Part shown: positions 1-64,000 of the stretch, one piece after another | Numbering within the stretch: the first letter of the stretch is position 1 | Layout of the letters: each line of letters begins with the position of its first letter | Assembly (NCBI GenBank): GCA_964537935.1 | Contig: CAZICT010000002.1 | Coordinates: forward strand, 12,922 to 76,921 | DNA length: 64,000 nucleotides | From: an uncultured Candidatus Saccharibacteria bacterium | GTDB lineage: Bacteria; Patescibacteriota; Saccharimonadia; Saccharimonadales; CAZICT01 | Direction: 5' to 3' | Translations under genes and position numbers: made by a program | The notes under the pieces: generated by a model | The model's input: the letters and a program-made list of their open reading frames with translations, nothing else | Databases searched by the model: none | What the model was told of the DNA's origin: nothing

Positions 1-54
1 AGCTACACCAAGACCCAGTATCGCTGCAGCGATTAAGCGTAGTAACTTTTTCAT
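1..54 (-). CDS. 5' end of a secreted or lipoprotein-like gene that runs off the window (N-terminus MKKLLRLIAAAILGLGVA)
   Basis: ATG at 54-52 is preceded by GGAGGG (66-61) with a 6-nt spacer. The 18 in-frame codons to the window edge form a K-rich n-region plus a hydrophobic core, like a signal peptide. Confidence 0.4.
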   Translation of the reverse strand, partial: MKKLLRLIAAAILGLGVA

Positions 55-152
55 AAGTTACCCTCCTTCTATTATGTTTAATTAATTTATACTCGGGTGC
101 TCACCCGACTTCGTGAGGCCTCTCATATTGAGAAAATCTAAGACCTCACCAA

Positions 153-183
153 GCTGGGTGACCAGCCAGCCGCCTTTTGCGGC
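153..183 (-). terminator. Two adjacent short GC hairpins just downstream of the 190..738 gene; possible weak terminator
   Basis: GCCGC-loop-GCGGC (169-183) and GCTGG-GTGA-CCAGC (153-166) begin 6 nt after the stop codon at 190. There is no clean U-tract. Confidence 0.25.
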
Positions 184-189
184 CTAAGA

Positions 190-738
190 TTAGTTGTTTC
201 GGGTGCGGATACGTATATCGCTATCGTTACGGATCCTTATCCGCGAAGATCCGTTGCGGTCATCCTCCTCGGCAGTAGTGTCTGGCGGTCCGGTCTTTAT
301 CTGAATATCGACATTCGTATTCGAAGTTGTTTCTGAATTGCCGGCTTCAGCTGATCCTTGAGGGGAGTTAGGCGGCTCGGCGGCTTCCGGCACGGTAACT
401 TCCTGCCCGTTGATGCGAACTGTCGTTTGTGGCTGCGGATGCGCTGAGCTCTGAGGGCGCACACGCACATCTACAGACGTTTCTGTATCAACCTGCGGAT
501 TATTTTTACTAACGGAAAGTTCATCAAAGTTTTCAGGAGTTATATTTACTTCGGCTTTTTCCTGTACATCAGAGACTGATTTAGTTTCTTCACGTACATT
601 AGTGTCGCTCGAATCACCAACAATCGTGGCTATAGGTATACCGGCCAATACCAGTACGCTTGCCGCCGTTATGGCCATTCGCTTTTTTGACAATAGAGAA
701 GAGGGTTTCGTGTTTTTATTAGCGCGACGAATATTCAT
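190..738 (-). CDS. Hypothetical membrane-anchored secreted protein (N-terminal TM, S/T/P/E-rich ectodomain)
   Basis: The ORF track gives 190..744. GGAGGG (753-748) lies 9 nt before the third-codon ATG at 738, so that start is preferred. A hydrophobic segment AITAASVLVLAGIPIATIV follows a basic N-terminus. Confidence 0.55.
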   Translation of the reverse strand: MNIRRANKNTKPSSLLSKKRMAITAASVLVLAGIPIATIVGDSSDTNVREETKSVSDVQEKAEVNITPENFDELSVSKNNPQVDTETSVDVRVRPQSSAHPQPQTTVRINGQEVTVPEAAEPPNSPQGSAEAGNSETTSNTNVDIQIKTGPPDTTAEEDDRNGSSRIRIRNDSDIRIRTRNN

Positions 739-869
739 CACCATACACCCTCCAAAAATAATTAGCTTAATTTATATTCGCTTTTTTTGTCAGGTTCATA
801 ATATGAAGGAATGGCGTAAGCAACTATAATATTTCTCACAAGAACTTCATATTATTTAGAGATTTATGG

Positions 870-1829
870 TTATTGAGAGTATTGCGCCAGAGTAGTAAGC
901 AGTTCGTCGGTGGAACGAGCACTCATTAGTTGTTCGCGCTGTTCTTTGGCGCCATCAAAGTTATTGATATAGATTTTACAGAACTTATTTAGCGTATAAA
1001 CTTTTCTGTCCGAACCTGCCCAGGTTTGGGCGAACAGTTCGATATGCCGTTTGAATATATTAATTCTTTGTTCTTTTTGGAGAGATTCCCACGGTGATTT
1101 TTCTGAAAAAACAAACGGATCATTAAAGACACCGCGGCCGATCATAATTCCGTCGAGTTTGTAGCGCTTAGCTAAAGCTTCACCCTCTTGCCTGCTCATA
1201 ACATCGCCATTACCGATAATTAACGTTTTAGGCGCTACTGCATCGCGGATTTGCCTTACCCATCCTATCGCCGCCCAATCGGCTGGCACTTTGGACATCT
1301 GCGATCTGGTGCGGCCGTGCATTGTCAGAGCGGCCAGGTCGTGTGCTAACAAAAACTCCGGCCAACTGAAATCTACTTCCGAAAAACCAAGCCGGGTCTT
1401 AACGCTTACCGGCAAACTGCCGGCTCCCTCTTTGGTAGCTTGAATGATTTCGGCCGCTAAGCTGCGGTTTTCAGGTTTAGCAAGTGCCACGCAACAATTG
1501 TTTTTTACTACCGATTTATCAGGGCAGCCCATATTTATATCAATGCCCGCAAAACCCATTTCTACAAGTTCTTTGGCGGTTTTAAAATAATTTTCCGGTT
1601 GTTTGCCCCAGATTTGAGCGACTAAAGGAGTGTCTTTGTCGCCTTTTTTAAGCCGTTTGGCTACGCTCTCACGCCCGGGTGACTGCAGACCGTCTACATT
1701 AGCAAACTCGGTAAAGAATAAATCCGGCGGAGCGCATTCGGCAACTATCGTACGGAATACGACATCGGTAACATCCTCCATCGGTGCCAACACAAAAAAA
1801 GGTCGTGGTAATTGCGTATAAATACTCAT
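870..1829 (-). CDS. tRNA-dihydrouridine synthase (Dus family, FMN TIM barrel)
   Basis: N-terminal APMEDVTDVVFR motif, INMGCP with a catalytic Cys region, and a length of 319 aa, all typical of the Dus family. Confidence 0.85.
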   Translation of the reverse strand: MSIYTQLPRPFFVLAPMEDVTDVVFRTIVAECAPPDLFFTEFANVDGLQSPGRESVAKRLKKGDKDTPLVAQIWGKQPENYFKTAKELVEMGFAGIDINMGCPDKSVVKNNCCVALAKPENRSLAAEIIQATKEGAGSLPVSVKTRLGFSEVDFSWPEFLLAHDLAALTMHGRTRSQMSKVPADWAAIGWVRQIRDAVAPKTLIIGNGDVMSRQEGEALAKRYKLDGIMIGRGVFNDPFVFSEKSPWESLQKEQRINIFKRHIELFAQTWAGSDRKVYTLNKFCKIYINNFDGAKEQREQLMSARSTDELLTTLAQYSQ

Positions 1830-1879
1830 ATAAGTTTTACTATAGGCTTCTTACTCTAAGCCAAGGCATTATATAAGAA

Positions 1880-2380
1880 CTACAAATTTTTGCTATTACG
1901 AGCCAGTTTCTTCCGATATTGATCCCTGGCGTGACGATTGTCTGGAGAAGCATATTTTAAAGTAAAGTCATAAAAGTCGCGCCTGGCTATGTCTTTGGCG
2001 TCCTCGATATTAAGCATACCGCTCCCAACCAATGCCAGGTATCCTCCTGCGGCCCAGAAATCACGCTTTGCTTCATCAAGGTAGTACTCTTTGTTACGAC
2101 TGGCTCCGGAAACAACCTGCGGCGCAGCTTCTCCGTACCTATCCCTGTTTATATCTTGAAGTTGTCCTGTTTCTGAAGCATGTACAAAACCAGCTCTTTG
2201 GTTTGCTAAGCCAATATTTTTTAGGGCTGATTGCAGTCTTTCATTACGTTCGGCTAAATCCTGGCTCGCGCCTGGCTCAGGCGGCAGAGGTTGGTCAAAG
2301 TCACGCACCTGAAAAGTGCCCGATTCGTGGATGTAGTCGAGCATTCTTTCTTGATTACCGGGAGCGTGTGATCTGGCCAT
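1880..2380 (-). CDS. Hypothetical protein (166 aa)
   Basis: Long ORF in the same orientation as its neighbours. No motif recognised. Confidence 0.45.
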   Translation of the reverse strand: MARSHAPGNQERMLDYIHESGTFQVRDFDQPLPPEPGASQDLAERNERLQSALKNIGLANQRAGFVHASETGQLQDINRDRYGEAAPQVVSGASRNKEYYLDEAKRDFWAAGGYLALVGSGMLNIEDAKDIARRDFYDFTLKYASPDNRHARDQYRKKLARNSKNL

Positions 2381-2405
2381 ATATAGTATTATATCATGGT
2401 TATGA

Positions 2406-3251
2406 TTATTTTACAACCAAAGCTATGTATATGAACAGGGTAATCATGCTTGTCACGGAAACGTAGGGCATGGCTTTCGGTAGCCAATTTGAGTCTTTTA
2501 TAAATGATACAAATACCAATAGGAAGTAAAATCCGGCAGCGAAAGCACTAAAACTTCCTAACCATCCGCGTGATAACCAAGCCGCTAAACCATAGCCTAT
2601 GAGGCAAAAGAATAGTGTCCAGCGCCTACCGAGTACGGTTGCTGTCGTTTTAAATCCTAATTTTTTATCGGTTTCAATATTTTGGATAGCTGAATACGCG
2701 TAAGTTGACATACACCAAAGAGCAGCCGCTATCAGTAGCAAAGTTGGCGGCAGCTTATACTCAAGCAATCCGTAAGAGAAGATAGCCGGAAAAATATAGA
2801 TAGTACTAAAAAGTACATCAAGAAACGGGCGTCTTTTTGCCTTTACCGGACGCAAAGAATAAAAAAAGCTCAAGAAAATAAATCCTGCCAGACCGATTTT
2901 CATCATGCCAGGCAGATCATCAACAAACCATACCAGCATAAATGGCACATTCCACAAAAATATAGCCCTTAGTAAGGTTTGTCGTTTTTTTGGTTGTGAC
3001 AATACCTGGTATACATCATTTTGCGGTTGCTGTTTGCCGTCTTCGATATCGGATAATACGCTCAAGCCATGCAGTAGCAGGTTGCCCGGATATATGAAAT
3101 AAAATCCAAATACGATTAACGCCAGCCAAAGGTAAATAGTAAGATCGGTCGAAGCAATAATGCCAATTACAAACGGCCCAAGGGTGTTACCCCAGCGCGA
3201 AGGGCGCGAAACTTTTATATGGAATGCTGACATATGGATTAATTGTATCAA
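2406..3251 (-). CDS. UbiA-family prenyltransferase-like membrane protein
   Basis: Polytopic membrane protein. The second Asp-rich motif region QNIETDKKLGFKTTATVLG resembles the UbiA D-x-x-x-D...G..T consensus. The first motif is degenerate and the start is uncertain (alternative Met at codon 7). Confidence 0.6.
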   Translation of the reverse strand: MIQLIHMSAFHIKVSRPSRWGNTLGPFVIGIIASTDLTIYLWLALIVFGFYFIYPGNLLLHGLSVLSDIEDGKQQPQNDVYQVLSQPKKRQTLLRAIFLWNVPFMLVWFVDDLPGMMKIGLAGFIFLSFFYSLRPVKAKRRPFLDVLFSTIYIFPAIFSYGLLEYKLPPTLLLIAAALWCMSTYAYSAIQNIETDKKLGFKTTATVLGRRWTLFFCLIGYGLAAWLSRGWLGSFSAFAAGFYFLLVFVSFIKDSNWLPKAMPYVSVTSMITLFIYIALVVK

Positions 3252-3309
3252 TCAAACCCGGTATTTTCGGTGTAAAAATTTCCGAAAATGGCGCGGGGTT
3301 TATTGGCGC

Positions 3310-3837
3310 CTAAAACGGATTCTGGACAATCTGAGCCACCTCGCCTAACGAACTTGCCAGAAAATCAGCCGTGCCTTCAGCATACTTTCCTTCACGGTCA
3401 AGCAGGATGGTTTGTGCGCCGACAGCTTTGCCGAGTCCGACATCTTCGAGCCGATCGCCGATTACATAAGAACTAGTAAAATCTATGTCAGGATAATCGG
3501 CCTCAGCCTGCCTTAAAAGTCCAGGCTTCGGCTTTTTACATTCGCACCCCTCAAAAGGAGCGTGTGGACAGACATAAGTCTTTTCGACAGTAACACCATG
3601 TTGAGTAATCAAAGAAACCACGCGCTCGTTAACCGCCGTGTATTGATCCATTGTTAATCGCTTTTGACCTATCCCCGGCTGAGCCGTGAGCAGAAAGATA
3701 GTAAAGTCCAGTTGACCAAGCTGCTTTAAACCTTCCGGTACATCTTGCTGCAACCATACGTTATCTGGGTTGGTAATCAGACCGTCGTATGGCTCGACAA
3801 CTAATGTCCCATCTCTGTCTAGAAATATCGCTCGCAT
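3310..3837 (-). CDS. HAD-IIIA phosphatase, GmhB-like (D,D-heptose 1,7-bisphosphate phosphatase or histidinol-phosphatase family)
   Basis: FLDRDGTL nucleophile motif, CPH..F.GCECKKPKPGLL zinc-binding/HAD motif and GDRLEDV, collinear with GmhB. Confidence 0.75.
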   Translation of the reverse strand: MRAIFLDRDGTLVVEPYDGLITNPDNVWLQQDVPEGLKQLGQLDFTIFLLTAQPGIGQKRLTMDQYTAVNERVVSLITQHGVTVEKTYVCPHAPFEGCECKKPKPGLLRQAEADYPDIDFTSSYVIGDRLEDVGLGKAVGAQTILLDREGKYAEGTADFLASSLGEVAQIVQNPF

Positions 3838-3934
3838 ATATTCATCCTATCACCTTTATCAAAAAGCGCGTATTTAATACAACCGAATTATCTTAAGCGG
3901 TATTAGAACGGCTACGGATTTCGTTATCAATCCT

Positions 3935-5053
3935 TTATTCCCAACGGAATACTCTGAACGCCAGGATGTAAATACCTATCGTCCAGGCGATTATGACAGC
4001 CATCTGCGGCCCTAGATCAAATAATGTTACACCTTCGGTTATCACTAATCTAACCGAATCGATAATCGGGGTTAGCGGAATAAATTTAGTGATGTTTTGC
4101 AAAAATTCAGGCATCAGAAAAGTGGGAAAGAACACACCGCTTAGAAACATCATCGGCAAAACTACAAGCTGTGCGAGTGGTGCGGCCTGGTTTTCGTTCT
4201 TTGCCCAACCACCAATTGCTAGCCCTACGCCAAACATCAGAGCGGTTCCCAGTAGCACGATTACACCGAGATGAAGATAGCTTCCGCGCATATTCAGATT
4301 AAACATAGTAAAGGCCACTACAAACATTGCTGCGACAGCTAAAATACCGACCACCATGTTGGATATGACATTACCGGTAAAATATTGCCAAACCTTTAAG
4401 GTAGTGGTTCTGTAGCGCCTCAGTACGCCGCGCTGTTTAAGTCTAGGGAATACATTGGTCGGCCCGAAGATACCGAGGCTTAACAAAACAAATCCTAAAA
4501 GTCCGGAAAACGTATAGTCGAATTGAGTCAAACCTTTGGTGGCGGTCGATTCGGCTGCTACGGTGAACGGCTCTACGCTTGGGACGATTTCTTCGTTTAT
4601 TTCAACGAATATACTTTCCATTATCGAGGTGAGGGTTCGTCCGGCCTGCTCATTACTTTGGTCATACAGGACCTTGGCTTCACCGCTTGGATACCCTTCT
4701 TCAGAAGCCTCTCCAAAGCCTTCGGGCAGTATTATCGTTGCCTCCAGCTGTCCGCGGTTCATCTTTTCGCGGGCTTGATCAAGATTAGTCACATCTTCGT
4801 CAACTTCAAATATCTCATTTTCATTTAGGCGCTCAGTAAATTGCTGGGAAAACTCAGTATCGGATTCATTTAGCAGTCCTACGCGGAAAGAAACACCGTT
4901 GTCACCACTAAAAATCGTTCCGAAAATCAGCAGGAATATAAGCGGAAAAACAAAGGTAAAGAAAATAGCTACCTTGTCACGAAATAACCTCTTGATATCA
5001 ATCCGTGCAAATGTGGTGACTGGCAATAATTGGGTTCGAAGTTTATCAAGCAT
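3935..5053 (-). CDS. ABC-2 type transporter permease
   Basis: N-terminal TM, a large extracytoplasmic loop and then 5 C-terminal TM helices. Its start lies immediately downstream of the stop of the ABC ATPase gene (stop at 5056). Confidence 0.8.
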   Translation of the reverse strand: MLDKLRTQLLPVTTFARIDIKRLFRDKVAIFFTFVFPLIFLLIFGTIFSGDNGVSFRVGLLNESDTEFSQQFTERLNENEIFEVDEDVTNLDQAREKMNRGQLEATIILPEGFGEASEEGYPSGEAKVLYDQSNEQAGRTLTSIMESIFVEINEEIVPSVEPFTVAAESTATKGLTQFDYTFSGLLGFVLLSLGIFGPTNVFPRLKQRGVLRRYRTTTLKVWQYFTGNVISNMVVGILAVAAMFVVAFTMFNLNMRGSYLHLGVIVLLGTALMFGVGLAIGGWAKNENQAAPLAQLVVLPMMFLSGVFFPTFLMPEFLQNITKFIPLTPIIDSVRLVITEGVTLFDLGPQMAVIIAWTIGIYILAFRVFRWE

Positions 5054-5055
5054 AA

Positions 5056-5814
5056 TTACTCCCTAAGGGCCTTACCGGTTAAATCAATAAATACATCCTC
5101 GAGATTAGCCTGCTCAACATGCTGCTCTTTCTTAAAACCTTTCTGGAGCAGTGCTTTGATAAGTTTCTTTGGCGTATCTAACGCAATAATTTTGCCGTTG
5201 TCCATTACCGCAACCCTATTACAAAGTAATTCGGCTTCATCCATATAATGCGTTGTCATAACAACTGTCACGCCACGGCTACGTACTTCTTTAACAAGAT
5301 CCCACAGGTTTCGTCGGGCCTGTGGATCCAGGCCGGTAGTCGGTTCATCCAAGAAAAACACCTTCGGACCATGGACTAGCGCCGCGGCAATACTGAACCT
5401 TTGGCGTTGGCCGCCGGAAAGCTGCTCCGGGTAGCTATTGGCTTTTTCTTCAAGCTGTACATCTTTTAGAAACTTCCTGGCATCTACTTTTTCACCGTAA
5501 GCAGCTGCAAAAAACTCAATCAGTTCCGTGAGTTTGGTTTTTTCTTCAAACGACGGCGTTTGCGGCTGGACTCCGATTAGTGACTTGATCTTATCCGGAT
5601 TAGACGCCACATCGATTCCATTGAGCTTTGCGCTGCCGCCATCTATCGGTCGAAGCGCCTCAAGCATTTCAAGTGTAGTGGTCTTTCCGGCGCCATTTGG
5701 CCCCAAGATTCCGAAAATCTCTCCTTCTTTGACCTCAAAGCTAATACCGTCCACAACCTTTTTCTTGTCATAGATCTTGGTGAGCTCATTCACCTCAAGT
5801 ATATTTTTTGCCAT
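5056..5814 (-). CDS. ABC transporter ATP-binding protein
   Basis: Walker A GPNGAGKTT, signature LSGGQRQR and Walker B FFLDEPTTGLD. The ORF-track start (5883, TTG) lies inside an intrinsic terminator, so the ATG at 5814 (MAKNILEV) is preferred. Confidence 0.9.
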   Translation of the reverse strand: MAKNILEVNELTKIYDKKKVVDGISFEVKEGEIFGILGPNGAGKTTTLEMLEALRPIDGGSAKLNGIDVASNPDKIKSLIGVQPQTPSFEEKTKLTELIEFFAAAYGEKVDARKFLKDVQLEEKANSYPEQLSGGQRQRFSIAAALVHGPKVFFLDEPTTGLDPQARRNLWDLVKEVRSRGVTVVMTTHYMDEAELLCNRVAVMDNGKIIALDTPKKLIKALLQKGFKKEQHVEQANLEDVFIDLTGKALRE

Positions 5815-5821
5815 GAAAATA

Positions 5822-5851
5822 AGTTTATCAGCATAGCCTATGTCTGGACAA
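5822..5851 (-). promoter_or_regulatory. Candidate sigma70-like promoter for the ABC operon; apparently leaderless
   Basis: Minus strand reads TTGTCC (5851-5846), an 18-nt spacer, then TGaTAAACT (extended -10; hexamer 5827-5822). The ATG at 5814 is 7 nt after the -10 element. Confidence 0.35.
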
Positions 5852-5881
5852 TAAAAAAACACCCCGGAGGTACCGGGGTGC
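5851..5881 (-). terminator. Rho-independent terminator of the 65-aa gene
   Basis: Perfect 8-bp stem CACCCCGG/CCGGGGTG (5860-5867 / 5873-5880) with a 5-nt loop, followed on the minus strand by TTTTTTT (5859-5853). Confidence 0.75.
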
Positions 5882-5905
5882 AATATTTTCTGTCTATTTG
5901 TTACG

Positions 5906-6103
5906 TTACTTACGCTTTACGGTAAGGAAGCCGTTTCGTGGGTTTTCGTTAACTTCCATGCCAGCTGGCAGTGAGTCAACAGCTTCTGGACGTTGGTCTT
6001 TGCTGAAGTAGTAAATGGTCTGCTTCTTGCCGCCACGAAGTGTCACGTCTTTTGAATTTAGGTAGTATGTTACCCCTTTAGAGTTTGTGTGCTTGTAAGC
6101 CAT
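5906..6103 (-). CDS. Small basic conserved-looking protein (65 aa), function unknown
   Basis: It has its own promoter (perfect TTGACA -35), an SD GAGGGAGAG 9 nt upstream and its own terminator. No motif recognised. Confidence 0.6.
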   Translation of the reverse strand: MAYKHTNSKGVTYYLNSKDVTLRGGKKQTIYYFSKDQRPEAVDSLPAGMEVNENPRNGFLTVKRK

Positions 6104-6143
6104 CTCTACAATCTCTCCCTCTTGGATTAGTTATGGTATCACT

Positions 6144-6173
6144 AACATACCCCTGAACATTTACACTTGTCAA
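6144..6173 (-). promoter_or_regulatory. Candidate promoter of the 65-aa gene
   Basis: Minus strand reads TTGACA (6173-6168), an 18-nt spacer, then TATGTT (6149-6144). Confidence 0.4.
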
Positions 6174-6241
6174 CCTTAATTATCAAAGAAAGCTGTCTCT
6201 AGTGGCAGCTTAGCGACCAGTTTTCCTCAGGTATAACAGGT

Positions 6242-6300
6242 GTTACGTGCATAAGTGTTGCGTAGTAATGCGCTTATGCATTACACTACACGTACGTAAC
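6242..6300 (+). promoter_or_regulatory. 59-nt imperfect long hairpin in the leader of the 6328 gene
   Basis: Outer helix GTTACGT (6242-6248) / ACGTAAC (6294-6300). Inner helix GTAATGC (6265-6271) / GCATTAC (6278-6284) with loop GCTTAT. An asymmetric internal loop lies between the two helices. Confidence 0.35.
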
Positions 6301-6327
6301 GAATTAATTAAAAGGTGGATTAAATAA

Positions 6328-6993
6328 ATGGACTTGATGAATCGTGGTAATCGCCCAAATCAACCCGTAAATCAGCCGGCTGCCCATGGCGCTGGAGGCC
6401 CAGTATCAAACAACGGTAAGAAATCAAAACTTGATGGCAACAAAATTACGTCGCTTGTTCTGCTGGTGTCTGCGGCTATACTAATTATTCTATTAATTGC
6501 TTACCTTGTAATAGGTGGCGGTAAAGTAGCTAGTAAGAGAGAGGCAAAGTTTGTTAATACAGATCAAATGCAAGCTGTCTTCTTGAATGGTGGACAGGTA
6601 TACTTCGGAAATATCCAAGACCTTAACTCTAACTACATGCGGCTAAGCGATATTTATTATCTGCGTGTTAACCAGCAGGTACAGCCTGAGCAACAGGGCA
6701 ACAATCAAGCAGCCCAAAATGATATTTCGCTAGTGAAGCTTGGTTGTGAGCTGCACGGACCTGAAGATGAAATGCTCATCAATCGGGAACAGGTTGTCTT
6801 CTGGGAAAACTTAAAAGCAGATGGTCAAGTTGCCCAAGCCGTTCAGGAATACGTGCGACAGAACCCGAACGGTCAAGATTGTAGCCAGCAACAAAGTACC
6901 GGCACCAACAATAACTCCGGTGGTAACAATAATGGTGGCAATGCAGCCGGTACCCAACCGGAAGGCACTGAGCAGCAAAACGATACTCCGTAA
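6328..6993 (+). CDS. Hypothetical membrane-anchored protein with a Q/N/G-rich C-terminal tail
   Basis: SD AAAGGTGGA upstream. One TM (ITSLVLLVSAAILIILLIAYLVIGG), a globular domain, then a low-complexity N/G/Q tail. Confidence 0.6.
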   Translation: MDLMNRGNRPNQPVNQPAAHGAGGPVSNNGKKSKLDGNKITSLVLLVSAAILIILLIAYLVIGGGKVASKREAKFVNTDQMQAVFLNGGQVYFGNIQDLNSNYMRLSDIYYLRVNQQVQPEQQGNNQAAQNDISLVKLGCELHGPEDEMLINREQVVFWENLKADGQVAQAVQEYVRQNPNGQDCSQQQSTGTNNNSGGNNNGGNAAGTQPEGTEQQNDTP

Positions 6994-7043
6994 CAAAAAC
7001 CGTAGCAGTAAGCTAAATACCCCTCCTAAAGCGAGGGGTATTT

Positions 7044-7658
7044 TTATGCATGACTGCGCAGTTTATAAATTAACCATTTATCGAGCAAAAAGCTGATTAC
7101 AAACAATATGCCGAATATGACTGCGAGCAACAAGCTTATTCCGGCTGTATCAGGCGACCAGGCCGGACTGACAAAATCAAATTTATAAAGTGCTTCCGGA
7201 ATAGGTTGCGGCTGCACGCCATGAGCTTCGACATATTCTTCGATACATTTAAGTCGATTGCTACCGCTTAAACCCCGGGGAAACTGACGCTCACAAGTAG
7301 TCTGGGCTTCGGTATACATTTTTTCATTGTGTGCCGATACGCGATTCTCTTCTGCTTTAACCAACCTATCGTAGGTATGAGTAAGCTGGACTGGATGCTG
7401 GATTGACGCATCACCGCCGCCAAGTTCGCTATTCATGTGGGAGTAAATATGTTCCCTAAGATTTCGAAGAGCTGTCTCTACGTCTCCGTTAGCTTCGTCA
7501 ACCCTTAAAAGTTCATCACGAAGCTCTATAGTTTTAAGATTGTTTTGACGTAATCCTACGACGCCGATTACCGCAAACACCACTGCAGCTACTAAGAAAT
7601 AATAAGGCTTAAAGGCTCTGATACGCGTCTTGATGTAATAAAGCTTGCGTTTATGCAT
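7044..7658 (-). CDS. Hypothetical membrane protein (TM helices near both the N- and C-termini)
   Basis: The ORF track gives 7044..7733. The ATG at 7658 (MHKRKLYYIK) gives an 8-nt overlap with the upstream MFS gene, which fits an operon better than an 83-nt overlap. Confidence 0.55.
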   Translation of the reverse strand: MHKRKLYYIKTRIRAFKPYYFLVAAVVFAVIGVVGLRQNNLKTIELRDELLRVDEANGDVETALRNLREHIYSHMNSELGGGDASIQHPVQLTHTYDRLVKAEENRVSAHNEKMYTEAQTTCERQFPRGLSGSNRLKCIEEYVEAHGVQPQPIPEALYKFDFVSPAWSPDTAGISLLLAVIFGILFVISFLLDKWLIYKLRSHA

Positions 7659-8883
7659 TTCTATTCCATATTGTACCCTTTGGTGAAAGCGCCGGAAAAC
7701 GCTCGGCCGTGATAAGCATGTTGGCAAAAGCATTAATTATAAATGCAGCCGCGAATGTCGCCCAACCGCTGATGCCGGTACTTAATATCGCCAGCAAAAA
7801 CCACACGAGTGAACGTATAGAGTCACCAAAAGCCTCAACGCAAGTAATATAGACAATTCTTCTTCCTTCGATACTGTCCGCCCGGTCATACATCCCTTTA
7901 TGGAAAGGAATTCTATAACCGGCTGCAAACAGCTCGTTGGCCATACTGATAAACGCTGCGAACGGCATACTTGACGCTAGCAGCCTTGCTCCGCTGACAA
8001 CAGTGTTTCCAAATGCGCTGAACCTGAGCAATGCACGGCCTTGTTGTTTGTCGGTATGGTCTCCTATCAGCCGTGCGCTGAACATCGATACAGCGATGGC
8101 CAGCGAGGTTATCAGGCCGACTTCCGCATACGGGTCGCTGCCGGCTATAAATATCGCAACAAACAACGGCCACCCTAGGATGGTAATATTGCCGTCAACC
8201 GCAAAGCCGGCAACGGCGACCAGATCGCGTGAATAGCGATTAAGTTTAAAAGTTCTGAAGTTTAGTCGCTGGCCTGTTCTGATCGGCTCGCTGGAAATAA
8301 ACAGCGGCACTAGAGCTATGGCAAAGAACACTACCGCAATAAAAAACGTATAGCGCACATCAAATAAAACAGCTACTATCCCGCCGACAAGTGGGCCAAG
8401 TGCTGCGCCTATCCGCTCCATAATTTCCATTACGCCAAGCTGTCTGCCGCTTAATGTGCGGTGTTTAACCTTGGAGAAGTCAACGTGATAAGCAATAAAG
8501 AAAAGGCTCGATGCTGCCCCTGAAGTTAACGACAGTACCGGAATCGGCCATCGCAGGCTCGGCAACGTCATCAACATCGCCAGTGATACTATCTGCACTA
8601 CATAACTAAGAGCCATGATATGTTTTGGGCCATAGCGGGCTACTAAAAAGGCAGCCACAAAATCCATCACAACGCGGAAAAGATTAAATAAAGCCAGAAA
8701 CAAAAAAACCGCCGACAGGCTATAACCCAGCTGATACAGATACACCGGAATAAAAATACCGACCAGACTAAGGCCGAGGCGTCTTAGCATCATGCTGACA
8801 TAAAGCTCGCTTACCTGGTCAAAATCCATAGCTCGCCAGGGATAGCGCCTATACCATAGCCGAGAGAGTATTTTTTTAAGCAT
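7651..8883 (-). CDS. MFS transporter
   Basis: 410 aa with about 12 predicted TM helices in a 6+6 arrangement and a basic central loop. Confidence 0.75.
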   Translation of the reverse strand: MLKKILSRLWYRRYPWRAMDFDQVSELYVSMMLRRLGLSLVGIFIPVYLYQLGYSLSAVFLFLALFNLFRVVMDFVAAFLVARYGPKHIMALSYVVQIVSLAMLMTLPSLRWPIPVLSLTSGAASSLFFIAYHVDFSKVKHRTLSGRQLGVMEIMERIGAALGPLVGGIVAVLFDVRYTFFIAVVFFAIALVPLFISSEPIRTGQRLNFRTFKLNRYSRDLVAVAGFAVDGNITILGWPLFVAIFIAGSDPYAEVGLITSLAIAVSMFSARLIGDHTDKQQGRALLRFSAFGNTVVSGARLLASSMPFAAFISMANELFAAGYRIPFHKGMYDRADSIEGRRIVYITCVEAFGDSIRSLVWFLLAILSTGISGWATFAAAFIINAFANMLITAERFPALSPKGTIWNRNA

Positions 8884-8958
8884 ATTTGTTTTTTGCCTTA
8901 CTTAAAGTGTATCACAGACAAAAAGTTATGTTGGTTTTGATATATTGTTTATGCCGTT

Positions 8959-8986
8959 TTAGACTTTTGCACTTTAACCTTATACT
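8959..8986 (+). promoter_or_regulatory. Candidate promoter of the Mur ligase gene; apparently leaderless
   Basis: TTAGAC (8959-8964), a 16-nt spacer, TATACT (8981-8986), then 6 nt to the ATG at 8993. Confidence 0.35.
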
Positions 8987-8992
8987 GGAGTT

Positions 8993-10288
8993 ATGCATAT
9001 TTTCTTTAGCGGCATCGGCGGTACTGCAATCGGCCCTTTGGCGCTCATAGCCAAGCAGGCCGGATTTACAGTTTCCGGTTCTGACAAACAAAATTCGCAA
9101 TACATAGACTACCTTAGAAAAAAAGGCATCACAGATATACATATAGGTCAAAGCAGCGACCAAATTGCCAAGGTACATAATGCCGTGCCGATAGATTGGT
9201 TTGTTTATTCTTCGGCAGTAACCATTGAAGACCCCAATGCCCCGGAGTTAATGTTCTGCCGTGAACAAAACATCAAGACAAGCAAGCGGGATGAGCTTAT
9301 TAATCTGATTCTACAAGAGAAAAAGTTAAAACTTATAGCGGTTGCCGGGACTCATGGCAAAACAACAACCACTGCTATGCTGATATGGCTGTTTAAGTCG
9401 CTTGATTTGCCGATAAGCTATTCTGTCGGCGCCAAAATAAGTTTTGGTGATATGGGACAGTACCAGGAAAACAGTGACTACTTTGTTTACGAGTGTGATG
9501 AGTTTGACCGTAATTTCTTAGCATTTGAGCCCCATATCAGTACAATTACCGGGGTCAGTTGGGATCATCATGAAATATTCCCGACGCGTGAAGATTACCA
9601 GGATGCTTTTAAGGATTTTATCTCGCAGTCCCGCCATACTTATCTTTGGCGTAATGATGCTGATTATTTACAGATTGATAGCGCACCGGGAATCGAAGTA
9701 CTTGATCCTGCCCGAGCTCATGAAATAGAGCTGAAAGGCTTATACAACCGCCTTGATGCCTGGCTAGCGGTTGTAGCAGTCCACCGTGCAACCAAAGCCC
9801 CTCTTCAAGATTTGATAAAGCAAATGAACGGCTTTCCGGGCCTACAACGTCGCATGGAAGAAGTGGCACCTAATTTATACACTGATTATGCCCATACACC
9901 GGAAAAAGTTCGTGGCGGACTTAGCGTGGCGCTTGAAATAGCCGAAGATAATAACCAAAACGTGGTAGTCGTTTACGAGCCGCTTACCAATAGACGTCAG
10001 CACTATATGATCGATGATTACAAAGACTGTTTTGACGGTGCTAAAAAAGTTTATTGGCTGCCAAGTTACTTGGCTCGCGAAGACCCTAATCAGCGCATCA
10101 TTTCTCCTGAAGAACTCATATCCCACCTTGACGATCCGTCGATAGCCGAAGTAAAGGAACGCGACCATGAATTAAAGAAAACTTTGCAAAAACACCTCGC
10201 CGACGGTGACCTGGTTGTGGCTATGGCTGGCGGTGGAGGCGATTCACTAGACGAATGGCTCCGTAAGGAATTTGCACCACAAACATGA
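8993..10288 (+). CDS. Mur ligase family protein (MurC/Mpl-like UDP-N-acetylmuramate ligase)
   Basis: N-terminal Rossmann-like GIGGTAIGPLA...GSD and the ATP-binding P-loop GTHGKTTTTAM. Domain order is typical of MurC/Mpl. I cannot separate MurC from Mpl by eye. Confidence 0.8.
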   Translation: MHIFFSGIGGTAIGPLALIAKQAGFTVSGSDKQNSQYIDYLRKKGITDIHIGQSSDQIAKVHNAVPIDWFVYSSAVTIEDPNAPELMFCREQNIKTSKRDELINLILQEKKLKLIAVAGTHGKTTTTAMLIWLFKSLDLPISYSVGAKISFGDMGQYQENSDYFVYECDEFDRNFLAFEPHISTITGVSWDHHEIFPTREDYQDAFKDFISQSRHTYLWRNDADYLQIDSAPGIEVLDPARAHEIELKGLYNRLDAWLAVVAVHRATKAPLQDLIKQMNGFPGLQRRMEEVAPNLYTDYAHTPEKVRGGLSVALEIAEDNNQNVVVVYEPLTNRRQHYMIDDYKDCFDGAKKVYWLPSYLAREDPNQRIISPEELISHLDDPSIAEVKERDHELKKTLQKHLADGDLVVAMAGGGGDSLDEWLRKEFAPQT

Positions 10289-10411
10289 AAATCATCTCGT
10301 GATAAATAGTACCGGGGCGGAAACCTGGCAGAACACATGGCTTTTTTGTCCGCTTTGACTTAATGGAATGTCTTTGCCACACTAATTAGTAACACTTTTT
10401 AAGGAGAATTA

Positions 10412-11287
10412 ATGTTATTTGCCCAATTTAGTGCGTTTCAAGACGAGATTGTAAAGTGGTTCGGTGTCAGCGGCTGGAAAGTGCTGATCATCGTGCTGGT
10501 TATTTATATAGGACGAAAGTTCGGCAACATGATAATCACCCGAGCCGTTCGTCGCACCATAAAGTCACAGCGTCATGTAAGCAAACAGGAAGAAAAACAA
10601 CGAGAAGATACGATTATCGGTATCAGCACGGTTTTCTTCAGGATTTTATTGTGGGTTGTCGGTGGTATGACCATTCTCTCGACACTCGGCTTTGAGATCG
10701 GACCCTTACTTGCCAGTGCCAGTGTCGTCGGTGTTGCACTCGGTTTTGGCGCCCAGAGTCTGATAAAAGATTTTGTCGCCGGCTTGTTTATTATCATCGA
10801 AAATCAATACCGCGTCGGTGACGTCGTAAGCCTTGATGGCACAGCTGGCCTAGTAGAGAGAATCAGCATCCGCGAGACGGTGTTGCGCGACCTAGATGGC
10901 AATGTCCATCACGTACCAAACGGCAGTATCACCATTGCGACTAACATGACCTTTGAACATGCCAACGTCAATCTGGACGTAAGAGTAAGTTACGGTACAG
11001 ACATTGACACATTAATAGAGGTCATCAACAAAGTCGGAGTTGAATTAGCGGCCGATCCAGAGTGGTCAGACCTGATTGTCGAACCGCCGGCTTTCCTTAG
11101 GGTAGACGATCTTGGAGAAACCGCCGTTATTGCTAAAATTGTCGGCAAGACAAAGCCGTTGCAGCAATGGGGAGTGACAGGTGAGCTCCGCAAACGTCTT
11201 AAGAAAGCCTTTGAAAAATCAGGAATTGAAATTCCTTACCCTCAACTGGTGATACATCGATCGCCAGATACAGAAAAAAACAAATAA
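10412..11287 (+). CDS. Small-conductance mechanosensitive channel (MscS family)
   Basis: SD AAGGAG 5 nt upstream. Three TM helices are followed by the MscS beta-domain signature region (IENQYRVGDVV...G.VE.I..R.T.LR..DG....VPN). Confidence 0.85.
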   Translation: MLFAQFSAFQDEIVKWFGVSGWKVLIIVLVIYIGRKFGNMIITRAVRRTIKSQRHVSKQEEKQREDTIIGISTVFFRILLWVVGGMTILSTLGFEIGPLLASASVVGVALGFGAQSLIKDFVAGLFIIIENQYRVGDVVSLDGTAGLVERISIRETVLRDLDGNVHHVPNGSITIATNMTFEHANVNLDVRVSYGTDIDTLIEVINKVGVELAADPEWSDLIVEPPAFLRVDDLGETAVIAKIVGKTKPLQQWGVTGELRKRLKKAFEKSGIEIPYPQLVIHRSPDTEKNK

Positions 11288-11294
11288 GTTAAAA

Positions 11295-12077
11295 TTATAG
11301 ACCTAAGTGTTGATCTGTAAGCTCATCCTCAGAGAAGTCAGAGACATCATTTAATTCATTTAGGCTTTTGTCTATTTCATTTACCGCTTCGTCAATTGCT
11401 ACCGCCGGATTTACATGTTGATCTTGCTGTTTTGTCTCGGTTTTAGAAGTATCTTCATTGCCATTCGTAGCTGCCATATAAGCAAACACTGTAATTCCGG
11501 CAAGTACAAGCGCCACTATAACGGCAGCGACAATCGCAACCACAGGGGTGTTCTTTTTAGGCTTTGACGTTGTTATCGGTGCCGCAGCTGGTGCAGCCGC
11601 TGCTTCAGGTGCTTTTTCATCAGTCTGCTCACTGCCTTCTGGTACCGTTTCGGTCTCAACTTCAGCAGCCGAAACTTCAGTCTCAGTAGTATCTGTGGCG
11701 GCTTTAACTTCGCCGCTATCCGGTGTTTGTTCGGGAGTGTCTTCGGTTTGAGTAGGTGCAGGCGTCTCATCGGCTACATTGGCTTCTGTTGGAACTTGTT
11801 CCGGCATTACTTGATCAGCCAGAGCGTCAACCGGTTCACCCGCCTGTGTCCCTTCGGGATTTTGCTCTTCGGTTGCAGCCGGAACATCAGCTTGCGGGCT
11901 CGCAGGTGGGGCGGGGTCTACAGGAACCTCCGGCGTAGATTGAGCAGGCGCTTCAACTGGTTGTTCATCTTTCACGGATGGCTGGACCTCAGTAGCCGGC
12001 TGTTGATTGCCCCCTGCTACTGGCTGAGTGGTAGGACCTTGGGCCTGTGTGTCAGTGTTTTCTTCATTTGGGTTCAT
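11295..12077 (-). CDS. Hypothetical single-pass membrane protein with a roughly 175-aa acidic P/E/T/A-rich N-terminal region
   Basis: Low-complexity acidic region, then KPKKN + TM (VVAIVAAVIVALVLAGITVFAYMAA), then a short C-terminal domain. Confidence 0.55.
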   Translation of the reverse strand: MNPNEENTDTQAQGPTTQPVAGGNQQPATEVQPSVKDEQPVEAPAQSTPEVPVDPAPPASPQADVPAATEEQNPEGTQAGEPVDALADQVMPEQVPTEANVADETPAPTQTEDTPEQTPDSGEVKAATDTTETEVSAAEVETETVPEGSEQTDEKAPEAAAAPAAAPITTSKPKKNTPVVAIVAAVIVALVLAGITVFAYMAATNGNEDTSKTETKQQDQHVNPAVAIDEAVNEIDKSLNELNDVSDFSEDELTDQHLGL

Positions 12078-12104
12078 GGTTGTTTCCTTCCGTTTATAGT
12101 GAAC

Positions 12105-12776
12105 CTATAAATTATTTTTAATATCAATTAATGTTTGCTTGACTGTGCCAGTAAGATATTCACGAATTTCTTGTGCAGACTGCGATGCGCTTTGACGGCT
12201 TTGTCGAGCGGTCAGTAGGGTCGCTTTAAAGCCGCTAGGATCAGTCGCGCAATCCATGCCTACCAAATCTGCTATTGCCTGCTTGTAGTCGCCGAGCACG
12301 GAATTAAAATTGTCCAACTTACTTTTAAGCTCGTTAATTATATCGTCAAGCTGCTGAGTGTCTATTCCAGAAATACTTAGACCCTCCTTAGCATTGGTCA
12401 ACCGGTTAATAATAGCCTCGTACATCTGTGAGCGGCTCATCTCAATACCGGCTAGACGACCGCTTATAGAACTGAGGCTGGCCTGCGCCGTACTGCAACG
12501 CGCACGAATACGCGCCTCTTCAGCATTTGATAATCTGGTTTGGAGTAAGGACTTACGCTCATCTATCCGTTCGTTGCGCTTTTGACGATTGGCTTCAACC
12601 GATTCTTCCCTGCTTTTGACTGTCTCTTCAGTGCTCTCATCTATCCGCTCAGTGGTTTGTTCTAATTGGGTTGAATCATTATCTGGCGGAAGACTCTGGG
12701 CAAGCACCGGGCCACCAACCAATACTACAACCGCCACTACGGCAATCGATAATATTCTTTTGGCACGGTAAATCAT
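12105..12776 (-). CDS. Hypothetical secreted coiled-coil-like protein
   Basis: N-terminal signal/anchor (ILSIAVVAVVVLVGGPVLA). The rest is charged and helical. Confidence 0.55.
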   Translation of the reverse strand: MIYRAKRILSIAVVAVVVLVGGPVLAQSLPPDNDSTQLEQTTERIDESTEETVKSREESVEANRQKRNERIDERKSLLQTRLSNAEEARIRARCSTAQASLSSISGRLAGIEMSRSQMYEAIINRLTNAKEGLSISGIDTQQLDDIINELKSKLDNFNSVLGDYKQAIADLVGMDCATDPSGFKATLLTARQSRQSASQSAQEIREYLTGTVKQTLIDIKNNL

Positions 12777-12863
12777 GGAATACTCCTTAAGGTTTATTTT
12801 ACCACAAGGGTTTTAGTCGCAAACGCAACTTAATTAAACTCTGTCAAAGTTTTAGGCATTAAC

Positions 12864-13100
12864 CTAACCCTTAGAAGCAATCGCGTCTATCTCAGCGGCC
12901 AGTTCGTGATCTTTTAGAGTAATTCCGCCCTCGCTATGAGTGGTAAGGCTGACTACAACCCTTCCCCACGATAAAGTTATATCAGGATGATGGTTGGCCG
13001 CTTCAGCCTTTTGGCCTACTTTGTTAACAAACTCAAGCGCCAAAGCAAAATCCGGAAAAACATATTCTTTGGTTAGGTGATTATCCTTCTCTTCCCACAT
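12864..13100 (-). CDS. 4a-hydroxytetrahydrobiopterin dehydratase (PCD/DCoH)
   Basis: 78 aa with HHPD..L.WG.V...L.THS.GG.T motifs characteristic of pterin-4-alpha-carbinolamine dehydratase. Confidence 0.85.
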   Translation of the reverse strand: MWEEKDNHLTKEYVFPDFALALEFVNKVGQKAEAANHHPDITLSWGRVVVSLTTHSEGGITLKDHELAAEIDAIASKG

Positions 13101-13159
13101 AACAGTAGTGTATCGTATTCAGTCAATGCAACTGGGTAATATGTTACAATCTGCCGGAA

Positions 13160-13480
13160 ATGCCTCGTGAAGCAACTGAAAATGAAAGGGCGAACTTGCA
13201 GCAGAGACTGGTATACCGTATGGCGCTTGGAGGTGCTGCCATATCAACTACGGTCGCCATTGGCGCTGAGTACTTAATGCAATCTATAGAAGATTTGATG
13301 GGTAATGTAGAAGAAATTAATACTCAAGCTGTGCTATCGAGTGATGTCGCACAAGCTCCCATAGAAACGTTGGCTTTCATGTCATCGGTCAGTAAGCTGT
13401 CAACGTTTGGCTTTATTGCGCTTTATGCCGCCCGGCACTGGCGGTCGCGAAACCTTCGAACGCCAGAGAATATATACTAG
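13160..13480 (+). CDS. Hypothetical small membrane protein (106 aa)
   Basis: ORF with two hydrophobic segments. No motif recognised. Confidence 0.4.
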   Translation: MPREATENERANLQQRLVYRMALGGAAISTTVAIGAEYLMQSIEDLMGNVEEINTQAVLSSDVAQAPIETLAFMSSVSKLSTFGFIALYAARHWRSRNLRTPENIY

Positions 13481-13484
13481 TATT

Positions 13485-13955
13485 ATGTTCTATCTTGTTG
13501 CTCATATGATTACGCCAATGACTGCAGACGAAAAAGCGCCACCACTTCCTTTGCATATGACCTTAGTTCACTGGTTTGAAACCAACATCCCACAAACTCA
13601 ACTTCAAAAGGCAGTAGCGTCATCTATAGAAACAAAAGCTCCCGTTACCGTACAGATCGGGCCTGAGGCACTTTTTGGCCTTTCTAAGGATATTAGAGTT
13701 AATCGCGTTAATCGCAATAACTCGATTATGCATCTCCATGAAACGCTCCTAGATGCATTAAAGAAACATCATGTTCGGCACACCAATCCTCAATGGACAC
13801 GAGCCGGCTGGAATCCTCATGTCACACATCAACCTACCGGTCGACTGTATGAAGGCGACTCATTCACGGTCGACTCGGTTAGCTTAATTTGTTCTAATGA
13901 TTACATCGCCGGTAAGCGCTTGCTCCTTGCTACTTACCCTTTAAATAGCAAATAG
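13485..13955 (+). CDS. 2H phosphoesterase superfamily protein (LigT-like)
   Basis: Two H-x-T-x motifs (LHMTLV and PHVTHQ) at the expected spacing. The ATG at 13485 lies just after the stop of the previous gene. The ORF-track start at 13407 would overlap that gene by 74 nt. Confidence 0.6.
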   Translation: MFYLVAHMITPMTADEKAPPLPLHMTLVHWFETNIPQTQLQKAVASSIETKAPVTVQIGPEALFGLSKDIRVNRVNRNNSIMHLHETLLDALKKHHVRHTNPQWTRAGWNPHVTHQPTGRLYEGDSFTVDSVSLICSNDYIAGKRLLLATYPLNSK

Positions 13956-13963
13956 CCGAAATG

Positions 13964-16342
13964 TTAGTAGTAGTACCAATTCTCAACGCTATTGGTATCT
14001 GTAACATCAACTATCTTTACCGGGTCACCACCGTCAGTGCTCATAGCATAATCAGCCGTTTCTTCTCCGGTAAGTACTCTATAAACAACCGTGGTGTTGT
14101 TAAGCCACCGAACCGGTGATTTTAAGCCACTGTCGGTTCGTATTACCTGGTCTTCTTTAGACTCTATGTCATAAGCCAGTAACACGCCCTTGCCGTCCCG
14201 ATTATCCACCCAAAGACCCTTATTACCTCTGGGATTCATGGCATAAGTTTTTGATACAAGAGAACCCGGCTTGTTGATTTTTCCCGGCGCACTCGAATCA
14301 TCGAGTCGATATTCATACCATTCCTGTTGCAATGCCAGGGTGAGCTTGTCGTAACTTAAGCGAAACATATTCCACACTTCTTTCTTCATAATTGTGCGTC
14401 GATCACTTCCGTCAGCATTGACTCTGAATAATCCAACCTCTTCTTTAGGCGTATAGGCCGCGGCGGGCGCGTATATAACTTTGTTATCCGCCACTGTCAC
14501 ATCGTTAAAGTGATTGCTAGCTGCTAGCTCGACTACGGCTTCATTTGATACGTCGTAGCTCATTAAACGATGACGCTTTGGGTTGACCGCGCTGGCCCCA
14601 TCAACAACCTGTACATAAATAAGTTTATTTTCAATCCAGCCAATTACCTGAACCCTTTCTGAGCGACTTATGACCTTATTGCTGTTGTCACTCAGATCAA
14701 TCACGGTGAGAGCGCTAAGCAAAAAACCGTCTTCATTGCGCCTATTATCTCTGGTTGAAACAAAAGCCACATATTCTTCAGTCGGGTGAGGATTAATGGT
14801 TATATCTTCGCGCTCACTGCCTGTTCCCGGTAATACCAAGGCTTCGTTTTTGCCGTCAATGTCTATCTTATACAGATCAAATGTACCGGAGCGTTTTGAG
14901 ACAAAAACATGTTTACGCCCGGCCACCATCTTTAGCTGACGTTCAGATTGGTCATCAAGATTAATCGTAAAACTCTCCTTCCGGTAGCCCTCGGCGGTTA
15001 TAACTACCTCTGCGGTCTGTTCATAAGATTCGTCAATCGTCAGAATTATCTTTCCTTTCTCATCGGCAACGGCGCTGAATTCGTCGCTTTCCGCTTCTGC
15101 TTCAGCCACCGGATTTCCTGAAAGATAATCAGTTAATACAAAGGTGTACTGGCTGCCTGTCGGCACAAGTTCGTAGTCACCGAGCGGATTACTGCCCCAC
15201 CCAATCGTTATCTTGCTAATGACCGGTGCAAATGCCCGTCTATGGATTTTTAACTCTGAGCTTCCAAGGCGAAGATGATCAAGCTTTACAATCCCATCCT
15301 GATTAGTAACTGATTCAACTCCAGCCAAACTGACTTTCACGTTTTTTAAAGGCTGTTGGGAGCTTTTATCAATTACCCTCAGAGAAGCAGAACTTCGCAC
15401 ACCCACATTATTTAAAACAAAATATCTGCTTGCTGGGACCGTAGCTGCACCCGCCAGACCTACAAAAAGTAAAGCCAGCAGCCCTATCCGCACTGATTTT
15501 TTACGGAAGAAATTGCCTAGCTTGGATCTCAATGAACGCTTCTGGGCCGGCTGAAAAGCGGCAGCTAATTTCTCGTCTTCGGCAGCGAGTAGTTCGTCGC
15601 TTTCCTTTTCGACAATATCCTCAACTGCTTTTTCTGTCTTTGGATCTTTTATAATCTCCTCTGTTTTGGTATGTTCGACTTCCGGCTCGGTATCATCTTC
15701 GGGCTGCTCATCCTCAGTTGTGGCTTCGGTTTCTTCAGGAGCTTCCTCTTCCTCTGTTACTCCTTTGGTTTCATTAAGCAATTGTTTGTTTAGTTCTTTG
15801 ATTGTTTCGTCAAGATTATCGTCCGGCTCTTCAGGTGATTCTTCCGCCTGTTCTTCAGACTCTTCTGTCTCTTCTGTCTCAACCGGCTCATCCGCCGTCA
15901 GATCATCGGACGCTTCAGTCAATTCCTCATCTTCATCAGTATCTGCCTCTTCTTCTGATACTGCCTCGGATTCAGTATCAATGTCTTCAGCTTCCTCATC
16001 TTCATCAGACATCACTTCAACCGTAACTTTTTCTGGAGGAGTTGCAACCGTTTCTTCCTCATTAGGCTCTGTTTCGGCTTCATCTTTTGATTTATCGTCT
16101 TGGTCAGATTTATCTTCTAGATCGGTGTGGTGAATAATTTTGATGCTTTTTCTCTGGGAGGGCAATATCGGTGCGCTTGACGCCTCTTCTTCATCAGTTT
16201 GTTTGGTAGTTTTCTTTGAGACAGACCTCTTCGCAGGGCGGTCCGGTTCAAGCATTTCATGGACGCGTTTTTCCAGTTCTTCCTGATTTTCACCAGCAAC
16301 AATATCTGGTTTTCGTTCTTCGTCGTTTTTCTTCTTTTTCAT
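13964..16342 (-). CDS. Large surface protein: acidic cytoplasmic N-terminal region, one TM, CarboxypepD_reg-like beta-sandwich(es) and a TolB/PD40-like beta-propeller
   Basis: About 285 aa of D/E-rich low complexity, then a basic stretch + TM (VRIGLLALLFVGLAGAA). After that come segments such as LRVIDKSSQQPLKNVKVSLAG..TNQDGIVKL, then repeated DG/propeller-like blades. Confidence 0.65.
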   Translation of the reverse strand: MKKKKNDEERKPDIVAGENQEELEKRVHEMLEPDRPAKRSVSKKTTKQTDEEEASSAPILPSQRKSIKIIHHTDLEDKSDQDDKSKDEAETEPNEEETVATPPEKVTVEVMSDEDEEAEDIDTESEAVSEEEADTDEDEELTEASDDLTADEPVETEETEESEEQAEESPEEPDDNLDETIKELNKQLLNETKGVTEEEEAPEETEATTEDEQPEDDTEPEVEHTKTEEIIKDPKTEKAVEDIVEKESDELLAAEDEKLAAAFQPAQKRSLRSKLGNFFRKKSVRIGLLALLFVGLAGAATVPASRYFVLNNVGVRSSASLRVIDKSSQQPLKNVKVSLAGVESVTNQDGIVKLDHLRLGSSELKIHRRAFAPVISKITIGWGSNPLGDYELVPTGSQYTFVLTDYLSGNPVAEAEAESDEFSAVADEKGKIILTIDESYEQTAEVVITAEGYRKESFTINLDDQSERQLKMVAGRKHVFVSKRSGTFDLYKIDIDGKNEALVLPGTGSEREDITINPHPTEEYVAFVSTRDNRRNEDGFLLSALTVIDLSDNSNKVISRSERVQVIGWIENKLIYVQVVDGASAVNPKRHRLMSYDVSNEAVVELAASNHFNDVTVADNKVIYAPAAAYTPKEEVGLFRVNADGSDRRTIMKKEVWNMFRLSYDKLTLALQQEWYEYRLDDSSAPGKINKPGSLVSKTYAMNPRGNKGLWVDNRDGKGVLLAYDIESKEDQVIRTDSGLKSPVRWLNNTTVVYRVLTGEETADYAMSTDGGDPVKIVDVTDTNSVENWYYY

Positions 16343-16395
16343 AACAAATAAGCGTTACCGTTAAGTGTAGCAGATTTACAGACTTATTCCAGATA

Positions 16396-16875
16396 TCAGC
16401 GATGCTTGCGATGCTTTTTCTTTTTGACTGTTTTCTTTGGTTTGGTTTTGGTTGGCTTTTTGGCTTTTGTAGATTTAGATTTAACAGCAGCTTCTTTTAC
16501 AGACACTGGCGTATCTTCTAGTTCTTCCATGTCAGGCAGTATCCTGACTTTACCGCGCCTTCGGATAAAATGCGCAAACGACAGAATAACTACAGCCGCC
16601 ATTAATGCAAGCAGCAGGCTGAGCCCGCCGCTTGGTGAGGCAGTGGTGGCTTCAAGTCGCCCCTCAATCCCGGCCAAATCGTTCTGAGTGGATGGCACGA
16701 TTATTTCAGCGTTTCGTTGTTCTTGCAGCGCTTCTTGCGTATTTACGCTACCTTGCAGATTTCCCTGTTGTTGCAGTGGACTTGCCGAATTATTCTGCGG
16801 ATTACCGGTTGGTGGCTGGAAATCTTCGGCATTGCTTGCACCCGGATTTGTTATTTGTGCGAAGTTGTGTGTCAT
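16396..16875 (-). CDS. Hypothetical single-pass membrane protein with a lysine-rich C-terminal tail
   Basis: Q/N-rich N-terminal part, TM (LSLLLALMAAVVILSFAHFI) followed by RRRGK, and the tail KSKSTKAKKPTKTKPKKTVKKKKHRKHR. It lies directly upstream of the 792-aa gene. Confidence 0.55.
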   Translation of the reverse strand: MTHNFAQITNPGASNAEDFQPPTGNPQNNSASPLQQQGNLQGSVNTQEALQEQRNAEIIVPSTQNDLAGIEGRLEATTASPSGGLSLLLALMAAVVILSFAHFIRRRGKVRILPDMEELEDTPVSVKEAAVKSKSTKAKKPTKTKPKKTVKKKKHRKHR

Positions 16876-16958
16876 GATTGCTGTTATTAGTATGTCTTTT
16901 TACGTGCTTGATTTCAACTTTAGCGCTATGAGCCAAGAGGTTTAGTACACTTAAATAT

Positions 16959-17573
16959 ATGAAAGCAAAGCTGACAGACGCCCAAAAACATCTAGCCAGA
17001 AACGACCCTGTTATAGCAAAGCTAATTAAAAAATATGGTGACTGTACACTTACGCCCCACACTAACTATTACGCTGAGTTGGTGGACTCCATTATCAGCC
17101 AACAGCTGTCAGTCAAAGCCGCTGCGACAATTCTTAAGCGTTTCTTGGCTCTGTACGGTGATTCTCTGCCGACACCGGAACAGATTCTGGCCACCGATAC
17201 TGAAGCCATGCGAAGCGTCGGATGCAGTTATCAAAAAGCGGCCTACATTAAGGACTTGGCGCAGCATATCGTCGATGGACGGCTTGACCTCGAACATATC
17301 GCAACCCTGCCAAATGAAGATGTAATCCGGCAATTGATTGCCGTCAAAGGCATTGGTGAATGGTCAGCCCATATGTTCATGATCTTCAGCCTAGGGCGGC
17401 TGGACGTCTTACCGACTGGTGATCTCGGGGTACGAAAAGCTATGATGCAAGAATACAGTTTATCTGAATTACCTAAGCCCGCTGATATGCACGCTATCGC
17501 ACTAAAAAACCGCTGGCACCCTTATCAATCGGTCGCCAGCTGGTATCTTTGGCGTTGTTTAGAAAATAAGTAA
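16959..17573 (+). CDS. DNA-3-methyladenine glycosylase II (AlkA-like, HhH-GPD superfamily)
   Basis: Helix-hairpin-helix VKGIGEWSAHMF followed by the catalytic-Asp region PTGDLGVRKA. Length fits the family. Confidence 0.85.
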   Translation: MKAKLTDAQKHLARNDPVIAKLIKKYGDCTLTPHTNYYAELVDSIISQQLSVKAAATILKRFLALYGDSLPTPEQILATDTEAMRSVGCSYQKAAYIKDLAQHIVDGRLDLEHIATLPNEDVIRQLIAVKGIGEWSAHMFMIFSLGRLDVLPTGDLGVRKAMMQEYSLSELPKPADMHAIALKNRWHPYQSVASWYLWRCLENK

Positions 17574-18269
17574 TTAATGAACGTCTATGACAATGACTGA
17601 TTTGTCGTCATATAACCTGTAGTAATCTTCCGGTCCTTCAGGGGGTTCTTGAGCACAAAGAGAAATAAGGCCTTTTGCCACGTCTTTGGCTTTAGGCAAA
17701 CGGGCTATAGCATTAAAATCCTCATATAGGGCTATCTGCCGAGCGCCGCTGCCGTCTATCCCGTCGCTGCCAAGTATAAATCTGTCGCCAGGCTTTATCG
17801 GTATGGTAGCATTCTGTTCTAAGCTAAACATCTCCGGCGGACTGGCGTCGATTGCGTTCCAGATCCAATCACCCACCCCTTCAGCCTTTACTAAGTCTTC
17901 AACGAAGTCTTCTTTCACTTGCCGTAAAAAAGTGTCACCTATATGAGCATAGGTTAAGGTATGGTCATGGGTATCAATTTGTACCACTGTCGCTGTGGTA
18001 GCAGCACGTTTCTCAACCTTTCCCTTTCGGTGCATATCATACAGTTTATTTTGAACATCGAATAGCGACTTACCAAGTAACATATGTCGCCCAACGCTCC
18101 GCACCAAACAGTCACGTGCGATAGTTGCCGCTTGTTCACCAGCTTGTGTGGTAACTCCGTCAAACACGCCAAATAAGCCAAACTCGCTCACTATAAGCAG
18201 CCTGTCTTGACCCCTGCCGGGCATCAGCTTCTGTCCTGAGGCAAACTCTAATTTTAACGGTCTATTCAT
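17574..18269 (-). CDS. PP2C-family protein serine/threonine phosphatase
   Basis: GVFDGV metal-binding motif near the N-terminus and ILGSDGIDG near the C-terminus. 231 aa. Confidence 0.7.
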   Translation of the reverse strand: MNRPLKLEFASGQKLMPGRGQDRLLIVSEFGLFGVFDGVTTQAGEQAATIARDCLVRSVGRHMLLGKSLFDVQNKLYDMHRKGKVEKRAATTATVVQIDTHDHTLTYAHIGDTFLRQVKEDFVEDLVKAEGVGDWIWNAIDASPPEMFSLEQNATIPIKPGDRFILGSDGIDGSGARQIALYEDFNAIARLPKAKDVAKGLISLCAQEPPEGPEDYYRLYDDKSVIVIDVH

Positions 18270-18303
18270 AGGAACACTATTTTACTATGATTGTCACAAA
18301 TGT

Positions 18304-20061
18304 TTAGCGTTCTATATCTTTGATCTCAATGCTGAGTTCGTTGAGTAATGTTTGGTCGACCTGGCTTGGCGAGCTCATCATTACATCAACACCAGAACCG
18401 TTCTTCGGAAAAGCCACAACTTCCCGGATGTTTTCTTCACCGATTAATACCATGAACATACGATCCAGACCAAAAGCACAACCGGCGTGCGGCGGTGCGC
18501 CATACTTAAAGGCGTTCAGCATTGCACCGAATTTATTCTCAACGTACTGCTTGTCGTAGCCGAGTATGTCGAAAACCCGGTACATGACGTCCGGGTTGTG
18601 GTTACGAACCGCCCCAGAACAGACTTCATAACCGTTCATAACCATGTCGTATTGATCGGCTACGATGCTCAACTTATCATCAGATTCAAGCGCTTCTAGA
18701 CCACCCTTCGGCATCGAAAACGGGTTATGTCCGAAATCGATCTGGCCGGTTTTCTCATCCGGTTCGTAAAATGGAAAGTCGACAATCCAGGCTAGAGCTA
18801 TAACATCAGGATCTTTTAATCCAAGATTGTCACCCAGACGGCTGCGCAAGCTACCGAGTATTTTATTGACCTTTGATCTATTATCGGAACCGAACAAAAT
18901 GGTATCACCATCCTTAGCGCCAGTCTTTTCAACGATTGTTTCCAGCTCATTTTCACTAAAGAATTTGGTTATTGATGATGTTGCTTTTCCATTCTCAACG
19001 ATCATGTACGGCAACCCGCCGGCGCCTTCACTTTTAGCGAAATCTGTTAGTTTATCAATTTCAGAGCGACTAAATTGCTTGCTTACCGCGATCGCCTTAA
19101 CGGCACCACCGGCATTAATGGCGTTTGTAAACACTCCAAAACCACAGTCCTTAAGCCCTTCAGTCAAATCTACAAGCTCCATGCCAAACCGTAAATCCGG
19201 CTTGTCGGTACCGAAGCGCTCCATTGCTTCAATATATGGAATGCGTGGTATCTCATCGTTTAACAACGTCTTGCCGGCAAACTCTTTGACCAACTTGACT
19301 ACTAAAGGATCCATCTCACTCCGCACTACTTCGCCATCACTGACAAACGACATCTCAAGATCCAACTGATAAAAATCACCGTATAAACGGTCCGCCCTGG
19401 GATCCTCGTCGCGGAAACAAGTTGCTATCTGATAATAACGCGGCACTCCCCCTACCATCAGCAGCTGCTTGAACTGCTGAGGAGCTTGCGGTAAGGCGTA
19501 GAATTGACCGGGATGAACGCGTGACGGTACCAAGAAATCTCGAGCACCTTCCGGACTGGAGTTTGCCAAAATCGGCGTCGCTACCTCAGTAAAGTCCTTA
19601 TCGTCCATATAGTTACGGATTATCCGATAGTATTCAGCGCGACGCTTTAGGGTTTCCTGCATCTTTGGGCGGCGCAAATCCAGGTAACGGTAACGTAAAC
19701 GGTTGTCTTCACTAATATTCTGGTTGGTGTTGACTAAAATCGGGAGCGGTTCTGATCTGTTAAGAATGGTAAGCTCCGTTACAACAACCTCAATGTTTCC
19801 GGTCTCAATGTTAGGGTTCCTTAAATCCTCTTCACGCTTTTCTACTTTGCCGGTGGCTTCTATAACGAATTCATCACGAAGCTCGCCGGCAGTTTTAAAC
19901 GCCTCACTGGCTTCCGGCCGAATAGTCAACTGTACTATGCCGGTGTGGTCGCGAAGGTCTATGAAGATCAGCCCCCCGTGGTCGCGCCGGGAATGTACCC
20001 AGCCTTGGACTGTAACCGTCTCACCGGATCGTCCGGTAGTTTCTTTACTCAATGTTCGCAT
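18304..20061 (-). CDS. aspS: Aspartate--tRNA ligase (bacterial type)
   Basis: N-terminal OB anticodon-binding domain (GWVHSRRDHGGLIFIDLRD). Class II motifs FRDEDPRADR and GAPPHAGCAFGLDR. 585 aa including the bacterial insertion domain. Confidence 0.95.
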   Translation of the reverse strand: MRTLSKETTGRSGETVTVQGWVHSRRDHGGLIFIDLRDHTGIVQLTIRPEASEAFKTAGELRDEFVIEATGKVEKREEDLRNPNIETGNIEVVVTELTILNRSEPLPILVNTNQNISEDNRLRYRYLDLRRPKMQETLKRRAEYYRIIRNYMDDKDFTEVATPILANSSPEGARDFLVPSRVHPGQFYALPQAPQQFKQLLMVGGVPRYYQIATCFRDEDPRADRLYGDFYQLDLEMSFVSDGEVVRSEMDPLVVKLVKEFAGKTLLNDEIPRIPYIEAMERFGTDKPDLRFGMELVDLTEGLKDCGFGVFTNAINAGGAVKAIAVSKQFSRSEIDKLTDFAKSEGAGGLPYMIVENGKATSSITKFFSENELETIVEKTGAKDGDTILFGSDNRSKVNKILGSLRSRLGDNLGLKDPDVIALAWIVDFPFYEPDEKTGQIDFGHNPFSMPKGGLEALESDDKLSIVADQYDMVMNGYEVCSGAVRNHNPDVMYRVFDILGYDKQYVENKFGAMLNAFKYGAPPHAGCAFGLDRMFMVLIGEENIREVVAFPKNGSGVDVMMSSPSQVDQTLLNELSIEIKDIER

Positions 20062-20103
20062 AATGTCTCTCCGAAGTATTTAGTGTTGCACGCAAGCTAA
20101 ACG

Positions 20104-20144
20104 GGACCCTAAGCGCTTGGTTTGCTTCTACCAAGTGCCGGTCC
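20104..20144 (-). terminator. Bipartite stem-loop between the CNNM/CorC gene and aspS; possible terminator or processing site
   Basis: Inner helix CTTGGT/ACCAAG (20116-20121 / 20130-20135) and outer helix GGACC/GGTCC (20104-20108 / 20140-20144). The U-tract is poor (CGUUUAGCUU). Confidence 0.3.
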
Positions 20145-20183
20145 GTAAATTTCTATTAGTAACGCTCACTCTGTTCATCGAAG

Positions 20184-21233
20184 CTATTCTACCACTTCTA
20201 CCTCTGGATTATCTACTGAAGGGTGGTTATGGTCGTCGCGCTCCTTACTAGCCTCACGTGCAGCCACTGCGCGCATATCATCATACTGATCAAACTCATC
20301 GATAATTTGCCGGCCAACAATCTCTTCTAAAATATCTTCCATTGTCACTACACCTACGAACTCTTCGAAGCTGTTAACGACAATAAACATATGTTGGTGC
20401 GTCTTGATAATTGCCGCCAGTGCGCTGTAAAGATCTTGATCCTGATGTACATAGGCTACCTTCTTGTTGACGAACTTAGCCACAGTGCCGCCAGTCTTAC
20501 CGGTGACCAGATCGCGCAGTAGCGTCACGCCGACTATATTGTCCTGCTTGGATTCGAATACCAGAAATCTCGAAAAACCGCTATCGTGCAATTCGCTCAT
20601 CAATACAGGTCCGATAGTATCGTCAACCGAAACCATCTTCACTACCCGCCTTGGCGTCATTATCTGACTAACCTGCTTTTCGCCAAATGTGAGCGCATGT
20701 CGGGCTATATCAAGCTCACCTCTCGTTATTCGGTTATCAGCCTGCACTTCTTGACGCTCAAGTAGTCCAATCAAATCTTCCTTTTCGTATAGTCCGGTAT
20801 GAACCCGGATTGGCCGATGTTTGCGGATAAAGCGATTAATCCGGTCAATTAGCGGATGAATGTATTGCAATATCCAGGCAAAAACCGGTGCTGCACTTGT
20901 AGCCAGCCATTGTCCGACTTTGGTTGCGTTTTGGGCTGGTAGCCAAAGGAATCCCAGCCACAGCACAAAAGCTACGGCCATGACAGCGAACCAGGTGGCC
21001 GTCGAACGGGCAACATAAACAAAGAACAACGCTGCAATGATTGAAACCATAGCCCAAAGAAGCGCCCGCAAACTCGTTCCATAAGCCGCGGCTTTGTATA
21101 AACCGCGAGCCAACGAATCACCGGCGCGAGCACGGCGTTTCAACTCTTTGGCTGGCACATTATAATATGTTCTCTGCAAGCTGATAGCCAGAAGCATGCA
21201 TCCACCCAGCAATAACCCGATAAAAAGTTCCAT
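20184..21233 (-). CDS. CNNM/CorC-family transporter (DUF21 TM domain + CBS pair)
   Basis: Four N-terminal TM helices followed by a tandem CBS region (IMTPRRVV..., VGVVTMEDILEEIVG). The usual C-terminal CorC_HlyC domain appears to be missing. Confidence 0.8.
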   Translation of the reverse strand: MELFIGLLLGGCMLLAISLQRTYYNVPAKELKRRARAGDSLARGLYKAAAYGTSLRALLWAMVSIIAALFFVYVARSTATWFAVMAVAFVLWLGFLWLPAQNATKVGQWLATSAAPVFAWILQYIHPLIDRINRFIRKHRPIRVHTGLYEKEDLIGLLERQEVQADNRITRGELDIARHALTFGEKQVSQIMTPRRVVKMVSVDDTIGPVLMSELHDSGFSRFLVFESKQDNIVGVTLLRDLVTGKTGGTVAKFVNKKVAYVHQDQDLYSALAAIIKTHQHMFIVVNSFEEFVGVVTMEDILEEIVGRQIIDEFDQYDDMRAVAAREASKERDDHNHPSVDNPEVEVVE

Positions 21234-21280
21234 GACTTAATGGTACAATACAGGAGCAAATTGAGGGAGCAATAAAAAAT

Positions 21281-21937
21281 ATGAGCAATCGTTTCTTACT
21301 AGTAATCCTGGCTTGTATCGTAGTATTCGCTGGGTTGTTATTCTTTACCAAAGACAGTGCTGACGCACCGGTAGACGAATCGGTCACCACAACTAATCAC
21401 GTACTCGGCAATGAAGATGCGGCAGTTACGTTAACCGAGTACGGTGATTTTCAATGTCCGGCATGTGGTGGTTATTACTCAATCCTAAAAGAAGTAAAGG
21501 ATAAATACGGCGATCAGCTGAACTTTCAATTCCGGCACTTCCCGCTTATCGCCATTCACCCTAACGCTATGGCCGCCCATCGTGCCGCCGAAGCCGCCGG
21601 TAAACAAGGTAAGTTCTTTGACATGCATGATTTGCTGTATGAGCGCCAAGCTGAATGGTCAAATAGCACGAGCGTAAGCGGAGTATTCGAACGTTACGCC
21701 GAAGAACTTGAACTTGATATGGATCAGTACAGGCAAGATGTAGCTAGCGCCGAGACCAACGCCATCATACAAGCCGATTTGGCAGCCGGTAAGGATATGA
21801 ACGTCAGCTCCACGCCTAGTTTTCTGATAAACGGAGAGTTTGTACAGAATAATCCTCGTGATGTTGAGGGCTTTTCCGAACTCATTGACGCCGCACTAGC
21901 TGAAACTGAAGGCAATGCGGAAGACAGCCAAGAATAA
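21281..21937 (+). CDS. DsbA-family thiol:disulfide oxidoreductase, membrane-anchored
   Basis: N-terminal TM, thioredoxin-fold active site CPAC, and the downstream cis-Pro region (VSSTPSFLING). Confidence 0.85.
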   Translation: MSNRFLLVILACIVVFAGLLFFTKDSADAPVDESVTTTNHVLGNEDAAVTLTEYGDFQCPACGGYYSILKEVKDKYGDQLNFQFRHFPLIAIHPNAMAAHRAAEAAGKQGKFFDMHDLLYERQAEWSNSTSVSGVFERYAEELELDMDQYRQDVASAETNAIIQADLAAGKDMNVSSTPSFLINGEFVQNNPRDVEGFSELIDAALAETEGNAEDSQE

Positions 21938-21961
21938 CTAATACCTGCCTAGTCGTACAAT

Positions 21962-21997
21962 AAAACTACCGTCATAAAAAGACGGTAGTTTTATTTT
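21962..21997. terminator. Bidirectional rho-independent terminator
   Basis: Perfect 12-bp stem AAAACTACCGTC / GACGGTAGTTTT (21962-21973 / 21981-21992) with a 7-nt loop. It carries an A-tract within its 5' arm and a T-tract running from its 3' arm into the 3' flank, so it works in both directions. Confidence 0.85.
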
Positions 21998-22007
21998 GCA
22001 GTAAAGC

Positions 22008-22100
22008 CTAATAATTAATGTATTGCTGCCATTTTGGCCGACGGATTTTAACTTCCACTTTAGCTCCCCTTGTAGAAATTATTTTTATTTTTATTGCCAT
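22008..22100 (-). CDS. Candidate small ORF (30 aa, MAIKIKIISTRGAKVEVKIRRPKWQQYINY); not in the ORF track
   Basis: AGGAGG (22116-22111) lies 10 nt upstream of the ATG at 22100. The stop at 22008 lies 10 nt before the bidirectional terminator. A candidate promoter with a perfect TTGACA is at 22237-22232. Confidence 0.3.
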   Translation of the reverse strand: MAIKIKIISTRGAKVEVKIRRPKWQQYINY

Positions 22101-22207
22101 GACTGGCTGACCTCCTATGGGCACATGAAGCCTCAACTCCACATACACTTGTTTCTTTTTATTGTTTTTGTGTTCCAGCAGCCATCGCTACGTTTGGAAG
22201 TAATGTT

Positions 22208-22258
22208 ATATTCGCACAACGCGCTCGTGCTTGTCAACAGATTTACTGACTTTATTAA
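22208..22258. promoter_or_regulatory. Face-to-face divergent promoter candidates sharing one -35 region
   Basis: Minus strand: TTGACA (22237-22232), 18-nt spacer, TGcGAATAT (hexamer 22213-22208). Plus strand: TTGTCA (22231-22236), 16-nt spacer, TATTAA (22253-22258). Confidence 0.3.
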
Positions 22259-22299
22259 GAGGTTTGTCATATGATGATGCCGCCGTTACAATTACAGTT

Positions 22300-24840
22300 A
22301 TGCTTTATTATCAGCAGCGTATTGAGGAAGTGCTCATTAACCTCAATACAACGGAGCACGGGCTCACAAACCAACAAGTAAAAGCCAACCTAAAACGCTT
22401 TGGACCTAACACTATTAAAGTCAAGTCCGAACCGCTTTGGCGAAAAATTATCGAACCGTTCGTCAACGTCTTCATGGCTGTTCTGTTTGTGGCGGCATTT
22501 ATCAGTCTGGCCAAAAAAGAGCCATTAGACGCTACGATTATTTTTGTCATCATAAGTGTTAGCGCGCTTATATATTATGTGCAAAGATTCTCGACCGAAC
22601 GTATTTTAAGGGCATTGCAGCGACGGGAACGTCAAGCTGTTGAGGTAATAAGAGACGGCAAATCAGTTGAAATATCCTCTGAAAAGATAGTGCCTGGCGA
22701 TATATTGGTCCTCCACGAAGGCGAAAAATTACCAGCTGATGCGCGACTAATTCATGTCGATGGCCTGCGCTGTGACGAATCTCTTTTAACCGGCGAATCA
22801 TTGCCAATCAGCAAACAGGTGCAACCGCTAAAAAAAACTAGCGAAGTCTATGAGCAAAGCAATATGGTCTTTCAGGGATCATTTGTAGTCTCCGGTGAAG
22901 CTAGGGCGGTAGTCACTGCAACCGGAAATAACACGCAGTTTGGGCGGCTGGCAGTTTTATCCGGAGAGCCAAACACCAGCAGTCCGGTACAAAAAAAGAT
23001 CGATAAGCTGATAAGTAAGATTGTTATCGCTATTTTTCTGGTTTCGCTTTTGGCCTTTGGATTGGCATTGTATCGGGGCATGGAGATTGCCGAAGCTGTC
23101 CGGTTTGTATTAGCCCTGGCAGTATCTGCGGTGCCAGAGGGTCTACCGGTTGCGATATCTGTAATCCTAGTGCTTGGCATGCGCCGGATGGCCAAGCATA
23201 AAGCACTGGTAAGGAGCATGCAAGCGATTGAAAATACCGGGGTCATCACTACTATCGCTACTGATAAAACCGGTACCTTAACCAAAAACCTTCTTACCGT
23301 CCAACGAACCTGGCAATTGGATAAAAAAGTCGATGAGGCATCATTTGCCCGCCATATCCTGTTAGCGACAAATCACAATAACAACAAATCACATGATCCG
23401 CTTGATACGGCGATGCAGGCCTTTGCCAGCAAACATAAGGCCACTCTTCCCCGGGACTTTACCCAGGTAGCCAATATGCCTTTCGATCACAGCTTTGCAA
23501 TGAGCGGAAATGTCTGGTCTACAAAATCCGGCCATTTGGCGGTGATAAAGGGCGCTCCTGAGCATGTATTAGCCCGATCAAAATTAAATAAAAAGTCTCT
23601 GGAGGAAGCCCATCATATGTTGTACTCATTGACCGGCCAGGGATTTCGGGTTATTGCTGTTGCGCATGCTGAACTTTCAGGAGCAATAAAAAATTTGAGT
23701 GAACTACCGAAGAAAAATTTGGTTTTTGATGGTTTTATCGCTGTCGCCGACGAACTCCGAAGGACCTCAAAGTCGGCTGTGGCTGCCGCCCAGGCCGCCG
23801 GCGTAACTGTGCGGATGATTACCGGTGATCACTTCGAAACCGCCTTTGCCATTGGAAAACAGCTTGGCATGGTAGAGCATCGCAATCAGGTGTTTGATAG
23901 CCGCAAATTGGCAGAATTATCTGACAAGGAGTTGTCACGAATTATCAAAGATGTCCGGGTTTTTGCGCGCGTTATCCCTGAACACAAACACCGGATTTTG
24001 TCTCTGTTAAAAAAGCATGACGTTACGGCTATGACCGGTGATGGCGTCAACGACGTGCCCGCTCTCACGAATGCTCATATCGGTATTGCCATGGGCGCCG
24101 GTACGCAAATTGCCAAGGAAGCCGGTGACATAATTTTGCTTGATAATGACTTTAAGAGCATCGTAACGGCAATTCGTGAAGGCCGGATTATCTTTAATAA
24201 TATCCGTCGAATGCTGTTTTATCTGCTGGCTACAAGTTCAGGCGAGGTACTTACAATGCTAGGAGCTCTAATCATTGGATTGCCGCTGCCGATTGTAGCC
24301 GTTCAGATCTTATGGATTAACCTAGTCACAGACACAATTATGGTTATACCCTTAGGCCTAGAGCCTGGTGAAAAACATATAATGAAACGTAAGCCGCGAC
24401 GCCCCGAACAACCGATTCTCGATCCGTTTATCATATCCAGAATGTTATTGATTGCTTTAACTATGGCCATAACCACCTTGATAGTATTCAATTACTTCCG
24501 CAGTTTTTCTTCCATCGAATACGCGCGCTCAATTGCCTTCAGCATACTCGTAGTGATGCAGTGGGCAAACGCCTTTAATGCAAGGAGTGAAGTGGATTCG
24601 GTCTTTACACGCTTAAGGGTTATGAATAGTAAGTTCTACGTCGGTCTCGCCATAGCCGTTACTGTCCAGATGCTCGCCATGTTCGGGCCGCTACGAAACA
24701 CTCTACATGTTGTGCCGGTTAGTGGTATGGACGTTGTAACTACCGGTATTATCGGAACTGCGGCAGTTCTAGCTGTCAGTGAAATACATAAGCTTGTCGG
24801 TCGTATGCTCAAGTCACACCGTCAACTTAAATATAGATGA
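22300..24840 (+). CDS. Cation-transporting P-type ATPase (P2-type, Ca2+/Mg2+-like)
   Basis: TGES, PEGLP, phosphorylation site DKTGTLT and the hinge MTGDGVNDVPAL. The ATG at 22300 gives the canonical N-terminus (..EEVL..L.T...GLT..QV...L..FGPN). The ORF-track TTG at 22231 is less likely. Confidence 0.9.
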   Translation: MLYYQQRIEEVLINLNTTEHGLTNQQVKANLKRFGPNTIKVKSEPLWRKIIEPFVNVFMAVLFVAAFISLAKKEPLDATIIFVIISVSALIYYVQRFSTERILRALQRRERQAVEVIRDGKSVEISSEKIVPGDILVLHEGEKLPADARLIHVDGLRCDESLLTGESLPISKQVQPLKKTSEVYEQSNMVFQGSFVVSGEARAVVTATGNNTQFGRLAVLSGEPNTSSPVQKKIDKLISKIVIAIFLVSLLAFGLALYRGMEIAEAVRFVLALAVSAVPEGLPVAISVILVLGMRRMAKHKALVRSMQAIENTGVITTIATDKTGTLTKNLLTVQRTWQLDKKVDEASFARHILLATNHNNNKSHDPLDTAMQAFASKHKATLPRDFTQVANMPFDHSFAMSGNVWSTKSGHLAVIKGAPEHVLARSKLNKKSLEEAHHMLYSLTGQGFRVIAVAHAELSGAIKNLSELPKKNLVFDGFIAVADELRRTSKSAVAAAQAAGVTVRMITGDHFETAFAIGKQLGMVEHRNQVFDSRKLAELSDKELSRIIKDVRVFARVIPEHKHRILSLLKKHDVTAMTGDGVNDVPALTNAHIGIAMGAGTQIAKEAGDIILLDNDFKSIVTAIREGRIIFNNIRRMLFYLLATSSGEVLTMLGALIIGLPLPIVAVQILWINLVTDTIMVIPLGLEPGEKHIMKRKPRRPEQPILDPFIISRMLLIALTMAITTLIVFNYFRSFSSIEYARSIAFSILVVMQWANAFNARSEVDSVFTRLRVMNSKFYVGLAIAVTVQMLAMFGPLRNTLHVVPVSGMDVVTTGIIGTAAVLAVSEIHKLVGRMLKSHRQLKYR

Positions 24841-24901
24841 GTTCGTTATTGATAATTAGATGCTGTAAAATGATCAAATAGATAGGTAGTTGAAAATAAA
24901 T

Positions 24902-26599
24902 ATGCATAATATTTTTCCTGAGCTCAGTATTGTCATAGCCATAGGCGCAGGAATCGCCTTGCTTATGCACGTTCTTAGGCAGCCGCTGATAGTAGGGCAT
25001 ATTCTCACCGGCGTTGTCGTTGGTCCGGCGGTATTCAATATAATTCAGGAAGAATCCGCCTACTCTACTCTTAGCAACTTAGGGATCGCCCTGCTGCTGT
25101 TCATTATTGGACTTGATGTAAGCCTTAGGGTCTTTTCACGGCTTCGGCATAGTATCTTTATTTCTACCGCAATGCAGGTTGTCGGTATATCCGGTCTTGG
25201 ATTTTTTACTTCGCGGCTGCTTGATTTTGGCAGGATGGAATCGGCCATATTGGGGCTTGGCTTGGCACTCAGCAGTACCGTAATTATCGTAAAACTACTT
25301 AACGACAAGCGCGAAATTACACGTTTGTATGCCCAGATAACCATTGGTGTGCTACTACTGCAGGATGTTGTCGCTACCGCCGGCAAGATCGGTCTGGCTG
25401 CCCGCAGTGAAGGTGACAGTTTGGCTGAGATATTAATTTTGTTGGGCCGAGGAATCGGTGTGACGCTTTTGTTGTATATAGCCAGCCGCCATATAATTCC
25501 CCGTTTGACACGCTCTATCGAGAGCTCCAAGGAGCTTCTTCTGCTTTTCGCCCTTGGCTGGGGGCTTGGCATAGCTACCCTCTTTGAACGAACTGGATTT
25601 TCAATAGAAATCGGTGCTTTATTTGCCGGTGTTAGTCTTGCCAGCTTACCATACAGCCGCGAGATGGCGGCTCGTTTAAAGCCACTCAGAGATTTCTTTC
25701 TGATAATATTCTTTATAACTTTAGGTCAATCTTTGACTGCGGCCAACGCTCGGCAAGTGCTCGGTCCGGCCATTATACTCAGTGGTATAGTTTTGCTGGT
25801 TAAACCGATTATCACCATGACAAGCCTAGGGCTGATGGGTTACACCAAACGCACAAGCTTCAAGTCGGCAATATCACTAAGTCAGGTCAGTGAGTTTTCG
25901 TTGGTATTTGCAGTTTCGGCGCTTCATACGCACCTGGCAAGTGAGCGTGTCGTATTTACCCTAACTCTTACCGCTTTGATTACATTCATTGTGTCTGCGT
26001 ATCTGATTAAATATGATGACTGGCTGTACAAGCGCCTGGAGAAAAGACTCAGACTTTTTGAACGTCGGGTTACGAAACTGGAACAACGCGAAACCTTGCA
26101 GCAATACCCGGTAGTAATGTTCGGTTACAGGAAAGGTGGACGTGAGTTTATAAAAACCTTCAAGCGCCTTAAGAAGCGGTTTGTAGTCGTTGATTATGAT
26201 CCGGAGGTTATCGAACTCTTAGAGCGTGAGGAACACAACTATATTTACGGAGACGCTACTGATGTGGAACTATTAGACGAACTAAACCTTGATAAAAGCC
26301 AATTAGTCGTTTCGGTTGCCACTGACCTACACACAAACATCTCTTTGCTAACTTATCTTGAAAAGATAAATCCTAACGTCGTGTTTATTTGTTCGGCTGA
26401 TAATTATGAAGGCGCTGCCGAGCTTTATGGACTTGGAGCCAGCTATGTGATGATGCCGCACTACATCGGCAGTGAAAAAATCAGTTCGTTTATTCTACGA
26501 AGCGGCCTTAAGAAAACCGAATTCAAAAAATATCGTGAAAAACATCTTAATTATATCCGTGGCCATTTTGATATCGAAATGGCAGGCTGGACCAGCTAA
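24902..26599 (+). CDS. Cation:proton antiporter (CPA2/Kef-type) with a C-terminal RCK/TrkA-N-like domain
   Basis: About 12 TM Na_H_exchanger-like core followed by a soluble Rossmann-like domain (VVMFGYRKGGREF...VVVDYDPE). The first ATG is at 24902 (track TTG at 24890). Confidence 0.8.
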   Translation: MHNIFPELSIVIAIGAGIALLMHVLRQPLIVGHILTGVVVGPAVFNIIQEESAYSTLSNLGIALLLFIIGLDVSLRVFSRLRHSIFISTAMQVVGISGLGFFTSRLLDFGRMESAILGLGLALSSTVIIVKLLNDKREITRLYAQITIGVLLLQDVVATAGKIGLAARSEGDSLAEILILLGRGIGVTLLLYIASRHIIPRLTRSIESSKELLLLFALGWGLGIATLFERTGFSIEIGALFAGVSLASLPYSREMAARLKPLRDFFLIIFFITLGQSLTAANARQVLGPAIILSGIVLLVKPIITMTSLGLMGYTKRTSFKSAISLSQVSEFSLVFAVSALHTHLASERVVFTLTLTALITFIVSAYLIKYDDWLYKRLEKRLRLFERRVTKLEQRETLQQYPVVMFGYRKGGREFIKTFKRLKKRFVVVDYDPEVIELLEREEHNYIYGDATDVELLDELNLDKSQLVVSVATDLHTNISLLTYLEKINPNVVFICSADNYEGAAELYGLGASYVMMPHYIGSEKISSFILRSGLKKTEFKKYREKHLNYIRGHFDIEMAGWTS

Positions 26600-26608
26600 T
26601 ACTTAGGG

Positions 26609-27202
26609 CTACAAAGGCTTATATAGCCCGTTTTTCATAATATAATCGATTACTGATAATTCGACTCCCGAAGCCTGACCGGTTTGCCTGATGCTGCGGC
26701 GAATGGCCGATGAGGATAATGAAGCCTGCGGCGCTTTGATTATGCTATAGCTTAGTCGCTCATTCTTGGCATTCTCAATGATTGATATTACTTCTTTAAT
26801 CGCCGTTTCAGATTTTTTGCGCCTGCCGATAACAAACTTGCAAGCCGTTATTAGTTGGCTGACATTCGGCCACGACACCAAACGTGATAACACATCGTCA
26901 CCAAACAGTAAGTATAATTCCGCCCCTTTAAAACGTTCCATCAAGTACGGTAATGTTTCCGAAACGGTATAGTTTGTTTGGTCAATCACGATGGTACCGA
27001 ATGGGGGAATCTGCTCGGTAGCCAATCGAACCATCTCCTGTCGGTGCTCTAGCGCCTTGACCCCTTGCTTGAGTCGCGGTCTAGGCTCGACCATAAAGAA
27101 AACCTTTTTCAGCTTACATTGCTCGTATGCGGCTTTTGCAAATTCCAAATGCCCTTTATGAATCGGGTTGAACGATCCGGCATAAATACCAATTCGATTC
27201 AT
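26609..27202 (-). CDS. nadD: Nicotinate-nucleotide adenylyltransferase
   Basis: GSFNPIHKGHL (H/T-x-G-H nucleotidyltransferase motif) and the C-terminal SSSAIR (ISST..R-like) motif. Its start overlaps the upstream stop by ATGA. Confidence 0.9.
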   Translation of the reverse strand: MNRIGIYAGSFNPIHKGHLEFAKAAYEQCKLKKVFFMVEPRPRLKQGVKALEHRQEMVRLATEQIPPFGTIVIDQTNYTVSETLPYLMERFKGAELYLLFGDDVLSRLVSWPNVSQLITACKFVIGRRKKSETAIKEVISIIENAKNERLSYSIIKAPQASLSSSAIRRSIRQTGQASGVELSVIDYIMKNGLYKPL

Positions 27203-27897
27203 GACGTGCGCTTAGGAAGCGTCTGGCTGGCTTGAGTTTTATGAGTCTGTAGCTGCAATAATACTGCCCGCAAAAACAGCCATAGGCCCACGAGTTCAAG
27301 CCCTTCTTCGACCACTACCAACCCAAAGTTATATAAAATACTCGCTTTATCCACCTGAATGGCTGCGTACTCCACAACTAAAGCTCCGGATAAATAAACT
27401 GCCGTAGCTATAAGTAACCGTTTTCGAAACCCGGACGGGAACAGTCGCCGCACATACAAGCCGGCCGCCACCAAACCAATTACTATAAACGGCAGTACTA
27501 ACAGCCAGGCATTTTGAGTGAAGGTTTGCTCTTCGCCGAATTGAGCTAATATGTGCAGACCCTGAAGCGCTAACTCGTGAAGCGCCGCCATCTCATCCAG
27601 GGAAATCATCAAACCGATAAATGCCAGCAGCTGCCAACCTTTAGTAATTTGTGGCGAAGATTCTCGATGAGCTGCCAGCCAAGCTATGGCAGCCGAAGCA
27701 AGAGCCAGCATTGATGCAAACCATGTAGGTATGCTTAGTTCGTTATCGAGACCGAACCTTGCCGCAACATCATTAACAAACAAATTTTGCGGGCCAACCA
27801 TACGTGCTACTGCCTGCATTGAAATATGAAATATGATGAGCAGCCCAACAGCCAGCAGTAATCCGTTTAAAATTCGTGTGTAATCATGCTTTATCAT
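27199..27897 (-). CDS. Uncharacterised polytopic membrane protein, family A (paralog of 62565..63263)
   Basis: 232 aa with about 6 TM helices. Conserved acidic motifs DNELSIPTWF, SLDEMAALHE and EEGLELVG are shared with the second copy. Confidence 0.65.
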   Translation of the reverse strand: MIKHDYTRILNGLLLAVGLLIIFHISMQAVARMVGPQNLFVNDVAARFGLDNELSIPTWFASMLALASAAIAWLAAHRESSPQITKGWQLLAFIGLMISLDEMAALHELALQGLHILAQFGEEQTFTQNAWLLVLPFIVIGLVAAGLYVRRLFPSGFRKRLLIATAVYLSGALVVEYAAIQVDKASILYNFGLVVVEEGLELVGLWLFLRAVLLQLQTHKTQASQTLPKRTS

Positions 27898-28068
27898 TTA
27901 AATGTCTTGGGGAATTCCTTCACAGCATTTTGTGGGCATTTTGCAGGCTGGGCACACGAAGTGACCATGAACCGGCTCAATCGGATAATGGCCGCAGTGG
28001 TCGCAGAAAAATTCTATAGGTTTATCCTTGAGTGTTTCTTGGTATGCAGTTCGCTCTTCGTCTGTCAT
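27898..28068 (-). CDS. Small zinc-ribbon protein (56 aa, MTDEERTAYQETLKDKPIEFFCDHCGHYPIEPVHGHFVCPACKMPTKCCEGIPQDI); below the ORF-track cutoff
   Basis: ATG at 28068, stop TAA at 27900-27898 directly abutting the ATG of the next gene at 27897. CxxC (CDHC) ... CxxC (CPAC) spacing is typical of a zinc ribbon. Confidence 0.5.
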   Translation of the reverse strand: MTDEERTAYQETLKDKPIEFFCDHCGHYPIEPVHGHFVCPACKMPTKCCEGIPQDI

Positions 28069-28164
28069 AGACCTATTTTACCCGGAACTTGCTTCAAATC
28101 CCTAGCCTGTTAAGCCAAGATTGTTTTGGCAAACACACTTTGCCAGTATGGGTAGAGGCCGGAG

Positions 28165-28374
28165 TCAAGTTCTATTTACGGTTATTTTACACTTAGGACA
28201 ACTTATGGTCGAAGGCGTGAGGATAGCGTCAACTATCTCTTTGCAAAAAGGGCAAGTCACGCACGGCATGAGGTTCGGATTATCAGCCGCTATTCGATTG
28301 TGATCGATGTCGCACAGACCGTCACAGTCGGCTTTTTGGTGTTCATACTGCTCTTTGGTTAAATCCTGATTCAT
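28165..28374 (-). CDS. Small zinc-ribbon protein (69 aa)
   Basis: CPFC ... CPKC pair plus three further Cys. The gene starts 4 nt after the stop of the 381-aa gene. Confidence 0.55.
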   Translation of the reverse strand: MNQDLTKEQYEHQKADCDGLCDIDHNRIAADNPNLMPCVTCPFCKEIVDAILTPSTISCPKCKITVNRT

Positions 28375-28378
28375 ATCT

Positions 28379-29524
28379 TTAGCACTTTACGCTAATGCCG
28401 CAAACTTTGCATCGTGGAATTAGTTTATTGCGAGGCCGTTGATTTTGATGTCCCTTAGGACACTCGAAAGTCAAAGATCCGTACTGGTCCTCACCGGCCT
28501 CAGTCGATTGATTTCCGTAACCTGCCTCTTCAAGTTGTGAGGCTGCATCAAACCCTTCTCCAGGGGCACCGGCAGTAATACCGCAACCGCTGTATGATTT
28601 GCCTGTGGCGCGAGCTTTTTCGCCGGCTCTTGTCATTTCATCCATAGCCATAACATGGGCCACTATCCCTATGTCATAATCATCATGCTTCAAAGAATAC
28701 GGCCGTGATAGGTGATTACGGAAACGCGCTTCCATAGCTGCCGCCAAATTATAGTCCTTCTTATTTCCGGTAAAACCGTTTGTCGTGGCCAAATAAGCGT
28801 TTAGTAAATCAGTTTGACTTCTGGCAAAATCATAGGTATTCCGTCGCTCACCGTTAAGCTGGCCAGCATGCCACTGACCACCGTATCGTACAGCAAGTTG
28901 ACGATCATAAACTCCGGTTAATTCGTCTATCAAAAACTCCTGCTCTGTCTCATCCAGCTCGATATGCATACGTTGACCCAATAGCTCGCCGGGCTGTGCA
29001 TCGTGCCCAAGGTGCCGATACAGCGCCTCAAGCGCCTGGCGATCGCTGCCATCAAGTGACTGGGAATACATCTTTAGCGTACCTCCAGGGGTCTTGGCTA
29101 AGACGCGCAGCATAGTCTGCTTCCGAGTTACGTTGTAGCCGCCGACATCTTTTGTCGCCGTCATAAGTTCAGACGGAAAATCAGACACAACAACCATAGT
29201 ATTTGGTAAGCTACCCCGCATCATGTCCACCATTTCGTTATATTCTTGTTTTTCGGCTTTACGACGACGTAGCTCAAACGCCAAATCCTCAGGCATTTCT
29301 TCAGCTTCACGAACAGCCGTATCGAATATTTCGGCTAACTTGCCGCCATCGACGGCATAAAGTTCCTGGCCATCAAAGCTATATTCAAACGGTGTTCGCA
29401 TGCTGCCTGGCAAAACTTCTGCCAGCCAGGTGACAGTGTCAAAGTAGCGGCGTTTCTCATAATCAAACGCATCTTCCTCTATTCGTAAACGTTCCGGTGA
29501 CGCTTGCAAAATAAAAACCCTCAC
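28379..29524 (-). CDS. Uncharacterised 381-aa protein with a C-terminal zinc ribbon
   Basis: Long ORF ending in ECPKGHQNQRPRNKLIPRCKVCGISVKC (CP..H ... CxxC). The track start (GTG at 29524) lies inside the upstream hairpin. The in-frame TTG at 29509 has GAGGG 8 nt upstream and may be the real start. Confidence 0.65.
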   Translation of the reverse strand: MRVFILQASPERLRIEEDAFDYEKRRYFDTVTWLAEVLPGSMRTPFEYSFDGQELYAVDGGKLAEIFDTAVREAEEMPEDLAFELRRRKAEKQEYNEMVDMMRGSLPNTMVVVSDFPSELMTATKDVGGYNVTRKQTMLRVLAKTPGGTLKMYSQSLDGSDRQALEALYRHLGHDAQPGELLGQRMHIELDETEQEFLIDELTGVYDRQLAVRYGGQWHAGQLNGERRNTYDFARSQTDLLNAYLATTNGFTGNKKDYNLAAAMEARFRNHLSRPYSLKHDDYDIGIVAHVMAMDEMTRAGEKARATGKSYSGCGITAGAPGEGFDAASQLEEAGYGNQSTEAGEDQYGSLTFECPKGHQNQRPRNKLIPRCKVCGISVKC

Positions 29525-29541
29525 TTTCCGAGCGAGGGTTT
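29505..29541 (-). terminator. Intrinsic terminator / SD-sequestering hairpin (expression platform of the upstream leader)
   Basis: Minus strand reads AAACCCTC-GCTCGGAAAGT-GAGGGTTT (29541-29515), followed by TTTTATTTT. The 3' arm contains GAGGG and the GTG at 29524. Confidence 0.6.
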
Positions 29542-29553
29542 AATTACAAAAAT

Positions 29554-29650
29554 GTAACTCCGCTCCTGCTCGGGAGACTTACTTGTTGCTGTATCGGACT
29601 TTAACCGTTGCGGCACAGTGTGGGAGTTTCACCCACTTCCAGCTTTTTAT
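29554..29650 (-). promoter_or_regulatory. Candidate cobalamin riboswitch aptamer (short, class-II / AdoCbl-variant-like)
   Basis: Minus strand 29643->29588 reads GCUGGAAGUGGGUGAAACUCCCACACUGUGCCGCAACGGUUAAAGUCCGAUACAGC. It has a closing helix GCUG/CAGC, hairpin GUGGG-UGAAACU-CCCAC, hairpin ACUGU-GCCGCA-ACGGU and a B12-box-like AAGUCCGAUAC. The match to the family consensus is from memory only. Confidence 0.5.
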
Positions 29651-29676
29651 TTGTTAAATGGTTGCCTAATTAGTAG

Positions 29677-29701
29677 TATAGCGCAAATTGCTCACGCTAT
29701 A
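29677..29701 (-). terminator. Hairpin after the 238-aa gene; weak terminator candidate
   Basis: 7-bp stem TATAGCG/CGCTATA (29677-29683 / 29695-29701) with an 11-nt loop. There is no U-tract. Confidence 0.25.
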
Positions 29702-29738
29702 TGTAGTATTTTTGTATTGTAGATTCGCAGTAAAAACC

Positions 29739-30455
29739 CTACTTGGCACGGAAGCTTGCCAGCGCCTCGTATAAAATACTGTAGTTTGGCTGGATGTTGC
29801 GATCAATGTATACGAAGAAATAAGTATGCTCGCCGCCTGAAACACCGCGTATAGAAGTAGTATTCACCGGACTGCCTACCGTACCGGTTCCAACAACATT
29901 GTCGACAACATTCTCAAGGTTACATATAAAATTAACTTCTTGCCACTTGGCTGGCGAAGGCCGCTTCTTAACCGCCTCACGAGTATTAAGCGTTCCGCCA
30001 TCGGTAAACGTCGCACAGTTATCTGACACATTAGCGTAATTAATACCATTACCTTGAGCCTTTATAGGCAATAATCGGTTAAGTGGTTTATCAGACGGTA
30101 TCGTATCGACGTAAAGTGTAAGCATTCTATTGTCGTGACCTTCTCTGGTGGCTTGCCAGGTAATACTGTTTTCATTCCGCGTATTACGTCGTTCAACCTC
30201 TTCCCAGTCACCAGGCAACTCAAATGTATACAACGGTTCATCAATCGTATAATGTAATACCGCTTCGCTTAATACCTGAGATACGACTCGTGCATCACCC
30301 TCCACCGTTGGTGAAACCCGCCGCTTTATATCTATATAAATAACTCCGCCTATAATTCCAAGAATAAAAGTAGACAGCACAATCACTAACAGCGCCTTGC
30401 GCGGCCGACGCTTTCGGGAAATCTTGTAGCCGTATTTGTAGGTGGAGGAGCTCAT
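29739..30455 (-). CDS. Hypothetical membrane-anchored protein (238 aa)
   Basis: SD GGAGG 6 nt upstream of the ATG at 30455. Basic N-terminus + TM (ALLVIVLSTFILGIIGGVIYI), then a globular ectodomain. Confidence 0.6.
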   Translation of the reverse strand: MSSSTYKYGYKISRKRRPRKALLVIVLSTFILGIIGGVIYIDIKRRVSPTVEGDARVVSQVLSEAVLHYTIDEPLYTFELPGDWEEVERRNTRNENSITWQATREGHDNRMLTLYVDTIPSDKPLNRLLPIKAQGNGINYANVSDNCATFTDGGTLNTREAVKKRPSPAKWQEVNFICNLENVVDNVVGTGTVGSPVNTTSIRGVSGGEHTYFFVYIDRNIQPNYSILYEALASFRAK

Positions 30456-30548
30456 ATGTAACCTCCAATGAGCGTAATTTTAGTGATTGTTTGTGTTTGA
30501 TCATGGTATCATGCGCGCTCTTTTTTTATGACACCACGCCACACTCGC

Positions 30549-30575
30549 ATTATAACGCGTTTACGTTAAAGTCAA
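30549..30575 (-). promoter_or_regulatory. Candidate promoter of the 238-aa gene
   Basis: Minus strand reads TTGACT (30575-30570) and a perfect TATAAT (30554-30549). The spacer is only 15 nt, so the -35 assignment is uncertain. Confidence 0.4.
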
Positions 30576-30592
30576 GCAGTTTTTTTAAAATT

Positions 30593-31231
30593 CTAGTTGA
30601 CAATGACTAATATATCGGTGTTTTCAGGAACGGTCTCGCCTTCCGGCAAGTCGCCTATTTCTCCGTCAACTGCTTTTGCTACTGCCTCTGCCTGCTCTTG
30701 GTTTTCGCCGCTTACATCTACCACGCGAATTTCACTGAGATCTGATTTCGCCATCCCGCCTTCGGTTGCGCTGATTTGGACATTAGCCAGTTTGGCAACG
30801 GCTTCACCTCTTTTGCCACCGGGGCCAATCACGGTAACGCGTGCGCTTTGGATTGAAACGGTGCTTACATTAATAAGCTTTTTTGTACTGGGACGATATA
30901 AAATAGCGAGGCTTGCATCAGTATAAATAAGTGTCACGTCACCATTCTCGGCCTGTGCAAAAAATTCCTGTCCGGCCAGTTGATCTTTGTCTTTAACGGT
31001 TGCTACGCTGGGCTCTTCGTCCGCCGGCAACGAATAAAGCTCGCCGACCTCGCGTACATAGCGGTCAACTTCTGCCTGTGCTGCCTGTTCGGCCGGTAAA
31101 GGATTGTTTTTTAAATCCTGATACTGTTTAAAGTAGTAGCCCCCGAAAATCGCCAGTCCAATAAGCGGTAACGCGTACAGCACTACAAATATTGCTTTTC
31201 TTGATTTACTAGCGCGGTAATCTTTTGCCAT
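30593..31231 (-). CDS. Membrane-anchored protein with a possible LytR_C-like C-terminal domain
   Basis: N-terminal TM. The C-terminal segment (VTVIGPGGKRGEAVAKLA...VVDVSG..QEQAEAVAKAV) resembles LytR cell-envelope-related C-terminal domains. The resemblance is weak. Confidence 0.45.
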   Translation of the reverse strand: MAKDYRASKSRKAIFVVLYALPLIGLAIFGGYYFKQYQDLKNNPLPAEQAAQAEVDRYVREVGELYSLPADEEPSVATVKDKDQLAGQEFFAQAENGDVTLIYTDASLAILYRPSTKKLINVSTVSIQSARVTVIGPGGKRGEAVAKLANVQISATEGGMAKSDLSEIRVVDVSGENQEQAEAVAKAVDGEIGDLPEGETVPENTDILVIVN

Positions 31232-31268
31232 AACTTTCCAGTAATATACCGCTTAAGTATAAAACACG

Positions 31269-32066
31269 TCAACGGAAAAGCAATGCCAGCAGTACAATAG
31301 CCGCCAAGCCAAAACGGTAATAAGCGAATACATGAAGGCTGTGCTTAGCTAAAAACCGCAGCAAAAACCTAATTGCAAACAAACCGCTTATGAAAGCCGC
31401 GGCTATACCGGTTACGAAGATTCCTAATTCATCACTTGATCCTTGAAGACCGCCGTCAATAACTATTTTGGCAACAGCCCCGGAAATAATCGGCACCGCC
31501 AAAAGGAACGAAAAGCGAGTAGCGGCAACTCTGTCGAGCCCCATAAACAAACCTGCCGTAATGGTACTGCCGGAGCGTGACACGCCTGGTATTAACGCCA
31601 AAGCCTGGGCCAGACCCATGGTCAGTGCCTGGGAGTTGGAAATCTTTTCCAGTCCGGTGTGTTTACGGCGTTTAGTCATTACATTTTCAGCTACAATCAT
31701 TAACACACCGATTACTACCAGGTTTACGGCCACTAAGGCTGGTGTACGAAAAGTATCTTCGGCCAAATCGCTCAGCATCATACCCGCTAAAGCTGCCGGA
31801 ACCGTTGCTGCGGCAATCAACCAGGCCAAGCGCTGCTTATCATTTTTTCCCAGCAAGCCAAGTAATAACTCCAGCAACTCACGGCGAAAGAACACCATCA
31901 GCGCCAATAATGTACCTGAGTGCAGTGCGACATCGAAAGCAAGTGTATTTTGGATACCACTGCCAAACGCTTCATGAAATAACACCAAATGCCCGGAGCT
32001 CGAAACCGGGATAAACTCCGTCAATCCTTGTATAACACCTAAAATAATCGCTTCAATTATATTCAC
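31269..32066 (-). CDS. uppP: Undecaprenyl-diphosphate phosphatase
   Basis: N-terminal GLTEFIPVSSSGHL motif, PG.SRSG.TI motif and 8 TM helices. GTG start. Confidence 0.9.
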   Translation of the reverse strand: MNIIEAIILGVIQGLTEFIPVSSSGHLVLFHEAFGSGIQNTLAFDVALHSGTLLALMVFFRRELLELLLGLLGKNDKQRLAWLIAAATVPAALAGMMLSDLAEDTFRTPALVAVNLVVIGVLMIVAENVMTKRRKHTGLEKISNSQALTMGLAQALALIPGVSRSGSTITAGLFMGLDRVAATRFSFLLAVPIISGAVAKIVIDGGLQGSSDELGIFVTGIAAAFISGLFAIRFLLRFLAKHSLHVFAYYRFGLAAIVLLALLFR

Positions 32067-32144
32067 AAACGTTAAGTATAATACCTGGCCAGCTAACTGC
32101 TAAGCGGTTTGTCGGTTCTTATGTTTTTTGAGAACATAGATACT

Positions 32145-33062
32145 ATGAATGAACAAAATGTAATTGAAGTAAAAAAATTGGTAAAAAAGTTTGGCAGTTT
32201 CAAGGCGCTTGACGGTCTGGATTTATCCGTATCGAAGGGTGAGGTGCACGGCTTGCTGGGACCGAACGGTTCAGGCAAATCAACCACCATCAGAATCCTT
32301 TTGGGGTTGCTCGATAAAACAGCCGGCGAGGTCAGATTACTTGACGGCGATCCAAAGCAGGATGCCGTGCGTTTACACAGCAGACTGGCCTATGTTCCTG
32401 GTGATGTAAATTTATGGCCTAATTTATCCGGTGGCGAATCGATAGACCTTTTAGGCAGCTTGCGCGGTGGTCTAAATAAAACCCGCCGTGATGAATTACT
32501 AGAGCGTTTTCAGCTCGACCCGCGCAAAAAGTTCAGAACCTACTCTAAAGGCAATCGCCAAAAAGTAGCTCTGGTAGCCGCACTGGCATCCGATGTCGAG
32601 CTTTATATTTTGGACGAACCGACAAGCGGGCTTGACCCGCTAATGGAATCAGTATTCCAAGACTGTATTAAAGAGCTAAGGACTGCCGGTAAAACCGTGT
32701 TGCTATCTAGCCATATTCTGGCAGAAGTCGAGGCGCTTTGTGATCGGGTAACGATTATCCGCGAAGGTAAAACTGTCCAGACCGGCACGCTCGATGATAT
32801 GCGTCATTTACACCGTACAAAGATAAAAGTCACAACCGATAAGCCGATAGCTTCAATTAAAAAATTGAAGGGCATTCATGGACTCAAGATAAACAAAGAC
32901 GGGCATAGTGCTGAATTTGAAGTTGACAGCCAAAATCTTGATACCGCATTAGAACATCTTACAAAGCTCAACGTCAGCGCACTTACCAGTCATCCGCCAA
33001 CTCTAGAAGAACTTTTCCTGCTGCACTACAGTAATGACACTAAACCTGGAGCAAGTAAATAA
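32145..33062 (+). CDS. ABC transporter ATP-binding protein
   Basis: Walker [10 protein letters not shown], signature-like YSKGNRQK and Walker [13 protein letters not shown]. The ATG at 32145 ([12 protein letters not shown]) is preferred over the track TTG at 32109. Confidence 0.9.
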
Positions 33063-34684
33063 TGCACGCGCTAACTGGCACTGGAAAACTTCTGCGCTTA
33101 GCTCTACGGCGAGACCGCGTCAAGCTACCTATAATCCTAACTGCACTTGCCGTATTGTTTGCTTCGTCTGCGGGCGCAACTGTCGAACTGTATAAGGATC
33201 CCGCACAACGGCTTATTTATGCTTCAACAACAGCACCAAGCATTGTTTCTCGCGTGTTTGGCGGACCGATTGACGGACCGCACTTAGGGGCCATTGTCCA
33301 GAACGAAACTTTTCTGTTTACTGCATTGGCCGTAGCTTTTATGAGTTCCCTGACCGTCGTACGCCATACCAGGCAAAATGAAGAATATGGAAGATCCGAA
33401 CTGATAGGTTCCGGTGTGGTCAGTCGCCATGCCAGCTTAATCGCAGCGCTTATTGTGGCCATTGGTGCCAGCCTTGTTTTCGGACTAATCGCCGTGATGT
33501 CACTCATCGCCCTGGATCTGCCCGTTGGTGGATCAGTTGCGTTCGGATTGGCACTGGCTTCGGTTGGAGTTATATTTGCGGGTGTAGCCGCGGTAACCTC
33601 ACAATTAGCCGACAGCGCTCGTGGAGCAAACAGTATGGCGGCATTGGTTATTGGCGTTGCATTTTTACTTCGCGCAATCGGAGATGCGCTTGGCCGACTA
33701 AGTGAAGATGGTTTAGCCGTTAAAAGTGCTCTGCCTTCCTGGCTATCTCCCTTTGGCTGGGGCCAGCAGTTACATCCATATTCGCAAAGCAGTTGGTGGG
33801 TATTCATTCTTTACGGAGTATTTTTTGCGGTCCTAATCGGCTTGGCGGTGATATTTATGTCTAAGCGTGATGTCGGACTCGGTATGATATCAACTCGTCC
33901 CGGACGGGCGCACGCCAAACGTAATCTCCTAAGCGCATTCGGCCTGGCGCACCGTCTGCAACGAGGGGTATTGCGTGGCTGGGCGATTGCCGTAGTCGTG
34001 CTCGGCATAACCTACGGCGCGGTCATCGAAGAGTTCGAAAAAATAATCACCGAAAACGCAGAATTAGCCGAAGCTTTTGCTCAGCTCGGCGGTAACCATA
34101 CCGAATCCTTTATAGGTTACATGGTTAGCTTCATGGCTATTATTATCGCCGGCTACAGCGTCCAGGCACTCTTACGTATGCGCAGCGAAGAGGCCGGTGG
34201 CCAATTAGAGTCGATACTTGGAACAAGTGTAAGTCGACAACACTGGCTGTTAAGTCATGTGGGTTATGTCATTCTGGGAGTAGCCGCTTTATCCCTTCTG
34301 ACGGCACTTAGCATGGGAATAACTTATGTTTTGGTCGCCGGTGAATCCTGGAGCTGGTTGTGGACCATAGCTCAAGCTACGTTAGTCCAGTCGCTCGCCG
34401 TTTTTGCCTTTGCCGGTTTCGTTATTGCCCTGTTCGGCCTGCTTCCTCGTTTTGTGGTGCCGCTCGCGTGGAGCGCTTTTAGCATCTGTCTGTTGGTTAT
34501 GCAGCTTGGTGTGCTCCTTAGACTACCGCAATGGGTAATGAACTTTTCACCGTTTGGGCATCTACCGATTATGCCGGCACAAGCCTTCCGATTGACGCCG
34601 GTTATCAGCCTGGCAGTGATTGCTGTAGTTCTGGCTTTAGGCGGATTAACTGCTTTCCGCAGACGCGATATTGCTGTTGTATAA
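33062..34684 (+). CDS. ABC exporter permease (large, about 12 TM, ABC-2-like)
   Basis: ATG overlaps the stop of the ATPase gene (TAATG). 540 aa and highly hydrophobic throughout. Confidence 0.75.
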   Translation: MHALTGTGKLLRLALRRDRVKLPIILTALAVLFASSAGATVELYKDPAQRLIYASTTAPSIVSRVFGGPIDGPHLGAIVQNETFLFTALAVAFMSSLTVVRHTRQNEEYGRSELIGSGVVSRHASLIAALIVAIGASLVFGLIAVMSLIALDLPVGGSVAFGLALASVGVIFAGVAAVTSQLADSARGANSMAALVIGVAFLLRAIGDALGRLSEDGLAVKSALPSWLSPFGWGQQLHPYSQSSWWVFILYGVFFAVLIGLAVIFMSKRDVGLGMISTRPGRAHAKRNLLSAFGLAHRLQRGVLRGWAIAVVVLGITYGAVIEEFEKIITENAELAEAFAQLGGNHTESFIGYMVSFMAIIIAGYSVQALLRMRSEEAGGQLESILGTSVSRQHWLLSHVGYVILGVAALSLLTALSMGITYVLVAGESWSWLWTIAQATLVQSLAVFAFAGFVIALFGLLPRFVVPLAWSAFSICLLVMQLGVLLRLPQWVMNFSPFGHLPIMPAQAFRLTPVISLAVIAVVLALGGLTAFRRRDIAVV

Positions 34685-34700
34685 ACCCGTTAAGCTAGTC

Positions 34701-35147
34701 TTAAGAGATCTTTCTTTTTAGGTCACTTAAGCGCGCAATAAAGCTTTGTGCAGCTCCCTCAAGCCCAAGTACCCGCAAAGCTCCCACCAGCACAAAAAGC
34801 TTATCAAGCTTATCGTCCGTCAAGTGTCCGTCATTTTCAGCATCCTCAAAAAAGTATTCGATTTTTTCAACCAGCCACTTTTCCTGTCCGGGTGTCACTT
34901 CATTGGATTTAATTTTGGCCGGCTCTACCGAAACAACTTCAAGTGAACGCGCCGAACGATCACGTTTACGCAAATGTCCTCGGGCAATCAGACTGTTAAC
35001 ATGAAGAGCCACGGTGGCAACAGAGTTGTAATTGCAAGCCCGCATTATTTCGCGGTAGCTCGGACTATAGCCGTGCTCACCGATGAAACGTTCTATATAA
35101 GTAAGTAATTCACGCTGTTTTTTGGTGGGGCGGATAACATTGCTCAT
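34701..35147 (-). CDS. LexA-like winged-helix DNA-binding protein lacking the S24 peptidase domain
   Basis: The N-terminal 70 aa (TKKQRELLTYIERFIGEHGYSPSYREIMRACNYNSVATVALHVNSLIARGHLRK) is collinear with the LexA DNA-binding domain. The C-terminal 75 aa is helical, with no Ala-Gly/Ser/Lys autocleavage module. Confidence 0.65.
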   Translation of the reverse strand: MSNVIRPTKKQRELLTYIERFIGEHGYSPSYREIMRACNYNSVATVALHVNSLIARGHLRKRDRSARSLEVVSVEPAKIKSNEVTPGQEKWLVEKIEYFFEDAENDGHLTDDKLDKLFVLVGALRVLGLEGAAQSFIARLSDLKRKIS

Positions 35148-35593
35148 ACATATCTCTTTTTTGTGCGTCTCTTTCTGGGGAATTTTTCAGGAAAAACCCA
35201 AAACTTATACCATAGGTAATTCCAGACCGTAAAGAATCCTGAAGACACAAACTGTCCGATATACGGAGTAATACCAATGTTCTTTAGCCAAAGTACCAAC
35301 AGATAGTCGATTACAAGATTTACAAAACTGATAATCAGATAACGGCTACCGGTTTCAATCTGATGTTTGGCGAGTTTCGGATTTTTAAATACCCAGAAGC
35401 GCTGCAGTAAATAATTGATGGTCCAACCGACAATCGTCGCCAGAGTTTTTGCCCAAAAGAAAGATGTACCGATTATTTGATCGAGAATAAAGAATGTCAC
35501 ATAGCCGGACCAGAAGAACGCACCACCGCTTATCAGATATTCGGTAATCCGTTTGACTTCACGCTTTTGTTTTTTCCTTAGTCTGAACTTCAT
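35144..35593 (-). CDS. GtrA-family membrane protein (polyprenyl-phosphate-sugar translocation family)
   Basis: About 150 aa with 4 TM helices. The motif region YLISGG....G.....F....., the W-rich C-terminus and the basic tail are typical of GtrA. The ATG at 35593 is preferred over the track GTG at 35668. The stop overlaps the LexA-like start (ATGA). Confidence 0.8.
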   Translation of the reverse strand: MKFRLRKKQKREVKRITEYLISGGAFFWSGYVTFFILDQIIGTSFFWAKTLATIVGWTINYLLQRFWVFKNPKLAKHQIETGSRYLIISFVNLVIDYLLVLWLKNIGITPYIGQFVSSGFFTVWNYLWYKFWVFPEKFPRKRRTKKRYV

Positions 35594-35621
35594 TTTTATG
35601 TCTTTATTTCGCCTTTTGTTC

Positions 35622-35638
35622 AGTATAACACCTAGGTG
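35622..35638 (-). promoter_or_regulatory. Extended -10 promoter overlapped by a perfect 10-bp palindrome (operator candidate)
   Basis: Minus strand reads CACCTAGGTG (35638-35629) t TATACT (35627-35622). The final TG of the palindrome supplies the TGn extended -10. Confidence 0.35.
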
Positions 35639-35687
35639 GCTCAAGTAATACAACCTGCCCGCTGACACGCCAACAAACGTATCTTGG

Positions 35688-35696
35688 TGCTACAAT
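35688..35696 (+). promoter_or_regulatory. Extended -10 element (TGcTACAAT) upstream of the priming glycosyltransferase
   Basis: TG at 35688-35689 and TACAAT at 35691-35696, about 118 nt upstream of the ATG at 35815. Confidence 0.3.
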
Positions 35697-35814
35697 AGAC
35701 AGTATTAGTCATGATGAGAGCATACATACCTAACTGCATGGGCGTTCTTATGCCGGATAGACACAAACCAAGCCAACTCTGCACTGAAAGTATGCGGAAT
35801 AGGATCATTGTCTA

Positions 35815-37239
35815 ATGCGCAATAACGCGACTTTCGTCTATGCAATCTTTCTGGTTATCGGTGATTTCCTAGCCCTGCTCGCAGCTTTCACTATTGCCTA
35901 TATCCTCCGGGTAAAGGTTGATCCGCGGCCACTGATTGAACAAATTCCGGCATCAGAATACTTAGTGGCCTTTTTGGCGGTATTGCCACTATGGATTCTC
36001 GTCCATGCTTTCATCGGACTCTACAATCAGAACGTCTACGAAAAGCGCTTTTCAGAGATGGGCCGTTTGATGGTCGGCTCATTCATTGGAATTCTCATAG
36101 TTATCGGCTATGACTTTGTGGTTGAAGGCAGTATTTTCCCGGCACGTCTTGTCCCGGTTTATGGATTACTTTTAGGCTTTAGCTTACTATTGCTCTTCAG
36201 GTCAGTCGCACGCATACTGCGCCGAGCCTTGTTTCGCTACGGTTTTGGTGTAAGTAATATCCTAATTATCGGTGATACGCCGGTAAGCGATTCCATTGCC
36301 CGCACGATAGGTGATACAAAAAATACCGGTACCATGGTGCTAGGCATTGTCGGGCGCAGTCAAAATACTTCTTTTACTTCGTTTAAAACGTTCAACGAAG
36401 CCGTCGAAAAACTCAACCTGCCCCTTCACGGTGTCATTCAAACCGAACTTTATAAGGATCAGTTAAAAAATAATGACATCCTGCAGCATTGCCGAGTTAA
36501 TCATGTTTCTTACCGCTTCGTTCCGGGGAATAGCGACCTATTTGTCGGCAACATCGATGTCGAATTATTTGCCGACCTGCCAATGATAGCTGTCCACCAA
36601 ACCGCGCTTGTCGGTTGGGGTCGTATTGTTAAACGTATCTTCGATTTAATCTTGACCTTCTTATTGCTTATCATTCTTTCTCCTGTGTTCTTAATTATTG
36701 CCGTATTGTCCAAGCTGTTCGATCCGTCAGGTTCTATTTTTTTCCGCCAAGTGCGTCTCACGCGCTTCAATAAGGAATTCAGTGTTTTCAAGTTCCGTAC
36801 GCAATACAGTAAGTACGATGGCACTACACCGGAAGAAGCTTTCAGCAAGATGGGTAAACCGGAATTAGCCGGATTGTATCGGGCTAATGGTGATTTTCTG
36901 CCGGATGATCCGCGCATTACGCCGTTTGGTAAATTCCTTAGACTCAGTAGCTTGGACGAGTTGCCTCAGTTATTCAATGTTATTAAAGGAGATTTAAGCC
37001 TGGTCGGGCCACGTGCGCTTATTCCCCAAGAACTCAACGCTTATGAAAAGAAACATACTATCCTGGCAGTTAAATCAGGGCTTACCGGTCTGGCCCAAAT
37101 TTCCGGCCGTCGTGATATCAGCTTCGAGGAGCGGCGCAAGCTGGACCTTTACTATGTTCAGAATTGGAGCTTCTGGCTCGATGTGTCTATCCTGCTTCGT
37201 ACGCTGCGCGTGGTCATAACCGGAAGCGGCGCCAAGTAG
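35815..37239 (+). CDS. Polyprenyl-phosphate phosphoglycosyl transferase (WbaP/EpsB-type bacterial sugar transferase; pathway initiator)
   Basis: Four N-terminal TM helices, a central Rossmann-like region and a C-terminal Bac_transf core (KRIFDL...SPVFL..A...K....G..FF.Q.R.....F...KFRT...LDELPQLFNVIKGDLSLVGPR). Confidence 0.9.
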   Translation: MRNNATFVYAIFLVIGDFLALLAAFTIAYILRVKVDPRPLIEQIPASEYLVAFLAVLPLWILVHAFIGLYNQNVYEKRFSEMGRLMVGSFIGILIVIGYDFVVEGSIFPARLVPVYGLLLGFSLLLLFRSVARILRRALFRYGFGVSNILIIGDTPVSDSIARTIGDTKNTGTMVLGIVGRSQNTSFTSFKTFNEAVEKLNLPLHGVIQTELYKDQLKNNDILQHCRVNHVSYRFVPGNSDLFVGNIDVELFADLPMIAVHQTALVGWGRIVKRIFDLILTFLLLIILSPVFLIIAVLSKLFDPSGSIFFRQVRLTRFNKEFSVFKFRTQYSKYDGTTPEEAFSKMGKPELAGLYRANGDFLPDDPRITPFGKFLRLSSLDELPQLFNVIKGDLSLVGPRALIPQELNAYEKKHTILAVKSGLTGLAQISGRRDISFEERRKLDLYYVQNWSFWLDVSILLRTLRVVITGSGAK

Positions 37240-37280
37240 GAATTTACATTTATCATTTTTCAATTCACAATTGTTTATAA

Positions 37281-37652
37281 ATGACCATTTATCAAAACAA
37301 GCTGCAAGATCTAGAACAACGTACTGTTTCTTTCAGTGTTTCAGTAGTTAATAAGTGCGGCAAATACTCAAAAAACCCTACACTGCAATCCCTTATTTCC
37401 CAAGTTATTAGATCGGCAACCAGTATAGGTGCAAATTATGCCGAAGCGAATAACGCCAGCTCAAAAGCCGACTTTAAGAATAAAATTTACATTGCTAAAA
37501 AGGAAGCTGCCGAAACCCGCTACTGGTTACGTGTTCTCACAGAAATACTTCCCAGCGAAGATTTTTCTGATCTACAGCAAGAAGCACTCGAACTTACATT
37601 AATATTTCAAAAAATAGTTACGACTATAAAAAACGGAAAGCCTGATAATTAG
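37281..37652 (+). CDS. Four-helix-bundle protein (23S rRNA intervening-sequence protein family)
   Basis: IRSATSIGANYAEA...F..K..IA.KEA.ET.YWL signature of the family. The gene is locally AT-richer than both neighbours. Confidence 0.8.
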   Translation: MTIYQNKLQDLEQRTVSFSVSVVNKCGKYSKNPTLQSLISQVIRSATSIGANYAEANNASSKADFKNKIYIAKKEAAETRYWLRVLTEILPSEDFSDLQQEALELTLIFQKIVTTIKNGKPDN

Positions 37653-37654
37653 TA

Positions 37655-37696
37655 AATGGAAAATAATTTAGCTAATGGAAAAAGCAAAATGGAAAA
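37655..37696 (+). repeat. Three copies of AATGGAAAA within 42 nt at the junction of the four-helix-bundle gene and the GT4 gene
   Basis: Copies at 37655-37663, 37674-37682 and 37688-37696. Two of them supply in-frame ATG codons (37656, 37689). Confidence 0.7.
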
Positions 37697-38894
37697 TACG
37701 CCCACACTGCGCGTCGCTATTGTCCACGACTGGCTTTACGGCGGCGGTGCCGAGCGGGTAGTCCAGGAACTTCACACGCTTTACCCTGAAGCACCGATCT
37801 ACACCTCTTACTGTACTGAAGAATGGCGTCAAAAGCTGGACAACAAAGTTGTTACCGGGTATTTAAACCGCTGGCCGTTCAACCAGCTCCGAAAATTCTT
37901 ACCATTGTTGCGCATCTGGTGGTTCCGTAGTCTTGACTTGTCTGATTACGACTTGGTTATCAGTTCAAGCGGCAACGGCGAAGCCAAGCACATCAAACTG
38001 GAAGGTGGAAGGTGGAAGACGGAAGGTGATACCGCCAATAAGCCAACTTCTAAAGCAGTCCGAAATGATAAACGACAAATGATAAATGCTCAATTGGACC
38101 GGCAGTTGCCGGTTCATGTCTGTTACACGCACACACCCGTTCACTTCTATTGGCGGCATTACGATTACTACCTGAAACAGCCTGGATTTGGGATATTTAA
38201 TCCGTTGGCACGTCTTGGGCTTAGACTGCTTGTCAGGCCGCTCCGCAAAGCTGATTACAAGGCTGCCCAAAAAGTTGATTATTTCATCGCTAATTCAAAC
38301 CACATAAAAGACGATATTAAGAGGTACTATGGTCGTGACGCGGCCGTAGTTCACCCGCCGGTCGACATTGACCGGTTCAAAAAAGTGGCGTTTACCAAAC
38401 GCGAAGGTTTTGTAACCGTCGGCAGACTCGTGCCGAATAAGCGCGTTGATGTTATTGTGCAGGCCTGTTCACGACTAAATCTGCCGCTAACCGTAGTCGG
38501 CCGCGGACCGGACTTGCCACGGCTCAAAAAACTGGCTGGTCCTTCCGTAGTCTTTGACACAGTAGCAAGCGACCAGGCAGTCGTTGAATACATGGCCCGA
38601 GCCAAGGCATTCTTATTTGCCAGTTTTGAAGATTTTGGCATCACGCCGGTTGAAGCCATGGCAGCCGGTACACCGGTAATCGCCTACAAAGCCGGTGGGG
38701 CCCTTGATTATATTCAGGCTGGCAAGACTGGAATGTTCTTTGAAGAACAAACTGCCGAGTCACTCATAACAGCACTTACAGCATTTGATCCACAAAAATA
38801 TTCATCTGATGATATAAAAAAGGCTGCAGAAAAATTCTCAAGCGAAAACTTCCGTAAAAACTTGCGCCAAACGATAATCTCCGTACTACAATAA
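37656..38894 (+). CDS. Glycosyltransferase family 4 (GT-B)
   Basis: RVAIVHDWL..GGAE start and C-terminal E..G....EAMA.G.PVIA signature. The start is 37656 or 37689. It contains a roughly 40-aa basic segment encoded partly by GGAAGGT repeats (38000-38028). Confidence 0.85.
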   Translation: MENNLANGKSKMENTPTLRVAIVHDWLYGGGAERVVQELHTLYPEAPIYTSYCTEEWRQKLDNKVVTGYLNRWPFNQLRKFLPLLRIWWFRSLDLSDYDLVISSSGNGEAKHIKLEGGRWKTEGDTANKPTSKAVRNDKRQMINAQLDRQLPVHVCYTHTPVHFYWRHYDYYLKQPGFGIFNPLARLGLRLLVRPLRKADYKAAQKVDYFIANSNHIKDDIKRYYGRDAAVVHPPVDIDRFKKVAFTKREGFVTVGRLVPNKRVDVIVQACSRLNLPLTVVGRGPDLPRLKKLAGPSVVFDTVASDQAVVEYMARAKAFLFASFEDFGITPVEAMAAGTPVIAYKAGGALDYIQAGKTGMFFEEQTAESLITALTAFDPQKYSSDDIKKAAEKFSSENFRKNLRQTIISVLQ

Positions 38895-38966
38895 CCACTG
38901 CTACAAGCATGTTTGATAATTGATCAGCGAGCTCAGTCGGTAATTGATAAATTAGGAAATGTTTCT

Positions 38967-40826
38967 ATGTGCGGAATCGTTGGATATATCGGACAAAAAC
39001 AAGCAGCCCACCCAATCATAAATGGCCTAAAGGCGCTTGAATATCGTGGCTATGACTCAGCCGGCATAGCACTTTTAACGGAAGAGGGCGCACTTAACGT
39101 TAAGCAAGTCGGCCGCGTTGAAGCGCTCGAAGCCGAGTTGTCAGAAGCATTGTTACAGTCAGCAACTGCAAGCAGGCCAGCTGGCGCAGCAGTCGAGGTG
39201 GCGGTTGGGCACACGCGCTGGGCCACCCACGGCGCCCCCACTACCGCTAACGCCCATCCGCACACCAATCAGGACAAAACAATCTTCGTAGTTCATAACG
39301 GTATTATCGAAAACTACCAGGACCTTAAGCATATGCTTCAAAAAGCTGGCTATACGTTTGATTCAGATACCGATACCGAAGTTATCCCACACCTTATTGA
39401 TTATTATCTTAAGCAGGAAAAATCTTTCACGAGCGCATTTAAAAAAGCCCTGACTGACCTGGTTGGTGCTTACGCAATTGCCGCCCTTCATACAAAAACA
39501 CCCAATAAGCTGTTTGCAGCCAAGTTGTCGAGTCCTTTGATTGTAGGCGTCGGGAAAAATGAATATTTTTTAGCCTCTGATGCAACTGCTATCATGGAGC
39601 ACACTAAAGAAGTTATCTACCTGGAGGATTATGAGCTCGCGACCATAACACCAGAGAGTGTAAATATACACAATTTTAAAAAGGCAGTTACGGTGCAGCG
39701 GGCTGCTGAGCAGCTTGATTACGATTACGAAAAATCTGCTTTAGGCGACTTTCCTAACTTCATGCTTAAAGAAATCCACGAAGCACCGCAAACAATCCAA
39801 ACTGCCACACGTGGTCGGGTACGGGCCGATACTGGCACGATAAAGCTTGGGGGACTGGAAAGCGTGCGGGAACAGCTGCGATTTATTGACCGTATTGTCA
39901 TAGTTGCTTGCGGAACTTCATATTATGCGGGGCTTGTCGGAGAGTATCTTATAGAAGAACTGGCCGGTATTCCGGTCGAGGTTCAGCTGGCTTCAGAATT
40001 TAAATACCGCAATGAACCGTTCTCACGCAGTACCGCTCTGCTCGCAATCTCTCAGTCAGGCGAGACTGCTGACACTATTGCCGCTATCAAAAAGGTCGAA
40101 GGCTACGGCGTATTAAGACTAGGCATAGTAAACGCCGTGGGTTCAACCATTGCTCGTATCACTGATGCTGGCGTTTACTGTCACGCCGGACCGGAGCAAT
40201 CAGTCGCTAGCACCAAAGCCTTTATCGCCCAGGTGACTGTGCTTAGTGAGATTGCCCTGTTTCTAGCTCAAGGTAAAACCAGTCTTTATAGACCCTTATT
40301 GACCGAACTTACAGCCTTACCCGAAAAAGCTAAAGCGGTTCTTAAGTCTGCTAAACAGATTCAGCGGTTGGCCAAGAAGTATGCACACTATCGGGATTTT
40401 CTTTACTTGGGTAGAAATTATGGCTTTCCCTGTGCCCTTGAGGGTGCTCTAAAACTTAAAGAAATTTCATATATCCATGCCGAAGGCTATGCTGCGGGCG
40501 AGATGAAACATGGCCCATTAGCCATGATAGACAAAAACTTTCCCACTTTTGCCATTGCCACCAAATCAGCTTTACTAGATAAAACGCTGTCAAATATTGA
40601 AGAAATCAAAGCCAGAAAAGGACCGATAGTTGCAATCGCAACCGAGGGCGATACTAAGGTTAAGAAGCTAACTAAAGACATCTTGTATATTCCTGAGGTT
40701 GTCGAACAGTTACAGCCGCTACTTATCGCGATCGTATTACAGTTGTTCGCATACTACGTTGCATCCGAGAAGGGTTTGGATGTCGACCGCCCGCGTAACC
40801 TCGCCAAATCCGTCACAGTCGAATAA
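38967..40826 (+). CDS. glmS: Glutamine--fructose-6-phosphate aminotransferase (isomerizing)
   Basis: MCGIVGY N-terminal nucleophile start at 38967, two SIS domains and the C-terminal NLAKSVTVE. The track start at 38913 adds 18 non-homologous residues. Confidence 0.95.
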   Translation: MCGIVGYIGQKQAAHPIINGLKALEYRGYDSAGIALLTEEGALNVKQVGRVEALEAELSEALLQSATASRPAGAAVEVAVGHTRWATHGAPTTANAHPHTNQDKTIFVVHNGIIENYQDLKHMLQKAGYTFDSDTDTEVIPHLIDYYLKQEKSFTSAFKKALTDLVGAYAIAALHTKTPNKLFAAKLSSPLIVGVGKNEYFLASDATAIMEHTKEVIYLEDYELATITPESVNIHNFKKAVTVQRAAEQLDYDYEKSALGDFPNFMLKEIHEAPQTIQTATRGRVRADTGTIKLGGLESVREQLRFIDRIVIVACGTSYYAGLVGEYLIEELAGIPVEVQLASEFKYRNEPFSRSTALLAISQSGETADTIAAIKKVEGYGVLRLGIVNAVGSTIARITDAGVYCHAGPEQSVASTKAFIAQVTVLSEIALFLAQGKTSLYRPLLTELTALPEKAKAVLKSAKQIQRLAKKYAHYRDFLYLGRNYGFPCALEGALKLKEISYIHAEGYAAGEMKHGPLAMIDKNFPTFAIATKSALLDKTLSNIEEIKARKGPIVAIATEGDTKVKKLTKDILYIPEVVEQLQPLLIAIVLQLFAYYVASEKGLDVDRPRNLAKSVTVE

Positions 40827-40829
40827 TTC

Positions 40830-40858
40830 TTGACATACATACATAAATTGTATACAAT
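40830..40858 (+). promoter_or_regulatory. Near-consensus promoter of vapBC giving a leaderless transcript
   Basis: TTGACA (40830-40835), 17-nt spacer, TACAAT (40853-40858), then 6 nt to the ATG at 40865. It starts 4 nt after the glmS stop. Confidence 0.6.
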
Positions 40859-40864
40859 GCATGC

Positions 40865-41122
40865 ATGAAACGCATACAATATACCATCCGCTCAATTCCG
40901 CCAACGGTTGATAGTAAACTTCGTGAGCACGCCAAGCGTACCGGCAAAAGCCTCAATGAAGTCGCTGTCGAAGCATTAAAAGCTGGTGCCGGTGTTTCCG
41001 GCAAACCTGTCACCTATACTGAGCTTGACTCTATTTTTGGAGCTGGAATTGCAGACTGTGATGCTTTTGATGATGCTCAGAATTGGCAAGAAGCACTACC
41101 TAACCCACTCATGGAGGATTAG
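40865..41122 (+). CDS. vapB: Type II antitoxin (ribbon-helix-helix, VapB/FitA-like)
   Basis: 85 aa. The N-terminus IRSIPPTVDSKLREHAKRTGKSLNEVAVEAL is RHH-like. It lies immediately upstream of a PIN toxin with a 2-nt gap. Confidence 0.7.
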   Translation: MKRIQYTIRSIPPTVDSKLREHAKRTGKSLNEVAVEALKAGAGVSGKPVTYTELDSIFGAGIADCDAFDDAQNWQEALPNPLMED

Positions 41123-41124
41123 CC

Positions 41125-41523
41125 GTGCCTACTGATTTAATTATCGACACAAGTGCATACACACATTTTTTGAATGGCTCTATGGGCGTCAAAGCCTACT
41201 TCACACAAACCCTGCGGCTGTATATTCCGCGGATAGTTTTAGGAGAGATTTACTTTGGAATTTTTAATGGCGTCAGACAAGCAGATAATTTACGCAACCT
41301 TCAGACATTGTTGGCATCCCCCCGCGTTGCGGACTTAGATACTTCAAAGCAAACTGCCAAAATCTACGGAGAAATTGCCGCCGAACTAAGAAAATCCGGC
41401 ACGCCAATACAGCAAAACGATATCTGGATTGCCGCCCTAGCTAAAGAACACGGCTTCCCTCTTTTATCATTTGACAGTGGTTTCAAGCACGTAATGGGCC
41501 TTGAGCTCATCCTCCCTACCTAG
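41125..41523 (+). CDS. vapC: PIN-domain ribonuclease toxin (VapC family)
   Basis: 132 aa with IIDTSAY (first acidic residue), internal E, ND.WIAA and F.SFD motifs. GTG start. Confidence 0.85.
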   Translation: MPTDLIIDTSAYTHFLNGSMGVKAYFTQTLRLYIPRIVLGEIYFGIFNGVRQADNLRNLQTLLASPRVADLDTSKQTAKIYGEIAAELRKSGTPIQQNDIWIAALAKEHGFPLLSFDSGFKHVMGLELILPT

Positions 41524-41526
41524 ACG

Positions 41527-41611
41527 CTACCACTAACTCCCAATCACCAATTCCTCAACACCCTTACCCATTCATTATCTACTACCTTCTAACTACTAAT
41601 TCCTACTTCCT
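41527..41611 (+). other. 85-nt G-free, C-rich tract (34 C, 0 G); candidate Rho-utilisation or other unstructured RNA element
   Basis: Direct count of 41527-41611 gives no G and 40 percent C. Internal quasi-repeats CTAACT x2 and AATTCCT x2. It starts 4 nt after the vapC stop. Confidence 0.4.
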
Positions 41612-42055
41612 GTGGCCTAGGGCTTGGTTTATACGGGTAGAAGAGTCTCGCTTTTCCACTTTGTGACTGCCCACACCAAACACCATTTCTATGTTGCACT
41701 CAATGCATGCTTGAGTTTCATTTTCTGGCAAAGCGTGTTTGTTTGGGTCACGATCACCGCCATTGGCAAAGATAAGCTCATCGTCAGGATATTTTTCACG
41801 TATTTTATGAAGCGTAACTGCTTGGCTCGCGTCTTCATCGGCACAAAGCATTACTTCGTCTACAAGTCGCAAAGACCGCATAAGCCGCATACGATTATCT
41901 TCGTCGAGTATGATCTTACCTTTCTTCATTATCTGTTGTTTGTCATTATTAACTATAACCACCAGCTTATCGCCCATTGCAGCCGCTGCTTCAATCATGT
42001 CTAAATGACCACCGTGCAATGGATTAAAGTAACCGCTCACAATCACTACCTTCAT
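41603..42055 (-). CDS. Cytidylyltransferase-like nucleotidyltransferase (HldC/RfaE-domain-II or TagD-like)
   Basis: MKVVIVSGYFNPLHGGHLDMI contains the H-x-G-H motif. 150 aa, single domain. Confidence 0.8.
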   Translation of the reverse strand: MKVVIVSGYFNPLHGGHLDMIEAAAAMGDKLVVIVNNDKQQIMKKGKIILDEDNRMRLMRSLRLVDEVMLCADEDASQAVTLHKIREKYPDDELIFANGGDRDPNKHALPENETQACIECNIEMVFGVGSHKVEKRDSSTRINQALGHRK

Positions 42056-42066
42056 TTCGTACTCCT

Positions 42067-42837
42067 TTACTGTAAAACGCTTATTATGCCTTCGATTGCA
42101 TACGAAGTATCATGCCAACTCCTAACAGCAATGTAGTCAATTCCCATCTCTTCAACCGGGTAGTCGTTGCCACCTGGCATAATCTTGTCACCCATAAATA
42201 ATATGTCTTCTTTAGTAAACGAAGTTTCGTCAATTAACTTCTGCATCCCATAGGCCTTATCAATGCCAGGGCGGGTTACGTCAATCGAAGTTGCACCTGC
42301 CGCCCGCACGCTGAACTCTGGTATTTTTTCTGCAACTATATCGCGTATTTTGAACTTCTTTTTACTGTCTGGATCCCATGCCTCTTTAATGCGTACCCCT
42401 TCTTCCCCCAGCTCGGCCACAATATCCTGGCCTAATACTGAAAGCGTAATTTGACTGTCACGATCTTCTATCGTTTCCCCGTATATTTTATCCTCTTTAT
42501 ATCCGGATTTATCCAAACCTTCCTTGAGAGCTTTGATTATCTTTTTCTTTTCCTCAGCAGTAAAATCTTCGGCATACATCATCTGCCATTTTTTATTCTT
42601 GTACTTATAGTAACGAGTACCGCTTGTAGGCATCAGATGCAATCGCGAGAGTAAGTGTTCTTCGCCGGTTATCTGAGTTAGAAACTGTCGCTCAAACAGC
42701 TCAAATTTTGCACCCGATATAACGCACACATCAAATTTCTCTAATAAGCGATTAAAAAGCGCCACCATCCTGGGGTCAAAATGAGACTTACTGGGCGCTA
42801 ACGTTCCGTCCAAATCAAAGGCGATAAGTTTTTTCAT
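42067..42837 (-). CDS. HAD-IIB hydrolase, phosphomannomutase-like (eukaryotic-type PMM / Cof family)
   Basis: FDLDGTLAPS nucleophile motif, cap domain, and GDK...GGNDY near the C-terminus. Confidence 0.7.
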   Translation of the reverse strand: MKKLIAFDLDGTLAPSKSHFDPRMVALFNRLLEKFDVCVISGAKFELFERQFLTQITGEEHLLSRLHLMPTSGTRYYKYKNKKWQMMYAEDFTAEEKKKIIKALKEGLDKSGYKEDKIYGETIEDRDSQITLSVLGQDIVAELGEEGVRIKEAWDPDSKKKFKIRDIVAEKIPEFSVRAAGATSIDVTRPGIDKAYGMQKLIDETSFTKEDILFMGDKIMPGGNDYPVEEMGIDYIAVRSWHDTSYAIEGIISVLQ

Positions 42838-42854
42838 ATCGCCATTGTAGCAAA

Positions 42855-42866
42855 CATAGGCCTATG
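42855..42866. promoter_or_regulatory. Perfect 12-bp palindrome CATAGGCCTATG, 18 nt upstream of the PMM-like gene
   Basis: Read directly from the sequence. Located in the 179-nt divergent region between the PMM-like gene and rfbB. Confidence 0.25.
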
Positions 42867-42974
42867 GAATTTAAGGCTAAGCTAAGGCATTGACTCCGAT
42901 AGGTGTCTAAAATTTTAACCAAAGTTTCAGTTATAAATTGTTGTATTAGTTATTCAGAATATACTTAGCCATAA

Positions 42975-44015
<1,041 letters not shown>

Positions 44016-44103
44016 TCACCCAAGATATCAGGACCGTAGGCAGCGTCCTAAAAACCATGGATAGTTTAATCAATTGCTTAAACTAAGGTATTATGTACCA
44101 GTT

Positions 44104-44967
44104 ATGAAGGGAGTCATTTTAGCGGGTGGAAGCGGAACGCGCTTGTACCCAATCACAAAAGGCATTTCTAAGCAGCTGATGCCGATTTATGACAAGCCGA
44201 TGATTTACTACCCATTGAGCACTCTTATGATGGCGGGTATCAAAGATATATTGATTATTACAACCCCGCACGACCAAGGGCAGTTTAAACGGCTTTTAGG
44301 TGATGGATCAGAATGGGGTATATCGCTTAGCTATGCGGTGCAGCCTAAGCCAGAGGGGCTTGCTCAAGCCTTTATTATTGGTGAAGATTTTATCGGTAAT
44401 GACAAAGTAGCGCTCATTTTGGGTGATAACATTTTCTATGGACACGGATTCGGTGCAAGTCTCCGGGCATGCACTGATCCGGACGGTGGAATTATATTTG
44501 CTTATCAAGTATCAGACCCGGAGCGCTACGGTGTAGTGGAGTTCGATGAAAACATGAAAGCAGTTTCTATAGAAGAAAAGCCTCAGCAACCCAAGTCTGA
44601 TTATGCGGTTGTAGGGCTCTATTTTTATGACAACAGCGTAGTAGAGATTGCCAAGAATATTCAGCCAAGTGAACGTGGGGAGCTAGAAATCACGACCGTC
44701 AATGAAGAGTACCTGAAGCGCGGCAAACTAAAGGTAGAAACCATGGATCGTGGATCTGCTTGGCTTGATACCGGCACATTCGAATCTATGAATGACGCCA
44801 GCGAGTACATCAAAGTCATAGAAAAGCGCACCGGACTTAAGATCGGCTGCCCTGAAGAAATAGCTTACCGTGAAGGATATATTACCGCCGAACAGCTCCA
44901 GAAGCTTGCAGAACCGCTCAAAAAATCTGGTTACGGTAAATATCTTTTAGACTTACTGGAAGGCTGA
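44104..44967 (+). CDS. rfbA: Glucose-1-phosphate thymidylyltransferase
   Basis: [18 protein letters not shown] start and the family-typical length (287 aa). The track start at 44074 adds 10 residues. Confidence 0.92.
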
Positions 44968-45080
44968 TTTCCTAAGTAAGCTATATTATAGAAATTTTAT
45001 AATGAATATGGTATAGTATAGAAACTGATATTTTAGACTCTCTTTTTATTTTAATTACCTGATAAAATAGTACTTAGCTT

Positions 45081-46028
45081 ATGAAACTCATAGTTCAAAT
45101 TCCCTGCTATAACGAAGAGCAGACATTACCAGATGTGCTTGAAACTATTCCTAAAAAAATAGAAGGAATAGATTCTATAGAGATTCTTGTTATAGACGAC
45201 GGCTCTAAGGATAGGACACTTGAAGTTGCTAAAAAACACGGCGTTAAACATTTTGTAATCCACAAACGCAATCAGGGGTTAGCAAAGAGCTTCAAGGACG
45301 GGCTTGATAAAGCGCTTAAGTTAGGTGCAGACATTATAGTCAACACCGATGGTGATAATCAGTATCCTCAGAAAGACATAGGCAAGCTAGTGCAGCCAAT
45401 TCTAGACGAAAAAGCCGACATCGTTGTAGCGGACCGCCAAACAGCCACTATTGAACATTTTTCACCTCTAAAAAAATACTTCCAAAAATTTGGTAGCAAA
45501 ATAGTAAACATGGCTGCTGGCACAGATATTCCTGATGCAGTCAGTGGCTTCCGGGCTTATTCAAAAGAAGCAGCTCTACAAATGGTTGTTATAAATTCCT
45601 TCAGCTACTGTACTGAAACTATTATCCACGCAGGAAGAAAGAAAATTGCTATAACATCCGTGCCTATCACAACAAACCCACCGACCCGCAAGTCACGTTT
45701 ATTTAAGAACATGTGGCACCACATGTACTTAAGTGCGCGCGTGATTCTAAAGAGTTACTTTATGTATCAGCCTATTAAAATGTTTTTCACACCTGCAGTC
45801 GTACTGTGTACGCTTGCTCTTGTACCATTTGTGCGTTATTTAATTCTGAGCTATGTGGAGCGCAACGCTGGATCTCACATCCAATCCCTGATAGCTGGTA
45901 CAGTGTTGTTTATTACGGGTTTTCTATTCTTGGTACTCGGTATACTCGCTGACCTCATTCGAACCAACCGCATAATAAATGAGGACTTGCTATACCGAAT
46001 TAAGAAGTCCCAATTAGATGAAAAGTAA
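45081..46028 (+). CDS. GT2 polyprenyl-phosphate glycosyltransferase (GtrB / DPM1 / ArnC-like) with C-terminal TM helices
   Basis: IPCYNEE, VIDDGSKD and TDGDNQ (DxD) motifs, followed by two C-terminal TM helices. Confidence 0.85.
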   Translation: MKLIVQIPCYNEEQTLPDVLETIPKKIEGIDSIEILVIDDGSKDRTLEVAKKHGVKHFVIHKRNQGLAKSFKDGLDKALKLGADIIVNTDGDNQYPQKDIGKLVQPILDEKADIVVADRQTATIEHFSPLKKYFQKFGSKIVNMAAGTDIPDAVSGFRAYSKEAALQMVVINSFSYCTETIIHAGRKKIAITSVPITTNPPTRKSRLFKNMWHHMYLSARVILKSYFMYQPIKMFFTPAVVLCTLALVPFVRYLILSYVERNAGSHIQSLIAGTVLFITGFLFLVLGILADLIRTNRIINEDLLYRIKKSQLDEK

Positions 46029-47293
46029 TGAAGGTCCTAATAGCCACATCGACACTTCCAGCTACTGACGAAGATAAAGTGCCCGCATTCGTCAAAGATC
46101 AAGCGATCCATATGATTAAGCGGCATCCCAATACTAAAATAATAATTCACGCACCACATAATCACTATAGCCAAACTCATACCCTCAAAAGCAAACATAA
46201 GCCTTACAAAGAGGTGAGATTTCATTACTTTTGGCCCTACAGGCTGGAGCTACTAGCAGGAAGAGGCATCATGCCTGCTCTCAAAGCCAATAAATTTCTT
46301 TATATCCAAATCCCGTTTCTTTTCATTTTTCAATTTTTTTCACTGTGGAACTTAACACGCAAAGAGAAGCCGGAGCTTTTGTATGCACATTGGTTCACCC
46401 CCCAGGCAATAAACACTGCCTTAGTATCCAAGTTGACTGGCATTCCCTTTGTGTTCACTACCCACGCATCGGATGTTTCCGTACTTAAAAAACTTCCTTT
46501 TGCATCAAGGCTTGTGCGGTGGGTGTGCAAACGGGCTCGAGCTTATACGGCAGTGTCTGAACGAACAGCCAACAAGCTGAGAGGTTTTTTTACGACAGAA
46601 GAATGGAAAGAATACTCGAAAAAACTTTCAATTATCCCAATGGGCGTAGATATTAGTCTACCCAAACTGAGCAAGCAAGAATTAAAAGATGTAAGAAAAA
46701 AATACTCATTAGATGAACGTCCAATAGTATTATTCCTTGGCAGACTGGCCGAGAAGAAGGGTGTGACGTATCTTCTTAATGCTTGGGCGACTTTGCCTGA
46801 AAAACTTCGCTCTAACCATCAGCTAGTTATAGCCGGAGACGGCCAGTTAAGGCAAGTTTTGGAAAAAGAAGCCAAAGAGCTCAATCTAAACAATGTTGTT
46901 TTTGCCGGATATATATATGGAAAAGAAAAAGACGGTCTTTTTGCGCTAGCAGATTTCTTGTGTCTACCCTCTATAATTGACAGCTCTGGAGATAGCGAAG
47001 GGTTTCCGGTGGTACTTATGGAGGGGTTAGCTGCGGGCAAAATAGTATTGGCTAGCGATGCAACAGGCGGTGAAGCTATACTGACACATCGAAAAGATGG
47101 ATTTATTTTTACACAGAAGTCAGTCAATTCACTAACGAAAATTCTAAAGGACGCTATTACCCTTACGAAGACAGAAAAAGCCGTAATACAACAAGGATCA
47201 ACAAAACTAGCAACCCAATTTGATTGGGATAAAATCGACTTAAAACATTACATCATTTTAAAGAAAGCCGCTTATGAAAATACTCATCATTAA
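46028..47293 (+). CDS. Glycosyltransferase family 4 (GT-B)
   Basis: Start overlaps the previous stop (TAATG). C-terminal E.EGFP.V.MEG.A.G..V.AS signature. Confidence 0.85.
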   Translation: MKVLIATSTLPATDEDKVPAFVKDQAIHMIKRHPNTKIIIHAPHNHYSQTHTLKSKHKPYKEVRFHYFWPYRLELLAGRGIMPALKANKFLYIQIPFLFIFQFFSLWNLTRKEKPELLYAHWFTPQAINTALVSKLTGIPFVFTTHASDVSVLKKLPFASRLVRWVCKRARAYTAVSERTANKLRGFFTTEEWKEYSKKLSIIPMGVDISLPKLSKQELKDVRKKYSLDERPIVLFLGRLAEKKGVTYLLNAWATLPEKLRSNHQLVIAGDGQLRQVLEKEAKELNLNNVVFAGYIYGKEKDGLFALADFLCLPSIIDSSGDSEGFPVVLMEGLAAGKIVLASDATGGEAILTHRKDGFIFTQKSVNSLTKILKDAITLTKTEKAVIQQGSTKLATQFDWDKIDLKHYIILKKAAYENTHH

Positions 47294-48497
47294 TAGTGAC
47301 TCGCCAAATAACCGTGGTGATCGTGCAATTCTAGCCGGTAACATTAAGTTAATTAAAGATACTTGGCCCACCGCTAAAGTGTGGGCTTTATCTGAATATG
47401 CAGAACGCGATCAGGAATGGTATGGGATTGATTTTTTACCTATGTCCACATATTCGCTCAATCCTTTCGACTTACTGAAACTAGTACGTTTCAGTAAAAA
47501 ATGCGACTACATATTCTGGGGTGGCGGAGAGCTGCTAAAAGACTACACGAATAAGATAGGCATACTGTATTGGGTATTTAAAATTACACCTGTATGGCTT
47601 GTGAATAAAAACATTTATGGAATGTTTCAGGGTATTGGACCCACTAAAGCTCATTCTAGTAAAAAGCTCATTCGGTTTTTAGTTAATCGCACCAAAACAT
47701 TCCTAGTCCGTGATAAAGGGTCAAAGGACAAGCTAGAGTCATGGGGTGCTAAGGTGCCAGTCATTAGCTCTTACGACCCTGCTGTTATATGTCAGAACCA
47801 GAATATCGATGAAGAAACCACAATATTACTTAAGTCAAGTTTTGATATAGATACCAACTTTTTGCGTAACAGCATGGGTATCGGTGTGCGTAAGTGGTTT
47901 CACTACAAGAAAAGTGGCCTCATTCCTTTTAAGTTTCGCTTCTGGGAAAAGCGAAAACGCGAAAATAATCCAAAAATTGAAGCATACATTCAGAATTTCG
48001 CCAGCCTGTGCGACTGGACAATAGAAACTCATAACCTAAATCTGGTATTTTTTCCTATGCACATGCTTCATTCGGAAAACGACATTGCCTTTTCCAAAGA
48101 AATAGTTGCACGCATGAAACATGCTAATCGAACAAGAATTATTGATAAAGACATACTGTCTCCACAAGCTTATCTCAATGTCATCGGCAAATGTAGGTTG
48201 TTTATGGGTGTGCGGCTGCATTCATCCATATTAGCTGCCGCAGCCAATGTGCCAGCACTCGTTTTTTATTATGTCGACAAAGGGCGTTTATTTTTCGAAC
48301 AATTGAAAATGCAACGCTTCAGTCAGCCCATCGAAGATTTGTTAGAGAAAGATAATCTAGAAAGCATTAAAAGCGAGATTAATCAGCTAATCAGTGAAGG
48401 AAGTGTCGTAAAAAAAGAGCTTAGCAGTAATCTTATCCGTATGAAAAAACACATCTATACTGACTTCCAATGCGTCGTGCTAGAAAAGAAAGAATAG
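47274..48497 (+). CDS. Polysaccharide pyruvyl transferase family protein (CsaB/WcaK-like)
   Basis: N-terminal NSDSPNNRGDRAILAGNI motif and the late R.HS.I.A region typical of PS_pyruv_trans. It overlaps the upstream gene by 20 nt. Confidence 0.8.
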   Translation: MKILIINSDSPNNRGDRAILAGNIKLIKDTWPTAKVWALSEYAERDQEWYGIDFLPMSTYSLNPFDLLKLVRFSKKCDYIFWGGGELLKDYTNKIGILYWVFKITPVWLVNKNIYGMFQGIGPTKAHSSKKLIRFLVNRTKTFLVRDKGSKDKLESWGAKVPVISSYDPAVICQNQNIDEETTILLKSSFDIDTNFLRNSMGIGVRKWFHYKKSGLIPFKFRFWEKRKRENNPKIEAYIQNFASLCDWTIETHNLNLVFFPMHMLHSENDIAFSKEIVARMKHANRTRIIDKDILSPQAYLNVIGKCRLFMGVRLHSSILAAAANVPALVFYYVDKGRLFFEQLKMQRFSQPIEDLLEKDNLESIKSEINQLISEGSVVKKELSSNLIRMKKHIYTDFQCVVLEKKE

Positions 48498-48609
48498 ACA
48501 TGCCAATTTTGTATCACGCTCTGTATTATTTGTTCTCGTGCTAAATCAAGTAGTAAATTCGGATGGGGTTTTCCTTTCAGCTCTTCTTTAGATAGAATCA
48601 TTTAATAAC

Positions 48610-49563
48610 ATGGCTATGAGCACAATAAAGAAACGCATGATCGGTATCATTTTCATCTTTCTGGTTCTAGTCTTCTTTGTATTATATCTCCGAGATATTG
48701 ATTACGCACAATTTGAGACACTTATTATCAATTGGCCTTTACTCCTGTGGTCTACTATTCTTTCACTTGCCTTCCGCTTCTGGGGTGTATTCATCTGGAG
48801 AACTATATTGCAAGACTTAGGTAGTAAATCGCTTCCTAGCTTCAACCTACTGAGTAAAGTCTACGCGAAAGCTTGGATGGGACGATATATTCCTGGAAGC
48901 ATTACCTGGATTGCCGGCAAGATCTACCTAGCAAGCTCTATTGGCATATCCAAAAGCCGCCTAGCAATCGCTTCGATACTAGAAGCAGTAGTACAAATTG
49001 TTGCAATTACCGTGGTTTCATTTTTTCTGGTTGGATTTGATTCTCGCACTAGCGTAATAGCCACCGAATTTAAGCTACTGCTTGTATTAGGTGCAGCTAT
49101 GCTACTCATTTCTCTTTACGCTCCAATATTTAACCGCATGGTTCGACTGGTATTTAGATTAATTAGACGCAAAAATGCTTATGAAGAGTTACAGTCCAAT
49201 AATAAAACAGTCTTACGCTCATTCCTTCTTTATGCACTTGGGTCATTCTTATCAGGCACAGCTTATTTCTTTATGACTCAGGCTATATATGGTTCAACCT
49301 CTTGGAACCTATTCTTCTATTTAGCGGGGGCATACAACCTCGCAGGTGTTATTGGTATGGCCACACCTTTTGTACCAAGTGGTTTAGGTGTGAGGGATGG
49401 AGCACAGCTACTTTTACTTAGTGTAGTATTTCCCCGTGAAATTGCTTTAGCGTTAACCGTATTTAGCCGTCTTTGGTCAGCAATAGTAGATATCTTGTTT
49501 TACCTAGTATCTCAAACTGCCTATCAATTGAACAATAACCATAATAAGAAAAGCCGCCCCTAG
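48610..49563 (+). CDS. Flippase-like membrane protein (lysylphosphatidylglycerol synthase TM region / UPF0104 family)
   Basis: 8 TM helices with GRYIPGS and PSGLGVRDG motifs characteristic of the family. Confidence 0.7.
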   Translation: MAMSTIKKRMIGIIFIFLVLVFFVLYLRDIDYAQFETLIINWPLLLWSTILSLAFRFWGVFIWRTILQDLGSKSLPSFNLLSKVYAKAWMGRYIPGSITWIAGKIYLASSIGISKSRLAIASILEAVVQIVAITVVSFFLVGFDSRTSVIATEFKLLLVLGAAMLLISLYAPIFNRMVRLVFRLIRRKNAYEELQSNNKTVLRSFLLYALGSFLSGTAYFFMTQAIYGSTSWNLFFYLAGAYNLAGVIGMATPFVPSGLGVRDGAQLLLLSVVFPREIALALTVFSRLWSAIVDILFYLVSQTAYQLNNNHNKKSRP

Positions 49564-49570
49564 CCTACAC

Positions 49571-49912
49571 TTATTTTTCTAACACAATATCGCTTACATC
49601 TTTGAAATTTTGATATCCTGCTGGCCCTGACCTGTCATAATAGACTATATCTTCAAGCAACCCATACTCCGTGTCGAAACAGCTGTTAAATATTACCCTG
49701 AAGGTATTAACAGGCGTCATAGAGTCATAAAGCTGGGTTCTATCACAATACTCCGGTAGATATATTGCTGAGTAGTTCCTGGTTCTTTCCTTGATCACTT
49801 CTGGCCTTACATCATGTAAGCCCTTCTTACCTTCAGAGCTGGAGAGCGTACCATGGTCTGATTGAATTATAATTATGGAATTCGGAAAGACTCTAGTCGT
49901 ATTTTGTATCAC
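49571..49912 (-). pseudogene. Orphan C-terminal fragment of a sulfatase / phosphoglycerol-transferase-like enzyme
   Basis: 113 aa starting at a GTG, with IIIIQSDHG (the sulfatase-family ..DHG motif that normally sits in the last third of a catalytic domain of about 400 aa). No N-terminal catalytic part is present upstream. Confidence 0.45.
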
Positions 49913-49945
49913 TTCAAATCAAGAGATTAACCCGGTGCTAACGCT

Positions 49946-51706
49946 CTATAATTTTATAATCCGGAGTGTACAAGGCATATCGGGGGCTCCACGAAAATCT
50001 TCACAAGGTAGCTCTGCTTCATAGACTCCAATAATATTGGGGTTTTCTATCCTAGTTTTATGTTGATCAGTTGGAGTATACTCGAAGAAATACTCAATAT
50101 TATTCTTTTTGTAGAGTTCAATGAAGCTGCTATCAGTGTAGTTATATCCCCTACCTGAAATTCCAAATACTTGTGACTCGAGTAAATATGCAAGGCCAAC
50201 AGTTGTCCTGTAGTTATTTGATACTATTCTACTTCCTTTTGGTATAGCCCTCTCTGCTTTTATCTCATTTGCTAGCCTATTTACAGCTGGAAGAGGCAGT
50301 CTTATGAATGGGCTTAGTGGTGTCTTTCGGTTGGGTGCACTTATGCTTAATGGATTACCTATAGGAATACTATAAGGATATTTTATCCCTTGTATATAAC
50401 TTAAATAAAATGAAAAAGGAATGAATAACACCATAGATATGAAAATAACTCGTTTTATTAGCCCTCCTGTTATCAAGTATTTCTTCCAAACATGAGGTAA
50501 TAATAAGAGAAAAACAAATAGTGAAACTGGAAGCAATGGCCAATAATACCTGGTGTTACCTCCTCCAGAGGTTGAAGAGGTTATAGCTGCATAGCCCAAG
50601 AAATATACAAAAAAAACAGTCGATGTAAGATACACATTTTTGTAGTTATCAAACTTTATTATCCCCAAAATCATAGCCAAACATGTCATAAACATTACAG
50701 GTAGCGCAAACGGAGACACAGAAAATATTCGATTTACATAAAAAGGAAATGCCTTTACTCTCTCGATTGTATAATGCTTTAAATTTGATAAAGTGAATAT
50801 TGTTTTATCTTCGCCTGCATCTTTGTTGCTAGGGGTACGATCCTCGTTATACGATACGGCATGCTCATTCGGGGGGCTAGGTAATAGTTCCTGGGATTTT
50901 TTTAATGAAGGGTCAAATCTTCCTTCAATGTTGACCGTAAAAGATGATCCCATCGTAACATTACCATACTTATTAGTAAGCATAGCTATCCAAGGTAAGG
51001 ATACCAATAAGAAGCCAGCTAATATTACTCCTAGGAATCCTATGACTTGCTTCGGAGATTCTTTATAAACTACATATCTCAATAAAACCCAACATATAAT
51101 AACTGTGAAAAATACAGGTATTAGAAATAGCTTAGTGAAATAACCCAGTGCCCCAATAGCACCTATTAAAAAACCTAGGAGTATTTTTTGGCTAATCTTT
51201 TTGAGTTTGTTTAGTAATTCATCGGCTTCAATAATAACCACCGTAAAGAGAAGTACCCATACAACAACCAATAGATCTGGTGTGTTCTCCCGAACCGCAA
51301 CCATAAGAAAAGGAACAATAGAACCCAAGAATATGAACAAAATTAAATAATTTTTACCTGCTCTTTTCCAAAGAAACCAACATCCTAGTATAACTATAAG
51401 AAAGGCAGTCAAGAAGTTTATTGCCATAAACGCCAGTTGTCCATCTAAGCCCAACACTATTAGAGGCGCCATGAGCCAACTCACCATGGGAGACCAATAG
51501 GCATTAATTGCTGTTGCGAAGTTTCCTTCTGCATATTGACGAGCAATAGACAGATAAGAGATACCGTCTATATTACTTATTATGTAGCGAGTCTGATATG
51601 CAGAAGCAAATATTAATAAGGCTGAAACAGCTATAGCTGCGTAAAAAAACAAAGGATATAACCTACGAAATTTACTTAAGTTTAATTTTTTTGGTGCTAT
51701 TTTCAT
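49946..51706 (-). CDS. GT-C fold membrane glycosyltransferase (GT39 / ArnT / PMT_2-like)
   Basis: 586 aa. After the first TM helix comes the first-loop region NIDGISYLSIARQY. About 12 TM helices are followed by a roughly 130-aa soluble C-terminal domain. Confidence 0.6.
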   Translation of the reverse strand: MKIAPKKLNLSKFRRLYPLFFYAAIAVSALLIFASAYQTRYIISNIDGISYLSIARQYAEGNFATAINAYWSPMVSWLMAPLIVLGLDGQLAFMAINFLTAFLIVILGCWFLWKRAGKNYLILFIFLGSIVPFLMVAVRENTPDLLVVVWVLLFTVVIIEADELLNKLKKISQKILLGFLIGAIGALGYFTKLFLIPVFFTVIICWVLLRYVVYKESPKQVIGFLGVILAGFLLVSLPWIAMLTNKYGNVTMGSSFTVNIEGRFDPSLKKSQELLPSPPNEHAVSYNEDRTPSNKDAGEDKTIFTLSNLKHYTIERVKAFPFYVNRIFSVSPFALPVMFMTCLAMILGIIKFDNYKNVYLTSTVFFVYFLGYAAITSSTSGGGNTRYYWPLLPVSLFVFLLLLPHVWKKYLITGGLIKRVIFISMVLFIPFSFYLSYIQGIKYPYSIPIGNPLSISAPNRKTPLSPFIRLPLPAVNRLANEIKAERAIPKGSRIVSNNYRTTVGLAYLLESQVFGISGRGYNYTDSSFIELYKKNNIEYFFEYTPTDQHKTRIENPNIIGVYEAELPCEDFRGAPDMPCTLRIIKL

Positions 51707-51724
51707 TTATTTAATTATTAATAG

Positions 51725-53212
51725 TTAGTTAATTACAATTTTCCTAAGAAAGTCGTGTAAATTCTTATTGATATTTATCACAAAAGTGTTTGACCAATAC
51801 CATGTTGGCTCACCTGAGACCAAATGCGAAACTAGTCCAGCACCACTCAAGTACATAACAAATACTATCAGTAGTGCTACGATTTTCAAAAATGGATGGA
51901 CAGCACGGACCGCATGGTTTATTCCTAGTACCATGATAGTCATAACCGGTAGTAATATATTTAGAAGGTAGCGCGGTTGAATAGCTAAAGGTTGATTATA
52001 TCGATAATAGGTTGATGCATTCTGAACAAAAATAACCGCCAGCGAAAATACTGTAATAGCAAGTAAAAAGTAAAAGAATATGTTTTTAGGCATGGCTCTC
52101 CACGCGTAAGCTAAGCTTAGGGTTCCACTAATCACGAGCGAGAATACAACGAAATGTATTACAGGTAACGGCTCTTTTACTTCTATAACCTCCCCTTCTA
52201 TTGTTCGCCTAGCCGACCAGTTAGTATAAAAGAGCATCCTCCTAAACCACTCTATAGAGAAATCAGTTGGCGAAAGCCGTGGGCGCTCATCTTTGGTTTG
52301 ACGTAACTCCATATTTCGTTTTGCTATGGGGCTGGCCATGCATCGTTGTTCTGAAAGTGTCCTCTCGCAAGAAGGTCGATAGTTACCGTAACGAACAAAG
52401 TTATATCCATGTATAGAACCGAGCCAAACGCTAAGCAGTACCATAGGAACGATTACACTTAGTTTCGTCAGCAAACTAGCGTCATGAAAAGTGGCTTTAA
52501 TATCTCTCAGGATTCTCTTACCACCATACTTTCGTACTAAGTAAATTGATACAAAAGCTACGCTTGCTACAACTACAAGCAAAAAGGTGATTTTTACCAG
52601 TAAAGCTAATAATCCTACGATTATCACTTTAGAAAAGTCGAGCCACCCTAGTTCTTTTTTATTTAGAAGCTGCACACAAAGAATTAAGTACAGTGCCGTC
52701 AAAGGAAAGATCAAGTTATCATAATTTATAGTTGCTGCTACAAGCGGCACTATAGGCAATAGAACAAAAAATAGTGTAGCGACATTGATATATAGTTGTC
52801 TAAGTCCAATTTTTAATAAAAGTCTCCAGAATAGCACTAGGCCCCAGGCAAATAGCCCTATATTTATGGCTCTTAGAAAAATTATTTGAACCATAAAGCT
52901 ATCGGTGACTGATTGAATGAGCTGCGTTGGGTAACTTAATAAATAATGGTAAAGATATGATCCTTCACGCGCGATATGACGGAAAACGTCATAATGTTCT
53001 GGCTGTTCATTAATAATAGGCCAGGAGTTTTCAGTAAAAACACGTATTAAACCATAGTGGTATTCTTCGTCATAAAGCAAAGGATACTGGAATGATGCAG
53101 CTATCCATAAAGCCTGAAATACAAGAAGGCCTACTATCAGCCAAAAAAGCCGGCGTGACGATAGCACCTTAAGAATAGTCTTGGTAAAGCTATTGAGTTT
53201 ATCTCTTAGCAT
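51725..53212 (-). CDS. Second GT-C-like polytopic membrane protein (ArnT/DUF2142-like)
   Basis: 495 aa. After the first TM helix comes an acidic first loop, YDEEYHYG. About 11 TM helices in all. Adjacent to and co-oriented with the 586-aa GT-C gene. Confidence 0.5.
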   Translation of the reverse strand: MLRDKLNSFTKTILKVLSSRRLFWLIVGLLVFQALWIAASFQYPLLYDEEYHYGLIRVFTENSWPIINEQPEHYDVFRHIAREGSYLYHYLLSYPTQLIQSVTDSFMVQIIFLRAINIGLFAWGLVLFWRLLLKIGLRQLYINVATLFFVLLPIVPLVAATINYDNLIFPLTALYLILCVQLLNKKELGWLDFSKVIIVGLLALLVKITFLLVVVASVAFVSIYLVRKYGGKRILRDIKATFHDASLLTKLSVIVPMVLLSVWLGSIHGYNFVRYGNYRPSCERTLSEQRCMASPIAKRNMELRQTKDERPRLSPTDFSIEWFRRMLFYTNWSARRTIEGEVIEVKEPLPVIHFVVFSLVISGTLSLAYAWRAMPKNIFFYFLLAITVFSLAVIFVQNASTYYRYNQPLAIQPRYLLNILLPVMTIMVLGINHAVRAVHPFLKIVALLIVFVMYLSGAGLVSHLVSGEPTWYWSNTFVININKNLHDFLRKIVIN

Positions 53213-53296
53213 TCAAGCTTTATTATAGCAATAATATGCCAAGACAAGCCGTGGTGCACCAACCTCAAACCTGTTAAAGTATTGCTTGAATCAACT

Positions 53297-54616
53297 ATGA
53301 AAGTATTAATAATTTCTCATGACAAAGTTGGGCCAAGCATGGCAGGTCCAGGCATTAGGTATCACCATATAGCTACTGAGCTATCTAAGTATTTCGAAGT
53401 AACGCTGGCTACATTTAATCCAAGCTATCTTGATGGCCTGAAAAATACTAAGTACCGATATACGGATATTAAAGTTTTTGATTTTGAAAACGAGTTTGCT
53501 AAATATGACGTTATTTACGCACTTTGGTTGAGCGAAGAAATGATAGCTTTCGCTAAAAGTCGAGGCATTAAGTTAGTGTTCGACTTGTATGCCCCCGTAC
53601 CTGTTGAAGACTTGATCGCACGAGTGTTCTCGGGCAGGACTACCGCTCAAGACGACTACGATTATGGAGTTTCATTAGAGAATTATAGAAAATTCCTAAG
53701 AGACGGCGATTACTTTACCTGCTCTAATTCTAATCAAAAAGATTTTTGGGTCGGTTATGCCTTTTCTGCAAATGCCGCAAAACCAAGCGAATACTCAGGT
53801 CAACCGCTATACGATAAATTTGGGGAAGTTCCCATGGGCATAGATCTTGCCGAACTAAAAACTAAAAGCGATACCAGCATTTTATCTAAACGCATCAAGG
53901 AGATACGCAAAAATGACTTTGTCATTGTGTGGACAGGAGGAATATGGGATTGGTTTGATGGCGTAACTCCTATTAAGGCAATTAATAACTTGGTTAAGGA
54001 AGGCCACACCGATATAAAGTTGGTTTTTTTGGGTACCAAACACCCAAACGAGGATGTTCCTGCTATGAGCGAAACAAAGATAGCGTACGATTTAGCTAAT
54101 AAACTGGGCGTCTTACACAAACAAGTGTTTTTCCTGGAGGGGTGGATACCTTACGCAGACAGAATAGACTATTTGCTTTCTGCCAATGTAGCGCTTTATG
54201 CACACAAGCCCTCTATTGAAGCTCGCTACTCTCATCGCACAAGAGTCCTTGACCACATTCTCACAGGCCTTCCTACGATTGCGACAGCTGGAGACTTTTT
54301 AGGGGAAGAGCTGGCACATAAAAATATGGGGATTATCGTGCCACCAATGGATTCCGAAAAACTAAGCACTGCAATTCTTTCTTTAAAAGAACCTGTTCGC
54401 TACAAAGAAATACGAAAAAGCCTGTTTGAGCACCAGCCTACCTATACTTGGGAAAATACAGTTCGACCGTTAAAAGAATTTATTTCCAATATTGACCATA
54501 GCCAAACACCCAGTTCTTTACCAGTAACAAAAACTCGCTTGGGCTTTAAAAAGAAACTTAAGAAGCTTGTTCCCCAAAAGATTAAGAATTTTATCAAGCG
54601 GGTTTTACTAGATTGA
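53297..54616 (+). CDS. Glycosyltransferase (GT-B, GT4-like)
   Basis: MKVLIISHDKVGPSMAGPGIRY start, typical of GT4 relatives, with a C-terminal Rossmann half. The ATG at 53297 is preferred over the track TTG at 53282. Confidence 0.7.
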   Translation: MKVLIISHDKVGPSMAGPGIRYHHIATELSKYFEVTLATFNPSYLDGLKNTKYRYTDIKVFDFENEFAKYDVIYALWLSEEMIAFAKSRGIKLVFDLYAPVPVEDLIARVFSGRTTAQDDYDYGVSLENYRKFLRDGDYFTCSNSNQKDFWVGYAFSANAAKPSEYSGQPLYDKFGEVPMGIDLAELKTKSDTSILSKRIKEIRKNDFVIVWTGGIWDWFDGVTPIKAINNLVKEGHTDIKLVFLGTKHPNEDVPAMSETKIAYDLANKLGVLHKQVFFLEGWIPYADRIDYLLSANVALYAHKPSIEARYSHRTRVLDHILTGLPTIATAGDFLGEELAHKNMGIIVPPMDSEKLSTAILSLKEPVRYKEIRKSLFEHQPTYTWENTVRPLKEFISNIDHSQTPSSLPVTKTRLGFKKKLKKLVPQKIKNFIKRVLLD

Positions 54617-54640
54617 TGGTCATATTTACTGTGTTATAAT
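54613..54640 (+). promoter_or_regulatory. Candidate promoter of the 189-aa/552-aa gene pair
   Basis: TTGATG (54613-54618, overlapping the upstream stop), 16-nt spacer, perfect TATAAT (54635-54640). Confidence 0.4.
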
Positions 54641-54670
54641 TAAGGTGTTAATGACCCAAACAAAAACCAT

Positions 54671-55240
54671 ATGAGCTATCCAGTAAAGAAATCATCAAAA
54701 AAGAAATTATTTATTACTCTTATAGTGATTTTGTTTATTTCTGCGGTATTTGTTGCGGGTTTTACTATTTATAAACAAAACAAATCTTCAAATAACCAAA
54801 ATACTGATGTTTCTCAAGAAACTTCTAGCAACATAAACTTTGATCCTCCTACCGAAGAAGAACAACAGTCAGGCAATATGGTTAAGGAAGAAGTTGATAC
54901 CCCTACACAATCACAAAATCAAAGTCCCCGACCAGAAAATCAAAAACAATCTGTAGATGTAGTCATAACAGATGCATCACAGTACGGAAATGATATTGAG
55001 GTACGTGCTTTTACCCCTGATATCTTGCAAGAAGGAGAGTGTGTTATAACCTTCACTAAAGGTGAGCATAGTTTACGCAAAAACGCTCCCGCCCATCCTG
55101 ATGCCACTACAACAATTTGTACCAATCCTGCGATAAATCGTGATGAATTTCCCGCTAGCGGTGAATGGACCGTTGTGGTAAGCTTTACTTCCCGAGATGC
55201 TCAAGGTAAATCTGAATCACGCACTATAAATATAGAGTAA
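54671..55240 (+). CDS. Hypothetical membrane-anchored secreted protein (189 aa)
   Basis: Basic N-terminus + TM (LFITLIVILFISAVFVAGFTIY), a Q/N/S/E-rich linker and a Cys-containing C-terminal domain. Confidence 0.55.
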   Translation: MSYPVKKSSKKKLFITLIVILFISAVFVAGFTIYKQNKSSNNQNTDVSQETSSNINFDPPTEEEQQSGNMVKEEVDTPTQSQNQSPRPENQKQSVDVVITDASQYGNDIEVRAFTPDILQEGECVITFTKGEHSLRKNAPAHPDATTTICTNPAINRDEFPASGEWTVVVSFTSRDAQGKSESRTINIE

Positions 55241-55243
55241 GTT

Positions 55244-56902
55244 ATGCAAAGAACCGTATTTTTAAAATATAAGCCAAAACTACAGCTAAAGATTGCGATT
55301 ATATTAGTATTTGTCTTAGGTTTGCTGTTTTCGATATCCCCAGCTCCGCAAAAGACAAATGCATTGAGCGGAGCGGAGTTTAATCCTGGAAGAATTATAG
55401 ATGATCTAGTGTTTTATAACTCAAACTCAATGAGCGTCAGTCAAATTCAGTCTTTTCTAAAAGCAAAAGTACCGAAATGTGATACTCATGGCACTAAAAT
55501 GTATAACGGCTCACAAACACGCGCTCAATGGGCAGCAGCTAACGGACGACCACTTCCACCGTATACCTGCCTTAAAAATTACAAACAATCTGTTCCCGCA
55601 ATTACTAACGGAGGCAGCGACCTTTGTAAGTCAAGTATTTCGGGAGGCAATAAATCTGCTGCCCAAATCATTTATGACGTCGGTAAAGCTTGTGGCATTA
55701 ATCCTCAGGTGCTAATTGTACTGCTCCAAAAAGAGCAAAGCTTGGTCACAGACGACTGGCCATGGCCAAGACAATATGAAATCGCTACCGGCTACGGCTG
55801 TCCTGACACCGCACCTTGTGATGCTGAATACTATGGATTCTTTAATCAAGTATACCAGGCAGCTAAAGCGTTTAGGCGTTATGAGGCAAACCCAGGCTGG
55901 TATAACTACAGAGCAGGAAGAAACAACACCATCCTGTGGCACCCGAATACTTCTTGTGGAACCTCCAATGTTTACATACAAAATCAAGCAACTGCAAGCT
56001 TGTATATTTATACGCCCTACAGACCAAATAATGCAGCTCTCTTCCCTAATAGTGGACCGAATGGTCTTTATGGCACCGGAGATGCCTGCAGTTCATATGG
56101 TAATCGCAATTTCTGGCGTACATTCAGAGACTGGTTCGGTTCGGTGTACTCAAATGACACTACACAAGCACACCCTGACGGTACTCTGATTACTCTGGAT
56201 AATAAAGTCTATCTCATAGAAAATGGTAAAAGACGACATATAGTTACCCCGGATGCCTTTGAGAGTTACGGCTACAAATGGAATCAGGTTAAAAAGGCTA
56301 CTATAGGTGACTGGGAGCTTCCTACAGGATCTTCTATTAAGTATCTGGCGCCTGGAACATTATTTACAACCCATAACTCCCCTGTATATGTTATGGAGTT
56401 TCATAATAATGAGATTGTTAAGCGGCATGTTTCCTATCAAGCGTTCACAAGCTTGGGCTATAAATGGAGCGATGTGCTTAATATATCTGCAAAATATGCT
56501 CCTTCGAAAACACACCCTAGCCTACTCACAAAAACTGAACACCCCTCTGGTTCCCTTGTCGTTAGTGGAGATAAGGTTTACTTGATTGAAAAAAGAAAAA
56601 TGCGTCATATTCTTACGCCACTGGCATTTGAATCGTATAATTTTGCGTGGAGCAACGTAAAACCGGCCACCCCACTTGACAGAAAACTCCCTAAAGGCGA
56701 TTCACTTAATTTCCGAGAGGGCACCCTGCTTCATTCATCGGGCAATATATACGTAATAGACTATGATGAAAGTGGAATTATGAAACGCCCCTTAGGCCCT
56801 TGGGAGTGTTTCGCTGATAGGCTAAACTTCAAGAAATCTGAGTGGATCAGCACCCCCACTAGCTCAGTTCCGAAACGTACTGGACCCCTGTTTACATGTT
56901 AG
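55244..56902 (+). CDS. Secreted protein with a Cys-rich N-terminal domain and four C-terminal repeats of about 57 aa; possible cell-wall-binding or hydrolase-like protein
   Basis: Signal/anchor region. The N-terminal domain contains SAAQIIYDVGKACGINPQVLIVLLQKEQSLV, reminiscent of muramidase/glucosaminidase-type folds. The resemblance is weak. Confidence 0.55.
   Translation: MQRTVFLKYKPKLQLKIAIILVFVLGLLFSISPAPQKTNALSGAEFNPGRIIDDLVFYNSNSMSVSQIQSFLKAKVPKCDTHGTKMYNGSQTRAQWAAANGRPLPPYTCLKNYKQSVPAITNGGSDLCKSSISGGNKSAAQIIYDVGKACGINPQVLIVLLQKEQSLVTDDWPWPRQYEIATGYGCPDTAPCDAEYYGFFNQVYQAAKAFRRYEANPGWYNYRAGRNNTILWHPNTSCGTSNVYIQNQATASLYIYTPYRPNNAALFPNSGPNGLYGTGDACSSYGNRNFWRTFRDWFGSVYSNDTTQAHPDGTLITLDNKVYLIENGKRRHIVTPDAFESYGYKWNQVKKATIGDWELPTGSSIKYLAPGTLFTTHNSPVYVMEFHNNEIVKRHVSYQAFTSLGYKWSDVLNISAKYAPSKTHPSLLTKTEHPSGSLVVSGDKVYLIEKRKMRHILTPLAFESYNFAWSNVKPATPLDRKLPKGDSLNFREGTLLHSSGNIYVIDYDESGIMKRPLGPWECFADRLNFKKSEWISTPTSSVPKRTGPLFTC
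56171..56878 (+). repeat. Protein-level (AB)2 repeat array inside the 552-aa gene
   Basis: R1 DGTLITLDNKVYLIENGKRRHIVTPDAFESYGYKWNQV resembles R3 SGSLVVSGDKVYLIEKRKMRHILTPLAFESYNFAWSNV. R2 PGTLFTTHNSPVYVMEF...VSYQAFTSLGYKWSDV resembles R4 EGTLLHSSGNIYVIDY...LGPWECFADRLNFKKSEW. Confidence 0.65.
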
Positions 56903-56938
56903 AATAGAACTTGTGGCCAATTACTAAAAAGGAAGTGG

Positions 56939-59491
56939 ATGAAAAACAAGAAGAACACACCTCTTGTGAGTGTAATAATCTTGAACTGGAACCGTATAGA
57001 TGACACTTTTGAATGTTTAAAGCATGTTGAAAACCTTACTTACCCCAATAAAGAAATAGTAGTCGTTGACAACGGGTCTACAGATGGATCAAAGCAGAGA
57101 CTCAGAAGCTTAAAGAACATAAAATTCGTTGATAATTCTGAAAATCGGGGCTTTACGGGTGGACACATTGATGGCATTGAGCACTCAAATGGCGAGTATA
57201 TTCTCCTGCTTAATAATGACGCCGCGATAAAGCCTGACTACATTGAAAAGGCATTAGAGTGTTTTGAAGATACAGAGGTGGCAGCGATAGGTGGACGAGC
57301 CTATTTTTGGAATAATAATTTTCCTGTTTTGTCTGAAAAAAACCCATATTATGCATATCAGAATATAAACTATTTAACTGGAGAGGGTATTTTTGAAAGA
57401 AAAGATAAGGGAGTAGTACAGGAAGTAAATAATGTATCAGGCTCTGGAGTAGTTATACGTCGTTCCGTTATTGACAATATAGGTTATTTATATGAGCCGT
57501 TTTTCGCATATTATGAAGAGACTGATTTGTTTGCGCGGATGAAAAGAGCGGGCTATAAAATTCTGTATAACCCAGAGCTTGCCATTTGGCATAAAGATGG
57601 ATCCAGCTCTTCTTCTTATTTTAGGTTCTATCAGCTATATAAAAACAGATTTTTATTTGCAATACGAAACTTTGAGAATAGAGTAATTCCATCTTTTTTG
57701 CTCTCATATGCAAAGACCGGCATAAAGAGCACGATCTATAGAATAAAAAGGAATGAGCATCAAACGCTACACAGAGCTTTTAGTAATGCTTTCTGGTATA
57801 ACATGTTAGCTTGGCCTCTAGCATTTAATTCAAGGAGGCAACTTAAAAGACAGCTTGGCGCTAGTAATTATAATCGTCAGATTCTGCGAGAACAAACTGA
57901 GGTGAGTTTGGTGATTGACTTTACTTCAAGCACTTCCAGTGATATCAAAAATTACTTTACTGAATGGCATAAACTTACGGGCAATGACCCTAGATATGAA
58001 CTCATTGCTGTGTGTTCAAAAGAGGCAAAAGATTTGTTGTCGAAAAATATTTCAAATATTTTTGTGGTTAAAGACAATAATTATTTTTCTAAAAAATCAT
58101 TGAATCTTGGATGGCTTTCATCAAACAGAGAATACGTTATATTCAAAGGACCCACAGAAGATATTTCTGATTTAGATCAAATTCTCGACGACGTTATCCA
58201 AATGAGATTAAACAACTACTGGGTACACTCTAGGCAACCAGCGGTAGTTACGGATGCATTAAAAGATTCGGAATTTTTATCAACAATAATTTTTGATCGC
58301 AGATTATTGACATACTCAGGTGGCTTAAAGCTTAATGCTAACGATAACTCCGAATCAATTTATCAATTAATTCTTTATGCATGGCTATGGGATAGCTCTA
58401 AGGTGTCGCTTCGCATGCATTATGGAAGCAATAAGAAATTAAATCCCACTAAGCTAGCTACCGATAAACAGCTTACATCGATTAAGAAGGATTTAATAAA
58501 GGATTCAGAAATCAATAAAAAAATTACACTATGGCAAAAATTACTTGAAAGACACTACAGGCTGTATCAAATACGAAATCTTTTTAGGTGGCTTTTAACG
58601 CCAAAGGTTACGCTACGACTTAAATTAGCCCGAACAAAAAATCTCGTATTATTTTCTGTTACCTTTAACAGAAAGGCCTTGGCTTTAGAGCTTCAACATA
58701 TTAAAAATGAATTTTTAAAATCCCGAATCCAGTGGATAGACCCAAGCCGCTTCAAACAAGAGATTGAGAAATCAACAGAAGATGCTTTGAATAATTGGGT
58801 TAATATACCCGTTTTTATAATATGCAGAGACCGATTGGATCCGCTACTCAAGCTTGTTGAGTGGCTAGAAGGCTTAGGATTTAAAAGAATTATTTTTATT
58901 GATAACGATTCTTTGTACCCTCCTTTACTTAAATATTATAAAAAAACCCCTTACCAAGTTATTTTTACTAGAAAGAATGTTGGACACACATCACCTTGGG
59001 CTTCCGGTATAATTCGAGCGTTATGTCCAGACAGTTATTATATTGTAAGTGACCCGGATGTTATACCTGTTGAATACTGTCCAGAAGATGTCATTATGCA
59101 TTTCCTCAAGATTCATAATCGTCAGCCTATGTACCAAAAGGTTGGATTCGGCTTAAAAATTGACGACATACCAGAGCACTATTCACTGAAAGAATCTGTG
59201 AAGCAGTGGGAATCACAATTCTGGCAAAAAGAGATTGAGAGGGGTATCTATGAGGCTGGTATTGATACTACTTTCGCACTGTATAAGCCATCCTTTACTC
59301 ATAAGTACACTCTTCATCCTAGTATAAGAACAGGGGAACCATATGTTGCGCGTCACCTACCTTGGTACGCAGACAGCAGTAATATATCATCAGAAGAACT
59401 ATTCTACAGGGCGCATGTTAACAACGAAATAACTTCTTGGAATGTTGATCAATTGCCCGAACGATACAAAAAAGAGCTTGGGATGAAATAA
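56939..59491 (+). CDS. Multidomain glycosyltransferase: N-terminal GT2, long helical middle region and a second GT-A-like C-terminal module
   Basis: N-terminal: VSVIILNWNR, VVDNGSTDGS, LNNDA. Middle (about aa 480-600): K/L/R-rich and helical. C-terminal: IPVFIICRDR...IFIDNDS...VSDPDV (DxD-like). Confidence 0.8.
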   Translation: MKNKKNTPLVSVIILNWNRIDDTFECLKHVENLTYPNKEIVVVDNGSTDGSKQRLRSLKNIKFVDNSENRGFTGGHIDGIEHSNGEYILLLNNDAAIKPDYIEKALECFEDTEVAAIGGRAYFWNNNFPVLSEKNPYYAYQNINYLTGEGIFERKDKGVVQEVNNVSGSGVVIRRSVIDNIGYLYEPFFAYYEETDLFARMKRAGYKILYNPELAIWHKDGSSSSSYFRFYQLYKNRFLFAIRNFENRVIPSFLLSYAKTGIKSTIYRIKRNEHQTLHRAFSNAFWYNMLAWPLAFNSRRQLKRQLGASNYNRQILREQTEVSLVIDFTSSTSSDIKNYFTEWHKLTGNDPRYELIAVCSKEAKDLLSKNISNIFVVKDNNYFSKKSLNLGWLSSNREYVIFKGPTEDISDLDQILDDVIQMRLNNYWVHSRQPAVVTDALKDSEFLSTIIFDRRLLTYSGGLKLNANDNSESIYQLILYAWLWDSSKVSLRMHYGSNKKLNPTKLATDKQLTSIKKDLIKDSEINKKITLWQKLLERHYRLYQIRNLFRWLLTPKVTLRLKLARTKNLVLFSVTFNRKALALELQHIKNEFLKSRIQWIDPSRFKQEIEKSTEDALNNWVNIPVFIICRDRLDPLLKLVEWLEGLGFKRIIFIDNDSLYPPLLKYYKKTPYQVIFTRKNVGHTSPWASGIIRALCPDSYYIVSDPDVIPVEYCPEDVIMHFLKIHNRQPMYQKVGFGLKIDDIPEHYSLKESVKQWESQFWQKEIERGIYEAGIDTTFALYKPSFTHKYTLHPSIRTGEPYVARHLPWYADSSNISSEELFYRAHVNNEITSWNVDQLPERYKKELGMK

Positions 59492-59504
59492 TTACCAATG
59501 TCGA

Positions 59505-60689
59505 CTATTCACTCCATTGATGCTCTAGTTTTGTAATTCCTCCCCATTTGTCATCCTTGGTAGACCTTATAATTAATCTTGGGCCTTTATCTATAAATTC
59601 GAAAGCTTCGTCTTCCGTATCGCCAAAAAGTCCAAAAACCAGATTATACTCCCCTTCTCCTAGATTAAGCTTGAGTTGGTATTTTACTTTTTGATTCTTA
59701 ATATGAAATTTATCAATAATAGTATTGGTTCCATACACATATTCGCCCGTACTTTTTAGCAAAGCTATCCCTATGTTCTTAATAGAGGACTCGCCCCAGC
59801 TGACTTCAACACTTACTTGCTCTCCATGCATAAATGAGTTTTTAAGCTTTCCCCTAGAATCTGCAACTCTATACTTGAATTGCCATTCTTTAATTTTTTG
59901 ATGCTTCTCCAACTTAGCATCATTGTCCTGTTGATATGCCAGGTATTTATCTTCGTTAAGGCGCGCATACTGTCTGGCAACCTGCCTAGGACTTCCTGAG
60001 GTCTGAATTTTACCCCTATCAATTAGAATGGCTTTAGTGCAATACTTTTCTACGACCGACATGTCGTGAGTGACCAAAATTATAGTTTGCTTATTTGCCT
60101 TATATTCGTCAAAAACGCTTATACACTTTTTTTGAAACGCTTGATCGCCGACAGCCAATACCTCATCAAGAAGGAGTATGTCACTTTTCGATTGAATAGC
60201 TATAGAGAATGCCAAACGAACCTGCATACCTGAAGAATAATTTTTAAGCTTTTGATCCATAAACTGGCCTAGTTCAGCAAACTCTACAATACTGTCATAC
60301 AAGCCTTCCACCTCCTTGCGGCTAAAACCAAGTAGTGCGCCGTTCAAAAATACATTTTCACGACCTGTAAGTTCTGGATTAAAACCGACACCAAGTTCGA
60401 TGAAAGGTGTTAGCGTTCCATTAATTGCTATTTTGCCCTCATTAGGCTCATAAATGCCCGCAAGCAGCTTTAGTAGTGTGCTTTTGCCACTCCCATTACG
60501 CCCAACAATACCAAAAAAGTCTCCTTTATTTATCTCGAGCGACACATCGTTTAAGACTTTCTGACGCTCATACGTCCTATTGCCACGAAACATATTTACA
60601 AAAAGACTTTTAATAGAGGTTTGTTTTTCGTGAGGAAGCTTAAACTCTTTACTTACATTTTCGACCTTAATAGCAATGTCTTCTTCCAT
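59505..60689 (-). CDS. wzt: Polysaccharide/teichoic-acid ABC exporter ATP-binding protein with a C-terminal Wzt_C-like carbohydrate-binding domain
   Basis: Walker A GRNGSGKST, signature YSSGMQVRL and Walker B ILLLDEVLAVGD, plus a roughly 140-aa beta-rich C-terminal extension. Confidence 0.85.
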   Translation of the reverse strand: MEEDIAIKVENVSKEFKLPHEKQTSIKSLFVNMFRGNRTYERQKVLNDVSLEINKGDFFGIVGRNGSGKSTLLKLLAGIYEPNEGKIAINGTLTPFIELGVGFNPELTGRENVFLNGALLGFSRKEVEGLYDSIVEFAELGQFMDQKLKNYSSGMQVRLAFSIAIQSKSDILLLDEVLAVGDQAFQKKCISVFDEYKANKQTIILVTHDMSVVEKYCTKAILIDRGKIQTSGSPRQVARQYARLNEDKYLAYQQDNDAKLEKHQKIKEWQFKYRVADSRGKLKNSFMHGEQVSVEVSWGESSIKNIGIALLKSTGEYVYGTNTIIDKFHIKNQKVKYQLKLNLGEGEYNLVFGLFGDTEDEAFEFIDKGPRLIIRSTKDDKWGGITKLEHQWSE

Positions 60690-60692
60690 ATC

Positions 60693-61496
60693 TTATAAGT
60701 TCTCCGCAAAACTGGTAGATTCTTTTCTGAAATATAAGAGTCCTGTTACAAACACTCCTAACACAATACAATAAACGCCGAATCGTATAGCTCCAGTTTC
60801 GAAGAGTCGTGATATTGTCAGTGTCTGGTTAGTTACAACCATATATCTAGCATCTTGAACCGCTTGTGCCATTGGATTTAGCAAAAGTGCTTTTTGGGCC
60901 GTCTCGTTTGCGATGACTGTTAAAGGATACAAAATAGGTGTTCCATAAAATCCTGCCTGCAAAACTACTTCCCAGATATAACTTACATCTCTATATTTGA
61001 CAAAAGCAGCCGCCAAAAAGAGCGAAATCCCGAGGGCAAATATATATATCTCTATGAGAATGAGAGGAAATAGAACTACATAGCCTGTTACATCAACTCC
61101 ATTAATAAATAGAAAAATTGTAACTACTATTAAATTAAAGCCAAGGTTGATGAGAGCCGAAATACTGCTTGAAAATACAATCATCCACCGGGGAATGCGT
61201 ATTTTGCGAATAAGATCTCCTCTGGCAACTATGGAGCTGAGACTTTGACTTGTCATGTCAGCAAAGAAATTCCAGAGAACGATCCCAAGCAATAAGTAAA
61301 TCGGAAAATGAGGAACATCCCCACCAATACGAAGAAACTTTACAAAAACTATATACAGAATAACAAACAGCAGCAATGGCCGGAGTAGTGACCAGGCATA
61401 TCCTAAAACCGAACCCTGATATCGTAATTTGAAATCAGTGCGAACAAGCTCGGACAGCAGTGCTCTATTCTTCTTAGAAAATACGTGTTTGAACAT
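60693..61496 (-). CDS. wzm: ABC-2 type polysaccharide exporter permease
   Basis: 267 aa with 6 TM helices and the N-terminal F..RY.GS.LG..W....P motif typical of Wzm/TagG. Its stop lies 4 nt upstream of the wzt start. Confidence 0.85.
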   Translation of the reverse strand: MFKHVFSKKNRALLSELVRTDFKLRYQGSVLGYAWSLLRPLLLFVILYIVFVKFLRIGGDVPHFPIYLLLGIVLWNFFADMTSQSLSSIVARGDLIRKIRIPRWMIVFSSSISALINLGFNLIVVTIFLFINGVDVTGYVVLFPLILIEIYIFALGISLFLAAAFVKYRDVSYIWEVVLQAGFYGTPILYPLTVIANETAQKALLLNPMAQAVQDARYMVVTNQTLTISRLFETGAIRFGVYCIVLGVFVTGLLYFRKESTSFAENL

Positions 61497-61513
61497 AAAT
61501 AAGCTTAGAACAC

Positions 61514-61529
61514 ATTATACAGTTATAAT
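61514..61529. promoter_or_regulatory. Back-to-back -10 elements in the 42-bp divergent region between wzm and the GT2 gene
   Basis: Plus strand TATAAT at 61524-61529 (9 nt before the ATG at 61539). Minus strand TATAAT at 61519-61514 (17 nt before the ATG at 61496). Confidence 0.35.
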
Positions 61530-61538
61530 CGTAAGAAG

Positions 61539-62528
61539 ATGAATATTTCTGTTGTAATTCCCAACTGGAACGGAAAAGATGAGATTGGTAAGTGTATAGA
61601 CTCTTTACTTACTCAAAGCCTTGAGCCGCACATTATAGTTGTAGAGAATGGCTCTACTGATGGATCCCTGGAGTTTTTACAGAAAAACTACCCACAAATT
61701 GAACTCGTAGTTAATCAAAAGAACTTAGGTTTTGCTGGTGGAGTAAACTCTGGTATCCAAAGAGCACTAGACAGCGGAGCGGAATACATCGCACTATTAA
61801 ACAACGATGCGGTGGCTGATAAAGATTGGCTGAAACATTTGGCTGCCGTACTTGATGAGCACCCAAAAGTAGGTATAGCTACCTGTAAACTACTAAACGC
61901 TGATAAATCCCGTGTAGACAGTACTGGCGACTTCTATACCACATGGGGCTTGCCATACCCAAGGGATCGAAACGTTTCCGCCGAATCTGCCCAAAACAAA
62001 GCAGGCGAAGTGTTCGGCGCTTCTGGCGGCGCCAGTATTTATCGTACAAGCATGCTTCGTGAAATTGGATTATTTGATAAAGATTTTTTTGCTTACTACG
62101 AAGACGTCGATATAAGTTTTCGAGCCCAACTGGCCGGCTGGAAAGTGTTTTATGAACCAAAAGCTGAAGCCTACCATCAGCAAGGTGTATCGAGTAATAA
62201 AATCAAGGGTTTCACCACATATCAAACATTCAAGAACTTTCCCTTGCTTTTCTGGAAAAATATTCCAGGTAAACTTATGGCAAAAATTCTTCCCCGCTTT
62301 ACCTTTGCGTATCTATCTATTTTAGTTAGCTCAGTATTTAAGGGACGAAGCTGGCCAGCCTTCAAAGGCTTGATCGTGTCACTATTTTTACTGCCTAAAA
62401 AGCTCCTGGAGCGCCGACGCATTCAAAAAAACCGTAAGGTATCTGTAGGATATATTGAGTCTATATTAGTTAGTGACTTGCCCCCCAACGCAACAAAATT
62501 ACGAAAAGTCAGAGCTTGGTTTACGTAA
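61539..62528 (+). CDS. Glycosyltransferase family 2 (rhamnosyltransferase-like)
   Basis: ISVVIPNWNG, VVENGSTDGS, LNNDA and the late YYEDVD motif. Confidence 0.85.
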   Translation: MNISVVIPNWNGKDEIGKCIDSLLTQSLEPHIIVVENGSTDGSLEFLQKNYPQIELVVNQKNLGFAGGVNSGIQRALDSGAEYIALLNNDAVADKDWLKHLAAVLDEHPKVGIATCKLLNADKSRVDSTGDFYTTWGLPYPRDRNVSAESAQNKAGEVFGASGGASIYRTSMLREIGLFDKDFFAYYEDVDISFRAQLAGWKVFYEPKAEAYHQQGVSSNKIKGFTTYQTFKNFPLLFWKNIPGKLMAKILPRFTFAYLSILVSSVFKGRSWPAFKGLIVSLFLLPKKLLERRRIQKNRKVSVGYIESILVSDLPPNATKLRKVRAWFT

Positions 62529-62564
62529 AAGATTTAATCTAGGGTATATTACATAAAAACGGAG

Positions 62565-63263
62565 ATGCGGATGAGTGAATTAAAGTTAGACTCTACTAAG
62601 TTAATCAAATTTTTGATAGCATCCGTAATAACCTTGCTGCTGATACATATTGTTTTGCAGTACGCTTATCATATTCATGGCATAGAAATCCTCTCTACAA
62701 TACGCGGACGATTTGACGTAGATAATGAAATAAGTATTCCAACCTGGTTTTCGCAGGTGCTCCTTCTGGTACCTGCGGCTTTGAGCTTCCTGCTATACGC
62801 TACAGTCCGTAATAATACTGATAATTCACGTTTTTATTGGGCGTTGTTGGGGTGTCTGTTTATATTTCTTTCGGTTGATGAAGGCGCAATGCTGCACGAA
62901 GCATTCATTACTAAGTTTAGGGAATGGACCGTAAGTCCAGAAACCACCGGTATCGGCCAACACACCTGGTTGATTCCGGTAGCTATTTTACTAATAATTC
63001 TTTCGGTTCCATTTATTAAACTCTTGAGGAGCTTGCCTCGTAAAACTGCTTTGATACTTACATCCGGCCTGGCACTTTATGTATTTGGAGCCATTGTTTA
63101 TGAAACGCTTGGATTAGTACTCGTTTCTGGGGAATTTGCCTACCAAGGCCTTAACGTAGCATTCGAAGAAGGACTCGAGATGCTCGGTGTTATTGTCATA
63201 ATTCATGCAATACTCAGCCATATTAAGCTCAAGGTTGACACTTTTAAGGTCAGGATTTCTTAA
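62565..63263 (+). CDS. Uncharacterised polytopic membrane protein, family A (paralog of 27199..27897)
   Basis: Also exactly 232 aa. It shares DNEISIPTWF, SVDEGAMLHE and EEGLEMLG motifs with the first copy, in the same order and spacing. Confidence 0.65.
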   Translation: MRMSELKLDSTKLIKFLIASVITLLLIHIVLQYAYHIHGIEILSTIRGRFDVDNEISIPTWFSQVLLLVPAALSFLLYATVRNNTDNSRFYWALLGCLFIFLSVDEGAMLHEAFITKFREWTVSPETTGIGQHTWLIPVAILLIILSVPFIKLLRSLPRKTALILTSGLALYVFGAIVYETLGLVLVSGEFAYQGLNVAFEEGLEMLGVIVIIHAILSHIKLKVDTFKVRIS

Positions 63264-64000
63264 GGTTATTTCTTTTATTCAGGCTCACTATCGAAATACC
63301 GGCGAGACCCCACCAGGTGTAAGCCACGGCTTCGTTGGACCAAATGTGGACCAGTAGATTGGTAAACAAAAGCCCAACCAGGCTTGCCAGTAACGCGGCC
63401 GCTAACATTTGCTGGCTATGCCACAATCGATAAGCAACAACCCCTACGATACTCAAAAACAAAACCAAACCAATAATTCCCACTTCGGTAGCAATTTGGA
63501 GATAATAATTTTCATTTAGAATCGTACCCTGGGTTTGGTTACGGATTGACGCCAGCCCGGCCGTGCCCGGACCACTACCCTCCGGATTATCGACTATTAT
63601 TTCAACCGACTCCTGGAAAAAACGTGTTCTCAGCTGGTTAGGGTCTTCCAAAACGGTGCTTTCATCAGCGTGAAAGATGACATTTTGCACAAAATAGCTG
63701 TCACGCACTCCGGCAAGCCCTAAACTACCAACGACCAGTGTTACTGCCGCGGCTACCATTACTTTCTTTTTATGTCTTAAAACAAAATGTTTAAAAGGAT
63801 TGTCACTGACGACCCCCAACACGACCATAGCTAACACAAAGCCTAGCCAAGCGCTGCGCGAAAAAGTAAACCAAAGGCATAAGACAGTTAATAGGTAATA
63901 ACCAGGAATTAATAACTGAGCGTTAATGGGCGGTGTGCGAGATGGCTTTCTTTTCTTTAACCAAAACATTGCTGACGGAATCAGCGTACCAATAACAATC
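63250..64000 (-). CDS. O-antigen ligase / polymerase family protein (Wzy_C domain), C-terminal part; the gene continues beyond the window
   Basis: FSRSAWLGFVLAMVV motif and multiple TM helices. The reading frame stays open upstream of the Met at 63969 up to the window edge. Confidence 0.7.
   Translation of the reverse strand, partial: IVIGTLIPSAMFWLKKRKPSRTPPINAQLLIPGYYLLTVLCLWFTFSRSAWLGFVLAMVVLGVVSDNPFKHFVLRHKKKVMVAAAVTLVVGSLGLAGVRDSYFVQNVIFHADESTVLEDPNQLRTRFFQESVEIIVDNPEGSGPGTAGLASIRNQTQGTILNENYYLQIATEVGIIGLVLFLSIVGVVAYRLWHSQQMLAAALLASLVGLLFTNLLVHIWSNEAVAYTWWGLAGISIVSLNKRNNLKKS

Follow-up and report, generated by a model that had tools for sequence, protein, structure and literature searches.

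Two copies of an unnamed, widespread family of small membrane proteins with a predicted outward-facing acidic site in a Saccharibacteria genome

The window analyzed here, 64,000 nucleotides of DNA from an uncultured Candidatus Saccharibacteria bacterium, encodes two small membrane proteins, designated copy A and copy B, that share several acidic motifs. The question raised by the locus is to what family the two proteins belong and what that family does. An earlier reading of the DNA, made from the sequence alone and referred to here as the sequence-only reading, had described them as old paralogs and had suggested, from the likeness of one motif to that of the Ftr1/EfeU iron permeases, that they handle cations or metals. 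Both open reading frames are present at the coordinates and on the strands given in that reading (Table 1).

Table 1. Positions and assignments of the features of the window that are discussed in the text
Feature	Position	Strand	Description
NadD (nicotinate-nucleotide adenylyltransferase)	26609..27202	(-)	Pfam CTP_transf_like, 62.8 bits; NCBIfam TIGR00482, 113.8 bits against a cut-off of 112.45
Copy A	27199..27897	(-)	232-aa membrane protein with six predicted TM helices; Saccharibacteria-specific, riboswitch-operon subfamily of the unnamed family
ZnR2	27898..28068	(-)	56-aa Cys/His-rich protein; stop codon abuts the ATG of copy A
ZnR1	28165..28374	(-)	69-aa Cys-rich ORF; optional operon member
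Gene X	28379..29524	(-)	about 376-381 aa, cytoplasmic, C-terminal CxxC...CxxC zinc ribbon; first gene after the riboswitch
Terminator-like hairpin and T-run	29515..29541	(-)	consensus scan: 11-pair stem AAACCCTCGCTCGGAAAGTGAGGGTTT, then TTATTTT
Predicted cobalamin (AdoCbl-II) riboswitch aptamer	29581..29654	(-)	Rfam RF01689, 36.7 bits against a gathering score of 36.5; head of the operon
Wzt/Wzm-type ABC glycan exporter	59505..61496	(-)	Pfam ABC_tran + Wzt_C and ABC2_membrane; adjoins the copy-B locus
GT2 glycosyltransferase	61539..62528	(+)	Pfam Glycos_transf_2, 90.5 bits; 36 bp upstream of copy B, same strand
Copy B	62565..63263	(+)	232 aa (230 aa in public gene calls); paralog of copy A by alignment, generic form of the family
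Wzy_C (O-antigen ligase/polymerase-like)	63250..63969	(-)	Pfam Wzy_C, 55.6 bits; convergent with copy B, overlaps its end

Two paralogs of a large family

The statement that each protein is exactly 232 residues long holds when both are counted from the first ATG, but the public gene calls (P0165) start copy B two codons later. In a full-length BLASTP alignment, 72 of 232 residues are identical (31%; 52% positives, 89 bits, E=3e-26), a similarity far above chance; copies A and B are true paralogs, as had been claimed. The four motifs on which that claim was built, RFxxDNE(L/I)SIPTWF, S(L/V)DExAxLHE, W(L)(L/I)P, and EEGLE(L/M)xG, are aligned in the same order in both copies and fall on near-invariant columns of a 102-sequence family alignment (E53, P57, W88, D101, E102, H107, E108, W131, E176, E197, E198, E201, and G204, in copy A numbering). 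The family was given the working definition of six TM helices, N-in/C-in, with E53, D101-E102, H107-E108, E176, and E197-E198-x-x-E201; both window proteins carry every one of these elements and have profile E-values against the family of 1e-63 or better. The proposal that the duplication is old and not recent agrees with the low identity and with a neighbor-joining tree in which the copy-A and copy-B clades are sister groups inside Saccharibacteria, separate from other phyla. Members from outside Saccharibacteria score better with the copy-B HMM than with the copy-A HMM, and on such sequence comparisons the generic form is copy B, copy A being a Saccharibacteria-specific duplicate fixed in its operon.

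The family is large and widespread, and it has so far had neither name nor description. It comprises 10,941 representative clusters at 50% identity from many phyla; members were found in Saccharibacteria, other CPR, Gammaproteobacteria, Alphaproteobacteria, Myxococcota, Acidobacteria, Chloroflexi, Planctomycetota, Spirochaetes, Bacteroidota-like organisms, and Deinococcus, the genome-collection scan for members being run with the copy-A subfamily alignment. The only label that they bear in the sources is “hypothetical protein.” When both copies and 10 plus 102 relatives were scanned with Pfam and NCBIfam, no family exceeded its cut-off, and the proteins do not map to any characterized Pfam family at that level. 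Searches of PADLOC and PHROGs, for anti-phage defense and phage families, gave no match at E≤0.01 for copy A, copy B, or the operon proteins X, ZnR1, and ZnR2, and in searches of the PDB by sequence profile (A1 and A2) no match fell below E=0.1.

One known family recurs below threshold in these scans, namely acyltransferase-3 (AT3, PF01757), whose domain has ten TM helices, a catalytic His in TM1, and conserved Arg residues. That both proteins are truncated or divergent O-acyltransferases of this kind, such as often occur in O-antigen clusters, would fit the position of copy B in a glycan cluster, the Acyl_transf_3 matches in 12 of the 102 members (best E=5.8e-7; far more matches than for any other membrane family), and the precomputed PF01757 match of one relative. 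However, all of the scores are under the curated cut-off (best 18.9-25.1 bits against 31), about a third of the ten-helix profile is covered, and the register is inconsistent, residue 178 of copy A being aligned with profile position 231 but residue 179 of a copy-B-like protein with position 173. The family also has six helices instead of ten, and its invariant residues are carboxylates and not the His/Arg set of AT3. The matches were therefore rejected as generic TM-helix similarity, because of their sub-threshold scores and inconsistent register, and an AT3 identity is very improbable.

Predicted topology and the acidic site

In the 102 sequences, K/R-rich segments (the N terminus, 77-86, 148-160, and the C terminus) alternate with K/R-poor acidic segments (31-55, 101-130, and 180-190), and this family-wide charge distribution predicts six TM helices with both termini inside. 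The AF2 models of copy A (pLDDT 82.1, pTM 0.80) and copy B (pLDDT 93.5, pTM 0.90) have an identical helix order, which agrees with this topology. Comparison of helix pairs and halves by hhalign revealed no internal 3+3 or 2+2+2 repeat. Foldseek searches of the PDB with the two models gave best E-values of 0.19 and 0.4 and TM-scores of ≤0.39 against natural proteins, and there was no match with E<0.09 to the PDB (both models) or BFVD; the weak matches obtained, to GPCRs, rhodopsins, trichodiene synthase, and ferritin-like bundles, appear to be noise of the sort that helix bundles generally give.

The eight near-invariant carboxylates of the family, E53, D101, E102, E108, E176, E197, E198, and E201, with which D51 is usually also present, lie at the beginning of TM2, at the end of TM3, in a surface helix, and in the outer turns of TM5 and TM6. 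In the predicted topology and the models, all eight, together with the invariant H107, are located in the outer half of the membrane, whereas no polar residue of the inner half is conserved among the 102 sequences. The motifs had previously been described as intramembrane; they are indeed conserved and acidic, but they are not spread through the membrane, all of them being at or near its outer interface with water. The first outer loop contains an amphipathic helix with a conserved D-x-E after it. Within each subfamily, conservation is highest in the DE..HE helix (0.86 and 0.90), yet this helix differs between the subfamilies, as a specificity element would be expected to do. In TM1, 76% of members have a His (H24). 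Tandem fusions with two matched stretches account for 37 of the 150 closest representatives, about a quarter, and retain both motif sets in both halves; a parallel dimer is therefore implied.

The likeness of EEGLE to the REGLE motif of Ftr1/EfeU, from which both proteins might be regarded as divergent iron permeases with a variant motif, did not survive comparison. There is a Glu-x-x-Glu in a TM helix near the outer face in both cases, a hard-metal-cation role is plausible for both, and ExxE motifs are established to bind iron in Ftr1 and PmrB, but the resemblance is confined to the motif. There is no match to Pfam FTR1 at E≤10, hhalign of the family profile with E. coli EfeU (a sequence rebuilt from the K-12 pseudogene) gave a probability of 2.1% and did not pair EEGLE with REGLE, and BLASTP against the same protein found nothing meaningful. 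The family has a single EExxE, in TM6, the first position of which is Glu in 99% of the 102 members, as compared with two RExxE motifs in two helices; it has six helices instead of seven, is N-in, and lacks EfeO/EfeB/Fet3 partners, with no efeO/efeB or multicopper-oxidase neighbors in about 19 contexts. The homology claim is thus refuted, and the chance that these are iron permeases of this type is negligible. The broader suggestion of cation or metal handling nevertheless remains reasonable because of the outward-facing cluster of eight carboxylates and a His, and not because of any link to iron permeases.

The best guess for the function of the family, which is a tentative one, is that its outward-facing site binds metal cations for uptake. 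The carboxylates and H107 would form an outward-open pocket for hard metal cations (of the Mg2+, Mn2+, Co2+, Fe, or Ca2+ type), and the parallel dimer, acting as a channel or small carrier, would capture such cations outside and move them into the membrane or through it. Binding and selectivity would reside in the ExxE face of TM6 and in the DE....HE element. Among even-TM units, frequent fusion is a typical trait of small channels and carriers, and cations are usually selected by ExxE motifs and by carboxylate rings at the outer mouth; Ftr1, PmrB, MCU, and Orai are examples, cited as analogies only. The cation channels with outer carboxylate rings (the acidic loop of CorA, DxxE of MCU, and E106 of Orai) resemble the family in having conserved acids at the outer mouth, with little conserved polar lining below them, and in oligomeric assembly, implied for the family by the natural tandem fusions. 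However, there is no similarity in sequence or fold, and the family has far more conserved carboxylates per protomer, so that the parallel is one of function only.

Genomic contexts and a possible envelope enzyme

Copy B lies between a GT2 gene and an O-antigen-ligase-like gene, as the sequence-only reading had recognized, and beside a Wzm/Wzt exporter. Most family members are stand-alone genes, and no conserved operon partner was found outside Saccharibacteria in about 18 contexts. In two Deinococcus species, the member closes an rfbF-lhgO-SDR-rfbC-SAF sugar-nucleotide operon inside a GT4 cluster; in one Saccharibacteria member, a PAP2 phosphatase gene is next downstream, and in several genomes BacA/UppP is located just upstream of the copy-A operon. 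Cation transporters occur two genes away or fewer in about 4 of 19 independent lineages: a Kef-type antiporter and a P-type ATPase beside copy A, an MFS-member-CorA arrangement on one strand, CNNM/CorC, and a Rhodobacter member with a heavy-metal P-type ATPase and MgtA nearby. These contexts favor cation uptake.

The main rival to cation uptake, possible although on the unlikely side, is that the family consists of metal-dependent enzymes with the active site on the outer face of the cytoplasmic membrane, acting on lipid-linked or envelope substrates; an example would be hydrolysis or group transfer on an undecaprenyl-pyrophosphate-linked glycan. One or two catalytic divalent metals would be ligated by the carboxylate/His cluster. 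Nine near-invariant charged residues on one face, with none conserved in the inner half, form the pattern of a catalytic center, and the surroundings of copy B, the Deinococcus operon, the PAP2 gene, and BacA/UppP are consistent with such a role. The amphipathic helix and D-x-E of the first outer loop also recall, by analogy, outer loop 1 of the GT-C glycosyltransferases, which have outer-loop DxD/DxE motifs and juxtamembrane helices, and members of the family are likewise found near lipid-carrier and glycan genes. However, the GT-C core is much larger than the family proteins, which have no sequence or fold similarity to known membrane enzymes, including GT-C, PAP2, CPBP/Rce1, and UbiA. Glycan genes are common, so their presence in 3-5 of about 19 contexts is a weak enrichment; in addition, most members stand alone, and frequent tandem fusions are unusual among small membrane enzymes.

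The riboswitch operon of copy A

Copy A belongs to an operon with the order cobalamin riboswitch, X (the zinc-ribbon protein), small Cys-rich proteins that are not always present, copy A, and NadD, and it has the same operon position in 12 distinct Saccharibacteria genomes. The earlier assignment of one copy to a riboswitch-associated operon is correct; in the window, the predicted element is of the AdoCbl-II type. A cobalamin riboswitch is detectable upstream in 10 of 11 evaluable genomes, in 8 of them above the Rfam gathering score; in the genomes other than that of the window, it occupies the same syntenic position, seven being above the gathering score (36.4-48.7 bits) and two below. By score, syntenic recurrence, and expression platform, the upstream RNA is assigned as a cobalamin riboswitch (Rfam clan CL00101) with predicted ligand binding. 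The hairpin directly after the aptamer, which overlaps the GTG start listed for gene X, is probably the expression platform of an OFF switch. An Rfam scan of about 18 copy-B-type or non-Saccharibacteria contexts detected no riboswitch upstream, and no literature report was found of a B12 riboswitch in Saccharibacteria/Patescibacteria or of one linked to nadD.

Orthologs or analogs of X, of 377-563 residues, are in the same position in all copy-A loci. Gene X has no Pfam, NCBIfam, PDB, PADLOC, or PHROGs match, and an alignment of the protein from 10 genomes contains no recognizable cofactor motif. Homologs of ZnR1 are at the same position in loci L024, L028, and L031. ZnR2 has a mean column identity of 76% in an eight-genome alignment, with C22, C25, H34, C39, C42, C48, and C49 invariant, but is absent from 4 of the 12 genomes with a copy-A locus. 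The nadD gene, which follows copy A in 12 of 12 loci, overlaps its stop by 4 bp. Elsewhere in the window, a 792-aa ORF (13964..16342) was considered as a candidate B12-dependent ribonucleotide reductase; it has no PDB relative.

In terms of the preferred reading, metal-cation uptake, copy B would be the generic, constitutive form of the protein. Copy A would have arisen from an old duplication inside Saccharibacteria, keeping the same site, acquiring a conserved outer surface helix of its own, and becoming locked into the operon. Because this operon stands behind a cobalamin riboswitch with a terminator, the expression of copy A is probably lowered when B12 is plentiful.

The operon also suggests a different substrate. 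In Saccharibacteria, a new system for acquiring corrinoids (B12) could have copy A as its membrane permease. When B12 is scarce, the riboswitch would turn on copy A together with X and the small Cys-rich proteins; copy A would import the corrinoid, for receipt or processing by the cytoplasmic Cys-rich proteins. This is consistent with the recurrence of the riboswitch and its terminator-like platform, and with established knowledge that, where an organism makes no B12 itself, its uptake genes are typically under B12 riboswitches. Among the operon proteins, copy A alone is a membrane protein; it has a subfamily-specific, highly conserved outer helix and loop, ZnR2 is highly conserved where present and translationally coupled to it, and the small transporter BtuM is known to use a Cys ligand to cobalt, although this last is an analogy only. 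However, copy B and thousands of members lacking a riboswitch (none being found in the contexts scanned with Rfam) have every residue of the site, and the common chemistry is therefore not B12-specific. A pocket of eight carboxylates is unlike the means by which known proteins bind B12, and ZnR2 is not a constant partner. The operon also contains NadD, which is essential and has no relation to B12; its presence suggests either read-through or an internal promoter, so that copy A need not be co-regulated. A corrinoid permease is thus a distinctly unlikely identity for copy A.

BtuM and the S-components of ECF transporters for vitamins are, like copy A, small six-helix membrane proteins, and copy A stands behind a cobalamin riboswitch, but Foldseek detects no similarity to either, the conserved residues of the family are carboxylates and not Cys/His cobalt ligands, and the riboswitch link holds for the copy-A subfamily only, most members of the family being without one. 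Cobalamin synthase, CobS, was rejected as an identity, there being no Pfam CobS match at E≤10 and the conserved residues being outward by the positive-inside rule, whereas the CobS site faces the cytoplasm. A wider proposal, that the copy-A operon is an unrecognized B12-responsive acquisition system of the ultra-small epibiont Saccharibacteria and the family at large a new structural class of outward-facing, carboxylate-lined transporters without a relative in any solved structure, is speculative and rather unlikely.

Saccharibacteria and other CPR have tiny genomes and live off host cells, and their uptake of cofactors and metals is largely unexplained. One such genome keeps two copies of a protein from a family of many phyla and about 11,000 sequence clusters, which has a confidently predicted fold without a solved counterpart, a distinctive and testable site, and no name in any curated library. 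The copy-A operon, with its B12 riboswitch, is conserved across Saccharibacteria, and almost all of its proteins are without known function; through B12-dependent expression, the roles of four uncharacterized proteins could be approached experimentally at the same time. Copy A may belong to a new system for acquisition that responds to B12. Should the family turn out to transport cations or cofactors, it would represent a new class of transporters; should it turn out to be enzymatic, it would represent a new outward-facing membrane catalyst for envelope biogenesis.

Paralogy and extent of the family

The paralogy of copies A and B, six-transmembrane proteins with both termini inside the cell, is beyond doubt: the two ORFs align end to end with 31% identity and 52% positives (BLASTP, E=3e-26), and the four acidic motifs that the sequence-only reading had listed in a shared order all align between them. 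The equal lengths also claimed there hold when both ORFs are read from an ATG, but the match is partly an artefact of the choice of start, since copy B in public gene calls begins two codons downstream and has 230 aa (P0165). In a neighbor-joining tree (no bootstrap), the A and B clades are sisters within Saccharibacteria, and the copy-B HMM outscores the copy-A HMM for members from other phyla; together these observations point to copy B as the generic form and copy A as a lineage-specific duplicate. Within each subfamily conservation peaks in the DE..HE surface helix (mean column conservation 0.86 and 0.90), but the sequence of this helix is unlike between the two, a pattern that makes it a plausible specificity element.

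No Pfam or NCBIfam model reaches its cut-off with either copy, and neither copy has a match in PADLOC or PHROGs. Relatives numbered just 16 and 24 in a word-indexed search, with Candidatus Saccharibacteria as the name given to one of them; HMMER, run exhaustively with a profile of 16 sequences, collected 10,941 clusters of representatives at E<=1e-3, and 7,416 of these also passed E<=1e-10. Members, all named "hypothetical" or "uncharacterized" at source, occur in Nitrosococcus, Polyangiales, Chitinophagaceae, Binatia, Acidobacteria, Spirochaetaceae, Dehalococcoidia, Tepidisphaeraceae, Deinococcus, and Rhodobacter. Pfam scans of 10 diverse members, and then of all 102 in the family alignment, gave no family above cut-off. 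Acyl_transf_3 has sub-threshold matches in 12 of the 102; none exceeds 25 bits, where the cut-off is 31, their registers disagree between subfamilies, and they were therefore set aside as helix-composition noise. The resemblance of the EEGLE element to the REGLE motif of Ftr1/EfeU, suggested by the sequence-only reading, did not survive comparison: hhalign of the family profile with Escherichia coli EfeU (rebuilt from the K-12 pseudogene) gave a probability of 2.1% with the motifs unaligned, BLASTP found nothing, and the number of motifs, the number of helices, and the partner genes also disagree. For CobS, BtuM/ECF-S, GT-C, PAP2, and CPBP there is neither a sequence nor a fold signal in copies A and B. 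Neither a curated model nor a name exists for the family, no solved structure is detectably related to it, and literature searches found nothing on it; by that measure it lies outside every known kind, though its eventual function may be conventional.

The alignment contains a single invariant column, His107 (copy A numbering); in 15 others conservation reaches 90% or more: E53, P57, W88, D101, E102, E108, W131, L153, P154, G171, E176, E197, E198, E201, and G204. The conserved acidic and histidine residues are placed toward the outside of the cell and probably bind metal of some kind. About one-quarter of the closest family representatives (P0026, P0029, P0061, and 34 others) consist of two complete units fused in tandem, ∼440–660 aa long, and keep all motifs in both halves. 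Three relatives (P0057, P0160, and P0233) have an additional N-terminal multi-helix region with the motif P-x-DPKNA-x-x-x-G-x-S-x-x-R, and two (P0203 and P0209) have a seventh helix followed by a domain of ∼110 aa expected outside the cell; neither extension has a Pfam match.

The copy-A operon and its riboswitch

The elements of the gene string that contains copy A are listed in the table in their minus-strand order, followed by other features of the window.

Features of the copy-A operon, copy B, and other ORFs
Feature	Position	Strand	Remarks
AdoCbl-II riboswitch	29581..29654	-	36.7 bits vs 36.5; head of copy-A gene string
Terminator-like hairpin	29515..29541	-	after aptamer; overlaps GTG listed as start of X
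Protein X	28379..29524	-	first gene behind the riboswitch
ZnR1, Cys-rich ORF		-	69 aa; between X and ZnR2
ZnR2, Cys/His-rich ORF	27898..28068	-	56 aa; stop abuts copy-A ATG
Copy A	27199..27897	-	232 aa from an ATG
NadD	26609..27202	-	overlaps copy A by 4 bp; TIGR00482 equivalog, 113.8 vs 112.45
P-type cation ATPase (869 aa) and Kef-type Na_H_Exchanger/TrkA_N antiporter (569 aa)	22231..26599	+	adjoin copy-A operon
Copy B	62565..63263	+	232 aa from an ATG
ORF, 238 aa	29739..30455	-	no Pfam family; between BacA and riboswitch
ORF, 212 aa	30593..31231	-	no Pfam family; between BacA and riboswitch
ORF, 792 aa	13964..16342	-	search of PDB sequences: no relative at E<=1e-5
Cytidylyltransferase-like ORF, 150 aa	41603..42055	-	second such ORF; NadD-derived HMM, E=1.9e-30

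Among 12 distinct Saccharibacteria genomes with a copy-A-type gene, NadD lies downstream and an X-type protein (377–563 aa) upstream in every one, and a small protein of the ZnR2 type (∼55 aa) is present in eight. In eight genomes a cobalamin-clan riboswitch that passes the gathering threshold precedes the gene by 1.3–2.2 kb on its own strand, and in two more the syntenic site gives a sub-threshold match; the riboswitch was undetected in one, and in the last the contig is truncated. The copy-B-type and non-Saccharibacteria loci examined contain no NadD, X, small proteins, or riboswitch.

The riboswitch makes a role in B12-responsive acquisition attractive for copy A, which might act, though improbably, as a corrinoid permease; its full site, however, recurs in thousands of members without a riboswitch. 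NadD, normally an essential enzyme and unrelated to B12, is in the same string behind the riboswitch and terminator, and B12 is not known to be linked to NAD synthesis; this combination suggests read-through or an internal promoter, so that either the switch merely attenuates or such a promoter is present. A promoter scan, with 7 sites against 4.8 expected, was uninformative.

Protein X has no match in Pfam, NCBIfam, PDB, PADLOC, or PHROGs. The length and sequence of its N terminus differ from genome to genome. It contains the conserved blocks SDFPxE, GGYNxxRKQTMLRV, QSLDGSDRxALEA, and SGCG and ends in a zinc ribbon of one of two alternative types. Its true start is probably a TTG five codons after the listed GTG (29524), which fits the 376 aa of public gene calls. 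Of all elements of the operon the best conserved is ZnR2, whose consensus contains SPEFFCDNCGHYPIEPVHGHFVCPACKMPTKCCEG (76% mean column identity in eight genomes, with six Cys and one His invariant); it belongs to no curated family, has only weak zinc-ribbon and HypA-like similarity, and may bind metal as a partner of copy A.

At one locus in another genome (L028), a 33-nt direct repeat is present three times (3554-3586, 3702-3734, and 3895-3927); it spans the last codons of the small Cys-rich gene (CCEGIPLD and the stop), its last copy overlaps the start of the membrane gene, and the GAAGGA common to the repeats looks like the ribosome-binding site of that gene. In related genomes the 238- and 212-aa ORFs of the window have similar-sized counterparts in the same position. 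The 792-aa ORF, considered as a B12-dependent ribonucleotide reductase, is not one, and the 150-aa ORF is probably a different member of its superfamily, e.g. CoaD.

Genomic context and candidate functions

Copy B follows a GT2 gene at a distance of 36 bp, faces a Wzy_C gene in convergent orientation, and adjoins Wzm/Wzt; outside this locus the family gene mostly stands alone among unrelated neighbors. Two weak trends can be discerned, but it should be noted that both neighbor-gene counts are post hoc and neither is decisive. The first is toward glycan and envelope genes and comprises copy B, two Deinococcus species, and one PAP2 neighbor. The full-length Deinococcus members (L041 5668-6447 and L043 5662-6462, on plasmids of D. 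taeanensis and D. ficus) are the final gene of an rfbF-lhgO-SDR-rfbC-SAF sugar-nucleotide operon within a GT4 glycosyltransferase cluster, the clearest operon association of the family outside Saccharibacteria. These contexts, together with the many invariant charged residues on one face, would suit an outward-facing metal-dependent enzyme that acts on envelope precursors, a reading that we rank a close second and consider somewhat unlikely.

The second trend is toward cation transporters no more than two genes away: the Kef-type antiporter with the P-type ATPase next to copy A, an MFS-member-CorA arrangement, CNNM/CorC, and, in Rhodobacter, a heavy-metal ATPase with MgtA. In another Saccharibacterium (L011 5363-8697), a member occupies the same DsbA-CBS-AspS synteny block as copy A, flanked on one strand by an MFS transporter and CorA and without NadD, X, or the small proteins. 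In the stretch beside the copy-A operon where the window has the P-type ATPase and the antiporter, related genomes carry a Fet4-like Iron_permease or CorA, and this stretch looks like a small cation-homeostasis neighborhood. The use that we infer, tentatively, for the putative metal-cation site is that a parallel dimer would capture and transport cations; this possibility is ranked first, though at less than even probability, on the basis of the tandem fusions, the ExxE face (i/i+4) of transmembrane helix 6, and the neighboring cation transporters.

The family offers a distinctive and easily mutated site, a confident model, and a wide distribution, and the copy-A operon represents a ligand-controlled set of uncharacterised proteins in a group of organisms whose nutrient acquisition is poorly understood.

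Follow-up and report, generated by a model that had tools for sequence, protein, structure and literature searches.

Gene content of the locus

The window, a stretch of 64,000 nucleotides, comes from an uncultured member of the Saccharimonadales (Saccharibacteria, CPR), given that the named homologues among its best GlmS, AspRS and 850-aa glycosyltransferase (GT) matches are Candidatus Saccharibacteria or Saccharimonadales. The closest AspRS match in a search of 15 billion proteins is 78% identical. To the left of the central block of glycan genes lie a small GtrA-family membrane protein (35144–35668, reverse strand; PF04138 on an identical Logan gene; GC3 45%, core-like) and a Bac_transf phosphoglycosyl transferase of the WbaP/WsaP type (35815–37239, forward; PF02397; 46.4% GC). 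The GtrA-family protein is a candidate flippase for polyprenyl-phosphate sugars, positioned outside the block and putatively linked to it in function. The Bac_transf enzyme is likely the initiator of the glycan and a member of the conserved left flank; its gene is syntenic and 61% identical in the Saccharibacteria MAG L010. The left anchor, rmlB (dTDP-glucose 4,6-dehydratase; 43017–44015, forward; Pfam GDP_Man_Dehyd/Epimerase), is followed by rmlA (glucose-1-phosphate thymidylyltransferase; 44104–44967, forward; NTP_transferase, E = 1e-75), the last core-like gene before the block. The order from left-flank genes through rmlB and rmlA to glycan genes was found in five other loci (L091, L092, L094, L098 and L101), and neither rmlC nor rmlD was seen within 70 kb.

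The slot between rmlA and the export module (45.0–53.2 kb) holds a putative decoration cassette, and its gene content differs from the window's in every relative examined. Its first gene encodes a GT2 with a C-terminal membrane region of the GtrB or polyprenyl-phosphate sugar synthase type (45081–46028, forward; PF00535, E = 4e-26), with sub-threshold NCBIfam matches to AglJ, PpgS and PgfS; homologues in L093, L094 and L169 are 55–59% identical, and those in L166 and L170 34–36%. Then follow, on the forward strand, a GT4 (46028–47293; PF00534, E = 3e-36) for which no orthologue was found in syntenic relatives, a CsaB-like polysaccharide pyruvyl transferase (47274–48497; PF04230, E = 3e-28; TIGR03609 CsaB at E = 2e-34, under that model's cut-off) and a polytopic LPG_synthase_TM-family protein (48610–49563; PF03706, E = 2e-17), previously called flippase-like, whose 41% homologue in L169 adjoins a GT-C homologue. 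The next open reading frame (ORF), of 113 aa (49571–49912, reverse), has no direct match of its own in Pfam, NCBIfam or PDB. It aligns at 52–59% identity (E = 1e-25 to 1e-28) to residues ~410–520 of 513–532-aa proteins that carry PF00884 Sulfatase. Judged by these alignments, it is the C-terminal ~100 residues of a ~515-aa membrane-anchored sulfatase-family protein, in agreement with the sulfatase remnant of the initial annotation. We thus read the truncated gene as a scar of deletion or recombination, marking a past internal rearrangement junction. Two further reverse-strand genes had both been described as GT-C proteins. The 586-aa one (49946–51706) keeps that assignment: its AlphaFold model (pLDDT 90.3) has a GT-C fold with a small extracytoplasmic C-terminal domain, and its top Foldseek matches in PDB are PglB, ALG9 and ArnT (TM 0.53–0.58), AglB and AftA. 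It has just 47 homologues, the named ones from Microbacteriaceae and Cellulomonas. The 495-aa polytopic membrane protein (51725–53212) has no Pfam or PDB match, shows no relationship to the 586-aa family in hhalign, and is only possibly a second GT-C-like transferase; its 25–29% homologues in L169 and L170 adjoin GtrB-like GT2 genes.

The backbone and export module (53.3–62.5 kb) opens with a GT-B of the GT1/GT4 type (53282–54616, forward, with a Logan start at 53,297; weak PF13692), orthologues of which are 41–63% identical in L166 and L170–L173. The next two genes, always paired, encode a 189-aa membrane-anchored protein (54671–55240, forward) and a 552-aa exported protein (55244–56902, forward), neither with a family match. 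Orthologues of the latter (44–56%) occur in L166, L170–L173 and L010, and a 23–31% orthologue of the former precedes them in all five relatives described below and in L101, L103 and L169. The 850-aa three-domain GT (56939–59491, forward; PF00535 at residues 11–181; 36.2% GC) is the lowest-GC large gene. Its model (pLDDT 90.6) comprises three alpha/beta domains, and the closest PDB folds are the polymerases K4CP and PmHS2, which have two domains. This polymerase-like predicted fold suggests that the protein is probably the polymerase of the glycan backbone. Its full-length homologues in Saccharimonadales number over 500, so the gene cannot be called foreign to this lineage. On the reverse strand, Wzt (59505–60689) combines an ABC transporter ATPase (PF00005, E = 2e-24) with a C-terminal carbohydrate-binding domain (PF14524 Wzt_C, 36.6 bits against a cut-off of 30.4), and the ABC-2 permease Wzm (60693–61496; PF01061, E = 8e-17) is 56–72% identical in relatives. 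A GT2 adjoining Wzm (61539–62528, forward; PF00535, E = 2e-25) has orthologues in all five. Pfam thus supports the GT2, GT4, PS_pyruv_trans, LPG_synthase_TM, Wzt (ABC_tran and Wzt_C), Wzm and 850-aa GT entries of the earlier gene list.

Beyond the module, a 232-aa membrane protein (62565–63263, forward; weak Acyl_transf_3, E = 0.054; 40.6% GC) is inserted between the GT2 and Wzy_C and is specific to this genome: L166 and L172 lack it at this site, and 2.3 Mb of retrieved loci contain no homologue. The right anchor is a Wzy_C protein of the O-antigen ligase or O-oligosaccharyltransferase type (reverse strand, from 63250 to the window's end at 64000 and on to 64,536; PF04932, E = 6.5e-15), present as a complete 428-aa gene on Logan contigs L085 and L167.

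The families and folds of these proteins suggest how the locus probably works. The Bac_transf enzyme would start the glycan on polyprenyl phosphate, and the GT-B, the GT2 and the 850-aa polymerase-like GT would extend it in the cytoplasm from dTDP-sugars supplied through RmlA and RmlB. Wzm/Wzt would export the chain, whose end should be recognised by the C-terminal domain of Wzt, and the Wzy_C protein would then pass it to an acceptor; no chain terminator was identified for this pathway. The cassette would supply decorations: the GtrB-like GT2 may produce a polyprenyl-phosphate sugar that GtrA flips across the membrane for extracellular transfer by the GT-C enzyme, and perhaps also by the 495-aa protein, while the GT4 and the CsaB-like pyruvyl transferase would add further groups.

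Composition and edges of the block

The GC content is 45.7% at positions 1–44,967, 38.6% at 44,968–61,500 and 42.2% at 61,501–64,000. The drop noted in the initial annotation is therefore real but smaller than stated: instead of 48–58% GC in the flanks, median GC per 60-nt row is 45% for the flank versus 38% for the block, with widely overlapping ranges. The step proposed at about 45.0 kb was recovered, with a maximum-likelihood change point at ~44,900–44,920 (log-likelihood gain 121), giving a sharp left edge at the rmlA stop codon. Mean GC1/GC2/GC3 is 55.4/38.1/45.3% in the left-flank genes (n = 43) versus 45.8/35.3/35.3% in the block genes (n = 13), with a Mann-Whitney p of ~4e-7 for GC and likewise for GC3. 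The dinucleotide signature distances of block chunks (68–76 × 10^-3) fall outside the within-flank range (11–51). The right edge, formerly placed at 61.5 kb, is instead a ramp ending at ~63.25 kb. Core-like composition, earlier ascribed to rmlA, rmlB and the GT2 at 61,539 alike, holds for rmlB (47.0%) and rmlA (45.5%), but the GT2 is intermediate (41.9%, GC3 37.9%), as is the ORF at 62,565 (40.6%); core-like GC is regained only at Wzy_C (63,250–64,536, 45.6%) and a GT4 past the window's end (45.9%). Cassette and module are nearly equal in GC, at 38.7 and 39.2%, respectively.

The block lies between conserved anchors, namely rmlB/rmlA with the upstream genes on the left and Wzy_C with the GT4 on the right. 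As previously claimed, mobile-element marks are lacking: there is no integrase or transposase among the 59 window ORFs scanned, no tRNA was found, and flanking repeats do not exceed chance.

The module in related genomes

Module order was examined in five relatives carrying the 850-aa GT (L166, L170, L171, L172 and L173); other comparisons drew on L010, L091, L092, L093, L094, L098, L101, L103, L107, L110 and L169. All five contain a GT-B, a small protein, a ~540-aa protein, a ~840-aa GT, reverse-strand Wzt and Wzm, and a GT2, in the window's order in four; the exception is L171, whose GT-B comes after the exported-protein pair. Farther on, three have a reverse-strand Wzy_C and the GT4, L173 has the GT4 only, and L171 leads directly to sucC. 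The variable centre expected between conserved flanks is consequently confined to 45.0–53.2 kb, whereas 53.3–62.5 kb is syntenic in all five.

Composition is retained in some of these genomes. Across nine genes, GC in the window and in L166 correlates at r = 0.99: GT-B 40.3 and 40.9%, 189-aa gene 37.2 and 37.3%, 552-aa gene 42.7 and 43.2%, 850-aa GT 36.2 and 37.4%, Wzt 38.5 and 38.9%, Wzm 38.6 and 38.7%, GT2 41.9 and 41.5%, Wzy_C 45.6% in both, and GT4 45.9 and 45.6%, respectively. L166 and L170 thus show the same low-GC module and right-hand step with proteins 46–72% identical to those of the window; in L170, 32–39% GC in the module is followed by Wzy_C at 44.9% and GT4 at 47.6%. In L010, GC falls from 48–49% to 40–42% at the place matching the window. 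In L173, a module of 36–47% GC stands beside genes of 54–57%, with a 10-point step at the Wzm/GT2 junction, one gene earlier than in the window; flank values in L166, L170 and L173 describe 2–5 adjoining genes, on contigs that carry no housekeeping gene. L171 and L172 have a module that is not GC-poor, within 1–3 points of its flanks. Downstream GC is below upstream GC in nine of nine loci with the left-flank order, and in none of the seven genomes compared does module GC exceed that of the flanks. Lower-GC Saccharibacteria-like loci (36–38%) are found in L093, L107 and L110.

Expected codon-position GC was taken from regressions that Lawrence & Ochman 1997 reportedly derived. For the window module, observed GC1/GC2/GC3 departs from these expectations by -4.6/-1.2/+1.1, and for the module of L172, where module GC matches the flanks, by -3.9/-0.5/+2.0. 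The three positions move in concert and give no indication of amelioration disequilibrium, a conclusion that depends chiefly on comparing the window with L171 and L172 rather than on the Lawrence & Ochman 1997 coefficients.

Origin of the low GC content

The evidence leans, if only somewhat, towards a block that forms the centre of a composite Saccharimonadales surface-glycan locus, in which low GC is old and parts have been exchanged over deep time. Module gene order is kept across Saccharimonadales, and low GC with the same boundary recurs in two or more further lineages, so the locus has long been GC-poor and has stayed so, and its low GC is not a marker of recent serotype-like import; this argument presumes that synonymous sites are saturated at 46–72% protein identity. 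Such a state would reflect either a locus-specific compositional equilibrium or descent from a low-GC gene pool established long ago.

A recent import would have brought the whole 16.5–18 kb from a lower-GC donor by recombination through rmlA and GT2/Wzy_C, as serotype-like strain variation. The sharp step at the rmlA stop codon, the return to core values at Wzy_C and the lack of mobile-element marks agree with it. So do the equal GC of cassette and module, as if arriving together, and codon positions in equilibrium at 39% GC, also expected from a very recent donor of ~39% GC; as L173 illustrates, a much GC-richer genome can harbour a module of this kind, and lower-GC Saccharibacteria-like loci exist. 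In two runs, Logan contigs are interrupted at 44,178–44,206 and 45,013, which could mean strain variation but may reflect only k-mers common to other species in the most conserved rmlA motif. However, the orthologous low-GC modules of L166 and L170 would have to stem from independent recent imports that happened to use the same breakpoints, nothing donor-like closer than 55% to the 850-aa GT exists among 5.8 billion clusters, and with the nearest AspRS at 78% there is no close relative to display strain-level variation. We therefore regard recent import, as the initial annotation conceived it for the whole block, as unlikely.

Purely vertical descent, also improbable and ranked lower, would have the locus never exchanged, with a regional bias (weak codon selection in weakly expressed genes, AT-biased mutation and little GC-biased gene conversion) keeping it GC-poor and local gene gain, loss and decay producing the differences. 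The per-gene match to L166, the joint shift of the codon positions and the consistent direction of the contrast in all nine loci and seven genomes fit such a bias. Against it, L171 and L172 indicate that the bias is not general, the step of L173 lies at a different gene boundary, nearest neighbours vary by gene (the window GT2 is closest to L173, the 850-aa GT to L166), and L166 and L170 have one common slot version whose GT2 is 71% identical, above most of their module genes.

An assembly chimera of two organisms of unlike GC joined at the conserved rmlA is very improbable: the window does come from a metagenome assembly, and in both runs the Logan contigs stop within the conserved 5' part of rmlA, yet rmlA (from 44,178) and the block are joined on L004, L085 and L167 each carry the low-GC module and the Wzy_C and GT4 of 45–46% GC on one contig, the step lies at the stop codon away from the break, the independent assemblies L166 and L170 place such a module beside 45–48% GC genes, and five loci share the order from flank to glycan genes. 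That the block is GC-poor merely from encoding membrane proteins and GTs is scarcely credible, for although GC1 is down 10 points and these proteins are 2–3 points under the flanks even in L171 and L172, with ~2–3 of the 7 GC points attributable to protein type itself, GC3 is also down 10 points, left-flank GTs and membrane proteins have a GC3 of 45–50%, and the L172 orthologues have 45.5% versus 35.1% in the window.

Under the favoured reading of an old, composite locus, conserved anchor genes would recombine and replace parts of the locus over deep time, with the decoration cassette turning over fastest. The module/flank contrast in L173 makes such replacement by recombination plausible. The idea of a cassette exchanged horizontally through conserved flanks survives in this older form, with the anchors, the missing mobile marks, the truncated gene, the gene-by-gene neighbours and L173 in its favour. 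Low GC is not universal, as L171 and L172 demonstrate, and an import common to the members of one sub-clade is possible. The block is accordingly an ordinary case of a known pattern, half conserved and half lineage-variable, rather than proof of recent gene import.

Base composition and integrity of the block

The block at 44,968–61,500 has a GC content of 38.6%, compared with 45.7% for positions 1–44,967 and 42.2% for positions 61,501–64,000. The low-GC block described from hand counts in the initial annotation is thus real, but it had been overstated: its flanks were put at 48%–58% GC, which is too high, as the median of 60-nt rows is 45% in the left flank against 38% in the block, with a wide overlap. 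The best single GC change point lies at about 44,920 (log-likelihood gain of 121), and the best second one, at about 62,750, adds little gain. The left step coincides with the rmlA stop codon, with 500-nt windows falling from 43.6% GC (44,501–45,000) to 36.8% (44,751–45,250). The right edge is a ramp, along which the GT2 gene at 61,539 has 41.9% GC, the open reading frame (ORF) at 62,565 has 40.6%, Wzy_C 45.6%, and the next GT4 gene 45.9%; this last gene was read from Logan contigs that are base-for-base identical to the window and reach 69.5 kb. Hence the sharp GC and GC3 boundaries expected at about 45.0 and 61.5 kb are found on the left side only, whereas on the right core-like GC is reached only from Wzy_C onward.

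The mean GC1/GC2/GC3 values are 55.4/38.1/45.3% for the 43 genes of the left flank and 45.8/35.3/35.3% for the 13 genes of the block (Mann–Whitney p of about 4e-7). The dinucleotide signature delta* of the block is 68–76 × 10^-3, against a within-flank range of 11–51 × 10^-3. Tetranucleotide z-scores, proposed earlier as a further check, are not discriminating at 8 kb, as the correlations of the block (0.42–0.54) and of the flank (0.45–0.61) overlap. Protein type as the sole cause of the low GC was rejected, for it accounts for about 2–3 of the 7 GC points and not for the 10-point fall in GC3.

Exact-protein searches retrieved the same sequence only, in SRR7082966, SRR7082976, and one 206-kb NCBI contig. 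In both runs, Logan contigs stop at 44,178–44,206; one contig starts at 45,013, and a further break is found at 59669–59694. These breaks sit in the conserved 5′ part of rmlA, the rmlA–GT2 spacer, and the C-terminal domain of Wzt, respectively. A chimeric assembly join at rmlA was nevertheless rejected, because one Logan contig (L004) spans rmlA into the block, two others (L085 and L167) span the distal part of the block into genes of 45%–46% GC, the GC step lies away from the contig break, and the independent assemblies L166 and L170 have the same arrangement. The shared break points could reflect strain variants, or k-mers common to other community members. Short contigs encode variants of RmlB (P0170) and the first GT2 (P0172) at least 90% identical to those of the window.

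Among GTDB species representatives, the best matches of GlmS are Candidatus Saccharibacteria metagenome-assembled genomes, at 68% and 65%. AspRS has more than 120 homologues on a plateau at 71%–78% identity and none closer, the named ones being Candidatus Saccharimonadales or Saccharibacteria, and its 90% cluster contains this genome alone. A scan of metagenomes with rmlA gave a best identity of 84%, on contigs of 1–2 kb.

A variable cassette and a conserved module

Upstream of the block, the order LexA-like protein, GtrA, Bac_transf, GT4, GlmS, cytidylyltransferase, and PMM-like protein is kept in the related contig L010 at 46%–69% identity, and parts of it plus rmlB and rmlA (adjacent at 43,017–44,967; Pfam) are kept in L091, L092, L094, L098, and L101. 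On the right, the Pfam-assigned Wzy_C gene (63,250–64,536) and the following GT4 gene are kept in L166, L170, and L172. Five relatives (L166, L170, L171, L172, and L173) were fetched and compared over the distal part of the block. All five encode a GT-B transferase, proteins of about 190 and 540 residues, a glycosyltransferase (GT) of about 840 residues, Wzt (−), Wzm (−), and a GT2; the order differs in L171, where GT-B stands after the 190/540-aa pair and not before it. This module is followed by Wzy_C (−) and GT4 in three of the five, by GT4 only in L173, and directly by sucC in L171. The remaining positions are variable. The gap between rmlA and the module (slot 1) had five different sets of genes; the one from the large GT to Wzt holds zero to two methyltransferases, or 5.5 kb of DNA in L171; and the one from GT2 to Wzy_C is empty in L166 and L172, is occupied by a 232-aa ORF in the window, and holds an AAA_14 gene in L170. 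Given these gene orders, the block is therefore composed of a variable cassette (45.0–53.2 kb) and a conserved module (53.3–62.5 kb). The conserved flanks around a variable centre that had been anticipated are accordingly borne out for the flanks and the cassette, but the module is conserved and the relatives are distant ones. In L172 (19919–22419) and L173 (19676–22514), the locus adjoins jag-yidC-rnpA(-rpmH-dnaA), the replication-origin region.

Pfam analysis assigned the first genes of the cassette to GT2 (45,081), GT4 (46,028), polysaccharide pyruvyl transferase (47,274), and LPG_synthase_TM (48,610). The GtrB-like GT2 matches PF00535, with sub-threshold matches to AglJ, PpgS, and PgfS, and has C-terminal hydrophobic stretches in its translation. 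The 113-aa ORF that follows (49,571–49,912) gave no match in direct Pfam, NCBIfam, or PDB searches. Exhaustive HMMER searches aligned it to residues of about 410–520 of 513–532-aa Sulfatase-domain proteins at 52%–59% identity; it is thus the remaining 3′ end, one fifth in length, of a truncated gene, in agreement with the sulfatase remnant noted earlier. The 586-aa protein (49,946–51,706, −) is predicted to have a GT-C fold, as its model (pLDDT of 90.3) has PglB, ALG9, ArnT, AglB, and AftA as top PDB matches; its first loop motif has an invariant Asp47. A 495-aa protein has no Pfam or PDB match and is unrelated to the 586-aa family.

In the module, the GT-B gene (53,282) has a weak Pfam match. 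Wzt matches PF00005 with 87 bits and PF14524 (Wzt_C) with 36.6 bits (cut-off 30.4), Wzm matches PF01061 (ABC-2 permease) with 61.8 bits, and the gene at 61,539 is a GT2 by Pfam. The 850-aa GT, the lowest-GC large gene of the block, has a Pfam GT2 match within its first 230 residues and more than 500 full-length homologues at 41%–55% identity, the named ones from Saccharimonadales. Its model (pLDDT of 90.6) has three alpha/beta domains linked by long helices, with the two-domain polymerases K4CP and PmHS2 as best fold matches, suggesting a polymerase-like enzyme. The 189-aa and 552-aa genes (54,671–56,902, +) have no family match and are adjacent in all Saccharimonadales loci that were examined. 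Inspection by eye shows a Cys-rich N-terminal half in the 552-aa protein and repeats of about 70 residues at its C-terminal side. The two proteins may contribute to glycan assembly or anchoring in a way specific to this lineage.

Several smaller genes were also observed. The insertion of a gene for a 232-aa membrane protein between GT2 and Wzy_C (62,565–63,263, +) is seen in this genome only, and the sole match of the protein is a weak one to acyltransferase-3 (E = 0.054); the ORF at 27199–27897 has a comparable weak match. Between Bac_transf and GT4, a small 23S_rRNA_IVP-family gene (37281–37652, +) has a GC of 37.4% and a GC3 of 32%; no counterpart was detected in L010, where Bac_transf and GT4 stand 69 bp apart, and it resembles a small, independent low-GC insertion into an otherwise core-like left flank. 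Within the glycan locus, GlmS and the cytidylyltransferase are separated by a PIN-domain toxin gene and a small ORF upstream of it (40865–41523, +), likely a toxin–antitoxin pair; in L172, a PIN/PhdYeFM pair is found at the opposite end of the locus (19919–20559). Beyond the window, the genes that follow the right-hand GT4 (65.7–69.5 kb) differ from the origin-region genes of L172 and L173; they are a 169-aa ORF, a 175-aa ORF (35.8% GC), and a gene for a 929-aa GDSL-lipase-like protein.

Age of the low GC and signs of exchange

The low GC of the module recurs in relatives. It is 39% in the window against 46% for neighbouring non-module genes, 37%–43% against 45.6%–47.9% in L166, 32%–39% against 45%–48% in L170, 40%–42% against 48%–49% in L010, and 36%–47% against 54%–57% in L173; the ranges are closer in L171 (43%–47% against 47%) and L172 (42%–49% against 45%–49%). 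Over nine genes, the window and L166 agree in GC with r = 0.99 and a mean difference of 0.4 points, and in GC3 with r = 0.96, their proteins being 46%–72% identical. On the right, GC steps up at the GT2–Wzy_C boundary in L166, L170, and the window, and one gene earlier, at the Wzm–GT2 boundary, in L173. In all nine loci with the shared left-flank order, the downstream GC is below the upstream GC by 2 to 11 points.

To date the low GC, GC1, GC2, and GC3 were compared with the Muto–Osawa/Lawrence–Ochman regressions at each gene set's own GC. The deviation of the module from the regression is −4.6/−1.2/+1.1 in the window, and −3.9/−0.5/+2.0 in L172 and −4.2/−0.9/+3.1 in L171, where the module matches the flanks. 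This offset thus belongs to the protein types, and after allowing for it no amelioration disequilibrium by codon position was found. The GC1 of the module is 46.4 in the window versus 50.6 in L172, the first and second positions having moved along with the third; on codon composition, such a joint shift would need AT pressure that lasts over a long evolutionary time. Taken jointly with the match to L166, the codon-position result argues against one ancient, slowly ameliorating import, and also against low GC as the mark of a recent arrival. The low GC would then be either a state maintained at the level of the locus or the product of imports that recurred from a similar pool of low-GC genes. 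The GC of the cassette equals that of the module within each genome (38.7% and 39.2% in the window), which fits a regional regime and whole-block transfer alike. A proxy of GC from GARP versus FYMINK residues, applied to 120 homologues of the 850-aa GT, was discarded, as it failed to separate genes of known 37% and 45% GC. Low-GC glycan loci are usually read as recent imports. Here the low GC persists gene by gene across deep divergence, and it is therefore unusable alone as evidence of recent transfer; from these sequence comparisons, the low GC of the module appears to be old.

Pfam scans of 59 ORFs of the window revealed no integrase, recombinase, or transposase, and ARAGORN detected neither tRNA nor tmRNA genes across the 64 kb. 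No direct repeats pair the two block edges; only imperfect two-copy matches of at most 30 nt and 67%–94% identity were found. These searches agree with the earlier reading that integrase, tRNA, and flanking repeats are all missing from the window. A DDE transposase gene is present in L172 only (6723–7478, 50% GC), within the conserved module between GT-B and the 193-aa gene, so insertion sequences do enter the glycan locus in this lineage.

Signs of exchange are seen at the level of single genes. The slot-1 GT2 proteins of L166 and L170 are 71% identical, and the version in the window is 34%–36% identical to both. Identity matrices and neighbour-joining trees of six taxa give the window differing nearest neighbours: L166 for GT-B, the 850-aa GT, and Wzy_C; L170 for the 552-aa protein; L173 for GT2; and L166 and L173 almost equally for Wzm. 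For Wzt, L173 groups with the window and L166 (61%–65%) and L172 stands apart (47%–49%), whereas for the 850-aa GT L172 is at least as close as L173. Toward the comparison of inner and flanking gene phylogenies suggested at the outset, these six-taxon trees cover genes of the locus, with nearest neighbours that differ from gene to gene. A further sign is a junction at about 49.93 kb, recorded by the truncated sulfatase-family gene. These observations, with neighbour-joining trees of six taxa, and the homologues of the GT-C protein described next support mosaic evolution over long times.

The family of the 586-aa GT-C protein is rare, with 47 detectable homologues at about 32%–39% identity. The named ones are all Actinomycetota, namely Leifsonia, Glaciihabitans, Cryobacterium, and Curtobacterium (Microbacteriaceae), and Cellulomonas; the best match is in L169, a Saccharibacteria-like glycan locus of 47% GC. 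Microbacteriaceae and Cellulomonas are rhamnan-bearing Actinomycetota and plausible hosts of environmental Saccharibacteria. Given identities of 32%–39%, any transfer of this gene would be old. The GC of the module is about 33%–47% against 45%–57% for the flanks, and the module is never GC-richer than its flanks. A bolder reading holds that the module is a semi-autonomous, compositionally distinct unit moving among Saccharimonadales of very different GC, with the GT-C gene pointing to enzyme sharing between episymbiont and host; we regard it as rather improbable. If true, wall-glycan decorating enzymes would be common to episymbiont and host, perhaps as surface mimicry.

Predicted glycan pathway and comparison with known systems

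Sequence analysis revealed most parts of an ABC-transporter-dependent glycan pathway. The probable polyprenyl-phosphate initiating transferase is the Bac_transf protein at 35,815, the 850-aa GT is the predicted cytoplasmic polymerising enzyme, and export is represented by both the ABC-2 permease Wzm and the ATPase Wzt with its C-terminal carbohydrate-binding domain. The decoration genes would make up a three-component extracytoplasmic glycosylation system, with the GtrB-like GT2 as a candidate polyprenyl-phosphate-sugar synthase, the 586-aa protein as the GT-C transferase component, and a putative flippase of the GtrA family (PF04138), encoded at 35,144–35,668, 9 kb outside the block. No methyltransferase or kinase that could act as chain terminator was found in the window. 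One or two SAM-methyltransferase genes lie beside Wzt in L170 (12527–13519), L172 (12486–14311), and L173 (12526–13437); their products probably cap the chain end, for recognition by the C-terminal domain of Wzt. The pyruvyl transferase in the cassette and the lack of a methyltransferase beside Wzt suggest a different chain end in the window, for which the pyruvyl transferase is only a candidate terminating enzyme. Queries with RmlC and RmlD of the relatives gave no tblastn match in the window or its 5.5-kb extension, and the relatives carry rmlB-C-D-A or a fused rmlCD beside rmlA (L171, 987–3292; L172, 1–2294). Thus, unless rmlC and rmlD are encoded elsewhere in the genome, the sugar here may not be dTDP-L-rhamnose.

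Our literature search found no paper on a glycan island in Saccharibacteria. As in glycotype and O-antigen islands (PMC3715488, PMC7771536), a surface-glycan locus of below-genome GC occupies a fixed site, the rml genes at its edge have near-genomic GC, GC is lowest among the GT and processing genes, integrase and att sites are missing, and lineages differ in gene content. The Candidatus Actinomarinales island fGI1 lies close to the origin (PMC7771536), as the locus does in L172 and L173 by dnaA-rpmH-rnpA-yidC. Glycotype islands are GC-poor, are exchanged by double crossover, and have been called a 'universal feature' (PMC7771536); O-antigen or capsule loci such as rfb of Salmonella and E. coli are replaced by double crossover between conserved flanks, and the consistently low GC of such loci 'needs explanation' (PMC3715488). 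In contrast to these islands, variation was seen here between distant lineages only (AspRS of at most 78%), half of the block is a conserved syntenic module and not serotype-specific, and the low GC is common gene by gene to a relative at about 55%–60% protein identity.

Part for part, the closest known systems are the slg clusters for S-layer glycans in Geobacillus stearothermophilus NRS 2004/3a and Paenibacillus alvei. They too pair a WbaP-type initiator with Wzm/Wzt and have rml genes, a multi-domain GT, and a Wzy_C-domain transferase of the WsaB type, and their genes have 30%–43% GC in genomes of 45%–53% (PMC2943079). However, the present locus comes with no known S-layer gene or acceptor and lacks rmlC and rmlD within the window, the 850-aa GT is without a methyltransferase domain (the relatives have separate methyltransferases by Wzt), and a pyruvyl transferase is added together with decoration genes of the GtrB-like and GT-C types. 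The Gram-negative, ABC-transporter-dependent O-antigen pathways of E. coli O8/O9a (cited within PMC2943079) likewise combine Wzm and Wzt with a Wzt_C domain, multi-domain polymerising GTs, and a Wzy_C-family ligase. They differ in that no terminator enzyme was identified here. Saccharibacteria are not known to have an outer membrane or lipid A, and the acceptor must therefore differ as well.

The streptococcal and lactococcal rgp/gac/cwps loci for rhamnose-rich cell-wall polysaccharides (PMC9574508) resemble this locus in an ABC-transporter-dependent backbone with a conserved part. Their variable side-chain part comprises a GtrB-like GT-A, a GtrA-type flippase, a GT-C, and polyprenyl-phosphate-sugar donors, as here. 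The clusters also contain a sulfatase-family gene, of which only a remnant is found here; GacH is a sulfatase-family protein. Nevertheless, the likeness drawn here is one of gene types, the initiator here is of the Bac_transf type and not of the TagO/WecA type, and the window shows no LCP ligase.

In summary, the initial interpretation of a serotype-like, horizontally exchanged cassette is retained as regards conserved anchors, a cassette with content differing from lineage to lineage, and the lack of a mobile element; it does not extend to the half of the block that is a conserved, lineage-typical module, whose low GC appears old. As the pattern has been known for decades from O-antigen, capsule, and S-layer glycan loci, the locus is a useful annotation rather than a surprise. 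It provides a concrete map for Saccharimonadales, with an invariant backbone and export core of GT-B, the 189/552-aa pair, the putative polymerase-like 850-aa GT, Wzt/Wzm, GT2, Wzy_C, and GT4, and with the positions of the variable slots. A preprint has linked rhamnose-rich wall polysaccharides of the host to Saccharibacteria binding (PMC11623550). Surface glycans decide phage susceptibility, and in episymbiotic Saccharibacteria they probably also decide contact with the host cell.
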